DNA from: Haliotis rubra
Lineage: Eukaryota
Reading direction: 5' to 3'
DNA: 64,000 nt
Assembly (NCBI RefSeq): GCF_003918875.1
Contig: NW_025765539.1
Coordinates: forward strand, 1 to 64,000
Shown here: positions 1 through 64,000 of the stretch, in pieces
Position numbering within the stretch: position 1 is the stretch's first letter
Layout of the letters: every line of letters starts with the position of its first letter
Notes under the pieces: model-generated
Told to the model about the DNA's origin: nothing
The model's input: only the letters and a program-made list of their open reading frames with translations
The model's database searches: none
Made by a program: the position numbers and the translations under genes

Positions 1-3000
1 CCCGCCAGTATGCGCCTGACGAGGAGCAGTCTTCGCGTTCGTCGTGGTTGTTATCCTCAATAGCCAAGTAGATCAACGAAGAAGTATATGTTATTCCCGA
101 TATTTGCGTCGTTTCGACAGCGACCACCCAAGATACGATAGCAAATGACGACGATACCATGAATAACTTCACAGGGAAACCGTTCTGCTATGGACAGTTG
201 CGAACAAAATTAAAGGTTCAATAGTTACACCGAATCCCGGCCCCTTTATTCGGTAGCGTAGCGTCAACGTCTTACGCGAAGATGGGTATTATGTTCAGAT
301 GACGTGTTAGCTATGAATGCAATAGATCATATCATAAACAAATTTCAGCCCACGTTAACCGCAGACATATCAAAACAACGTTATTTTATTATGTAAATCT
401 GACGTATGTAACGTATAACTTCAGGGCACCCAAAGCTGCCAAACGACTACCATAAGTTGCGTATTTGGTGATCAATAACATGAAGTTGGTGACAAAACAT
501 GCTCATCACTCCAGGTGTCGAAATATTCTTCAAGAATGTAATCGTACCAGTACCGTGATTCAAGTAAATTACGTGAAGAATAACAAATCACATTGTCGAC
601 TGAACGTTATTTGTGCGAAGAATAACAATACTTTTGATATGAGTCGTCGTTAGACGGTGGTATATCGCCGTAATAGAATATGCGTTGATGCCGTGGATTT
701 ATTGAATACTTCCCTTCGTCGTCCGATTGCATGATCATTCAGATCAAACATATACCGTTGATATTATTGTACCACTCCACGATGGTTAAAACCTTTCTCT
801 ACGTAATACCGTTATGAGTTCCGATTTCCAAATTCCGCCCCCATCTGCTCATTATAATCGAATTTTTCCGGATCATACAGATTCGGGTAAGCTGATAATT
901 ATCCAACCAACACGCCCGAAGGTCTATCCTCGATTTGTCATAAGCCGTTCAATATCAAATCCATTTGATATATTGCATTCCGTACTGTTAGAATTGACAG
1001 CCAAAAGAACACGCAATGGGTCATCAATATCAATGGTCAATAATAATATGCTCATTAGCGTAACCAACGCCGTGTCGCCATATGCTGCCAATCAAAATAC
1101 CGTAATTAAAACGAACGAGCGTGCCAGTAAGATGAGCCGTTTACGAGTCATGAACGCATTGATTCAAAGTCTTCGTTTCGCTGTTTTTAACCGAGACACG
1201 ACGTTCGCTGAATCGACCCGTGAAGATCCGCCACGGATCTTCAGCGCCCGTCGTCAGCCGTTTGCCGACATATCATCGCATTCTTCGATTGCGTAACCGA
1301 TGTTTATAACGGATCGTTGCGACATTATCACGCGTCTGAATATCGTTAAACAGTCCGTCAACACCGAATCAACGTTTCAGCAGCACAAATAACGACATTA
1401 TACCACACCGTAACCATACCACATTGTTCATGCCGTAATCGTCATTCTTCACCGCATTTGGCGCACGTGGTTAGCGTCCAGACACGAACAGCCATTTGTG
1501 GGTTGGGCAACGATAATGAGAACAGCCTGAAGTTGATAAAGCAAATAACGGCGAAAACAGTGTCATCGTAATGCAGAAAACACGCATTGTTCGTTATCGA
1601 ACGTCAATGGTGAGCCCCAAAAGCTTCATCTTTAACAGCAGTTCGACATTCAAATCGCTAATTTGGCGTACTTTCATTTCGCTTTCCGACATTTTACGCC
1701 ATGAAAGCGACATTACCAGGCCAACATATAATTTTAAAAACGTGAGTTATTGAATTTAACGCGAACGAGATTCAACAGCATGACGAAGATACCAAATCTT
1801 GTTTTGGAATTCCAAATGATCAAAAGCGTTATTATTCGTTGACATAAAGCGACGCAATAAACTATCCATCCGTAATTGCGAGCGTCGGAGTAAACAACAT
1901 AAACATTCAATAATTATCACCGACCAGCGAGCCGACCATACAAGTCATTAGTTTGGCTTCGTTAGCTGGCGCGTGTCAGCAGCGCCAGCTCAACGAAATA
2001 ATACGGGTTAATGTGAGCTTCTCCATCCGCCAGTACCGACAGTTGTTTGATGCAACAATACTTCACTTCTGCTAATGTCATCGGTCGACAAAACCATTCC
2101 GTCTCCGTTGTTCCAAGAACATCATCGACATGCTGAGCATGACAACGCCAACGCCATAATATCACAACAACAATAATAAACGCAATTGAATAATGCATAT
2201 CAATAAAAACATTCCGCCCCGTTATTCAGTTGTTCATCATCAATAATAATATCATCGAATATCAATACAAATCATATCGAATAACATAGTAAAGAACTCT
2301 TCTAAAACCATTTTGCTTCATGTTATCGTTCCGGCCTCATCATATTCAACGGTAATTCTGCAGTTTCATTGCAATTCGATAGATTTATGCCGCGATCTTC
2401 AGTCTATATCTCCTCTTACTGTTCACGGTACCAATAAAATACTTTATGCGTACTATCGACAATTTCATCAAAGCGCCAGTAACAAGCGGTCGGCATCAAC
2501 GATGGTTCCATTGGCGAATCTGTGATGCTGAATACCTTTGAACAGCGCCCGACAACAGTATGACGGCAATTATCGACGATTGCGCACAACCGTTCAAAGA
2601 AGGAAGCGCGACGCTCGTAGGCCGATCTCGGCACGTTCACCATCATTGAACACGGCGGGAGTCATCGTCCGATTTACGATTATACACGTCGACACCAGTT
2701 TCGTTCTGCCTTTCGCATTACATTACGTTGGTTGTTGAACTTGCCAAGTTAATCTCCGACATATCAATTATCGGTTCATCTTCTGATTCAACCTCTGGAA
2801 GAATATCTTATTGCCGTGCGCAACAAAAGCGATCCTCGTTAGCACTCGCTCAATTGAACATACGCACACCTATAGTAGATCGCCTGCGATATCGCGAAGC
2901 CGATCAGGGAGAAGGCTGGCCGTCATAAAACACACCCGAATGCGGGAAGACGACGCAAAATGATTATCTTGAATGTTCATATTCACCAGTACCAACAACA

Positions 3001-6000
3001 TTCCGAGGGCTTGCCGAGATTACGCATATTCGGTTTTGTGTATGAAACAAGTTGTTTGCTTGAATGTTAACATCATAAAAACAAACATGGTTTGTCGCTT
3101 TCAGTCGCGACGCTATCGAAAACCGTTTTCCGACGGTCATTTTATGCGTACGCAAGCTGAAAGAATACCGTGCAAAACAATGCGCGCGCATACCGTTACT
3201 CGTCTATAATCAAAGGATCATTCGACGACCGCGATCCGGCCAGAACCGGTCTCGAAGAAGGGGAGTTCAGATTGTTAACGGGGATACCGTCGTATTCCCG
3301 CGAAATATCCGACATGGGCTCGACCAGCAACCATGCCAGTTAAAGAAAGACTAACGGGATCGGTGGTTGTGTTCGGTCTGTTGATCATTAACAATCGCAC
3401 CACTGCGTGACGACATGCCGTTGATCACTGACAATTGTTCCGCATCGAACATATAGACGTCGCGCTAGCCGGAATAGTCGAGGAAAGTTCGGTCAACAAC
3501 TTCAACCGGGGTTCAAATCAATTCAATCGGCTTCGTTCCGATATCTTCGCGAGCGAGCGAGCGAGCCAATCGTTAACATCATTACACGCGACGAACAGCT
3601 TCGATACAGAAACGAAACATATGCATATTATAAAGACCTCAACATCGGGCATCTCGTGATGGTTTTATTTATTCGCAAACACTGACTGTTGGCATTTGAT
3701 GGACGATTTACAGTCCGCCGATTCTTCGGGTCGGTCCAGTATCGCAGTCAATTCGGAATATGCTTCGAACATCGTTATCGATACCTTTTCGCGTAAGCAG
3801 CGGAATATTACCATTGACGAGGTCTTTAGCCATCCATAGTATCGACGCAGAACTTAAACGCTTTTGTGAGCTCAAAGATACCTGTTCACACGCTTTTCTG
3901 AAGAACAATGAATCGGTACTGCGGGATTCTGAGAAATGCTTCGAGTTCAGCGCCCGGATCACTTCCAGTGGTCTCTCCGGGACAACAACGAGCCATTGAT
4001 GGAAGTCCGCATTCATATTACCAATCATCTAACAGGTCGATGCCTGATGCATATTATCGCTGAACATAAAGTTGAATGGGGTGAGCGAATGAGCATGAAG
4101 TTTACGTCGCTGAAGGTTGTTCCAGTAATATCGAATGGCGGAGATCATAGCGGTCAATATCGACAAATCGATGTTAGAATGAACCCGATGGAGGTGACGA
4201 GCGCATGCTTTAAATATTAGTTGCCTTCATCATGAAGCTGATGGTGAGTTTCCAGTTAATTTTAACGAAATACCCGTTAAATCGTCATTACCGGCCCAGT
4301 TCCTTTAAGAGCAACACAAGTCATTTTTTATTTGTTTATTCATTATCATTTTTCCGAGATTTTCGTAAAATATGATGATCGCGCTCGAAAGTGGTACAAA
4401 GTCAGAATGCAGCAGATTCTCAGTAAAAATAATGCGTCTGTTTATGGTATATCGGGGACATGTCTGTTCTTTCGCGAATACTCCGAAAAGTCATCATTGA
4501 TATGCCACGAAGTTTCGTAAAGAAGCTTCATTGTAAACTGAATGTCATGCCGGAATAACGCATTTTATACCAGCTCTACGCCGCATGCCATAGACGCGAA
4601 AGAGCCGCGATTGCTGAATACGTAATGGGCAAAACAGCCTGTTGGTCGTTCATAACAGCGAAAACCAGTTCCTCAGCAGCTCAAGTCAGGGCACGGATGC
4701 ATCATCGTGATACCAGACTACTGGCTCCATTATTAAAGCTAGACGTACCATGATGTAACGTGTTTCATTATTCGATACGATCAGCACGTTCATATATCTC
4801 AAAATGCGGGCAGTTCAGCGCCAGCTGCCGGGCTCGTTCACGAAATAATTCAAGTCCGAACTCAATACGGGGCACAAACAGCGGAAGCCCACCGCGTCCT
4901 TCCATTACTGCCGGAAATACGCCGCTGGCGTAAAAACCGAAATAGAAGTCAAAGTCAGTCAAAGTCATATCTTCATTGAAAATATCAAAAACAAACACAC
5001 AGCCTGAACAATGGCTGTCAGTTCGAAGATCACTGCCGAGCGTATAGCATTTGTTTACATCGCAGCAAGCCATGCCGAGGCGACGTTGAATATTTTTCAT
5101 CTGCAACCGGCACTACGGAAACAGCCGGTACGCTGCTTGAGTTCGTAGCCTGAATCATCAACCAGCCCGATTGTGATTCTTTCAGAATATAGAGTTGGCG
5201 AGCAGAAATATTCCAGCGAGCGGCCGTTATTGCAGAAACGATGGACTGGTTTGCCTTCGGTAAGATTAAAGACGATAAGAGCAAAACCATAGTTACCAGA
5301 GGCCGAAGGAAGCCAGATGCAATATGCATACAACAAATCAATATATCCCGATCGTTGGAAAGTCATAAAACAAATTGGTTTAGCCGCCGCCAGCCTTCTG
5401 GGCAGCCAAGTCGTTGAAAGCAACGCGTCAATTCAACAATGAAAGCTCTTTTCACCCAAGCCAACGATAACTCTCATTGAATCGCGCTATGTTCGCAGTC
5501 CGCACTTCATCTATTGTTCATCCTGTCGATACGTAAAAACAATAATTCCAGGATTTTCCGCACATTTCGTTCAGACTTCGAGTTCGTTCGAGTTCGATTG
5601 CAGTTTGATTGTCATCATACGCGACGCATAATAATTCAAACAGCGCCGTATCAATCATTTTGACAGACGCAAAGTTACAACGATGTTTCTAAATTCAGCC
5701 GATAATATGACCGTAAACGGCATTCATCAGAGACCAAAATATTTGTGAAAACAGCTTCAACATTTCGTTATAATCGTCACCTAAAGATAACAAACATATG
5801 GGTATTCCTCAACCGTTTGATTTCCGCGAGTACTTTAGTTCGTTATGATTGACTCGAAGCTTCGCAGTCATTCCGGTATCCGTTAACAGTTTTAGCGGAA
5901 ATAGACGATCTATACCGTTTTCGCAGCAAAACGCGACGAATATGATATCAAACAGATCATAACATTTCACGACGTCATCTATAAACGTTTGTTCAACGAT

Positions 6001-9000
6001 TTCGTTAACATACCGTTACATTTCATTATCACCAATAATATTGTTCAAAGTCTTCACAAAGAATTATTGAAGAATGCCCATAGAAGACCCAACCAGTAGT
6101 TTGTTTCATCAAAGAACGAGGAAAAGCTCGTTTGAACTGATACCGTATTTCCAGTTCGACGTATATATCATGGCGAAATTCGGTATTGATCCATTTAGCA
6201 GCGACGAAGCAGAAGGAGCATTTGAAATTCGAGCGACCGTCTGTATGATTCAAGACGACCAGGGTATTGCGTTTGAAAATCGCTGATATCATTCTCGATC
6301 GCCGAACTTATTCCATCTGTTCAGGGTACAATACCAGACTAAGATATCGATCTCGGTTCCGTATCACAAAAACCGTTACGACAGTCGGTTCGTCCGGTTC
6401 GCAGACCGTTACCATCCGCCGCCCATTAATGGCCAGAAAGAGCACGATCTATCAAACATTTTAAACGAGTTCATTTCATTTGGCATTGCCTTATCATGTC
6501 GTCAATAAACCCTACGATCGCCGAAACATCGTTAAAATACGGTACTGATAGCCGGTATTTACCGAAGGATCGGTATCAAGTCGAGCAGACTACGTTACCG
6601 GCGAATTACGCGTCCAGTTCGGGTTGGCATAAAGAAGTCGCACATTACATTGATACACGCGTATCGCACGTCGTCATATGAGATGAAACATTGCCAACGA
6701 CGCCAAACTACCACATCAATTACCTCGCCGAGCCTGGCGACGACAGTTTGACCAGTTATCTGGCCTTGAAGAGTTTAAATCACCGCCATTTCGTCAGAAT
6801 TCGAATAGGGTAAATATAATTCATCAACCGTCTGAACTCGCACGAACACCTTTAGTAATCATCGTCAACAGGGACAATCGGGTTATCGCATCAACGGATT
6901 CCGGTATCAGTATCCGGTTCTTAATCGAGAAGTTTATCAGGATCGTAATATCATCATCAGCCAATGGAACCGATCTGGAAACAAATGAATAACGTTGTAC
7001 CAGAGCAGAACAAATATAATGGGAACAACGCAGATCAATAAATATCGCATTAGACCGTCAATGTATTGACGTACCCACTAAAATAGCAGGGTTCATAGCA
7101 GTTCGTAGATATCGTTAATGAAACTGTTTATTATCGGCATTGAGCCGACTTTGGAACAATATCAATGCAGATCTTATTGAACGCGTATTCGAAGGCAGAC
7201 TAGAAGACGATATTTTCCGAAAGCCAACATTTAACGATATCCGATAAAGCCGGTTAATAGTCCGGTATTGATTCAGTTGCCGACGGGGAGAACGGTGGCA
7301 GGTTGCGAAAGCCAAAATATTGTTTACGTCGCTGGCGAATACTGCTAATATCATAGTAACAGATGGGGAATATTCGGTGATGTATGAATCGTGCTTCATT
7401 CCAGATTCTCCCGACGTTCAGCCGTTGAAGCGGTAGTTCCGATTGTGTCGTAGATTCCGAAAGCCGGTCAAGATCTCGACATTCGACAAAGAATGCACCA
7501 ATGACAACCGTATGGATAAACACGTCTTTATCGGTTACGTAGTTAATCAACATTTTACCGTTATCGTTCATCGATTTAGGATTGCGTTTCGCTAATATGC
7601 CGTTGGTCTCACACCAACAAATGCCACGAATGGCTTGATAACCATGCGTAAATCGAATGTCAGCGAACATTACTTCAAAGTTTTCCAGATGTTCGGTCGC
7701 AGATAGAAACAAATACAGCATATTACATTTCGATTCTTCCGCGTCACCACGGAGCCGCAGAAGATGTAACTTCAAATCGGAAGAGTCGATGTTGTCGTCA
7801 TAATAGCGTAAACAGAAATCTCACCTAAACAATTCGTAAATGGCGTTCGAGATTTTCGTTTCGTCAGTCAGCCGAAAGGATCATGATAACCATTTCAAGA
7901 CTTTACCTCATTATGTTTTGTTTATGATTTACATCGCGTGATAACGGTTGACAACGAAATAAATATAACCATTACCTTCGTCAGATGAGCAGCCTTTGCC
8001 AACTTCCAGGTGTCAGGCACCATTGCTGAAAATATCGTGCCAGACGATTGCCGTTAACAGTATCGTTATCCGATTATACGAACCGAAACAATGAATACGA
8101 CTTCCGGCATCAATGGGGTCAGCGACGTCACTTTCAAACCTTTATCAAAGACGAAGTCGAGGCGATTGTTGACGCACGCACCATAAAATGTTCACGCAGT
8201 TGCGTTCGTGCTGGGGAAACGGGCTGCGCAAATAATGATCGTCGTTTGTTATCGATTCACCAACGCAGCGTCGCGGAAAACTATGAACGCCGTTGCCGTG
8301 GTGCCAACAGTTCGCCTGCACCAGTTCAGGAAAAGTTGCGTAGTTTGGTTAATTCGAAACATGATTTGACCTCGCGAAGATCCGGAACGCCATAACTATC
8401 GGTTGTTAAGACTGATGTCGCAAGAAGCACGGATCGGGTGACGGTTCACAGACGATATCATGCCGCCGATCACGATAAATAACCGACATTTGAGCAGATC
8501 GCCGTATAGCTGGAATATTGCCGAGCGCGGCGCAACCAAACTGGTCAATCAATCGGAACATGATTTAAAGTCGAAGGCTATTGGCACATAGGTTATATAA
8601 TAGACAGAACAGTACCATCAAAGATCGACCGACTTCAGTTTGTTTTACGCCAGCAAATATCTCCAGCAATCACGGTATCGACAAAATAATCGATTTACCG
8701 GAAGCCTTTGCGAAGACGAACGTTTCAACCATTAAAGTTGCCTGTCGTTCTATTGTCAAAGAAACACATCATTCTTCAAGTGAAAACAACGATATATTCT
8801 CTGTTCGGTCTGATTCAGTGTTTTCGTTCGACTGAGCGAATATAGCTCATTAATCATTAACCACCGGCCCCTAATCAGTACGGGCCGCATTTGGTAAATG
8901 TATTCACGATATTAAAACGCATCGCCATCTAATTGAAGGTCAGTTGAAACCACGACAATGCCATCTCTCGACAGACTTCATCAAAAGTTTATGTAACAAT

Positions 9001-12000
9001 AATTACTGGCTCCGACGCAACATGATTTCCAAAATCCACCGTTTAAAAGCACAAAGCCATTGTCATTTATGATGCAGCCAAATCGAAACACGAAGACATG
9101 AGTTCAACGATGAAACCGCGAACTGGCGAATTTCACCAAACGCCACCAATTCGCGAAGCCGTACCAGCACGACATAATAGCCTGATACGATCCTCGCGCA
9201 CCATTCCGCATAAAGTTTGCAGCCGGGTTCCCCCAAGCGGAGAGTTCATCTCTATAACCATATTAAAGCGTATATACGTAATTTATGCTTTATGAAATTC
9301 AAACCTTGACGGGCAACGGAATACCAAGCATACCAAAGTGTCCTCACCAAGAGAACACGTGGAAACGGCGCATTCACAGGCCACTTTGAGTCAGCGCATC
9401 GCGTTCCATTATGAAAGAAAATACGTAAGCTCAGGTTGTTTTGACTGGTGTTAGCAGAAGGAGCGAAATGATGAATCACGCATTTATACACAAGCAAACG
9501 CCCGTAAACATCATAAAACACGAACGTCAATACTGAAGAATACACAATGGTTACACATATCATTTTATTATCGTTGAAAAATAGCATTTCATAATACAAT
9601 AAAAAAATAACAACGCAGATTTTTCATTTATTCTTTCCACGTCAAGATATGCTCAAGGCGCAACAATGACAGATATGCTCATTGCCATAGCAGCACACCA
9701 AAATACGATTTACAGTATGTTTATCCTTTATTCTGAATGGGCAATACCATCAGAAACTGTATGGGGCCGCATGAAAAGTTCCGGCTTCCAAAGCTTGGCT
9801 TCGAAGGACGAACAGAAACTCGATATCGATGACGAAGGCAAAGAGGAAAGGCGTCGGGGAAGCAAAGTTCCATCGCTAAGAGATGGTAAATGTTTTCGTT
9901 CGGGATGAGAGCCAGCAACGAACAGGTACATGTTTGTAACGCGACCGACAGCGTCAGCACCTTTCGTACTATTCAATGCCTTCCGATCGACCCCAAACAA
10001 CAAAGCTGCTGTCGAGCCTGAAATCAATAAGCCCGAAGGCGCTTCAGCCGCAAGATAGCCGACGGATGCTGCCGATGAAATGGCAAGTTCATTGGTGATG
10101 CCAGCTCACCAGTGTTTCCATTGATATGATGGTCAGCATATGCCTACCCGCCAGACGCATTATAGAACAACGTCGGCGAGCGGTTACCACGGATATTTCG
10201 AAGTTCTGCGACCACCAGAAGTGCGCCAAAAGTCATTGAAAGCTGGCGAGTCGTTCTCGTGCAGTTTGCATTCCTGAGACGATTATAGTGGGTAGTTTTC
10301 GAGAGTTGCGTCATTCAAGAGTGATGATGTTGCGGACGATGTTACAATATTATCGCATAGCCAGCAGAACAGCGGGCCCAAGTTCGCATTCCGTGGTACC
10401 ATGCCTATAATGCCGTCAGATTCGTCTTCTCATCATTAGCACGGTACGTTCGCCCAGCATAGAGCTATCCGTTCGGGTACTATGTCACCGGTTTCAAAGA
10501 TTTGCGATACCACATGGTTCATGGTATCGACTAAGTTATGCCGCTATAACATACATGGTTGTTACAGCAGCATATACAGCTTCGAAATAACATTACGCAT
10601 CAGCGTTCGGCACGCAAAATTGTGGCTGGTGAATATATACTGAAATCCTCACAGCGTTCAAAAACAGAAACAACATACCATGCAGGAGTCGCCCGCGCAT
10701 TTTCATGCCATATGCCATTGATCAGCGCTGAGGACGATGTCCGATAAACAATGATTGAACCAAAAAGACTCTTTCGAAGCCAAGACACGAGTTGATAATC
10801 ATTACGGTTCGAAGCAAACGCCTATCAAAAGTCGGCCTCGATACGCACAGCCATAACAAGACAGCGTATCATTAAATTTCATCTCGATGCTAAATATGCA
10901 ATCTTCATTCGAAGTGTTTGAAATAGACCAAATCGGCCGTCAAAATTTTGTTACGTTAAAAACGTAAACATCCGTCGCGCCAATCGACAAGCCGCGAATG
11001 CGGTTATTTCGAATGAAAGGTGAGCCAGTTGAAACGCAAGTCGATTTCAAACACTGGAGCGTCGCAGCGAGCGAATTGCTTCCGCGTTGTTCGTTACACG
11101 TCAATGAATAAAATGACCGCACAAATGGAAAATGATTCTTCATGATCAAACGATCAGAACATACACGCATAGCATAACTCGCTGGCGCATTAGGTCAACC
11201 GCATTTTCGAAGAATTGTGCCAGGATGTATGACGCCAGTATCGTTGCGAGCAGCCCATGGTGACCAGTTCAATTGCATCGATGCTTTCGTAGTTCTCATC
11301 AATTTTATAACTAAAAAGATCCTATTGCTGGCTTTGTTATCGGGTCAGCGATTTGAATGGTTCTTATCCGATGTGCCAGTTCTGATCTCCATATTCTCCC
11401 CGTTTCCGCAATTCCGACTGGTTTCGCATCGTTGACAATGAATGCCGAAAATATCACAACGATGATCAGCCGCCAGTTTTACTGATATCGCCGAAAACAA
11501 AGCCGATCAGTTGGTCTCACCCGGACTCATTAATCGCGGGAATATTTCACGCTCCGTAATTTAACACTTCAGACGTAAAAACAGCTATTTAAATAGCGTC
11601 CCACCAGATTTGTTTGACAGCGCATCTTATTGCAATCAACGACGCCACTGGTGCCATGAATTTAACGTAACGAAACAATATCATTAACACCGAATAAGCC
11701 AGATGAATTCCGTTTGCCTGATGACATGAAGTTATTTCATACGTATGCAATGCAAAGACGCAACATAGCATTTCGCGGAACCATATTATCATGGATGTAT
11801 GAATCCGAATATTACGAGATGGCATACATATTTCGTTCATCTTCCCATAACAGTTGTGAAAGCTTCATCTCGTCAATAAATATGTTATTTGTCGAATATT
11901 TAACCGAATATAATATCGAAAACTAACGACAATCATTCCAAACATACCCATCAATAAGCGCATCATTCTTTCAATCCATAAAACCATCATCAAAATTGGC

Positions 12001-15000
12001 GCAATAAACGCCATCGTCCCTTTAAATGCGCATACATTAATAATCATTGTTACAATCATTGTCAATATCAGCTCACATATAAGGTTGAACAATAAACAAT
12101 CAACATTAGTCCGAATCAGTTCGAATATATCGGTGAATATCATAGGAACTAAAAGTAGTCAGTAGCCACGATTTCCAATTGCGTAAAAGGTTTAGAATGT
12201 CACCTCTGCAACATGATTTAAACAATCAAAAACCGTCAAAGTTGCGCTTATATATCGATGATGATATACAATGTAATAATGCTCGATGAAAAGCATTAAT
12301 TATACCAAACATACATCACAATGACCGACAGCGTAACGACGTTTACCTTGTTCAACCGACCTTCACCAAAGAAATGCCTGAATATGCGTTACCGGTCGTT
12401 GAGATTTATCACACAAAGCGACCGATTGAATAAAATGAAGGCTTGCCGACAAGGGCAATATTGTGGATTTAGACCCTTCCATTATTCAGATCGCTTGGTA
12501 AATATAACATGAAGATGGGTAATCAGACGACTTCGACCATCTGCGTATTGTCATAGTTTATCGCTTTCACCAGCGCGTTATAGCGTTTGAAACGCAGATA
12601 CGTCAGTTAATGTTTCAAGTTGATATGCCAGTTCGTCAGCCGCACGAAATCCTGACAATTTCATGAATTATCAAATCATTGCATCAGTATCTATTTTATA
12701 ATTTCCTTACTTTCGTTACGATTCATTTATTACCAAAAGTACCGAGTTACGTACAATGAACAGACGGATGACGTTCAGAAAAGTTACCGCATAAACGGAA
12801 TTTGTCTTGCTTCATTACCAGAAAACGTTCACGCTGCCGCGTTTTCAATACTCAATATGTTTCGCTTTATTCCAGACAGTTGTTATTGTCAGAACAACTT
12901 CTGATTCTCAAATGTACAGAATTAATGCATTTTTCTGCCGAACATGAAGCACGACAGGGCAAAGTTCAATATCAGCCGCTGAAACGCGATTTTGTAAACA
13001 CTATCCAATATGGCGCACGCGTGTAGTTTATTTCGAAAACATCCTCACCACGTTAACGTTCGCGAATTTATATCAGCGATTCATGTACGATCGTGCGATC
13101 ATGAGCTTTTTGAAATTAATACCCCAGTATCATCGATTATTTCAAACATTGCCAGCAATAACGCCAGAATCGCGATACCGTGTCGGCGACATTTTCGATG
13201 AAATAATTTGAAAGCGTTCGATCTTCCGTTCAAAAGGATGGCATCAGCAGCGAAATTTCCAGCATCGAAACGTGAAGCGTACAGGCGCGGGATATTTCCG
13301 ATGCCGACTTCGAATTGAGGATTTAGCTGGTGCCGATACATAAACTCTCGTAAGACCAGGCGAGTCGCCACATTGCCAGCAGGAAAGCGAAATAAAATTT
13401 CAAAATATCTCTCTATGTAAATGAATGTTTATCGTTACGCAAGCGCAAAGCTAAAGAAAACTTTTCATCGTTAATTGTGTCCATCAAAACAAATAGTGTT
13501 CTACGTTCATAATTTCGTTCATTGCGTTACCAGCCGTGCGACGTTACTTCGAACGTCCATTTCGAACTCATAACGAGGTCCGAGTCTGGCGATGAAGTCA
13601 CCGCTCATTGTATCGAGATTCATGGCGCGGTGCGTCCCAGAATACCGACACCGTCATCAATAATAATACTGTGATACGCTTTTGCACCCCAGCACTGCTG
13701 GTCACCGGCGTAAAAGCCATCGTTTCAGATGCCAGCCGTGCTTTATGACCACGACGCGTGACATTTCACCATTCGCCAGCCTATTGCCGTGCAATCAAGA
13801 CGAATGATTTCATCTCCAGAAAGTTATTTATCGCTATCGGGTCAGGCGCAATGAACAGAGTCCCAGTCACCAGGCAATTTGCGCGGTTCAGGAATACTGG
13901 CAGCGTTCATCGAAATCCGCTCACAACCGAAGCAGATGATCAACATGAAATGGTCTTCCAGATTGTTCCGTTATCTCATACCGGTAGTTAGGCGACTGCC
14001 AGTAAAGTCACGTGATTTGCAAATCAGTTAGCGATGCGTGATTGAACAACACGTTGGTTATACGTTCATGCATATAAGGGTCAGAGTTATCTTCGGCCCA
14101 GTTTGCCGAAATAAATATCTGTTTACAGTGCTGGCGGTCAGCGTCAACATAGTCTAGTATGGTCGTGTCACGTTGCCAGCTTCAACCATTTCTGCCGTGA
14201 TTAGCATTCATCATTGCGTCGCCACATGAATAACCACTATTTGGGGTGTAACATCGATACGGTCAGGTTTATGCAGCGACATCTATCATTCGATAACGAC
14301 GGATATAGTGTTCAAGCCATAAGAAATAAACGACGATATTAACCGTATTAGAAGAAAAGACAAACAAAAACAACTCCACTGCCATACCCCCGCTCTTAAA
14401 GTCGAACAAAGATTCAGATGCAGAATAGTGAAAGCCGGAAGCCTCCCAGCTTCATTATTAAATGAATATTCACTTTCAGATAAAAGTCGCAAGACCTTCC
14501 GTCATTTCAGACACTTCCGATCAATATGCAGCCCAACGCGTCCCATGCTCAGACAGACAATATGCCGATAAAGAAATAAAGATATCAGCAGGCGCAGCAG
14601 CAGCAGCAAAAGTCACCGAATCACAGCATATAGCAGCAAATCAATATTCATCAGTATATTCAGTCACAAGAATCGTAAGATCGACCGTTCTCAATACGAT
14701 TGGCACCAGATTGCCCGTGGAAAATTAGTGAACAGTATTCCAGAAGCGATTTAACACAGTCCCATATCCCGAACGATGAAAGATAAGTCTCCAATGCCGA
14801 TAACCCGTCAGCGCAGCCCTTCGATCTCTAAAGCATTTGAGCGCAGACTTCAGTGAACGGAAGCTGTCCTTCTATTTACTTCATAAACGACGCCATTGAA
14901 GACGAAAGGAAGTCATCATCGCATTCAGTGACGCCGAATCAGTAATCTGCATTGATCCATCAATCTAAAGAAACTGTTCATTAGCCACCGCCTGTTCTCG

Positions 15001-18000
15001 CCCATCAATAAATCATCATGATTATATGTTGTCGCATCCGTAGTGGAATATCATTTCAGGCCGGGTTACAGAAAGCCCATGGCTACTTCGTTACCGATCA
15101 GCCATCTTCGAGTTGAGTTAATTTCGTTCCGGTCGCACCAAAGTTGTGCGACGACCTTCCAAGCCAGACAATTGAACCGAGTTACGTGCTCACGCGAAAG
15201 CAGACGCGTGAATAAACCTTCAAATACGCCATATCTGTGATGCCGGACTGGCAGCCAAGATGCAAGATTTCAGTAAAACCGGCGTTCTAACGTTCAGTGG
15301 AAATCAGTCAAGAAAAGCGGGGAGTGAAATATCGTCAACTGGCCTGCGTGAGACGCTCGGCGATTGCACGAGTTGTGCTCCAGCGTTTAGCACCAACCAT
15401 AATCTCTGCTGATTTTACACGACAAACAGTTCGAAACGGAAAATTATGATCTACGATGCCGAATCATTAAGTTTATGTCGTCGACACGCAACAGAAAAAT
15501 ACATGAAGATCCTAGTTGCAAGACAGTCGTATTCACGCAGAAGCGCGAAAGCCGAATAAAGAGAAGTCTGATAAAGCCGCACAGGTTATAAGCTTAACGG
15601 TTGTTACGACACCACAACTGACCAGCTCGATTTCGGTTATCGCTTCAAGATGTATGCCCGATTTACTATTCAAAATACAGGTGCGCAGATGGTTCAAAGA
15701 TCACGAAACGCAGCAAGTTGACAAATAAGGGTCATGAAGTTTCAAATTGCGTCAATATGTTCCAGTCTATTTAATAACATTCGACGAAATAGATGCGGCG
15801 ATTGACGCATTTAGTAAGTAAGATCAACAGATGTAAGTAAGAGCCAGTATCTATCCCACGTTCACCATTTCGAAACGGAGCCAATAAAACAATGAAAGTT
15901 CGCATATCTTCGTTTTCACGCCAGCCTTCACACTGGCAGCAGACTGGTCAGGCTCGCCGGTTTATCACTACGCCAATACGGTGAACGCCATGCCGTTGAA
16001 CACTGACAGCCCGGCAGCCATGGACTGGTCGCCAGCTGTTAACAAAGCGTAAACCGCCCCGACGTATTGCCGAGTGACGTTCGTTGCACTTTGCCTAACA
16101 ATGATCCCCATTTCAATGACCACGCATTCTTTCAACTTCCTCAATATTGAACAGACAGTTCGAAGCCTAAAATCATTCGCCGATCGAACACAAGATAAAT
16201 CATCGTTTCATCATGGCATTGAAGACAAGCAACCGTTCGAAGTCCGACAGCCGAATACAACAACAACGATCCGGGTAACGAACATTATGTAAAATCCATT
16301 ATATGCCGAAGACCAGTACGAAAACATTTTGGTTCATAAAGTCGTCGATGCAAACATTCGAAATCGCTTTTCAGTAACCGGCCTGATGATCTTCAGAGAT
16401 CCAGTTTCCATCAAGAATCGGTTTCCAGCCGTTGGTCATCGTCGCAGCAAGTCGGTACGGTGCCGCGCGCGTTTGATTCCGGCGGTTTTCACGATTCCGT
16501 TTAAAACAGTTAATATGGACTTACGACGGATCACAGAGTATGTACCAGTATTTAAACGTATTGCGTGAACAATGTTGTCGATCTATCGCATCGCGAGTCA
16601 TCGACGCCAACAACGCTATATCTACGCACACTGGTGATATAGTTTCGAAGTCTTTTGAAAACGACGAATTAGAAAGGTTCAAATCAGTTTATTGTGCCAG
16701 ATTTAATGATTCGCGGCAACGGAAGTCATGTCACCGCAGTCCGTGCGTGAATATCGTATTGTTCACGTTCAGCACCATGGCATAGTGGTCACGCGTAATC
16801 AACCATTCATATCGTACGTGTCGTCTCGATATGATTAGCGGATTTCGTTCACGTAGAATTACGGACATTTTGCGAAGTATTGCCGTGAGCGATTTCGCTG
16901 ATGATCAGTTATCGGCGGGCAATGGCCAGACCAGTTATTTGCTTCAAATCCATATATTATCATCTTTCAAAATGGTATCCAGACCGGTTCTTCATCGGTG
17001 TCGTCATTGAACGGTGAGCATAGCAATGTTAAGAATTACGCATATCACCCCGAATTTTGATATCGCATCAAAAAAGAAAGTATTAACATTATTGTTCTCG
17101 GCGAACATGTTTCGAAGTTATTTTATTTCACCATTGTTCCAATTGGTGACTTCTCCGTTACAGTTTGAATGGTCGTACGTATCCGCGGGCAACGAGTCAT
17201 ATTGAATCAATTCATCGATGAATGGGTTATTAAACAACTTCCAAACATCTAGAATGTTTAATTCAACAATGGACAGACGAACAAGAGGCGAAGCCGACCA
17301 CGTACACCGTTCAACATCGCTCAATTCGATGACGACGTAAATCTAATTCAGCCATAACGTATTCTGCAAGTCATCGTAAGGACGAAAGTCAGTACGTTAT
17401 TTGAATCAACATTTCTTTAATAAGTTATAGCCAGTCGTGACGCGAATTGATACGATAATATCGCCTTTGAGATAAACACGTATTCATTAATCCAAAGACA
17501 ACAAGCGAAGAAATAATCATGCCTAATTACTCCAGAAGACGTAAAGCCGAGAATGAGCCGAAAATATAAACCAGTGAATAATAAAGCATATCAGGTTGAT
17601 TAGCGGTCCTTATTGTCGCCGACCGGCATTAACCAATAATGCAATCATCAGGCGTAGTGACCGAGCCGACGAGTGCCTGCGGACCTTTCAAAAATAGACA
17701 ACCGGTAGCCTTTTCAATAACCACAGATTCAACATACGAATGAGAACGAAATCATCATTCGCAACATCGACACCGTGCGTTCGGTTGATCATGATCCGTA
17801 ATACATAGTTGCGATCATCATCTGGGTACAGATCATGCAGTTCAACAATAGATTTCGACCTCATAAAAACAGATCCGCCGCCAAAGTCTATATCACCAAA
17901 GTTGCCATAATGTCAATTGATAAAGTTGCCACGTGATACCATGGTAAACGTCGCTAACACAACATTTGAAGAAGAAGCCGTGACAGACGTCACGAACCGA

Positions 18001-21000
18001 CGTCGCTAACAATCCGCTTCACGTAATCACTTCCCCGAAGACGCGATGTTGGAAGAAGACCGCTGTTTCAGAAACTCTTCTTTACAGTATGTATTGAATA
18101 CGCTCGGCATTATCAATTTCTTTCATTACATATATGACGAAGTGTGTTCGCGTGCGTGCGTTCAATGCTCGTAAAGTCTACAGACGCTTCGTCGCATGCA
18201 GGACATAAGAAAATTATTTCCGACAATAAACGAGCATGTCAACAAATATCAAACACGAAAGTTGAAAATAACCATTTGGGTATCAAGCGGTTACGACTGT
18301 TTACAGTATGAGTTAAGAACGACCGTCACCGATACGTAAAGCCGTCAATAAGGACAAGGGAAATGCAAAGCTGAAAGCGTTATACCGTGAAGAATCATGT
18401 CAAAATACCGCGAATCCGGGTTGAATATACCACAACTCATGCCGAATATTGAAGGTAAAACCACCACCACCACCGCAAATAAGTTTCATACGTACTACAA
18501 AGAAATCGAAGAAGCCAGCACAGTATCATGAAATGCGCCGATATGTCAATCATTTTAAAGCATGAGAACCGACCTCCGGGTTCACTATATTAATAAAGCA
18601 ACGTATTTCAGTCGGTTACGATCACAAATCAACCAAAATGACGTAGCGATCGCATCGTTCAAAATACGAAGTGCACTTCACACCGGCAAGACAGCCGGTT
18701 CTATCGAAACATGATTTGCGACCACGAACAATCGGAAATCGTCGGGTATCGTTATCTCGAAAACATGTAGTTCAAGCTTGCAGCAGTGTCAACAATATCA
18801 TTGTTTCGTTTTCCATTAACATGCTCTTCCAGTAATGCGTAAGCGATAAGTTCCAAAGCCGAACAAAATACGTTTGGCGCAAGCCGCCGCCAAGCCGTCC
18901 TGTCAACATACGATGTAGTGCAAAAATACGGGCGATAGAAAGGAAGACAGTCACGACCAATAACATTGGCTTGAATAGACACGACGCCCGGTTACAGTGG
19001 TTTGATAATAGGCATCATTGCGGCCAGTTAATGCAAGATAATAAGCGTTAAAATGTTCATGCACACACGGTGAGAAGCGAAAGTTGCATTTCAAACATTT
19101 GTGATTTATACAAGACAACTTAAGAAATTACGTTCTGTAAGTTCCATTAAGAACATGTATAAGTCGGGCCGTAACGTATCGAACAATGGATGGTTAATAT
19201 TTCACATAACCAAGTTTGTGACGTGAAAGTTGCCCCAACCAAATCCGGGTCAGTCGCCCTGAGGAACAGACAATGTTATAGTTTAATCGCTACCGATTGC
19301 CTTCATCATTGAATGATTGTTACAGCGTCATCAACGATGTTTCAAACCTTCCGATACCTGTGATTGTTGTTCAAATCAACATCTGGCGGCCGTTAATGCG
19401 CTTCGGTGTTCGGTACTGGCGTTGGTATTCGTCGCGGCACAGATAGACGAGCGAAAGTACGGTACAAACGAACAGTCGGTCGACGTCGCCATGTTGCGTC
19501 GTTATTTATCTTCAGAAGTACCGCGAAGGTCCGCAAGAATACGATCTTCGGTATCCCGCGCCAGTCAAAGAGGCAACCAGGAACAGGCTCGACAAGCCAT
19601 CAATACGTCACGGGTTCCTCAGTCAGATCGGTCGATCGACAACCGGAAGTCCAGACCGACATTATTGCATTGAATATTGGGCTGAGCGCGGCGCAACCGA
19701 ACCAATTTATGCGTAACCTGTCAATTCTGCAAAACGCGCGTTCGCGGATTTGAAATAGACAGTTCGAAGAATGAGCGATCAATTAGTAGCAACCGATCAT
19801 TGCAACAAGAACAAATTCGTTATCCGACATCACATACGCCCGGATAACCCGATCGTACACATCAATACGAAAGTGGTTACGCATGCCCATTGGCTGCTGA
19901 TCACCGCCACCGGTGAACATCACTTCCAGCTGTTAGAACACAGGATAATTGTTCGACGATTTAATCGTTGTCAACAGTAGAGAGAGCTGCACGCCAGTTT
20001 TCGTCACAAGATGCCGTCACTATAAAATACATTAACTGACATGACATACTTCAAAACACGCGTCGGATTAACGAGAAGGATCGTGGCAGTAAAGCAGCCA
20101 TTGCCTAGAAAACATTGAGATAAAGATATGAAAGAAATGATAATGCCTGTCCAGCGAACGCTGCTAAAGAATAAAGAAACCATCCAGAATAAATGATACA
20201 ACATGATCAAAGTCGTTACTGTTCAGTCAACCACGCCAGTTATAGCGTGCCAATCAACAAAGTCAGGCCGAACTGTGCCGACTTCGTATCTCCGTCAGAT
20301 ACCGATGCTGACCCGATCACGAGTCGTTCGGCCCGCTATGGACGTCGCGCAGTAAAGCAAACACCAACAAATCAACTTCAATATGATGACTACGCAACAA
20401 CATTTACCGTTCATTATTGCATCAAGCAACAGCCAAGTTTCAAAATTGCTAGTTATTCGTCATGATGCTGGTCTGAATTCGTTGAAGCGATCAATGCCTG
20501 CAACTATCGATTTATATTCGTTCATCATTAAGCGTTAGCCGTAATCAACATGAAGCGGAATCCTTTGAAGGCAAATACTGTAAGCCTGCGTTTGAAGGTA
20601 TAGCGGCGAACAATATCTTCCAAACAGAACGACAGCAGCCGCATGTGTTTCTGTGTTCAGACGGCGGGCTCAAAGAAGACGGTGATCACCAGCGGCTAAG
20701 ATCTAAAACGCATAGAACGTACCGCTATATTCCGGTATTTCCGGTGATCAAACAACGTTTCATACTCGAATGGTCTCATATGTCGTGGGTGACAAACAAC
20801 GCCATACCTCGAACGGCCCTTCATGGTCAATGTCGTCAGTTTTCGGTCTATCGGATATCTCCCGGGAATGTAACAAGCTTCGATTCAATCCCCTGCCTGG
20901 CACAGAATAGCAATGCTCGTTCAGGGTACCGAAGGCCCGGCTGGTCGCAAAAGGGCGCGCGCAGAACAGCACGTGATCGGCGTTCGCGACGACAAGCTCA

Positions 21001-24000
21001 ATATCTCGATATTACGCTGACGAAGCATCGGCGTTGGTAAGCCATGCTTTGCTTCAGCCCGAAAATACCTGTTGTTCAATGCCATTATAGCGCATGCACA
21101 AACGCGACAACAACGCGTTAAACGTTTTTCTTCAGCTCATGCAATGGCCCTCACCAAAGACGATACCATGCCGCCGATCACCGGATTGCTCACCAGCCCC
21201 TCGCCACAGCAGACCGCCGCCGGTAATGGGAACATTGCCAGCGCGGCAAATACTTCCTGAAATTATTGATATTGTTCATCTAAATTGAAACGACCGACAT
21301 ACCACGAAGTTTGAAAGCCGCGATTAACATATTCGAGCGGTGGATTATCATAGAACATGTCGATCAATCTTTCCATTGCTGATTCGACGTTAGAAGATTC
21401 GATGTTCTTAACCGTATAAAGCGTTTTGCGCAAGCGAAAGCATTATAACGAAATGATAATAGTAGTTCGAGTTTGCAAATGTTCAACCAATGATCAACAG
21501 ACAGTTGGGATAATATTATACGTTCAACGAAGTCAGAGCCGATCACCCGCCGTTACCATCAATTTCACGAATGTTGATTCTACGCAAAACGATACAGAAA
21601 GACAACATATTATTAAAAACAGGACGGGATTGAAATAGTCACCGGAAACAGACAGCCGTTTAATCCGTGCGCAATAATATGAAATCCCAGTCGTCATGAA
21701 CCGCCAACACCGAAGCCTTGGGATCAATAGAATGAGCAATCAACGATCATTAGCCACCCGTTAAAGGGAAATTGATCCGCTAACGACACCCCAGTGCAAT
21801 CATCACCAAACATTACCGCGACGCAATAAATTTATCGAATAACCGCTCATTGAGATTCGTCAATCACCTAGAATCAACATGAAACCGATCAATTAATTGA
21901 TAGCGATTAAGAAACATTGATGGCAGCCCGTTTAAAACAGAAGACGCCTTCGGTTACCAACCAAAACGTCGATCAAGAATCGTTACCGGAGTCAACAGCG
22001 CAATCAGATAAAGTTCGTCAAGAACCGTTTACATCATGGCTTTAGAAGTTGGCGCAGTAAAGCCGTCCACGCATTTGTCTCATTTGGTATGAGAATGCCG
22101 AAAAGAAAACTTGCAATGCCCGGTCAGCCCCTGTTTCGAAAATAATACCGTTCAAAATATTAAAGCTACAGTCAAGATTAATTATCGAATATCTTTATTT
22201 GACGCGTCAATCGCCAGCCAAGATTCATGAACGAGAATATCGAAGAATCGATACCGTCATGACGTACGTCGAACTACATCGGTACCGGTGGAAGAACATA
22301 TTGAGCAGTGCTAATGAAGAAATCTTCGAGCTCATTTAGTTCGATCATCGTTGGCGCCGCCAGAAGTTCGATCCAGAAGATATCTGATAAGCGCAGAATA
22401 GTAAAGAGGTATTTTATTCGACGTCGACCGGTGTTGAGATCTTCGCGCGTTGAGTTTACAGTCTGGAAGTACGTTATGATCGTTCGAAGCGGCAACAGAG
22501 TCGTCCGAGGCGCATATCGTCATCGGCGCCGTTGGAGTCACAGACGTGGTCATGGCCATCAACCACCAGTCATTTCGATGAATAATTTAAAGTAACAGAT
22601 CACGCTGTGATAGAATGTCATCAATATCAAACATGGGAACAACAAACCCATTGGTCGGTTTGTTTATCCCTAAATCACTTTGTTAATTCCCCTCACGCAC
22701 ACAGTTATGTCACAAAAGTTCATCATCATCTCCATCCTTCGAATATGAGCCTTGGCTTCAGCAGATGTTTGATGCATACATATCATGCGGAAGATCATCA
22801 GCCCGGAGTTAATCAGTGACGAGCCAACAGAATCAGCAACATTCTAATTCAGGCCGGTTGAAACCATTTACAGCTGCCGTTCTTCAAATAAGTAGCCGGT
22901 CATTCGGTCGCGCCAAACGGACATCGTCATTTGTCATTCGTTTGTTTGTTTCAAATGAATTTTGAAACCATCAAAAGCAACGCAGAATTGCCGCAGAAGA
23001 CCTATCTGAATATACACTATCAGCAAGACATCGTATATTCCATTTTATTGAGGGTCCAGTCCTTGTTTCTACTCGTTAGCGAAAAGGTCAGAACGTCGTC
23101 CGAGATCAGCATTTGGTCGGGATGAACAAAGATCAACTACCGATCAATAAAGAAAACGTCAATACCGAATTCAACCATCGTTAACAGAATAGCCGCAGTT
23201 TGCGGAATAGCACATCTTCCCCAATAATATGAACAAAGGGCAAAACAGAAACAGTAAAAACGTTTTACAGCCGTGCAGTCCCCATGACGATCAGCATATT
23301 TATATCAAAGAGCTGGGTAAGCGTTGCGATTTTGAAAGTATCGTTACTCATTCGCGTTTGACAACACAGCCGTAAGATTATCGAAAGAAGTATATCCGCG
23401 ACAACACGTGGTCAACCAGCGACACTTTATTCCGTAAACACGGCCGTGCTCGGATAGTATTGATGAAGAAGCCATATCACGTTTCCGCCATCAGCACCAC
23501 CAACCAAACCATATCGTGGTTTCAATAATGAATAAAGAAGTTTACCAGAAAACAGGGGTCCGGCAGTACAGACGAGCAGGGATATCGCGATTAAACATTC
23601 AAGTCATAACATTGAAATTGTATCAACTTCATATTACATCTGAAATACGTAATACCGTAAAGTCGCGGCAATTTTGTTAGGGTCGTTAGTCGGTTGAATA
23701 TAGCCGTATTTGATTTCGCCGCCGCAGTCAGAAGCCGAGAATCGAAACGTTTAGGTATCGGCACCACCAGATATCCTCATAACGTCAATTGTCGATTGTT
23801 TCCGTTATATTTGTGAGCTGACGACGATATTTAAATCGGCAGGAACAAGAGGACCAAAGAACACAACGCCTTTCCCCAGTCGAAGCTTTCTTCCAGTGTC
23901 ATATTGGTCGAACGGGTTATAGTGGAAACAATTCGTATTCGGTTTATCCCATAAAATATAATAACGGTCAAAATTCATTCAAGGTTCATCTGCATTACCG

Positions 24001-27000
24001 TAAAAACATCGCGTACTAACGCAGAGTTGAAGGCAAGCGAAGTCATCTGGTTCGATTTCCAAAGCTTGTTGGTGACAAACGGTGCGACGATCATCATTCC
24101 ATACCAGCGATATGCCAGCCATCCATCGATCAGTTCGCCTTCAGTCTCTTATAGCGTCGAAGACGCCGATGGCGTACCGGCGACGGCGTCAACAGACGCT
24201 CCGGCCGGTGTCGAAATTCAGCCACGCAGCAGACCACAAATATCCGCTTCGATGTTAAAGCGTTTCCATGAATATATGCACGTCGCCATAAAGCGAAAAC
24301 CCAATACTGGCCATGTCATGCCGGGGAATTATTCCAGTACATTGAAAGCCGCATAGCAGAGGAAAACCGAAAACGGCATCTATCACACGAATTACCGAAG
24401 ACGGAGATGGAAAACCATACGTTGTAATTGGTAAATGGCCGATGCCGGTTTATTTGTGTTTCGTTCAACATCTCCAACCAACAAACCGCAAAACTTCCAC
24501 ACACCAATAAAATAAACAAATATGACCAAGTCAGCCTTTGAAAACATGTATCGTAATGTTTCCATTTATATTAGGCAGCGTGGGGATCAAATTCACTGAA
24601 TAAACGTTTACCTGCATAAGTCAGGTGGCGAAGATAGTAACGCTTAGCGTGTTACAAACATTGAACAGGTGTTAATGAGCCATCCGGCATCTGCTGGTCG
24701 TTAACCGCTGGATGAGGAAACGGGTTCGTCTAATGTTGTTCATAACCGGTTTTCGATTTCAGCGGATCAGTCGTTGACGTTTTAAACATATTTTCAAGCA
24801 AAAGCACCTGCCTTCGTCATACCGATAACAGACTGGCTTCAACATTTTCAACCCGAACACAATAGTATGATAAACTAATGAGGGCCCTGAATTTCTTCGC
24901 ATAACTTTAAAATAAACACCAGCGTACCGATCATGTAATTCGATTGTTAGAAGCCCACTACGTACAGAAAAACAGTCCATTTCAAGTTGCGCCAGTCATT
25001 AAATGTACGTAATGAGAATGCCGTTGTCGCGTTTCGTTTGCCCACCGTCATGCGACCCGTTAAAACTCCAACAACATCACCGGCTGGGTTGCATTAGTTA
25101 CGCCAGCGAAGTCAATTCGCCCTTTTGCGCATAGCCAGCAATAATTTTGACACGCTATAATGGAAAATTCATAATATGACTTCATCTATTTCCGCCCCGG
25201 TCAGCGAAAGCCATCCGGTCACGAAGCACCACCCCACTTCACGTAATACTCCGTACTTCGGTCGGCTACCATTCCCGCATCAGTATCTCCCCACGGAAGG
25301 CCATACCACGCCCGCATCAACCGCCATCTCCCTACGACGAAGTATCTCCACACGATACCGACGGCGTTTATTATATTGAAATTCGAAACGGTCGATCGGT
25401 GTCTGGTTTACAGTCGTCGCCAGACTCAGTCATTGCTCATTCATCATTAGAGTCTGGCCAGTTGCTCATTTACTGTGCCGAAAGTCTTCGTTATCATAGC
25501 CAATTTGTCATTGTGGCTCCACCAGCCTTCATCATTAGTCATGCTCAACTGGCGTTTACGATTAGCATACCTTTCATGCTCAGTTTGCCTTGAGCGTTGC
25601 GCCAGTTCACCGTTGAAGCCGTATCTGTTATTCTTGTTGCAGCCGTTGATAAAGGTCGTTGCACACATAATGTGCGCAGACGAGATCATGGTTACCTTAG
25701 TCCCCATACCACCAAACAATTATATTTATTACCTTTCGTTGCCGCGACCGCACCGCCATTTTCGATGAAGTCAAATGAAAGTCGCAGAGCGTTGCGATTC
25801 AACCACCAGACCATTCGAAGATTGCCAACAACTGAAGCCGATAAATCGAGCTTTCGTGCGTTTTAAAGGTGTGTGCATGCTGGCGATAAACATAATATGG
25901 CTCAAATTGAGCACCGCAATTAGAAGAAGTTCACCGTCACCTCTAACGCAACATCAACAATAACACGTATAGTAACATCAAAGGCGTCGCGAGTACTACT
26001 CTATTCCTCACACATCAACATAAGTACAGTCAAACATTCTTCGGTTCAATATACTTTACTGAACCTTAAAAAGATGTACGCGTTCACGTGTGACAATTAA
26101 GTCTCAGTAGCCCTCACGGAGACAGCATGTCCCACGTGACAGCAATACGTAGAGCATAATCCTGGGGAAGATAACATGTCCCACGCAGACCGAGGCCCTC
26201 GCAGAAGATAGACACAAAAAATTTCACCGTGGCTCCAGCCGCTCCGCCCCGTTCAGCATACATCGATGCTCATAAAACATTTTACGACATGCTTCTGGAA
26301 GAATTTCAGTAAATAAAGGAATGATTATGCTGTTCACCCGACAGAAATGTTGAAATTGAAAAATGTAGATGGCGATAACGTCAACTGACTGATCAGCCAG
26401 CTTAGTTCAATCGCCCGCTAATACGGTCGTAAAAACGAGTGATGACACTGATGCCAACAGTACCGGTCGACGGCGTCTCCAATAGCAAATGAATTACCAG
26501 CTATTGCGTCGAGTGTTCGTAAATAAGCGATATTACGCGTTCATCAGTAGTGAGCACCAGTGAACACACACTGTCTTTGCATGACTGCGTTTAGGTGCCT
26601 GGCTAGAATATCGCCAGGTATATTGCGCTTACGAGATATTCTCAACGTTGTGTTAAAATATCGACGCGGTTTACATCGATTTACCGGGTCTGAGTTCACC
26701 ACGCGCAAATCACCACCGCCACTGGTTGCGAGATTTTAGATATTGAGGCTTCTCTTCATATATCGAATGGCCATGTCATTGATGATCATCGAAAGAGGTC
26801 GATCGACTGAAGATGAATCGCGATAACATTGAATAGTCTTCCAGTATTATCGGTTGCCGATCGATAAAACGAATTGAGGACGAGCTTCATGGCGTCTGAT
26901 ACGTTTTCCCGGTATCAAACCGATCGACCCCCAAAGATATTGATAATTGTTTTATTGATATATCAGTGGAAGTCGGAATTACCATATCGTTACCCAATCG

Positions 27001-30000
27001 AAGAACTGATCGTCGGGGATAGTTATTTTATAACTCAAGTCATCATCAATTTCATCGAAAATCAAAACACGATCAAAGTCAATCATGACGACTAATCGTA
27101 TAAATATGCAGCGGACGACCATATCGTTAAATAGAAATAATATATCAAAGAACATATTGCATAGCTCGAAGATTTGAGAAAATTTTCCCGTGAAATTGAT
27201 TTATCAACGATCTTCGTCGCCATCAGCCAGTTCATAGTCATCGGGCCCGTGAAACGTTCATCGTCATCATCGTTTGAATGTCATCAGATCAAACATATCC
27301 ATATAGAAACATATTGAGCGTATCGAACAAGGCTCGATATTCAAATCATTATTGAAACCATTCTTCATAGAGAATCATCGTCCACGAACAAACATCAAAG
27401 CGGTCGTAAAATCACCGCGCATATCATCCGTGACAACCATTGTTCATTTCCGCCAGATTATCTGTTCGATTCCGAAAATCGTATATCATATCCTACGAAA
27501 TTCAACTATGTTCATCACCGACTTCCGTCGAATATTTCCACCAATTGATCGTACCGGTTATGCCGATTTCGACGAAGGTTAAAGGTATCAAAGACATATC
27601 ATCATTATTATCTCGGTATTCGTTCTTCATCAGTCAAGAAACGGAAATGATATAGTCAACCAATAGCGAGCGTTCCAGGTTTGAACGTTCAGCCAGACGA
27701 TTCGTCAATACGGCGCCGACTCGATTTGTCAGTTCCAAACATATTCTTTTATTCGCCTTTCATATGAAAAAACATATCGATTTCAGCATAAATGTATTGA
27801 ATCGTATGCCATTCCCCGATGATTGAGTCATAATAACTGCCTAATTCCATCCTGTTGTTGTCGAATCGTTTGCAAAGAACATATATCAACGGATCGCGGT
27901 TCGTTAATAAAGCCGTAATAATCAGTATCAACACCGAAAAGAGTTCGGTATCGTTGACGATTAACCGCGAAGAAACCAGTATCAACATCAAACCAGCTTC
28001 ATCGTAACGGTGAATCAATTGGTCGATCAATATATCATCCGCAGATGACGACACAACGACGACGACGATCGCCGCCGCGATGGAGAGGGAGCGTGCCAAC
28101 CGTTCAACATACCCATTTACGACCGATATTGTTCTATATTGTTTGATCATCACGTCATTTAGCGCAGTTCGCGGTTGAATGGTTACGGATTGAAGTTAAT
28201 GTTTCATGCGATGAACGGTACCGACGGATTGATTAGTTCAACTTTAATATTAAAGTCGATGTTGATTAGTTGCACCATATGAAGATTGATTTTCATCACG
28301 TCACCGGTCGATCGATAGTTTAAACCTTCATAATCGCCCGTTCATATGAAAGACGATATCATCGCCACTGACGGATTGATCGATATGATTAAGCCAAAAA
28401 ATTGTTCGAACACATCATATGACGACAATGCCCGATGAATAACGACAAAGTTTATATCCGCTATAAACGAATAAAGTTAAGATAACCACGGCCAATATTT
28501 TAAACATTCTGTTGAACACGACATATGACACGATCAGCGTCGATCTTCAGTACCAAAGTTACGCGAGATGTGAAAGATCGTCGTTTTGACAACAAATGAC
28601 GCACGACGCAATTCTGGTTTGACTAACATGTTTTAACAGCGCCAGTATCGTCCTCACCGTCAAAGCACTGATTGTACGCGTTCAGAATTCAGCAGTTGAT
28701 CGTGACAACAGAAGACAGTCAATATTCGTTATTGAGCCGAAGGTGTTTGTTTTGCCGCCTGGCGACAATTTCCGGTAAAATTGAAAACGACAGTTTAAAG
28801 TCAGGTTCAGACAAAGACGCCAGTGACAATAGTATTCGACGATGAACAACCGATTCATAAATGAATTCGTATCAGTTCTTTACCGGTTCAAAGATATGAT
28901 TCCAGTTTAGTGACCTTGCGCCGTGACGATGCACCTTCAAAGTGCCACGACCGGACTTCGCGCCGATGATGATGATGACGACGACAGTTGACTGTTAATG
29001 TCTGATGCAGCCGTATCACGGTTCATCAATAAGCCAGACAGCCGAATGATGGGCGTCAATGAAGCGACAAAACCTCTTCAATATCCGATAAGAAATTCCG
29101 CTTTTCCACCAGACCGCACCACGGGCAGCAGCCAGCAACAGTTCATTAAAAATACCGCATTTGTTATTTAAGCAGCGACCCGGCATAAACATATGCCGTC
29201 TGAATCAATTGAACACTGAATACTTCCGAACGGTTTATCATCATATTGTCACCGACGCATAACTCTGAAATTTTCGATGTTCATTGGTAACCGGGTGAAC
29301 GTTTTCGATTACGAATGTTACCGATCAAACAACTTCGAGCATTTATGGCGATCTCGATAAAAGATAACGTTGAACTCGAAAAGTTGCGTAAACGCCGGCG
29401 TTCAATGTTGAATTTTGTCGAAAGCGAAGCGGTAAAGCCTTTCGCGGGAGAAGCGTCGTTTTCGTCACCTGAATTCAGGCGGAAGTCAACTGCGGTAGCA
29501 ACTGGCTGGCGCCGATATTATCGAACGATAATAGATCGCACGATATACTGAAAGCTAATAAATACCTGTTCACCTGCCACCCAGTTAAGCAGCTACGGAT
29601 TTGTTGAAGCACAGTGTTGTAAAGGAGAAGACAACCGGTGACAGCCCATTTTCTGGCGAAATAAATGACCAGTTCTCACAAAGACGTTATCAATACTGGT
29701 TACACAATTTTCTTCAAACCACATAAACAGAATGTAATAATCATTGATGACGTGCGCTTCAGCTCATCGATTTTGCTTTCGACACATCAGAACACAAGTA
29801 CGGTGATGATGCTCATGGTGCCACCGATTGTTTGAAGTCCTTCATCGAATGCTTACGTCTTATACATCGTTGTCCCTTTATCGCTGCGTTTATTGGTTGC
29901 GCTCCAGGTTACGAACATTCATTTCGCATGAGATAATAGATAGTCAATAGTTTTTATTCGTGTTCGACAACATTATGTCCTTGACGTTATACGGGATAAC

Positions 30001-33000
30001 AGTAGCGCCGACGCCGTAAAACATCAAAGAAATCAGCTTCGACAATGATTGTAGGTGCGTAAGCGGGTCATGTTAACACGTTACAGTCAACAGTAAACGT
30101 TGAAAGAAGTCAAGCCGCCAACATCACCGAACAATCACGGAATTTCGTCGAAGAGGGGATGTTAAGTTTGTCATGGTATCTCACTTTACCCATGGTTTCT
30201 TTCAGGGCGGGTAATTCATTGTTATGCTGAAAGACCGCTGGAATTCCTCAATATGCCAATAGCTGAAGCGCATTGGTAACCGCCGACAGCCGGAATAAAA
30301 TCACCACCTCATCAACGTTTACAGGAACATTCTTCATGCAGTTCTGCCAATGTCAGTTTCCGTGAAACACACCATTAATCAAACAGTTGTTATTCTTTTA
30401 TAAACAAGCCGAGCCACCGTCAATTAATTCGTGTTGTTGTTGAATAACAAACAATATTACAATTCAAGTTTCACAGACTGGCTCATATGCTTTCATGCAA
30501 ACACGTTAAACATTTAACAAATCGGGTCGAATAGAAGGAATAAGGCTTTCGACAAACAATTCTGCCGCCATTAAAAATACGGAAACATGATGAACGACCG
30601 AACATTAAACCGGAAGTTCACAAGCAAAAGAAGATGCATGCCAGCTTTCTTTGCGCTTTAACACTTTCATTTGCTCCGATAACTTTCGGCGTTAATCGTC
30701 GCCGTTTCCGTAACGAAATGCGTCAGTGGGGATACCGGATTTTTCTGTACCCTGGAAGTCGTCGTAGAACTTTCGCGACGCTATATTACGCGTCACGGCT
30801 TGAAGGGCAAATATCGCTCGTGCAGGCTGAAATTTTCGTCCATAAGCCAACAATAGCGATTCCAGAACATTTGAAATTACTACGTTAACCACAAACAATA
30901 TCAGAAAGTTGCCAGAAGAAATATCACAAGCTACCGCGTTATACACGAAGTTTGAACCGCCATAACGTCGCCAATGAAATACTCAAAAGCCAAATTCCTC
31001 AACAACACCCGGAAATCAGCCACGATGCTCATCGACAGTTAAAATCAATAGCAGGTCCACGCGCGTTAAGGTACCGCACTGCCGAGTACGGGCATGTGCT
31101 GGGGTCGTTCAACAGCCGCGTCGTTTTCAGCCCGTTCACGCAGCCTGAATCAAATATTATGTCGGCATTCGACTTTCCAACATGACGGAATGACGTCGCC
31201 GACGACGGGTCATAATAAGTGGCGATGTTTCGGTACGTACGCAAAGAATGTGGAAGTTCTGGCTGTATCGACGTCTTTCAACCGTCAACATGACTTTAAT
31301 ACGATCATTAAAGTAATCCTGGTCTGATAAGCACGGCGATGGCGCGTTGACCGTTTAAAGCGTTCTCTTAAGGCAGCAGTCAGCTTCAAATTAATATGTT
31401 GCCCAGCCCCGCCATCATCGAAGTTCCTGAAGGTCGGGTTTCGCCGCCAATACATTTAACATTTATCGTGCTTCACCTGCATGATTGCCCCAGCAGCCGG
31501 AGGAAGCGAAATAAATGCAGCCATAAATTCCGATGAAAATTACCGATGAAGTTAAATGCGGGAGATTTACTGGTCACCAGATTTTTCCAGATTACCGGTT
31601 GGTGCGGGCCGGTAAGAAACGGTGAGAAGTTTCCTCTGCCGAGTTGGAAATTCTTCGTGTTTCTCTGGTTTAAAGTTACCGCCGGCGTAGTTATCTTCAG
31701 CCGAGAGAGCAGTTTACTTCGTGAGAATGTGGAAGACGTACATTCTGTGAAGTTACTAGCTAAATGCAGATAGCTGGCAATCGTCGGAGATGCCCGTTAT
31801 AAAGTCTTTGAGAATTAACCCAGATACTTTCTTTGTCAAATTCTCGGCCTTATTTTTGTGATAGAAGAGCGGGGTATATAAATCCAGTGGCTCATGCCGT
31901 ATATTATTGTTCTTACCGTGTGCGGTGGAGCCACCTATTTTTTATGCAGTCTTTACCATGGTTGTTACGTTAAAATAGATGAGGTGATCGAAATAAATAC
32001 CATTTGCGCTGGAGAGTTTCACGTCAGGTGTCGCCCTTCGTCATTACGTGTTGGGGCGCTTCCTTCTGTCAGCCATCACTACGCGTGGGGCGTTCTTCAT
32101 CAAGCTTCTCAACGCCTCCTTCATCAATACGTATGGCGTCGCCAATACTTCATCACATGTGCTGGCGCCTGTTCAGTGTTCAACAGTTCTTCTTCATCGA
32201 TGTACGGAGAAGCCACCGGGTAACAGCTCCTTTCTTCATTCGTTACGCAGCGGTGCCCTCGTCGCGTGCGCCTCTTTCATCGTTACGGCGAAATTTTCAC
32301 CGGCAGCTCAATAGCCCTTTCTCATCACACGTACAGCCATCAGGTGCCAACAGCTCCTCATCACATTGTACCACCGCGCTTCACCAGCATTGCAGCCCGT
32401 TGTCAGGCGTCAATACTCCTTCACCACGTAAGCGGGGTGCCTTCGTCAGGCGCTAACAGCTCTTCATCACATGGGGCGCCTCCCCACAGCTTTGCGGGAT
32501 GCCTTCACCGGGGTGTTAATGCTTCCTTCATCACGGCGTCAGGTGCTTTCAACAGCCGGGTGTCTTCGCAGCCATCAGCACTTCATCGCTGGCTGGGTTT
32601 CGTTAACAGCTCCTTTCATCGTGGCGCTTCCCGTCGTGTTTCAACAACAGTTTTCGGTCTGGCGTGGAGGCCTTCATCAGGTTAATAGCCTTCATCACAG
32701 CCGCATGGGTGCCCTTCGTCAGGGTAAAGCCAACAGCTCCTTCATCGCTGACAGCTGGGTACCGTCACAGGGCGGTGTTCTTCCGTCAGGCAAAGCCACA
32801 TCGCCATGCCTTCGTCGCGTGCTTCGTCACCATCATTACGTAAGAGCTTGCGTCGTGGCAGCCAACAGCTTCATCGTTGCTCACCTTCATCGTTGTGGCT
32901 GGCGCCAATAGCCTCATCACATGGGGTGCCTCAGCCACACCAGCTCTTCATCACATGGCGCCTTCTGTCAGGTGTTCACCATCACATGGGGTGCCTCTTT

Positions 33001-33985
33001 CCGCGTCGCGCCGGCCTTCATCACATGTGCTGGGGTGCCAACCGGGTGCTCATTGATTCATCACATGTGCCCTTCCATCAATAGTTTCCGTGGGTGCCTT
33101 CGTCAAGCACCGTTACCTCATCACATGCATGGGGTGCCACCATTTCATCACATGGCTCGTCAGGGTGTTCAAAGCCCTCTCACCACAATGCATGGGTGCC
33201 TGTCAGTTCCTTCATCACCTCGTATGGAAAGAGTTACGTTCAGGTGCTCATCAGTTTCATCACATGTTGGGGTGCCTCGTCAGGTGTGCCAACAGCTCTT
33301 CATCACATACAATAAAGCTCTTCACTACGCATGGGGTGCTCGGCAGCTAACAGCTCCTTCTCATCACCTGGGTACGGAGCAGCCAGCTCATCACATGTAT
33401 GGGTGCCTCGTCAGGTGTTTCAACAAGCCATCACAAGGGTGCCTTCGTCAGCAGCTCCTTCACCGGGCTACGTACGGGTGCTCTGTCAGGCAAGAACAGT
33501 TCTCCATCACCTGCATGGAGGTCAGGTGTTTTCATCACAGCAGCCTTCTGTCGTGGTGCCCCTTCCCTCACGCTGGGGTGCTCGTCAGGCAGCTCATTAG
33601 CTCCTTCATCACATGTATGGAGTTCCTTCTGTCAAGCTATCACCTTTCATCACATAAGGCTCCTCTGTCAGGTAAAGAACAGCCTTTCATCACATACAGC
33701 CTCCGTCAGGTCTCACAAGCTCTTCATCACATGGTTAAGCTTGTCAAGCTAATAAGACAAGGGGCTGCTCTCTTTCTGAGGTGTTGGCTTCCTTCATCAC
33801 AGGGTGCTCTGTCAGGTGCTCGGCTTTCCTTCATCACATGTTGCAAGCCTTCAAACAGCTAACAGCATCATCACATGGGTGGCTCTGTCGGTAAAGCCTC
33901 AACAGCCCTTCATCACATGTTTGGGCATTGTCAGGTGTAATTCTTTCCTACCGCTACGTAAGGAGAGTCAGGTGTGCCACGCTCA
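1..33985 (-). other. Degraded inverted (fold-back) copy of the downstream sequence; probable long-read chimera/assembly artefact
   Basis: Collinear reverse-complement anchors: 31981-32030 vs 37020-37080; 30323-30385 (ggaacattcttcatgcagttctgccaatgtcagtttccgtgaaacacaccattaatcaaa) vs 39127-39192; 26221-26260 vs 45490-45532; 22500-22540 vs 51130-51185; 14578-14610 (aaagatatcagcag...cagcagcagc) vs 61480-61520; 12640-12710 vs 63420-63495; 12351-12386 vs 63771-63808. Left/right distances from 33,990 give a ratio of about 0.67-0.73. Confidence 0.95.
32010..33985 (-). repeat. Degraded mirror image of the 48-bp tandem array
   Basis: Many noisy copies of cttcatcacatgtatggggtgctcctctgtcaggtgtttcaacagctc, the reverse complement of the unit at 33,995-37,041. 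Confidence 0.93.
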
Positions 33986-33994
33986 CATGTAGGG

Positions 33995-36900
33995 TGCTCT
34001 ACATGTGATGAAGGAGCTGTTGAAACACCTGACAGAGGAGCACCCCATACATGTGATGAAGGAGCTGTTGAAACACCTGACAGAGGAGCACCCCATACAT
34101 GTGATGAAGGAGCTATTGAAACACCTGACAGAGGAGCAGCCCCATACATGTGATGAAGGAGCTGTTGAAACACCTGACAGAGGAGCACCCCATACATGTA
34201 ATGAAGGAGCTATTGAAACACCTGACAGAGGAGCACCCCATACATGTGATGAAGGAGCTGTTGAAACACCTGACAGAGTTGAGCACAGAGGAGCCTATAC
34301 ATGTGAGCTGTTGGAAGGAGCTATTGAAACACCTGACATGTTGAGGAGCAGTTGAAACACCTCCATACATGTGATGAAGGAGCTGTTGAAACACCCGACA
34401 GAGGAGCACCCCAAACATGTGATGAAGGGAGCTATTGAAACACCTGACAGAGGAGCACCCCATACATGTGATGAAGGAGCTGTTTGACACAGAGGAACAC
34501 CTGACAGAGGAGCACCCCATACATGTGATGAAGGAGCTATTGAAACACCTGACAGAGGAGCACCCCATACATGTGATGAAGGAGCTATTGAAACACCTGC
34601 CAGAGGAGCAGCCCATACATGTGATGAAGGAGCTATTGAAACACCTGACAGAGGAGCACCCCATACATGTGATGAAGGAGCTGTTGAAGGACCTGACAGA
34701 GGAGCACCCCATACATGTGATGAAGGAGCTGTTGAAACACCTGACAGAGGAGCACCCCATACATGTGATGAAGGAGCTATTGAAACACCTGATGAGAGCT
34801 ATTGGCACTCCATACATGTGATGAAGGAGCTATTGAAACACCTGACTGACAGAGGAGCACCCCAGATACATGTACATGTGATGTGAAGGAGCTGTTGAAA
34901 CACCTGACAGAGGAGCACCCCATACATGTGATGAAGGAGCTATTGAAACACCTGACATTGAAGCTCTCCATACAAGTGATGAAGGAGCTGTTGAAACACC
35001 TGACAGAGGAGCACCCCATACATGTGATGAAGGAGCTTTTGAAACACCTGACAGAGGAGCACCCCATACATGTGATGAAGGAGCTGTTGAAACACCTGAC
35101 AGAGGAGCACCCCATACATGTGATGAAGGAGCTGTTGAAACACCTGACATTGAAGCTCTCCATACATGTGATGAAGGAGCTGTTGAAACACCTGACAGAG
35201 GAGCACCCCATACATGTGATGAAGGAGCTTTTGAAACACCTGACAGAGGAGCACCCCATACATGTGATGAAGGAGCTGTTGAAACACCTGACAGAGGAGC
35301 ACCCCATACATGTGATGAAGGAGCTATTGAAACACCTGACAGAGAAGCACCCCATACATGTGATGAAGGAGCTGTTGAAACACCTGACAGAGGAGCACCC
35401 CCATACATGTGATGAAGGAGCTGTTTTGAAACACCTGACAGAGGAGCACCCCATACATGTGATGAAGGAGCTGTTGAAACACCTGACAGAGGAGCACCCC
35501 ATACATGTGATGAAGGAGCTGTTGAAACACCTGACAGAGGAGCACCCCATACATGTGATGAAGGAGCTATTGAAACACCTGACAGAGGAGCACCCCATAC
35601 ATGTGATGAAGGAGCTATTGAAACACCTGACAGAGGAGCACCCCATACATGTGATGAAGGAGCTGTTGAAACACCTGACAGAGGAGCACCCCATACATGT
35701 GATGAAGGAGCTATTGAAACACCTGACAGAGGAGCACCCCATACATGTGATGAAGGAGCTGTTGAAACACCTGACAGAGGAGCACCCCATACATGTGATG
35801 AAGGAGCTGTTGAAACACCTGACAGAGGAGCACTCCATACATGTGATGAAGGAGCTGTTGAAACACCTGACAGAGGGGCACCCCATACATGTGATGAAGG
35901 AGCTGTTGAAACACCTGACATTGAAGCTCTCCATACATGTGATGAAGGAGCTATTGAAACACCTGACAGAGGAGCACCCCATACATGTGATGAAGGAGCT
36001 ATTGAAACACCTGACAGAGGAGCACCCCATACATGTGATGAAGGAGCTGTTGAAACACCTGACAGAGGAGCACCCCATACATGTGATGAAGGAGCTGTTG
36101 AAACACCTGACAGAGGAGCACCCCATACATGTGATGAAGGAGCTATTGAAACACCTGACAGAGGAGCACTCCATACATGTGATGAAGGAGCTATTGTTGA
36201 AACACCTGACAGAGGAGCACCCCATACATGTGATGAAGGAGCTGTTGAAACACCTGACAGAGGAGCACCCCATACATGTGATGAAGGAGCTGTTGAAACA
36301 CCTGACAGAGGAGCACCCCATACATGTGATGAAGGAGCTGTTGAAACACCTGACAGAGGAGCACCCCATACATGTGATGAAGGAGCTGTTGAAACACCTG
36401 ACAGAGGAGCACCCCATACATGTGATGAAGGTGCTGTTGAAATACCTGACAGAGGAGCGCCCCATACATGTGATGAAGGAGCTGTTGAAACACCTGACAG
36501 AGGAGCACCCCATACATGTGATGAAGGAGCTATTGAAACACCTGACAACGGAGCACCCCATACATGTGATGAAGGAGCTATTGAAACACCTGACAGAGGA
36601 GCACCCCATACATGTGATGAAGGAGCTGTTGAAACACCTGACAGAGGAGCACCCCATACATGTGATGAAGGAGCTATTGAAACACCTGACAAAGGAGCAC
36701 TCCATACATGTGATGAAGGAGCTGTTGAAACACCTGACAGAGGGGCACCCCATACATGTGATGAAGGAGCTGTTGAAACACCTGACATTGAAGCTCTCCA
36801 TACATGTGATGAAGGAGCTGTTGAAACACCTGACAGAGGAGCACCCCATACATGTGATGAAGGAGCTATTGAAACACCTGACAGAGGAGCACCCCATACA

Positions 36901-37041
36901 TGTGATGAAGGAGCTGTTGAAACACCTGACAGAGGAGCACCCCATACATGTGATGAAGGTGCTGTTGAAACACCTGACAGAGGAGCGCCCCATACATGTG
37001 ACGAAGGAGCTGTTGAAGCACCTGACATTGAAGCTCTCCAT
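33995..37041. repeat. 48-bp tandem array, about 63 units
   Basis: Unit catgtgatgaaggagct(g/a)ttgaaacacctgacagaggagcaccccata, highly homogeneous from about 34,880 onward. Recurring variant unit ...cctgacattgaagctctccata at about 34951, 35143, 35914, 36781 and 37021. Confidence 0.98.
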
Positions 37042-37044
37042 ACC

Positions 37045-37940
37045 GATAGATAGATAGTATTTATTTCAGTCTCACCTCGTACAATACAGCATAACAATAT
37101 AGTAAGATACATAAAAAATAAATTGCCGAGCCACCCATTTAGGGTTACGAGAGACACACACAGAATTTAAGAACAATAATATACATAACATGAATTACAT
37201 ATCGTTGTATAAAATACCCCTTCTTCTATCTAAAATAAATTTGCAGGTTTTGGCCGAAAATTATACAATATCTGGGTTAGACAATATATAAAAGACTTTA
37301 TAACAGGCGCTCCGGTGATTATAACTATCACATATACTGCTACATTTAGCTAAAATAACTTCTCTAAGATCAATGTACACAGAACAATGCAATAACACGT
37401 GACATTCGTCTTCCACACAATTCTCACAGGTAAAACACACTCTCTCAGCTAGAGGTAAATAGCTACACCGGCCAGTCTCAACTCGTAGAGGGGCTACACC
37501 ACATCTGAAGAGGGCTAGCGCACGACGATATGTCCTTGGGAGGGAGCTCTCTGTATACGGTTCTACACCATAGGAACAGTGTTCGAAATAGCCACCGGCC
37601 CGCTAGCCAGTGGCTAGGAAAAATCTAGTCGGGCCAGTAAATCTCCACAGTAACTGGCTCGAATCTCTAGTGAATTTTCATGGGGTCATTTTGTAAATAC
37701 ATTTATTTCACTCCCTCCGACTTGCTAAGTTATAATACACTTTTAAATCATGCAAGATTATGGCCTGATAAAAATGTTCATCATATTAGCAGCTTAATGA
37801 CGAAACCCGTGACTACATTCAAATTTCGGGCCAGTGAAAAATTTTGGGGCTAGTAACTTCAAGGCAAAGCTAGCCCGTATGGCTAGTAACATTTGGAAAC
37901 TATTTCGCACACTGCATAGGAACGCTTAAACTGGTTATGC
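37045..37940 (-). mobile_element. Non-LTR retrotransposon 3' fragment (ORF2 C-terminal Cys/His region plus 3' UTR), interrupted by a hAT MITE
   Basis: With the MITE removed, the minus strand reads NQFKRSYGVEPYTESSLPRTYRRALALFRCGVAPLRVETGRCSYLPLAERVCFTCENCVEDECHVLLHCSVYIDLR. This is the typical LINE ORF2 C-terminal ETGR...CxxC...EDExH...C motif. An AATAAA and (ATCT)n-like tail lie at about 37045-37066. Confidence 0.8.
37577..37914. mobile_element. hAT-type MITE (338 bp)
   Basis: 15-bp TIRs cagtgttcgaaatag / ctatttcgcacactg (1 mismatch). Perfect 8-bp TSD cataggaa at 37569-37576 and 37915-37922. Repeated subterminal ggctag/ctagcc motifs. Confidence 0.92.
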
Positions 37941-37965
37941 TTGCCGCCATCGCCGTGCTTATCGT

Positions 37966-38485
37966 TAGGATTACTATGTAATCGTAAACCAAAAGTCACT
38001 GTGTTCTTTAATCTGATTGGTTGAAAATTCTGATCGAATGGTATTCGATTCCCAGAAATTGCAAGACCATTCGCTGCGTATGAATACGTACAAATATCGC
38101 ATACACCATTGTATTGTTACGTCGTCAGCAGCGGTGACGTCATTCAAATCATATTGTTACATAAAGTCCGAATGCCGTCGCAAATGAGCAGTTCCAGATG
38201 CAACCATGGGAGACAGACGAAACGGCCGGCTGATGAAACTTCATTGCTGTACCCGTACTCGATGTCAATGAGTGCGGACACAATAACGCGCGTGGACCTT
38301 TTGCTTTACTTTTGTGTTTACAATGTCGATAAACATCATGTGCTGGCTAATTTCCGGGTGTTATTGAGAATTTGAAGCACGAGAATATTTCATTTGAAAC
38401 CTCCGGCTGATGCCGGCGGTTCCAAATGAATTCCCGTGCTCAATAACACCCGGAAATTGGCCAACACATGATGTTTATCTCCTAA
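37966..38485. mobile_element. Putative non-autonomous DNA element ending in a long imperfect hairpin
   Basis: Inverted repeat 38328-38479 (gataaacatcatgtgctggctaatttccgggtgttattgag...ctcaataacacccggaaattggccaacacatgatgtttatc), with a ctgattggtt motif near the other end. Left boundary is approximate. Confidence 0.55.
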
Positions 38486-39205
38486 GTAACTTCTGATGTG
38501 ACATGGTTAACATGAAATGAATTGCCTATGGGAATAAAATGTTCTAGGTCCATAATGTGTAACTTATGGACAAGAAAATTCCAGCTACGCCGTTTCTTTT
38601 GAGCGATCTCATTTGCCCACTCCATACAAGTGACGAAAGCGTTCTTCAAATACGTGACGCATGGCTCTCAAAACACGTCACGAAAGTTCCTACAGTTGGG
38701 TGACTTCCAAGGAGACACAAGGAAAAATCAGACATCCCCTTATTTTGGTACATTTCGTTATTCCAAAACACACGAGGTAACAGTTGATTAACGCCAAAGT
38801 GCGCAGATTAAATGAAAGTGTTAAAGCAAAAAATAGCATGCATGTAACATACTGTAAAGACCGGACTTTGAATGTTCAGTCGTTCATGTGTTTCCATGTA
38901 CAAGCCAATAATTAGTCAACAAGTTGTTTAATTGGAGCCGGCAAGCATGATATGTATTGATTTGTTAAATGTTTAACGTGTTTACATGAAAAGCATGCTT
39001 CAATCAATTACCTTAATTGATCTGTAAAAACAGATTATGTAATAATTGTTTGTTATTCAACGCCAACATGCAATTGAGAATTGGTAATTGAAGCTCCAGC
39101 TTGTTTATACAAAGAATAATAACATTTTGATTAATGAGTGTGTTTCACGGAAACCTGACATTGGCAAGGACTGCACATGAGAGAATGTTCCCTCTTAAGA
39201 GCGTT

Positions 39206-39366
39206 AGTGAGTGAGTGAGTTTAGTTTTACGTCGCTTTTAGCAATATTCCAGCAATATCACAGCGGGGGGACACCAGAAATGCGCTTCTGGTATATTGTA
39301 CCCATGTGGGGAATCCAGCCCGGGTCTTCAGCGCACGCTTTAACCACTAGGCAACCCCACCGCCCC
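39206..39366 (-). mobile_element. tRNA-derived SINE
   Basis: Minus strand ggggcggtggggttgcctagtggttaaagcg...gggctggattccccacatgggtacaat gives decayed A and B boxes. 3' tail gctggaatattgctaaaagcgacgtaaaactaa(actc)n. Confidence 0.85.
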
Positions 39367-39814
39367 TTCCCCCTCTAGAAGGAAACCATAGGTAAAGTGG
39401 GAATGCAATATTCGGCACCAACGGAAAACAACATCCCCTCTTCGACAGGGAACACCGGCGTCGTATTGATTGTTCAGTGAATGTTAAGCAGCTTGGTAGC
39501 CGTTTCTTTGTTCTAATTTGACTGCCAACATTGATTAACATATTGCCTACACATGTCAGGCCTACAATCGGTATGAGGAAACATGTGATACTGATTTCTT
39601 TAGAGCATGTTTTACAGCGTCAGCTTTACTGTTACTTTTCATCCCGATATGGCTTGGTATCCAACAAAACATAATATCCTTGTCGGACACAGATAAGACA
39701 ATGTGACCATCTAATATCTCATACAAAAATGAATGTTCATATTTTCGACCTTTAATCGCTTACAAATTGTCAGGACAAATGATAAATACTCATGACAGCA
39801 AACATTCAATATTC

Positions 39815-39900
39815 GAGCCAGGACCAAACAATCCAGTGATTGGCACCATGAGCATCCATCTACGTACTTGTGATACGATGACATGTGTCAGCAAAATCAG
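39815..39900 (-). mobile_element. Internal fragment of the non-tRNA SINE family
   Basis: ggaccaaacaatccagtgat...gatacgatgacatgtgtca matches the body of the copy at 55131-55375. Confidence 0.75.
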
Positions 39901-39974
39901 TAAATAGAAACGCAAAACCCACATCCGTAAGAAACTGATTGTACAATTCTGACTACATCATGAGTTTGAGAGAA

Positions 39975-40680
39975 AACAATATGTGAAATGATGGACTTTG
40001 TCATTGATAACGTCTTTGTGAAATTTGGGAGTAGAACATTTCGCCAAGAAGTAGGTATCCCCATGGGACCAGTTGTGCTCTCCCCTTGCTAATCTGTTTC
40101 TCTATGCATCCATAAAGAATTTCTGCTTGGGTTGGCAAATTGAAAACAAGGTAATTTGGCCAAGAAGTTTAACTTAAGCTTCAGGTATATCGATGATCTA
40201 ATATCGTTCAATAACCATCAACTAGCCAATTGCCTACCACGGATTGACCCACCTGAGATTCAGAGTGACAAAAAAACAACCTCTCCACAAGGCTGTATGA
40301 CAAACTGGATGATTTCCACTTTCCATCAGTCAACTTCCCTTTCCTGCCGAGCAAAATTCCAACAGCCCCAGACTTTGGCGTTTACATTTCACAACTTTTC
40401 AGGTTCAATCGAGCGTGCTCTTTTATCAGGAATTCAAAGAGCGTCATACCTCTCATGCTCAGAAGTTGTTTGATCGAGGTAACAACATTCATGGCCTCAA
40501 GAAACGTTCACGAGTTTTAGTAGACATGTAGAGAAAATTTCCAAATTTTATGCATCAGTGACAAATATGATGTCATACGTTCCCGAATTATTTCAAGTGA
40601 ACAATTGACTAGACTTAACATATGTTTATGACGGTGCCACCGGTGGGTCAGGATACGCACACCTTTTCGCGAACACCTGG
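39975..40680 (+). pseudogene. Decayed Penelope-like reverse transcriptase fragment
   Basis: Frameshifted motifs EMMDFVIDNVFVKFGSRTFRQEVGIPMG..CA.LLANLFLY, FNLSFRYIDDLISFNN (YIDD catalytic motif), LYDKLDDFHFPSVNFPFLPSKIP and GVYISQLFRFNRACS. Confidence 0.85.
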
Positions 40681-41025
40681 TATACGCACATGCTCTGTCA
40701 TCGTATCGCATGGTGACAATCACTGGATTGTCTGGCCCAGACTCGATTTGTTTACAAACAACATCGTACAGCTGTAATACTGCTGAAACAAATATATACC
40801 CATGGTGCAGTCACAATTGTACAATCGACTCTGCTTTTAGCAGAGATTTCTTATGGATGTGGAAAGGGTTTTGTCGCTTCTATTTGACGCCGCATTCAGC
40901 AGTATTGGGGCTGCACGACACTGTCTGCAAACTGATTTTCCTGTGATTGAAACCATGGGTACGATGACAAAACATGTGCCCCAACGGTGGCACCCGTCAA
41001 AAAGACATGCAAAAGCTAGTCAACT

Positions 41026-41620
41026 ATCATCATCATCATCATCATCAACTAAGAACTTATATAGCGCAAGAATCCAGTCAGTATAACTGCTCAAAAGCGC
41101 TTTGAGAGGATGCATGTCACATGTATCAGCAAGGTCCACTCGGCCTAGGCGTATGTCTTTGAGAAAAGATGGGTCTTGAGATTGGTTTTAAAAGTGGCCA
41201 CGTTATTTATAAGTCTCAGTTTTATTGGCAGATCATTCCTGAGTCGTGGAGCTGCTCTGGCGAAGTATCGATCTCCATAGGTGGTGGTCCTTGCGTGTGG
41301 AACACACAGCATGCTTTGTCCAATGGATCTAAGAGACCTGGCTGGCTTGTATTCCTGGAGAAGTTCCTGGAGATACACAGGGGGCTAGGCCTGTCCTTGC
41401 TTTGAAGGTTAACAGGAGCACTTTATAAGTGATTCTGTCTGCCACCTTCAACCAATGAAGTTTCTTTAACACTGGAGAAATGTGGCTGTCTTCTTTGTCT
41501 TTGTCACAAGTCTAGCTGCACAATTCTGAACGCGCTGCAGCTTTGCAATCAATTGCTTTGGTAGTCCAATTAGAAGAGCATTGCAGTAATCTAAATGGGA
41601 CACAACACAGCACTGAACAC
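41026..41620 (-). mobile_element. L2/CR1-group LINE 3' fragment
   Basis: Minus strand: SHLDYCNALLIGLPKQLIAKLQRVQNCAARLV, LHWLKVADRITYKVLLLTFK, YKPARSLRS...TYGDRYFARAAPRL.N.LP..LR...FKTNLKTHLF. 3' stem aagcgct...gcgctatataag followed by a (GAT)n tail. Confidence 0.9.
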
Positions 41621-41629
41621 CTAAACACA

Positions 41630-41836
41630 CTATTCACCTAAACAAGTCGGGAACATATGGTAAGTCTAAATAGGGAATTGCATCGTGCATCATTTTGTTA
41701 CTGATGCATCAAAATTTGACGAGTCTTTCACATATCTCCCATAAAACCTTTTGAAAACTTTACTGAGGCTTTGAATGTTGTAACCTTGATCGAACAATTT
41801 CTGAGCAAGAGTCGTATTACGTTCTTTGAAATCCTG
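41630..41836 (-). pseudogene. Second Penelope-like RT C-terminal fragment, inverted relative to 40430-40600
   Basis: Minus strand QDFKERNTTLAQKLFDQGYNIQSLSKVFKRFYGRY. Nucleotide similarity to caggaattcaaagagcgt...gctcagaagttgtttgatcgaggtaacaacattc at 40427-40490. Confidence 0.75.
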
Positions 41837-42017
41837 ACCACCCGATCCCGATAGTCATATAATATTGTTATATCCCGTGTTTTCAACTGTAAATACAATA
41901 GAATAATGCTAAAATGTGTATGTATAATATTGAGTTGAATGTAACTTTGTGTTTATAGCGAATACCTATAAACGTGTTATAGGTATGAACTTGGTATCGT
42001 CGCTATATGACTGTGAT

Positions 42018-42415
42018 AATTAATTTTTAACTTAATCAAGCTATATGGCACCGACCTGTAACCAAAAGTTCAAACTAATCAATCCATTAATTGACATGAT
42101 GAACATCAATCTTCATATAAATTAAATTTTAATTTAATCAAGCTATATGGCACCGACCTGTAACCAAAAGTTTAAACTAATCAATCCATTAATTGACATG
42201 ATGAAAATCAATCTTCATATAAATTAAATTTTAACTTAATCAAACTATATGGCATCGACTTGTAACCAAAAGTTGAAACTAATCAATCCATTAATTGACA
42301 TGATGAACATCATTCATCATATATAAATTAAATATTAACTTAATCAAACTATATGGCACCGACCTGTAACCATTACTGTGGAGTAATCAATACACTAAAT
42401 GACATGGTGAACATC
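42018..42415. repeat. 102-bp tandem repeat, about 4 copies
   Basis: ctatatggca(c/t)cgac starts at 42041, 42143, 42245 and 42349. Confidence 0.95.
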
Positions 42416-42491
42416 AAACTATGCAATCGGGGTACGATGACTTCGTATAACTATCCACAGAAGACCATTGAGTCGTAAATAGATTGCATGA

Positions 42492-42732
42492 TTGGTTGGT
42501 TTGTTGTTTAACTCCGCACTCCGCAATATTCCAGCTATATGGCGGCGGTCTGTAAATGATCGAGTCTGGACCTGGCAATCCAGTGATCAACATCATCGAT
42601 CTACGCAGTTGGGATACGATGACATGTGTCAACCAAGTGAGCGAGCCTGACCACCCGTTCCCGTTAGTCGCCTCATACGACAAGCCTGGACTGGTGAACA
42701 CTATGGTCAACTCTCACCTGGACCTTCACGGG
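42492..42732 (-). mobile_element. Non-tRNA SINE family copy
   Basis: Similar over its full length to 55131-55375. Starts cccgtgaaggtccagg on the minus strand and ends in an (AACC)n-like tail. Confidence 0.88.
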
Positions 42733-42934
42733 TTAAGTAACAATCGGCGTCAACTTTGTGTGCAGACTCTTTCAGTGTTGTCACAAGCCCTAGTGTACAG
42801 TACACAACCCTGTGCAATTGAAAGAACCCTCGAATCCGTTGGTATATGACCAGATGGTGGCCACATGAATACGTGCAAACACCTAGTTGTGGCTACAGCA
42901 ACGTGCAGTAAACTTGGACAAAGTACTGTGACTA

Positions 42935-43070
42935 TGTGTCCCAGTCCACCAAGCTGTTAATGGGTACCTTGTAAGGATGGGAACGCCGCAATAAGAGTTG
43001 TATGCTCACCCGGGAGTTGAGATTAATAATACGATGTGCCGTTGAGATTGACATCCAATCATCCAGGGAA
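42935..43070 (+). mobile_element. SINE-like fragment (central conserved domain)
   Basis: cagtccaccaagctgttaatgggtacc resembles the widespread ccacccagctgtaaatgggtacc SINE central motif. No head or TSD seen. Confidence 0.45.
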
Positions 43071-44059
43071 AACTACCAGCGCCAGTGACTAATACAATTG
43101 TCCACTGGCTGAATCGATACTGTTTTCCTCTGAAAGGCCGAATAAAGAAACCCGCATGTTGATCGGTTTATCAGTTTATTCAGAACCTGAGCCATATGCA
43201 AATGGTAAGTCCTTCAATCAGCACCGTATTGGTGATCATCTCTGTATCAGTTCAGTTACCCGGTCTGAACGTTCAAACCCTCGTTTAAGGAACACTCACT
43301 GACGTACTGAAGTTGACCATAATATATTTCCATTTCTTGGCTTGATGAGTAGAGAATTGGGACATTTTTTCTGAGATAATAACAATAAAGGCACTTGATG
43401 AGAAGTATATGTGGTAAGTATGTTTGAGTATACCTTGCTGCTATACTCATCAAAATGAGCGCATAAGCTCTGAACACGTTTCATCAATTGATCTGCGGGG
43501 GAGTGTATTTCGGTATAGGAGTCAATTGATGAACGCCCTATTGAACCATACATTGAATTATAATTCTTCCAGACGCTTCGCTAGAAGTTCTGATATATTT
43601 GAATTTTCAGAATGATATAACGTATCGAGGTAAGATCTTATGGATAATCCTGTACAGAATGAAACAATGGCATTGTCACAGATTGGTATATACTTCACAC
43701 AGTGATTTTACAGCCGCTTTGACGTTGTGGACGTGATGGACTGTTTACCACGTCGTAGACGTCATGGACTGTTTACCGGGCGACGCCCAAGGAGTGTGTT
43801 CTCTGCTGGCATGAGAAAGTGGATTTCTATGTATACAACATGGATATAAATGAAATTTGTTGAATATCAGAGCCTTGTGTTTTGTTTGTTACATAAATAT
43901 ATTTTTCCTATATAGAAGATACCCTATGTGTCTAGTGGATTTGATGTACCTGTCGTCGTGTGGCGTGATAAACGTGATATTTGATGAACATTTATTTTGT
44001 TGTGTGAAAAGATACTGGACAGAAACTTTTGATGGACAAAGAAGTAGCTCCGACAAAGA

Positions 44060-44113
44060 GATATTTTCACTTCAGTGACCATGTCAAATTTCTGTCACTG
44101 CAGTGAAAATATC
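44060..44113. repeat. Inverted repeat with 20-bp arms
   Basis: gatattttcacttcagtgac ... gtcactgcagtgaaaatatc, 1 mismatch, 14-nt loop. Confidence 0.85.
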
Positions 44114-44209
44114 ACTTTTCTCAAATCTCAGGCTTTCACACTTAAGTATACAATATATGTTCTTTGTCTACAATATTACTATTTCTAGTTATGTATTTAA
44201 CGGCATTAT

Positions 44210-44605
44210 TATATAGGTAGTAATTTTCCTGTACCACGATTGGGCAAAAGACCGTCACATGATTGACTACAAAACACGATATTGACTTGAGTTTTCTGAT
44301 AAATTACGATATTGACTTGGGTTACTAAAAATAGACAAGGAATCCCGTACGAAGGGGCTTCCCCCACTTTTCAGCCAATCAGATCACTCGGATAGATGGC
44401 ACAGTGTGCGCATTAAAAGTTTATGTTAAAACCCGTTTCTCTTTCATTATATAATAAAACAATTATAGACTCTTGTAGAGGTCGATATCGGTTTTTATTG
44501 ACCTGAGAAAAACAATATCGACCTCGCAAGCTCGGTCGATATTGTTTTACTCAGGTCAATAAAAACCGATATCGACCTCTACAAGAGGCTATAATTGTAT
44601 ATTAT
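44210..44605. mobile_element. Putative non-autonomous DNA element with a near-perfect 65-bp-arm terminal hairpin
   Basis: Arms 44459-44523 and 44534-44598, loop tcgcaagctc. Upstream agccaatcag motif and short gatattgacttg direct repeats. Left boundary is approximate. Confidence 0.65.
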
Positions 44606-45546
44606 CACCGATTCATGTTCCAGTGTCAATTGTGAACATAACGCCGTGTAATGTGTCAACCCTATTTCAGTAGTCCCCTGTCGAGATGATGCTATGATAG
44701 TTCCAATGACGTAAGTATAGGCGACAAAACCCATTCGATATATAAAGAAGAAAGCCCTGTCAAAAAGAAAATATCTAAAAGAATCACTATTAATTAGCGA
44801 TGGTACAAGGTGTTCGCGTAAAGGTGGGCATATCCTGCCCCTCCGTTGGCATCGGTCATAAATACACGCAAATACAAATAAATATTTAACCTGAAGAAAA
44901 CATTTGGGGTCTGTAAACGCGAATATACTGTATCATAAACTTATGTTGATAGTATGCTGGCCCATAGGTGGCACATGTAGATAAACACAGTCATACAAAG
45001 ACAATTAATGTGTTCACCTGAACACTCTCTGTCAATAAATAGACACACTTAAAATCCACCAAAACAATGACATGAGAAATATCTAGCTATTACAATGGTG
45101 GGGAACTGTATAGGCGCACTTTACTGTTACAATGTTTCCTTCAAGCCTTACTATTGGGTATTTATGATTTATTAAGGGCCTCAGAAACCGTCGATAGTAC
45201 ATTGGCATATGAAATTCTAATCATCCTTTCGATTTTTACATTACGTATTAATGATTGATTGAGATTCTAAGAAACTGGCTGATGTCAGTGGATTGACATT
45301 ATATATCTATCATCTGGGTATTTTTTTCAATTTCTTTATTTCTGTCAGATTAGTCGTTTTGGTTTGGTAGCACTGTATCCGTGCTTGTGGCTTACGACAA
45401 ACTCAAGTCTTTTCAAAACATGTCAAATTTAATTGTTTATGTGATTATATTTTTAAAACATGTTTTATATCCCCATGACGTGATATGTATACTGAACAGG
45501 ATACGGAAGCGTAGTAGGGCCACGGTGAAATTTTTTTTTGTGTCAC

Positions 45547-45738
45547 TATCTCCTACGAAGGAGATATTAAGTCCTACGTAGGACATATTATCTCCTACTT
45601 AGGACATACTATCTCCTACGTAGTACTTAATATCTCCTACGTAGGACATACTATCTCCTACGTAGGGCATACTATCTCCTACGTAGGACTTAGTATCTCC
45701 TACGTAGGACGTAGTATCTTCTACGTAGTACTTAATAT
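45547..45738. repeat. 21-bp subterminal tandem repeats (left), core palindrome cctacgtagg
   Basis: tatctcctacgtaggacatac-like units, about 9 copies. Confidence 0.93.
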
Positions 45739-45959
45739 ATCTTTTTTAAGGTTCGAATTATTAAGTATGGTTATTAAGTTGAGAAATGTTTGGCTATGCA
45801 GGTCGTTAGATAGTAGTAGTCAGTGAATACTCATGACACTAACGCAGTGTTACTATACAGTGTTATTGTGTGTGTTACGTTAGGGTGACAGTGAACCTGT
45901 TCTAATTGCAGTTATGGAGGTTTGGGTATATTTATGTTTAATCTATCATACATACATCT

Positions 45960-45962
<3 letters not shown>

Positions 45963-46018
<56 letters not shown>
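45963..46018. repeat. (CA)n microsatellite
   Basis: Directly visible. Confidence 0.97.
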
Positions 46019-46364
46019 GAGAGAGGTGGGTGGGATGGTTGGGGTGAGGTTCTGATCTGAAGCTCGGTTTATAAAACGACCTCCGATAGTTGTTGCTTGT
46101 CTTCAGATGGGGCTAAGGTTGGATCGGATGCAACGCTCGTTTGCGGCTCGGTTTTTTTCGTAATTGTTTACAGGTTGACTTGACTGGGTCGGAAAAGTGT
46201 TGAGTGCGGCGTAAAACAATACGAAACTCACAAAGGCAAAGAATTGTCATTATAGTTGTTTGGATAATTATGAGGGGATACGTACACATAGATTGCAACC
46301 GATAGTCTAAGACTCGTCTGTACACGCACATTATGATTCATGTGCAACGACCTTTGAAATATCC

Positions 46365-46655
46365 AACGCATAACAGTAAAGTGTAACAAAGTGCAACATA
46401 TAACAGTGAACTAACTGCAACGCGTAATAGTAGAGCAAACTGAACGCAAGGCAGTAAAGTATAACAGTCGGTCCAAAGCAGTACTAATGTGCAACACTTA
46501 GTTGAACACATGACTCTAATAGTGAAGGAAACAGTAGACTCTAATAGTAAATTGAAACACATGATAGTAGACTCTAACAGTAAATGAAACACTTAACTGT
46601 AGACTCTAATAGTGAATGAAACGAATGGCTGTAGACTCTAACAGTGACTGAAACA
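46365..46655. repeat. Degenerate ~30-bp tandem repeats
   Basis: gtagactctaa(t/c)agt(a/g)aa(t)tgaaac recurs about 5-6 times and decays leftwards. Confidence 0.75.
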
Positions 46656-46733
46656 ATCAAACAGGAGATTGTGTGCGTGTCTGGGGCTTTAAGTCGACCG
46701 TTTCAGATTAATGTATATCAACGTATATCGATC

Positions 46734-46970
46734 ATCTCCTACAGGAGATATTAAGTACTACGTAGGAGATACTAAGTCCTACGTAGGAGATACTATGTCC
46801 TACGTAGGAGATAGTAAGTCCAACGCAGTAGATAGTATGCCCTACGTAGGAGATACTATGTCCTACGTAGGAGATAGTAAGTCCAACGTAGGAGATAGTA
46901 TGCCCTACGTAGGAGATACTATGTCCTACGTGGGAGATATTAAGTACTACGTAGGAGATAGGAGATAGTA
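46734..46970. repeat. 21-bp subterminal tandem repeats (right, inverted)
   Basis: gtcctacgtaggagatactat-like units, about 11 copies. Confidence 0.93.
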
Positions 46971-48419
46971 CGACCAAAAAATGTTTTCACCGTGGCCCTA
47001 CTACGCTTCCGTAACCGGATAAAACTCCTTGTGGGGTTTTAAAATAGATGAAGTCAGTCCTATGTTATGGGTTTTTTTACATTATAAACATAAGAAGCGC
47101 GTGGTCTTTTAGAGTGTACAAAGTATACACAAAAAGAACAGAATTTATTCCGTATTTTGGCCATATGGCCTAAAGTACAACTGTAATTGATGTTGTTGGG
47201 TTTTTTAACAGGTCACATGACAGTACGACCTTTATAATAGACGCAAAGCAAACACGTGTTTCAAGTTAATAGCAACATTTCTCATTACATCAATATTTTA
47301 GTATTTAGATGACTAACCGTATTTACACTAGCAGGAAGATATTTTAGGCTTATGGATTTATATTTTTCACAAACATATAGCACATGAGATTCGTCTTCTA
47401 TGGCTCCAAGGTTACATGATGTACATATTACATTTGAAACATCACCTTTAGATTTACGGTAATTGGGTATTTTAAAGTTATGCAGAGAAATTCCAAAGTT
47501 ACAAAAAGCCCGTATTAATGATTTATCATACTATTGTGTTATATAATTTCAGGTTGGAGAAGGGATTTATGTTCAGTGTAATGTTTAAGAAATTACGAAT
47601 TTGGTACATCTGAATGCCAGCTGTGAAACGAAATATCTTTGATTCTTTGCCCAAATGTATTTAAAAACGACATATTTCCAACATCTTGACTAATCCGTAC
47701 AAATGAAAAACCAGTTATGAACAATCACGCTTTCCCATTAGACCCCCAATTTCAATTCGATTTTCCACTTTCATCCAGCGAGTTTAGCATTATATAGCAT
47801 AGGTGCGGATATCGATGATAACTCATTCTTTACAATATATTCCAATATTTTATAACACGTACAAGCGTTACTGAAAACACAATATCTTCACCCAAAATAG
47901 CTCTATTTTATGCAAATTTGCCAACATTTAAAAAACGTTTGAATAATGAAGCATGAACCTCTTCAGTAACATTGTAAGATTTAGTCCCACACATTTTCAG
48001 CACCATATAATAAAATGGAAGCAATTTTACAGCCATACATGGTACAAGCTGACTTGAGTCATATTTGTTTATTTTATTGAAAAGTTGAAATATTGGAAAC
48101 AGAGTTTTGCTAGTTTGATTTGCAAGGACATCACAGGATGTTGACTAATTCAGAACAAATATGATGTTACGCCTAAATATTTATAACATGTAACAGCTTT
48201 AATTTGGCATTACCAATTGTATTACAAGCATGTATAGTTTACCCATCTCCGTCTCCAGTAACTTAATTCGGTGTATTAAGTCTGTTTTTCAGTTTCCGTC
48301 TGCCTTTCTAAATGCAACTGGGATGGGTCTCAGCGATTTATATGCCTGTCTGAAAGACCTAAGACGTGTAGTACTGCGAACTTCATTCCCAATAAAGCTG
48401 ACACACTGACATAACTGGT

Positions 48420-48773
48420 GAGGTGAGGTGAAATTGGGTTTTACGTCGTACTTGAGAGTATTTCGCTCATATGACGACGTGCATGCGTGTGTATGTGTAT
48501 GTGCGGCTGATTGTACTAGCCCAGACTGAAGCTGGTTTTATAGTGCTAACCCACTGAGATACCATGCCGCAGTGAAGCATGAACACCCCACTCAGACACA
48601 TTATACTGACTCCGAGCCGACCAGTCCTTGTTGTACCCATTAATGCCGAGCGCCAGGCAGGGACCAACAAGTACCATATTTTAACGTCTTTTGGTATGAC
48701 GCGGTCGGGGATCGAACCCACGACCTTCCGCTCTCCGGGCGGACGCTCTAACCACTACACCACGGAGGCGGTC
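48420..48773 (-). mobile_element. Full-length tRNA-derived SINE with V-type central domain
   Basis: Head gaccgcctccgtggtgtagtggttagagcg...gggttcgatcccc has intact A and B boxes. Body tgcctggcgctcggcattaatggg...ggactggtcggctcggagtcagtataatgtgtctgagtgggg matches the V-SINE domain as I recall it. Perfect 12-bp TSD gacataactggt (48408-48419, 48774-48785). Confidence 0.92.
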
Positions 48774-49317
48774 GACATAACTGGTCAATGGATATAGCAT
48801 ATACATATATAGTACCGATGTGTCGATACCTAGTTATCTGTAAAGCTTCAAATCAATTAGGTATTGACACTGACCATGATAAAAACACGCTGTAGAATTA
48901 CGTTAGGGAATCATTGGAAGTAAATGACCGTGGAGAAAGCTGTAGGACGTACACGGAGTCAGGGTGATTACCTTGAGGTAATGCAGATGTAAAGAACTGG
49001 ATTGTTGGATTGTTTGACCACGTTACATTGGTGTCATATGGTACCTATGTGAAGTCGTGAATATCTGAGAATGACACCTATAGATTGTTCGAGCTAGTGT
49101 TCCTATGGCCTGGAGAAAGCTATTTAAGGGAAGAATACATAACATTTTAACAAAGTTGTGTTCTTTGGATGTTACAGTTCGACAGGAGACCGTACTGATT
49201 TAATATCGGTGTCGAATCACAAACTATACTTGGAAACCTGGCACTGTCCAATATTGGTGTGTTGTGAGGATGAATCCACTATCTACAAATGTTTGGAGGG
49301 TACAGTGTAGTTCTGTA

Positions 49318-52300
49318 ATGTATTCATGCAGTATCTTCTCTCTACTTCTGATATTCAGCGATATGACCTCGATCTCAGCTTTTGTAATACAGCAATCCCC
49401 AAAATGTCGCATCGACTACCACAACCTTCCCGCTTCCGTCAGCCTTGACCCTGGGTGTAGCCGTGTGACGTGTGGCTCGCAGTGTGGCGCCCCCCTGTCC
49501 CTCATCACGTGACTGTCAACAAAATGGAGTCTTGGTGTGTAAGGTGTCTGCCCTGCCTACAGCCTTTACGTGTGGCTACGATGAAGCCAACTGCTACGTA
49601 TTTCAAAAGGTATTATACAATATAAATTTAAATACAATTTACAGTAAAAATGTGTTATATTGGCTCCAGAATATTTAATCGCGATTATCCCTCTCATGCA
49701 ACTGTACCAATGCCCGAACCCCAGTCGATGAGCACTCGCAAACAGTTAACCTAGCATTTATTCATTGTGAAAGTACAAATTTCGATTTCTTGATATGGTT
49801 TGGATTTTGAGTGAACGTTTGGTGAAAGGTTCAAAGGCAGCAATTGTAGCTGTTCATAGAAATATGGTTCTCTTTTATCCGAGACACGATAGCGTGTTTA
49901 CGGTCAGAGAATGTATTCATGTAAGTTTATTGTTTGTTGTCACGGATTATATATACTGTGTATCTGCAACATGTCTGTCAAACACTGAATATTTGGAAAT
50001 GGCTCTTATTCTGTCACGCAAAATCACCAACACTTTAGCTCTGGTATTATAAAATATACTGATGTTGTGACCACATCCATCATCTCAATCTCACTATGGA
50101 ACCAATACTTTTTGGCTGTAAGAAAAACGTTTTTACTGACTCTGTTTTTGCCTTGTTCATATTATTGGGAAAATATTACTTGTACAAATGCAAGCTGAAT
50201 TCTGTTTTACCAAATATTGCTCAGTTCAGAAATGAGTTGAGATTGAGATATAGTATTGAAAAATGTATTTTCTTTAACTAAAGCTGTGAATGGTGAGTGA
50301 ATGGATTGTCTTGTTTCGTAAAAATTTCCACCTGTATCCCATTAAATTACTGTATATCTTCGGACTGAGCTGTTCCCTGGCTGCTTAGTTTTCACTGTAA
50401 CAGGGATTAAGAAATAAAATTTAAATTACAAAAACCAATAAAATAAAATATACGATATCCTTGCTGATGCGTGTGCCTATTCGTTCGGTGTATGTCTGCA
50501 ACAATTATACGTACTTTTGGAAATGGTTTCATTCTACCAGACTGAAGCAAACCAAAACTTGAATGATAAAATAAACGATGTCCCGTTTGATACGTGTTTG
50601 GCATCATTAGGTGACCAGCTGCACTAACGAAGGCACAGCAGCAGCTGATGGAACGTGTGTGTGCCCCGTGGGCTTCATGGGGCACCTGTGCCAGCACTAT
50701 GTTCACAGTGAGTACCTGATATTTATTCCTGTTGCTCGTCCACTGGTTTCTCCAGAACTGGTTTAATGATGTGTCATCTTCCACACTTGTCCTGCCCTCA
50801 ACTGCAGTGTTTCATCAAACATCATACTTTTTAAACCCAAAACTCATAATATTCAAAAGAATAAGAATGATAATGAGAACTTTTTGTGACACTTATCTTC
50901 TTCGTGGGGGTAGCCAAGTGGTTAAAGTGTTCGCTCGTCTAACCGATAACCCAGGTTTGATTTGATTTCCCACATGGGTACAATGTGTGTAGCACATTCC
51001 TGCTGTCCCGCGACGTGATATTACTGTAATATTGCTAAACCCAAATCACTCGCTTCAGACCTGAAAACTGACATGTATGTACAAATGAGTTTATTGTTTT
51101 TTCTTAAGCCTGTTACGACATCTACCAGCGTGACTCCAGCAGCGCTGATGGCGAGTATACTCTCCTCACCTCCCAGGACGACGTCATTAACGTCTATTGC
51201 CGCTTCAAGAGCAGCGTGGTCACAACATACTTCTCCAAGGCTGCTGTAGCAAAACTCAACACGCAGGAACTACGTCTCCACTCCAACTCCAACACCACAG
51301 TCGACGTCGTCGCAAAAATGAGCGACGGAACGCAGTCTGAATCAACCCTTACCCAGCTGACCTCATTCTCCACTGTCCCCCTGAGAGTCATGGTCAGTGA
51401 ATATACTGACTATTCTGCGCCCAGTAATGAAAACCTTGGAGCCTATCTATTCCTAGGGTTCCTCACTGAAGACAGAATATCCGTGGGCGTCAGGCACGGC
51501 TACAGCGCCAACGATGTTGATCAAGACTTCGTAAACTGTGACTCAAAGTCTCACAGTTACTTCACTTTTTTCTCCAACATGAACAACCTGCCGCCACAGA
51601 TCGCTAGTGGTGGTATGTGTTCGACATGCATCATGGCGCACTGGAAGACTGGTGCCAAGATGTTACAATCCGGAGACTATCTTCCCGACAACTATATCTT
51701 CGACACAGAAATTCACTTCGGGGGCTGTGGTGGTTTTGGCATCACTACTAGCTGGAACAACGTTGATGGCTTCGCACTTGGCGTCAAATATGGTAGGATG
51801 TGTCGTGTTATATTCCAGTATCTTATTTGCTGCTTTGAACACATGAACAGTTTTTAAAGGCGAAACAGTATTTTTCAGAAACCAAATTTGTGACATTACA
51901 AGGATTTTTCTTTTGAAGCAACAAACACGTTTCCTCCGCTATAAATAATAATACAAGACAAATCTCATGGATGACAACTGCTTGGTTTATTTTACTACAC
52001 CAACTTCTAAAAGCCCTTGAAGAATTTCTATAAACAATAGTTCACCTTGAACCCTGTCACAAATTGCACTTTGTGTTGTATGTTCCGAAGACTAACGATT
52101 CTTAATCAGCAGTGGATTATTTTTTAATGAACATAAACAGCCAAAAACAATGTCCGTCTTCACGACAATGTTGTTTTTAAAGCAGGCTGCATCAAGTGTG
52201 TTTCTTAATCACTATGAAATAGTGATGGTGCCATGTGTTCTAGAAATGGTGAGCAGATCACTCTGTAGGCAGTTATTGATAAATTGCTATTGCGTCACGA

Positions 52301-55300
52301 TTTGAAACGTAGTATGTTTCAGAAATGGTAATTGCGCAAATTGTATGTTAACATGAGATCAATTTCCCTTTAAAACAGGCAGAAACTAATGAATCATTAA
52401 TTTGCTTTTCATTTTGATACGTCCGACAAACATTCAGTTATTCTGTGATCCCAAAATGAATATTGCTGGTGTTAGCAGTTTCGCGAGCAGGAAAACTGCG
52501 AGTTTCATGAAGCATTTATTGCACACTACAAGATTAAACTAACAATGTTAACCTGTTTCCACAGTATATTACTAAGCTAACAATCCCATCCTGTTTTTTA
52601 ATAGCACACTATATATGTTGTCTTTCTAGGGGGTGAGGGGGTTATCGTTTTACGCCGAGCTCAGCAATTTTCGTAAGAGGTGACTAAGAATTGCAGGTGG
52701 TCAGACTCACTGACTTGGTTGACATATATTGTATCCCAACTGCTCATGTTGTTGATCATTGGATTGTCTGGTCCAGATATGATTATTTGCAAATAAAACC
52801 AGACCTACTGACAAGTCGACATTTACATGTGCAATACACACTAAGCTGATGCTTACTCGCTTGCAAAAACACTTTAAAACGCTACCATACAGTTTAGAAT
52901 CAGGTCTCAAGATGCGTGAATATTTATGTAAGAAGAACAATCTGGCACTGTATTTCTATATTAAATTATCTGTTCACTCAGGCATTATATTGTAATGCGC
53001 TTTCCAAACTTCGTGATAGAAAATATGTCTAGGATTTCGATTTTCTCCAAATTTCGTGATAGACAATATGTGAATTTCAGGAGAGTGAATAAGTGAGTTT
53101 AGTTTACGCCGCACTAAGCAATGTTCCAGTTATATGGCGGCAGTCTGTAATAATCGAGTCTGGACCAGACAATCCAGTGATCAACAGCATGAGCATCGAT
53201 CTGCGCAATTGGGAACCGATGACATGAATTTCAGAAGAAGGCGGTTTATTACAACGCGATTATTTGTCGCGTTTGTATCTGTACGATACATATAATGTAT
53301 TAAAGATAACAAATTTGCACTCGGGTTGATTGATAATTATGTTCTGGGGCTGAGCCAAAGACGTAACACATTTCAACAGTTCCCCTCAACGCCGATAAGC
53401 CTTCGTCAATAATATCAGGATATTGGGCCTGTCAGTCTCGCGAGACGCTACGTCCGGTACTAGCTGGTTCACGGCTCCCTTTGCGCGCGCCAACTTGCGA
53501 TATGCGAGACGGGGCCCAGCTTACTTTCGGTACCATATTTCCGGTGACAGACGTATATTCAAGACCCAGTTCTGGTACCAAATTGGGGATTAGATCAGAA
53601 ACTTGTTATTCCAAGGAATATCCGATCGTTAAGTACTGACAACTGACAACCATGAGACCATTCGAAAAGGTATGAAACGTTGTTTGTCACCTGACAACCA
53701 TGAGACCATTCGAAAAGGTATGAAACGTTGTTTGTCACCGGAAGTACTAAGGTCTCGCGAAGTGCCGTGACCTACTTACAGGCCCTATTGTCCCAGTTAC
53801 AAGACCTTCTCTTAGCCGCCCAAAAGGTGATCCACAGAAGCTACAACGTCGTGGTTCAAATGGAAATGGTTTCCCCAGTCTACCACGTCTCTTTGTCAAA
53901 ATTGCACCATGCAATTGCCTAAAACATGCAGCATAATGTGTTCTGTTTTGGAAGATAATGATGCCGCTAGGACTCTCCCAGCCTTCCAAAACACGGAGGC
54001 CCAAACGTTTCCAGGTGATAGGTATTTTGCCTTCTATGGTTGTAGGGATGTCAAAAGTTCCACTTCATGGTTGATTGGATTTATTGCCCTTAGTAGTGAA
54101 CCCAGGTCTCATCCATAGTCACAAATAGTTGCAAGAGCATTGTTGATCAGCTTCAAGCAGATTTGGATTATCATGACAGATGCTATGCCTAGCGCGATTT
54201 TGATCAGATATCTGAATTTTGAAACCCAACATTGCCAATGCAATAATGGAACGGACCACTGAACAATGCTGATTTATATTTTCCGGCCAGTCATCCACAT
54301 ATTGAAGTTGTTTGTTGGGTTGGTTTGGTGTTTAGCTATACTGCGGCGGTCTATATATAATCGAGTCTGGGCCAGACAACTCAGTGATCAAGATCATAAG
54401 CATCAATCTAATTGGGATACAAGGAAATGTGTCAACCTAGTCAGCGAGCCTGACACCTGATCCAGTTAAACGCCTCTTACAAGCATGGATGGCTAAAGAC
54501 CAATTCTAACCCGGCTGATCGCGGGTACATATCGACTATTCACTGGATGGTTTCTTGTCTTGCTAACGTTCCTTCCAGGACGGGTATTATCTTGCACATT
54601 TCCTTTCCCTAGTGTTGTGCGCATACATCTAATATTTTTTTCGTATCAAGCCTTTATATACAGTCAACTCTCGTTAATCCGACACTTGTGGTTGCAGAGA
54701 AATATGTCGGATTAACGAAAATGTCGGATTAATGTATTTGTACTCGTGACAGACATCTTGTGATGAAAACTCAGGTCGGTTGTAAACATTTTATACAGCT
54801 CGCTCTACTGTTATTTCTTGATTAAATCGTCTCAATTAATTATCCTGTGTTCCTAACTAACAAGAGTGATGTTCACCGACATCGGTGTCAAGCAGCCAGT
54901 AAGGCATACGCTAATTACCACTCACGTGTGATTGTTTGTATACGGTCGGGTTATCCGACCGGCTGTGTGATTGTCGGATTAACGAATGTTTTTACAATGT
55001 ATTTACAATAATCAGTTGCTATAAGTACATGATCACTCCACATTCTTCAATTTGTCTATTTTCCAAACATCACAGACCTCTGCCTGTTTTACAGAATTGA
55101 CGCAAGGTTTCGTATATATACCTCTAAGAGCGAGTGAGTGAGTTTAGTTTTACGCCGCACTCAGCAATATTCCAGCTATATGGCGGCGGTCTGTAAATAA
55201 TCGAGTCTGGACCAGACAATCCAGTGATCAACAGCATGGGCATCGATCTGCTCATTTGGGAACCCATGACATGTGTCAACCAAGTCAGCGAGCCTGACCA

Positions 55301-55492
55301 CCCGATCCCGTAAGTTGCCTCTTACGACAAGCATGGGTTACTGAAGATCAATATTCTTACCCGGACCTTCACGGGTATACCTCTAAGAGATCATGTAACC
55401 ACAACATAACGTTTGACTTCCGTCGTGAGACAGGATATTGACTGTTCCGTTTTAGCACTGCATACTTTTCACTCATTGTTTCAGATATCTAG
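49318..55492 (+). CDS. Spliced gene for a secreted protein of about 360 aa (signal peptide, Cys-rich PAN-like module, EGF, fibrinogen-N-like motif, uncharacterised domain). Exons 49318-49609, 50611-50707, 51109-51792, 55485-55492
   Basis: All three introns are GT-AG with matching phases (0, 1, 1). Exon 1: MYSCSIFSLLLIFSDMTSISA-FVIQQSPKCRIDY...CSRVTCGSQCGAPC...; it needs one base removed, probably in the C-run at about 49490-49495. Exon 2: VTSCTNEGTAAADGTCVCPVGFMGHLCQ (EGF). Exon 3: TCYDIYQRDSSSADGEYTL...VYCRF...FLGF...GYSAN...NCDSKSHSYFTFF...EIHFGGCGG...GVKY. Exon 4: DI-stop, then AATAAA at about 55659. The start codon and last exon are the least certain parts. Confidence 0.75.
50060..50290 (+). 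mobile_element. L1/Tx1-type LINE ORF2 3' fragment (intronic)
   Basis: ILFG...FILLGKYYLYKCK....PN...F...L..RYSIEK is the typical Tx1/L1 ORF2 C-terminus. Confidence 0.7.
50903..51051 (+). mobile_element. Decayed tRNA-derived SINE (same family as 39206-39366)
   Basis: gggtagccaagtggttaaagtgttcgctcgtc...gatttcccacatgggtacaatgtgtg...aatattgctaaa. Confidence 0.8.
52670..52792 (+). mobile_element. Decayed non-tRNA SINE fragment
   Basis: tcgtaagaggtgactaa...ggtggtcagactcactgacttggttgaca...ggattgtctggtccaga. Confidence 0.75.
53081..53225 (-). mobile_element. 5'-truncated non-tRNA SINE with TSD
   Basis: Near-identical to the 3' part of 55131-55375 and flanked by tgaatttcag on both sides. Confidence 0.85.
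53643..53738. repeat. Perfect 48-bp tandem duplication (unrelated to the large array)
   Basis: ctgacaaccatgagaccattcgaaaaggtatgaaacgttgtttgtcac x2. Confidence 0.95.
54307..54525 (-). mobile_element. Older, decayed non-tRNA SINE copy
   Basis: gcggcggtctatatataatcgagtctgggccagacaa...gtcagcgagcctgac...attctaacccgg. Confidence 0.8.
54661..55015. mobile_element. Tc1/mariner (pogo-like) MITE, one end only
   Basis: TA followed by cagtcaactctcgttaatccgacac, with repeated tgtcggattaa motifs. No matching right TIR seen. Confidence 0.6.
55131..55375 (-). mobile_element. Full-length non-tRNA SINE with predicted pseudoknot head
   Basis: Perfect 14-bp TSD tatacctctaagag (55117-55130, 55376-55389). 5' end cccgtgaaggtccgggtaagaatattgatcttcag, 3' tail ggcgtaaaactaa(actc)n. 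Confidence 0.92.
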
Positions 55493-56663
55493 TACCACGG
55501 TAGAGCAGTGCAAAGAAACGGACACCAGTACCGAACACAGAGCGCATTGACAGCTATAGATGTTATTGATTTAGACAACAATATCACAAGTATCGCTTAT
55601 TGGAACAGAAACATCGATAGAGGCGTTGTACTGCTTCAAACAATCATTCCAATGATGAAATAAATCAATTAGCGATTAAACCCATCTTATTGTCTGTTCC
55701 CTCAGGGCGGAGAGGTTTTTTTGGTTAGTTTGAGTTTCACTCGAGGGTAGCGCCATTGTGGTTTGTCTAAAACTTGGATTATGTAAAAAATATTAACACT
55801 TTTTAATCCATTGTTCATTACATTTTGTGACTTATACATGTTTCTTAATGGAACCTAGGACATGTTTCTTAAGTTAGTCTTATTATAAATCTAAATGTTT
55901 AGGGGGGAATATACCAACTTTCGCTAAATTCACCGTGTATATTGTGCATAAATGAGGTATTTGGCACTTACTCATTATCTCCCATTAGCTAGCCTACAGC
56001 CCAGTACTGTTATCGTACTGCCCTTGTAGTGCTCTACGTCGTGTCTTATTCAAGCCAATGAATTTGTGAGTCGGTGATAGTCTCCTTTTCCCAAATAGCT
56101 TTATCGCCCACTGTGTTTTGCACTACATCGTATGTTATTAGGACAGCAAGCGAAGTAAAGTCAAGCCTTCAACTTGCACCGTATATTTTGACATTCCAGC
56201 TGCTGATTTTGACCGTGAAAACCTCGCCGCGTTACTAAATTAGAGAAGAAACATGTTGAAATGGAAACGAAACGAAACAAATGATATTAATTTATTTTCT
56301 GCAAACTTGATTTATACATTTTTTCAGATCTGTTACAGTATTTCCGATTATTCATGGTGCAAAATCATGTTACATATGTCGAACCCAGTAATTAATTGCC
56401 AGTTAATTTGGAAAGTACTTCGTATTTTGAAACTGATACGATCACTACGTCGATTTTTAGTTGGTTGTAGTCATGCCAGCTGGAAGCTGGAAGAGTCTAT
56501 ATCAATACGTTGCTATGTATATAATGAACCAGAGGTGGTTCTCCATAAAACTTAACCTCTCTATGCTTTAAAATGGTGTATATCAACATTCAGTTGCGGC
56601 TTCATGATGCAATATATTTCTTCAGGTTTTTCTTTTGTAAGTTACATTATGAAACTATTTTGA

Positions 56664-56755
56664 GTGAGTGAGTGAGTGTAGTTTTACGCCACACTCAGCA
56701 CTATTCCAGCATGGGTTAATGAAGGCCAATATTCTAACCCGGACCTTCACGGGTC
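56664..56755 (-). mobile_element. 92-bp internally deleted mini-copy of the non-tRNA SINE
   Basis: 12-bp TSD aaactattttga (56652-56663, 56756-56767). Only the 5' head and 3' tail are retained. Confidence 0.9.
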
Positions 56756-57058
56756 AAACTATTTTGAACATATTCTCCTGACCATATGCTTGCTTTCCAT
56801 CAACACGTCCAAAAGGAAAGACATTTCCACTTATTAAAATATCCATCACTATTGGTAACTACATGTAATTGTATAACAGCGGTCATTCTTATCACTCTGT
56901 AATAGTCATAACCACTTGATACCATGGATTTGTATTTTTCTTTTCATGTTTGATATATTTGTGTAACATACTCATTTTATTATTATCAAGAAGAAAATAG
57001 TATTTTCTTATAATACATTCTATACGGCAAACGTCTGTAAAAGACTACAAAACATTGA

Positions 57059-57076
57059 ACACACACACACACACGA

Positions 57077-57118
<42 letters not shown>
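57059..57118. repeat. (CA)n(TA)n compound microsatellite
   Basis: Directly visible. Confidence 0.97.
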
Positions 57119-57119
<1 letters not shown>

Positions 57120-57452
57120 AAGAAAGTGATGAGAATACCGAGCGTACAGTAGTACATATATAAGAAAAAGTTTCTGAAATAATCACACGACACGGATCTT
57201 CTCCAACATGTTTCACTTTTATCTTCAGGGAGAAGTGATTACAGTTAAACGGATTATGTTATGACGTCAATTTGTCATGACGTCACAATGCAACTGTATA
57301 CAAATGTTGTGACGCGGCGTTGCCATGACGTCACATTGGCGGCTTTATATTGACAGTACTAGTAGCAGTAGTATAAGGGCCTTTATGGCGGCAAGATCTA
57401 TTTTTAGCTATGGGGCTTTACAGGGTCAAAATCTATTGTTAGACTTCACATA

Positions 57453-57603
57453 GTCTATTTTTAGATGATGAGTCACTGCTCTCTATTGTATATTGAGATC
57501 TATGATGTGAACACCTGGTGTGTCTATTTTTAGATGATGAGTCACTGTTCTCTATTGTATATTTAGATCTATGGTGTGAAAACCTGGTGTGTCTATTTTT
57601 AGA
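57453..57603. repeat. 69-bp tandem repeat, about 2.2 copies
   Basis: gtctatttttaga at 57453, 57522 and 57591. Confidence 0.92.
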
Positions 57604-58669
57604 ATAATATAAAGTCCACCAAACAGCCTCATTCACAGCTCAGTCACTACACCTAGTGATTACACATTGTGGATATACCAGTGTATTTCTTATGGGATTA
57701 CTAATCAACCTGACATTATACTGTGTGATTCACTGGGTTTATATTTTCAATAGCTCAGCCTCTCAACTACACATCTCTGGAGTAATTAAACATGGTGTAT
57801 ATTTCTCACTTGATTACATAACATCTTTGGATTAATGGAGTGACTACACATTATGCTACCAGTGTATTTCTCTTTTATCTCAAAGCGAGCGCCCGTTATC
57901 GCAGTATCAATTCCCGTCTGACTAACTATAACTATTAAAAATGTGAAATTCAAATGTATGCAACGTCCTACCTTCAGTCCTTACATTGTAACACAGAATA
58001 CATTGTAACACAGATTAAGATTTACATCATCATCAGATTGAACGAGTGTTGGGGATAAAGACTAGTGTACATGAAGTCAACTCACCTCTGTTCATCATAT
58101 CCATTGTTGAGGCAAACAGTGGTGGTAAATCTAGATGTTTAGAGGGTTGGAACAAGTAACCCATTCATGTGAAGAAACAGATTGATTCATACTGTACTCC
58201 AACAATGAATGACTCATTTGCCCACCCGTAAGTCCGACCTACAGCCATTCAAAGCTATGTTTACGGAAGGGAATCCCTCTCCCACCCAAGCATGAAGATT
58301 AAGAAAACAAGCGTATAATGGAGGAAAAATAAAATAACTTCAAAAACATGTTACCGAGTGTCCATGTTAATACTTTCTTTTAATTTGCGACAGCCTCCGA
58401 TCGAGGTGTGCCATGTTCATTCTACCATAACATTGCCTCTCCCTACGTTCAATGACCCGAGAAGCATGACGGCCTTCACGCCCATTGAAGAAACCAGGTC
58501 CTAGATCGCGTCCCCCGCCGCCATTTTGAAAAAAATGATAAATATATAGATTTAAACAAATAACAAAGTCCTAGCCATGCCCGCCGATGAAAAAAACTGA
58601 GTAAAATGTTGAAACTCATAGCGAAATCACTCACAGCATACTTCTCACCAAAATATCCCATGTAGATCC

Positions 58670-58912
58670 CATGAACTTACTTTAAAATCCCACATAATCA
58701 TATGAATAAACACAGCCGATACACACAGAGAATACAACCTATAGATAGTTGATTACACATGACTCACATATGCCATGAGCTTACTTTAAAACTCACACAC
58801 AATCACATGAATAAACACAGCCCGATACTCACACACAGGATACGACCGATAGAAAGTTGACATGACTCCCGTTTGCCACGAATCATTAAATCCCAACACA
58901 ATAAACACAGTC
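58670..58912. repeat. Imperfect ~105-bp tandem duplication
   Basis: catga(a/g)cttactttaaaa...atgaataaacacagcc...gata...agttga...catgactc occurs twice, plus a partial third copy. Confidence 0.8.
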
Positions 58913-59685
58913 CAATCATAATCAGAACCTTTCCCTAGATTCATCGTTTTTTTCTAAACTATAGCTTGCATAAAACCAATTTTAGTGCGTAGATGTACTC
59001 GCATTGTTAACATGTGTACTCACGATACTGTCGTCAACAACATTATTCACACAATACGTTCATACGCAAACATACTCACAAATTAGAATAGAGAATGATC
59101 CATCACATAAATTCCACACCTACTGTGCTGTTTTAAACCGTCATGAAACCGCCAGAATACCTAAACACGCACAGCACAACATACCGGCTGCACACGGCGG
59201 TGAACAAAGAGCATTCAAGCTTGGCGCCAACAGCCCCTGCCTAAAACCGGTCTGTCAAACTGGATCGCAAAAGGGTCTATCAAACCGGTTCGCAAACGGT
59301 TCTGACTCAAAATGGCTACATGTCCAAACCGGCTACATGTCCAAAACGGCTTTGTAGACCAAAAATGGCTTTACAACACTAGTGTAATAGCTTATGTATT
59401 TATAAACCGTTTATATATATGTATATTCATTACAGATCATTAAAATTGTTGTTGTATTCAATACAATGAACTGAAACAGTTGCTATCTTCAATACCATGA
59501 ACTGAAACAGTGGTTATCTTGTATTCAATCAACAGGAATGACGTTTAAACTGAAACTTGTATGTCTGATAATAGTATGAGGAGGTTAGGAATACGTGGAT
59601 TCAGTGAAATAGGGTTGAAATTGGTATTATAAAAACCAAGAATTGTACAACAGTTGTCTTATGTCAATCCTCCAGCAATACAATC

Positions 59686-59862
59686 AGTGAGTTTAGTACA
59701 CTGTTAGCAGCGTTATGGCGGTGGTCTGTACATAACTGCCCAGACAATCCAGTGTTCAACAGCATGAACGTCATTCTACACCATGTGCCATGTGTCAGCC
59801 AGCGAGCCTGACCACTCGATCCCGTTAGTCGCCTCTTATGACAAGCATGGGTTACTGAAGGG
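59686..59862 (-). mobile_element. Decayed non-tRNA SINE copy
   Basis: ccagacaatccagtg...agcgagcctgaccactcgatcccgttagtcgcctcttatgacaagcatgggttactgaag. Confidence 0.8.
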
Positions 59863-59991
59863 TAACCCAGAGGTACAATACATTAAGAAACAAGAGAGAT
59901 ATACAGATTTCATTGTTTATTAGTCTGTTTCGAATGAGTAGACATTAGGATAGGAGCTCTCCCAAATGCCTACTTTACATCTGTTGTCTTA

Positions 59992-61407
59992 TTACCCTTC
60001 ATCATCATCCACCTGTCCTTCACTCTCTTCATCAGATGTTATGTCTTCATCTTCAGTCATGCCTTCTGACCCAAGACTTATATTGGTACAATTTTGAAAG
60101 CACTTCATGATACATATTATTTGTGTCTTTTACTCGTTTCAGTATTCCTTGTGTCTTTGGACCATCCTGCATATGGTACAGATAAGTAATAAATCGGGCA
60201 TACGTCTCTTTAAACGTGCTCCAGATCAATTTGTTCAGTTTGACTTGAATCATGTCTTCGTTTAAACCTCTTTTATGTACAGCTGTCGCTTTCTCATCCA
60301 AAAGTCTTTATTCAGCTCACGCTGTACGTGAATACATTTGTCTTATACCTTGCTCTTCGAGATCAACCATCTTATTTTTCCTGTTGTGTGTGACATCGCT
60401 TAATGATTCAACATCATCGTCCTCATTTTCCATTTCAGGACATTGTTTATCGTGTAAATGTCTTTGTAAGTTATGGTTAGTGCTAAACACTTGACCACAA
60501 TAGTCACAATCCACCAGAGGACGTGGTCTCTTCACAGGTGAGAAGTTGTTGTCTTCCTCCCACTGCCTTTTCACTTGGGGTATCCCAGGAGGACCCACTG
60601 AAGACGTTTCGGGACACCAGTTTCTTCTGTGTTTTTGCAAATCTTGCACATCTTGAAACACGAGTCCACAGGCATCACAAGATGGCATGGTTGAGAGGTT
60701 TTCTTCACACGTCTGCTCACGCTGAACATCTAACTCGGACTGAATTGTCCTGGCTTGAGGTGTCCTTTAAACTGAATGCATTGGGACAAAGTCGCCTATG
60801 GGGAGGTGTTTGGGGTTTTAGATCAACCAACAAGTAGCCATAAGGCTTCTGGGTAGCCCTTTGAAACGGCTCCATGAAATGGTCTGTGTTACCTGGATAC
60901 ATTTGCCTCGCCAAAGTCATGATGGGTTGTTGATCGATAGGGTTGTTGAACAGAAGCAGATAATGACAGTTTCTTCGTTGTGTGGGATCCTTACTGAAAT
61001 ACAAATTCTGGTTCAAGGCTTATCACTGAGAGATTACGATGATGACTTCCTTCCGTAAAACAGATCTGTAATGCGTGGATCTTTGCTGGCAGTAGACATT
61101 AAGTCATCGAGGATAACCACGCTCACCACACTGGGGTCTAGAAATGCATCCTTTTCGAGATCAGAAGGAATGCCTTGATGAAATTCCACATAGGGATAAA
61201 CATGGGTTTGAATGGCATTATACAAGGGCTGCCATCGTTTGTAGAGCCATATAATATGTTCAGGATAAGGTTTAATGTTCATCCTTTCTAGAATCTGTTT
61301 CACTAAGTAGGTTTTCCCACAGGAGGTTGGTCCTGAGACAATCATGGTGAAGGGGTGAATCAGTCTACATTCTTCCAATGACTGGGTAATACTTTCTGAT
61401 GAATGTG

Positions 61408-61442
<35 letters not shown>

Positions 61443-61475
61443 GGTTGTGGAGGAGGAGGAGGAGAGGGGGGTGAC

Positions 61476-61510
<35 letters not shown>

Positions 61511-61603
61511 GATATCTTTTGGATGTTTCTGTCTTCTATGTCTCAACATATTGTCTGTCCTGGAAAAAGTCATATAGCACATGGGACACGTTGTTGACTG
61601 CAT
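59992..61603 (-). pseudogene. Frameshifted ORF of about 530 aa: C2H2 finger, polyQ/P tract, Polinton/Maverick-type (A32/FtsK-like) packaging ATPase, two more zinc fingers, helical region, acidic tail
   Basis: Walker A GPTSCGKT (in HPFTMIVSGPTSCGKT) and Walker B VVILDDLM. After removing two single-base insertions (about 61058 and 61019) it reads DLFTEGSHHRNLSVIALNQNLY...NCHYLLLFNNPIDQQ...LARQMYP...ATQKPYGYLLVDL, the canonical Polinton ATPase motifs. One further indel (about 60765) joins it to MPSCDACGLVFQDVQDLQKHRRNWC and CDYCGQVFSTNHNLQRH. Ends EDEDITSDEESEGQVDDDEG-stop, with AATAAA at about 59916-59921. Confidence 0.85.
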
Positions 61604-61649
61604 GGTGGTCCGAGTCTAAATGGCAGGGAACCATGTCTACTGACTGCTT

Positions 61650-61996
61650 TTATCTAAAAGTCGCCTTCCGTTTCTTCATGGGAAACTGGGAGGAACTTCC
61701 AGCTTTAGTTTCCCTTTCTTCTGCATCTGAATAAGAGCCTTGGCTTGTTCGACCACTTGTTGAGTAGGGTAACGAAATTAATCTTTAGGTTGTTCTGTGG
61801 TTTCTGGTTTTTGTTTGTCTTTTCTTCCACTCTGATCATACAGTTCCAAATATCGATCGACAGACAACATGGCAGATTTTCTCCTCCACGTGTTATAGAA
61901 TGATAAGGGTCTCCTTTCCCTTCAGCCCTGAGCATGTAATACCGCGGTCCATTTTTCGGCATCCGCACGTAAGAGTTTGTATCGTGGATTATTCAT
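61650..61996 (-). pseudogene. Small frameshifted ORF resembling a Polinton-associated small protein
   Basis: Reconstructed across indels: ..DAEKW.RYYML.AEGKG...YDQSGRKDKQKPETTEQPKINFVTPTQQVVEQAKALIQMQKKGK...KKRKATFR. I recall the W..y...AEGK and VTPTQQ.VEQAK motifs from invertebrate Polinton small ORFs. TATATAA lies upstream at about 62073-62079. Confidence 0.55.
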
Positions 61997-62254
61997 GATG
62001 AAAACGGCCTGAGGTGATGCGTCACTGTCACTGGTCCACGGCTAAATGAAGTTAGATAGCCCTTGTGGCCTGTTATATAGATATATTCATTGACCTTGGT
62101 ATAGCTTTCAACATCGCTGCCAGGATGGTTCGGATGCACTACTATGACAAACTAAACCGGTGTACCAGGTGTACTAAGCCCATGCTCTGTTATACTATAC
62201 ATAGACAACCAAGGCAGACATACTCTTAACATTGATTTATTTCCAATAGTCACA

Positions 62255-62632
62255 CATTTTACATCACACTCTTGGTTGCAAATCCACATGACTACCCCAA
62301 CGGGTCACCTCTTTCTGAGGTAATTCCCACCAGGGCCAAACACGGACAATCTGGAGACCATTTTTCATGTTCGCCCAGGGATCATCATCTACTTCCCAGT
62401 TCTTGAGAACGAGACCACATTGAAAACACTTGCAAGTGTCCCTCTGATTAAGTACACAAATCCTGCCTGAGCCATGTGACTAGGACTCTGTTTCATTTGC
62501 ACTGGCCAGTCTTTAAACGAATCGAAGTCTTTTCTGGAATGAAGTCCATTCAGTCTTGATTGCACAGCAACGGCAACGACAGTCTTGTCGAATGGGTAAT
62601 GTCCACACACATCCCTGATGCCACAGGGACAT
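62255..62632 (-). pseudogene. Intronless single-BIR (IAP-like) gene with frameshifts
   Basis: Joined across 3 single-base indels: KRLDSFKDWPVQMKQSPSHMAQAGFVYLxQRDTCKCFQCGLVLKNWEVDDDPWxEHEKWSPDCPCL, which fits the BIR consensus RLxSFxxWP...AxAGF...CxxC...W...P..EH....PxC. AATAAA follows at about 62236-62241. Confidence 0.88.
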
Positions 62633-64000
62633 ATATGTCCTTCCCTTCAACCCTCAATTTCAAGTCCAATAAAAATCAAAATATCCCACGCACACAAATA
62701 CACTTCACAGTTTCGAATTCTGCAGGAAATTTCCTTTTTCTTGATGCCATCCACTATTCTTTTAGACAAGGCTCAAGTGCTGAAAATGACCTTTCAAAAT
62801 TGGCTTCATCGAAAATGTCGCCATTTTTGACACAGTACGAAATCGCGATTCACAGCGTTATTTGCTGTATGTTTTGAAATGTGAAAATCGGATAATTACT
62901 GGGAGTATTGAATTTCAAAAATAACATATTCATGATCACTGATATCAGTTTTACATGAAATCGCTAATTATAATTCTGAAACGTTGCCGATGAATCTAGA
63001 ATCGGTTGGGATGTTTTCAAAAATGCACTTACACGAACACCGTAGAGCGCTTTCCGCCATATTGATAGTGTTTACAAAATCACGTTTCGCGAAAGCCGGT
63101 ATTGAGACGCCTATTACATCACGTATATTTCATATTCAGCTTCGAAAAATGCATCACTGAATTCCCCATACATTTTAGAATCAAATTGCAACTGGTCTGT
63201 GTCACCAATAACAACTGTCTAGATAAAATGAGACGAAACATATTGGGTGTGAAAACGAACGCTGTGCTTGAAAGACTGCGTTTCTCTGAAATGTAAACAA
63301 AGACAAATTCCGATTTTACACTGCGTAGCATTTTCTGAATTTTTCAACATTCATCCGTCTATTCATTGCTTGCAATGGCTCAATACTTTTTGAATATGCA
63401 TGGAAAGAGTATCGTAGCAAGAAATAGGAAATTATAAATAGATACAATGCAATGATTTGATAATTCATAAGAAATTGTCAAAGTTTCCGTGCAGCGTGAC
63501 GCCATGACTGACGCAAAATCACGCAGAACGACAACGGTAATTATCTGCATTTCTGGCCTTTTCTCTTACTTATAGTGAAAACGATAAAAACATATAACAA
63601 TACACAGATAGTCAGAATCATTCTGATTACTTACATCTCATATTTATGTACAAACGATCCCTGAATCAATGGAAGGGTCCTCGCAAAATCCTGTGTACCC
63701 TTGTCAGCAAAGCCGCCATTTTGTAAGAAATCGGTCAGCGGTAGTGATGTCATACGTCAACATTGTTGTACATATTAGGCAATTTCTTTGAGGTGAAGGT
63801 CGGTTGAAAAAGAGTAAACACAATCGCCCAATCCTTCCGATTACACTGTCAGTATTATGGTGTATATTTTGCGTATAGTTCAGATACTTTTTTCATGAAA
63901 CTGACTTCAGTATCTACATTTAGCCTTGTTCAATATCATATCATACGTGCATATAGGGTTTACGGTGTTTTATTCTTTGAAAGTTTTTGAGTGTTTGAAT

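What the first reader, a model, noticed from the sequence alone, without database searches (positions are those of the whole stretch)
1..64000. The window is a giant fold-back: the left 34 kb is a noisy, ~30% compressed reverse complement of the right side
Seen: at least seven collinear inverted anchors, with a left/right distance ratio of about 0.67-0.73, centred at about 33,990. Established: nanopore reads that run from a template strand into its complement give a second half that is low quality and deletion-rich. Inference: one such read was built into the contig. Over half the window is then not real genome, and 1-12,215 is a ghost of roughly the next 17 kb to the right. Uniform compression across exons, SINEs and the array is not how an old inverted duplication decays.
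Basis: partly seen in the sequence, partly recalled or inferred. Interest (0 to 1): 0.75.

Follow-up and report, generated by a model that had tools for sequence, protein, structure and literature searches.

The report
Fold-back nanopore read at contig end
The first 34 kb of this abalone genome contig is not real genome but the badly mis-read second half of one nanopore read that turned round and read the opposite strand, so it should be trimmed from the public assembly.

Summary
Bases 12,216-33,999 are a collinear, noisy, shortened reverse complement of 34,000-64,000: 358 collinear 12-mer seeds against 11-25 in shuffles. Per true base the left arm has 59% matches, 8% mismatches and 33% deletions, and its length is 0.56-0.86 of the right arm's in 1-kb bins.

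The differences look like read errors, not mutations. A>G outnumbers its complement T>C by 722 to 183. CA is called CG at 36-45% of CAC/CAG sites. Only 439 of 1,396 left-arm CpGs are true. Exons, SINE-like repeats and satellites are all hit.

Bases 1-12,215 have no partner in the window but carry the same signature: 24 of 24 windows are classed with the noisy arm.

The window is bases 1-64,000 of Haliotis rubra contig QXJH01001582.1, so the noisy arm is a terminal overhang. That assembly used nanopore reads, five libraries being 2D hairpin kits (LSK-208), all base-called with Albacore 2.3.3.

I could not test read support, or fetch bases 64,001-82,000 to test the ghost directly. A real palindrome seen through the same nanopore failure is not strictly excluded. 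The contig is not human.

The parts
1..12215 (.). 'Ghost': the outer part of the mis-called second half of the fold-back read. Its true partner lies beyond the window, predicted at record bases 64,001 to about 79,000-82,000.
   Evidence: It has the same CpG o/e (1.34-1.79) and CT<AG asymmetry as the mirrored part in nearly every 1-kb bin. 24 of 24 500-nt windows were classed as noisy by a 3-mer classifier with 100% cross-validated accuracy. It has no blastn match to the rest of the window, E. coli or phages. It holds two weak SINE-like fragments, at 3,349-3,454 and 8,495-8,549. It starts at the contig end.
12216..32019 (-). Noisy, shortened reverse complement of 37,028-64,000.
   Evidence: Seed chain and piecewise alignment give match 0.589, mismatch 0.082, deletion 0.329 and insertion 0.063 per right-arm base.
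13650..14290 (.). Stretch inside the noisy arm with about 330 extra unalignable bases relative to right 61,900-62,300. Read as junk base calls.
   Evidence: Left spans of 123-198 nt per 100 right-arm bases, with only scattered 16-33-nt insertions and no single block.
32020..33999 (-). Noisy reverse complement of the 48-bp satellite array.
   Evidence: Unit-consensus scores are 14-21 here against 32-41 in the clean array. The outer array edge 37,027 maps to about 32,020. Motif spacing has a median of about 36-37 nt against 48.
33999..34000 (.). Pivot: the orientation switch from noisy reverse-complement units to clean forward units. The molecule's true turn-round point may lie up to about 0.45 kb to the right.
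   Evidence: Sequence read directly. About 54 noisy units against 63 clean units (the estimate is biased). No hairpin or adapter remnant was found.
34000..37027 (+). Clean 48-bp tandem satellite, about 61-63 copies. Real genome, and probably where the true assembly ended.
   Evidence: Tandem Repeats Finder: period 48, 54.9-61 copies, 88-92% matches.
37028..64000 (+). Clean right arm: real, polished genome. It holds the annotated gene LOC124271189, SINE-like repeats and a Polinton-like ATPase fragment.
   Evidence: Strand-symmetric dinucleotides and CpG o/e of 0.81. The ORF is 100% identical to the H. rubra protein P0052. Window 41,318-62,575 is identical to record 41,318-62,575.

Best explanation
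One long nanopore read ran along one strand of a DNA fragment of roughly 45-50 kb. It travelled leftwards in window terms, from about 80 kb down to the 48-bp satellite at about 34 kb. At the fragment end it turned round and continued along the complementary strand. The likeliest cause is a 2D-kit hairpin, since five of the 19 libraries were LSK-208 and all were base-called with Albacore 2.3.3. Alternatively the complement strand followed the template into the pore, or the fold-back was created during library preparation.

While the second strand passes the pore, the first re-pairs with it on the far side. This changes translocation, so bases are skipped and mis-called. The second half therefore comes out about 30% shorter and only about 59% correct.

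The assembler's real contig ended in the satellite. This read overhung the end and was kept as 34 kb of contig. Neither Racon (nanopore reads) nor Pilon (Illumina reads) could align anything to such noisy sequence, so it stayed unpolished.

Shown here: the mirror geometry, the error model, the contig-end position and the sequencing chemistry. Inferred: that a single read is responsible, the hairpin as the specific cause, and the lack of read support.
For: Geometry: 358-422 collinear inverted seeds against 11-25 by chance, one pivot at 33,999/34,000, and base 64,000 mirrored at 12,216.

Error model: 33% deletions in every 1-kb bin (0.20-0.47). Deletion events (length 1: 787, length 2: 500, length 3: 336, and so on) outnumber the 2,244 substitutions. 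A>G outnumbers T>C by 722 to 183 (p=9e-88), and G>A outnumbers C>T by 225 to 127. The A>G rate is 0.45 in CAG and 0.36 in CAC, against 0.02-0.06 after G. Of 1,396 left-arm CpGs only 439 are true; 282 come from CA->CG and 59 from TG->CG. Left-arm dinucleotides break strand symmetry (CT 0.50-0.54 against AG 0.81-0.88) whereas the right arm is symmetric.

No sparing of function: exons lose 19-50% of their bases, and 68-83% of deletion events are not multiples of 3.

Context: the window is bases 1-64,000 of H. rubra QXJH01001582.1, so the noisy arm is the contig terminus. The assembly used nanopore reads from LSK-108 and LSK-208 libraries, Albacore 2.3.3, wtdbg/DBG2OLC, Racon and Pilon. LSK-208 is the 2D kit with a hairpin linker, and base-callers that ignore the hairpin call the whole molecule as one 1D read. 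Lower quality of the complement strand is attributed to re-zipping. Post-junction regions are low quality, have missed bases and are consistently shorter than the pre-junction region.
Against: No hairpin or Y-adapter remnant scores above background at the pivot or at the contig end. Polishing inside the repetitive array or Porechop trimming could have removed one.

The clean array seems to hold about 9 more units than the noisy one. The pivot in the contig may therefore not be the exact turn-round point.

No reads were available, so single-read origin and zero short-read depth are inferred. The partner of 1-12,215 could not be fetched.

I did not verify that Albacore 2.3.3 treats 2D data as 1D; that rests and my own knowledge.
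Confidence: 0.88

Rival explanations
1. The abalone genome really contains a large inverted duplication (palindrome) with its centre in the 48-bp satellite and arms of 45 kb or more. The left arm is then real in topology, but its sequence is mis-called because nanopore reads fail after any inversion junction. The identical arms were collapsed by the assembler.
For: PMC7229812 shows the same low-quality, shortened post-junction behaviour at validated real inverted duplications. With identical arms, clean reads would all map to the clean arm, so an unpolished noisy overhang at a contig end is also expected under this model. The satellite unit contains the short palindrome ACATGT, which could seed a fold-back.
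Against: Five of 19 libraries were 2D hairpin preparations, in which every complete read is a fold-back, so the prior for an artefact is far higher. No spacer or unique centre is present. Nothing in the window requires a real palindrome.
Confidence: 0.07
2. The left arm is an old, genuinely diverged inverted duplicate of the right arm that has decayed by mutation with a deletion bias.
For: The arms are collinear and inverted.
Against: Substitutions are strongly strand-asymmetric (A>G 722 against T>C 183). CpGs are created rather than lost, and on one strand only. Small deletions outnumber substitutions and remove a third of all bases in every 1-kb bin. Left-arm dinucleotide frequencies break strand symmetry. 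There are no large indels or transposon insertions between the arms; the largest gaps are 41-76 nt in low-complexity runs. The same signature continues unchanged to the contig end.
Confidence: 0.01
3. The fold-back comes from another source: a palindromic chimera from whole-genome amplification, a PacBio-type missed adapter, or a consensus error by the assembler, rather than a nanopore template-complement read.
For: Palindromic chimeric long reads are known from amplified DNA (10.1101/173872, listed).
Against: The published methods list only native nanopore ligation libraries and Illumina data, with no amplification and no PacBio. By established knowledge, PacBio errors are insertion-rich and equal on both arms. 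Here one arm is clean and the other has 33% deletions. An amplification palindrome read by nanopore would in any case show the same post-junction failure, so this overlaps with the main explanation.
Confidence: 0.03

Closest known systems
Nanopore sequencing failure after inverted-duplication junctions (Spealman, Burrell & Gresham, NAR 2020, PMC7229812)
   Same: Normal quality before the junction. After it come low quality, wrong and missed bases, and a region consistently shorter than the preceding complementary region. The length of the bad region follows the length of the preceding arm. Here the bad arm is 0.56-0.86 of the length of the good arm and runs for the whole mirrored length.
   Different: That paper describes reads at real structural variants, mapped to a reference. 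Here such a read has been built into a published contig as 34 kb of terminal sequence, and the junction is most likely a library hairpin rather than a genomic inversion.
2D (hairpin) nanopore reads base-called as one 1D read (White et al., F1000Res 2017, PMC5600009; review PMC5770995)
   Same: The SQK-LSK208 kit joins template and complement with a hairpin. When the base-caller ignores the hairpin, the whole molecule is called as a 1D read. The complement strand has lower quality. The H. rubra project used five LSK-208 libraries and Albacore 2.3.3.
   Different: No hairpin sequence is detectable at the pivot here. That paper dealt with amplicons under 1 kb, not a fragment of about 48 kb.
Palindromic chimeric long reads after whole-genome amplification, or from missed SMRTbell adapters (Pacasus, 10.1101/173872)
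   Same: A read whose second half is the reverse complement of the first. It misleads assemblers if it is not split.
   Different: Those palindromes have arms of similar quality. No amplification or PacBio data were used for this assembly.
Genuine large genomic palindromes or inverted duplications
   Same: Two inverted, collinear arms meeting at one centre.
   Different: Real arms differ by strand-symmetric substitutions and few indels. Here the differences are strand-asymmetric, context-specific and deletion-dominated.

Membership tests
Nanopore fold-back (template-to-complement) read built into an assembly | Two arms that are reverse complements, collinear over their whole length, meeting at one pivot without a unique spacer | tested here: met
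   A 422-seed chain, a pivot at 33,999/34,000, and 64,000 mirrored at 12,216.
Nanopore fold-back (template-to-complement) read built into an assembly | One arm of much lower accuracy, with missed bases, and shorter than the other | tested here: met
   Match 0.589, deletion 0.329, length ratio 0.56-0.86 in all 1-kb bins.
Nanopore fold-back (template-to-complement) read built into an assembly | Differences behave as single-strand read errors: strand-asymmetric and dependent on sequence context | tested here: met
   A>G 722 against T>C 183, p=9e-88. CA->CG at 36-45% of CAC/CAG sites. CT o/e 0.50 against AG 0.85.
Nanopore fold-back (template-to-complement) read built into an assembly | The assembly was made from nanopore reads, with a chemistry that can yield such reads | tested here: met
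   H. rubra GCA_003918875.1: LSK-108 and LSK-208 (2D hairpin) libraries, Albacore 2.3.3.
Nanopore fold-back (template-to-complement) read built into an assembly | The noisy arm lies where a single read can extend a contig, that is, at a contig end | tested here: met
   Window coordinate equals record coordinate (offset 0), so the noisy arm is bases 1-33,999 of the record.
Nanopore fold-back (template-to-complement) read built into an assembly | Hairpin or adapter sequence at the turn-round point | tested here: inconclusive
   Hairpin_1, Hairpin_2 and the Y-adapter (from the PMC5600009 supplement) score at background at 33,700-34,300 and at 1-300. Polishing within the array or trimming could have erased them.
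Nanopore fold-back (template-to-complement) read built into an assembly | No accurate reads support the noisy arm, and one read spans the pivot | not testable with these tools
   No read data are available. Look-ups of clean-arm control ORFs in public short-read assemblies found nothing, so that route has no power.
Real inverted duplication or palindrome | Arm divergence by ordinary mutation: strand-symmetric substitutions, indels rarer than substitutions, CpG loss | tested here: not met
   Asymmetric substitutions, more deletion events than substitutions, and CpG gain. This rules out the left-arm sequence being real, but not a real topology hidden behind read failure.
Real inverted duplication or palindrome | Doubled read depth on the collapsed arm, and junction-spanning reads from independent molecules | not testable with these tools
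   No read data.
PacBio missed-adapter palindromic read | Both arms of similar raw quality, with insertion-rich errors, in an assembly that used PacBio data | tested here: not met
   One arm is clean. The other has 33% deletions against 6% insertions. There is no PacBio data in the project.

The most novel reading that the evidence does not exclude
The abalone genome truly carries a giant palindrome (arms of 45 kb or more) centred in a 48-bp satellite. The assembler collapsed its arms, and the only trace left is a junction-spanning nanopore read whose second arm was mis-called by the known inverted-duplicate failure.
Probability: 0.06. Interest if true: 0.4.

Novelty: not a real feature. Interest (0 to 1): 0.15.

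Why it matters
Bases 1-33,999 of QXJH01001582.1, 53% of this window, are junk in a public reference genome that carries an NCBI gene annotation. Junk of this kind inflates assembly size, can seed false 'inverted duplications' or odd CpG-rich 'islands', and can mislead repeat and synteny analyses.

Five of the project's 19 libraries were 2D hairpin preparations, so similar overhangs are probably present at other contig ends of this assembly and of other assemblies from 2016-2019.

The signature measured here needs no reads and could serve as a cheap screen: a self-inverted match with a length ratio of about 0.6-0.85, CpG o/e above 1.3 in a CpG-depleted genome, and CT/AG strand asymmetry.

Biologically there is nothing new. 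The real content is a 48-bp satellite, SINE-like repeats, one annotated gene and a broken Polinton-like ATPase.

Tried and rejected
(1) I tried to fetch the true partner of 1-12,215, record bases 64,001-82,000. The look-up of encoding contigs reaches only 10 kb either side of an annotated gene. The only gene in reach (LOC124271189, record 51,318-52,575) gave record 41,318-62,575. No other gene on the record is known to me, so the direct ghost test could not be run.

(2) I tried to use public short-read assemblies as an independent check. Exact look-ups of three clean-arm ORFs found nothing. The absence of left-arm ORFs would therefore mean nothing, and I did not try it.

(3) I tested a contaminant origin for the ghost. 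It has no blastn match to E. coli genomes or phages, including lambda-type control DNA.

(4) I looked for a hairpin or adapter remnant at the pivot or contig end and found none above background.

(5) I used the SINE-like profile as a probe of the noisy arm. Only 2 of about 8 mirrored copies were recovered, at E about 1, so its two ghost hits are weak support only.

(6) The apparent local expansion (ratio 1.16) near left 12,351-13,789 came from a spurious 12-mer anchor.

(7) Rfam and tRNA scans found nothing.

(8) Counting units in the noisy array to fix the pivot was too noisy for more than a rough estimate.

House rules: the window has no N. The contig is abalone, not human. The broken ATPase gene was searched as two separate pieces and left broken.
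Full report
**What is in the sequence**

The window has no N and falls into two compositional halves. Bases 1 to about 32,000 have CpG observed/expected of 1.2-2.0 in every 1-kb bin. The right side has 0.5-1.2, and a 48-bp satellite between them has almost no CpG.

A self-comparison with 11-14-mer seeds shows that inverted matches between the halves pile up on one line, with a left/right distance ratio of 0.65-0.75. They chain into 422 collinear seeds from (12,351; 63,797) to (33,914; 34,410). With the satellite excluded, the best chain has 358 seeds. Base or 6-mer shuffles give 11-25, 200-nt block shuffles give 84-99, and the direct orientation gives 18.

The orientation switch is at 33,999/34,000. 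To the left are noisy reverse-complement units of the 48-bp satellite. To the right is the clean forward array, 34,000-37,027, with about 61-63 copies. Base 64,000 mirrors to left 12,216.

**How the two arms differ**

I aligned the reverse complement of the left arm to the unique right arm (37,168-63,792). Per right-arm base there are 58.9% matches, 8.2% mismatches and 32.9% deletions, with insertions equal to 6.3%.

Every 1-kb bin is shortened: deletions run 0.20-0.47 and the length ratio 0.56-0.86. Deletion events (length 1: 787, length 2: 500, length 3: 336, and so on) outnumber the 2,244 substitutions. The largest single gaps are 41-76 nt, in (CA)n and poly-glutamine-coding runs.

An apparent local expansion came from one spurious seed. 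What is really there is about 330 extra, unalignable bases spread over left 13,650-14,290.

**The differences are read errors, not mutations**

- Substitutions are strongly strand-asymmetric. A>G (right arm to reverse-complemented left arm) occurs 722 times against 183 for its complement T>C (p=9e-88). G>A occurs 225 times against 127 for C>T. The other four classes are symmetric.
- A>G depends on context. Its rate is 0.45 in CAG and 0.36 in CAC, against 0.02-0.06 after G.
- As a result CpGs are created. Of 1,396 CpGs in the aligned left arm, only 439 are true. 282 come from CA->CG, only 59 from the complementary TG->CG, and 221 from a C and a G joined by a deletion.
- Left-arm dinucleotides break strand symmetry (CT 0.50-0.54 against AG 0.81-0.88), whereas the right arm is symmetric.
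- Function is not spared. The annotated exon loses 50% of its bases, the ATPase ORFs 25-39%, SINE-like copies 23-67% and (CA)n 84%. Between 68% and 83% of deletion events are not multiples of three.

Mutation acting on double-stranded DNA does not produce one-strand CpG gain or a uniform one-third loss of bases. A base-caller working on one mis-sampled strand does.

**The outer 12 kb**

Bases 1-12,215 match nothing else in the window, nor E. coli genomes or phages. They carry the same signature as the mirrored part, with no change at 12,215.

A 3-mer classifier trained on mirrored-noisy against clean windows reaches 100% cross-validated accuracy. It puts 24 of 24 ghost windows in the noisy class and 0 of 53 reverse-complemented clean windows.

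A profile of the SINE-like family has low power on noisy sequence. It recovers 2 of about 8 mirrored copies, both at the predicted places, at E about 1. It finds two fragments in the ghost, at 3,349-3,454 and 8,495-8,549.

**Where the window comes from**

The ORF at 51,216-51,857 is 100% identical to Haliotis rubra LOC124271189 (P0052), on a record of 149,179 bases. The fetched locus, QXJH01001582.1 bases 41,318-62,575 of GCA_003918875.1, is identical to window 41,318-62,575. The window is therefore bases 1-64,000 of that contig, and the noisy arm is its physical end. The contig is from an abalone, not a human.

The assembly paper (PMC6774278) reports the following:
- base-calling with Albacore 2.3.3 and trimming with Porechop;
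- assembly with wtdbg 1.2.8 and DBG2OLC;
- two rounds of Racon, one of Pilon, and merging with QuickMerge.

SQK-LSK208 is the 2D ligation kit, which joins the two strands with a hairpin. When base-callers ignore the hairpin they call the whole molecule as one 1D read (PMC5600009). The 2D complement strand was known to be of lower quality, which is attributed to re-zipping (PMC5770995).

Spealman et al. (PMC7229812) showed that after an inversion junction nanopore reads have low quality and missed bases. The affected region is consistently shorter than the preceding arm, and they attribute this to faster translocation as the arms pair on the far side of the pore.

**Mechanism**

One read of a fragment of about 45-50 kb ran from about 80 kb down to the satellite, turned round, and read the complement back out. 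That second half was mis-called and shortened. The real contig ended in the satellite, and the read's overhang was kept as 34 kb of contig. Nothing could be aligned to it for polishing.

Shown: the geometry, the error model, the contig-end position and the chemistry. Inferred: single-read origin, the hairpin as the cause, and the absence of read support.

**Weak points**

- No hairpin or adapter remnant is detectable at the pivot or the contig end.
- The clean array seems to hold about 9 more units than the noisy one. The true turn may therefore lie up to about 0.45 kb right of 34,000, and the leftmost clean units may have been written by polishing with other array reads (the estimate is biased).
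- The Spealman effect also occurs at real inverted duplications, whose identical arms an assembler would collapse. The window alone cannot exclude a real palindrome. The 2D libraries make it unlikely; I give it about 0.06-0.07.

**What could not be done**

- The partner of the ghost (record 64,001-82,000) is out of reach of the tools, because only one annotated gene lies within range.
- Public short-read assemblies gave no control hits.
- No reads are available.
- The broken Polinton-like ATPase was searched as two separate ORFs and left as it is.

**Verdict**

This is an assembly artefact, not a biological feature. It matters only for curation of the reference, and the first 33,999 bases of the contig should be trimmed.

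Noticed in passing
window 60,317-61,603 (- strand): A Polinton/Maverick-like fragment in the clean arm. It holds an ORF with an N-terminal C2H2 zinc finger, a poly-glutamine/proline run and a Pox_A32/adenovirus-IVa2-type packaging ATPase, whose closest relatives are Mytilus proteins at 45-70% identity. The ATPase is split. Residues 1-166 of relative P0005 align to ORF 61,034-61,603 and residues 180-261 to ORF 60,717-61,016 in another frame, so there is a frame break near 61,016-61,050. A further C2H2 zinc-finger ORF follows at 60,317-60,688. No other Polinton genes were seen nearby.
   Followed up: partly
window 34,000-37,027: The 48-bp satellite (16 codons, no stops in several frames) gives ORFs of 724-775 aa on both strands. 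These are products of the repeat, not genes. The unit contains the palindrome ACATGT. The first 1 kb, especially 34,225-34,500 and 34,750-35,000, has more irregular units than the rest.
   Followed up: partly
window 45,499-45,741 and 46,734-47,016: Two arrays of a 21-bp unit in inverted orientation (85-95% identical), about 1 kb apart, flanking a (CA)28 run at 45,963-46,018. They look like the terminal inverted repeat arrays of a foldback-type transposon.
   Followed up: no
window 39,791-39,919; 40,696-40,789; 42,488-42,733; 52,645-52,821; 53,087-53,270; 54,303-54,537; 55,133-55,388; 59,682-59,889: An interspersed repeat family of about 230-250 bp (SINE-like), with at least 8 copies in 27 kb at 72-91% identity. 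No tRNA-like head was found by ARAGORN and there is no Rfam match.
   Followed up: partly
window 42,018-42,420: A 102-bp tandem repeat (3.9 copies) directly upstream of a SINE-like copy. Its units match positions 43-140 of the SINE-like profile weakly, which suggests a small satellite derived from that element.
   Followed up: no
window 51,216-51,857 (record gene 51,318-52,575): The only annotated gene in reach, LOC124271189 (161 aa, no Pfam domain). It has an 81%-identical, longer paralogue (P0053, 344 aa) on a 2.26-Mb contig. The ORF in the window extends beyond the annotated product, which covers 74% of the ORF, so the gene model may be truncated.
   Followed up: no
window 13,650-14,290: Inside the noisy arm, about 330 more bases than the partner (61,900-62,300) can account for, spread as many 16-33-nt insertions. 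Possibly a stall or a burst of invented base calls.
   Followed up: partly
window 40,156-40,473 (+): A 105-aa ORF containing an 'RYIDD' motif that recalls reverse-transcriptase motif C. It had no Pfam hit at E<=0.01, so this remains an impression only.
   Followed up: no
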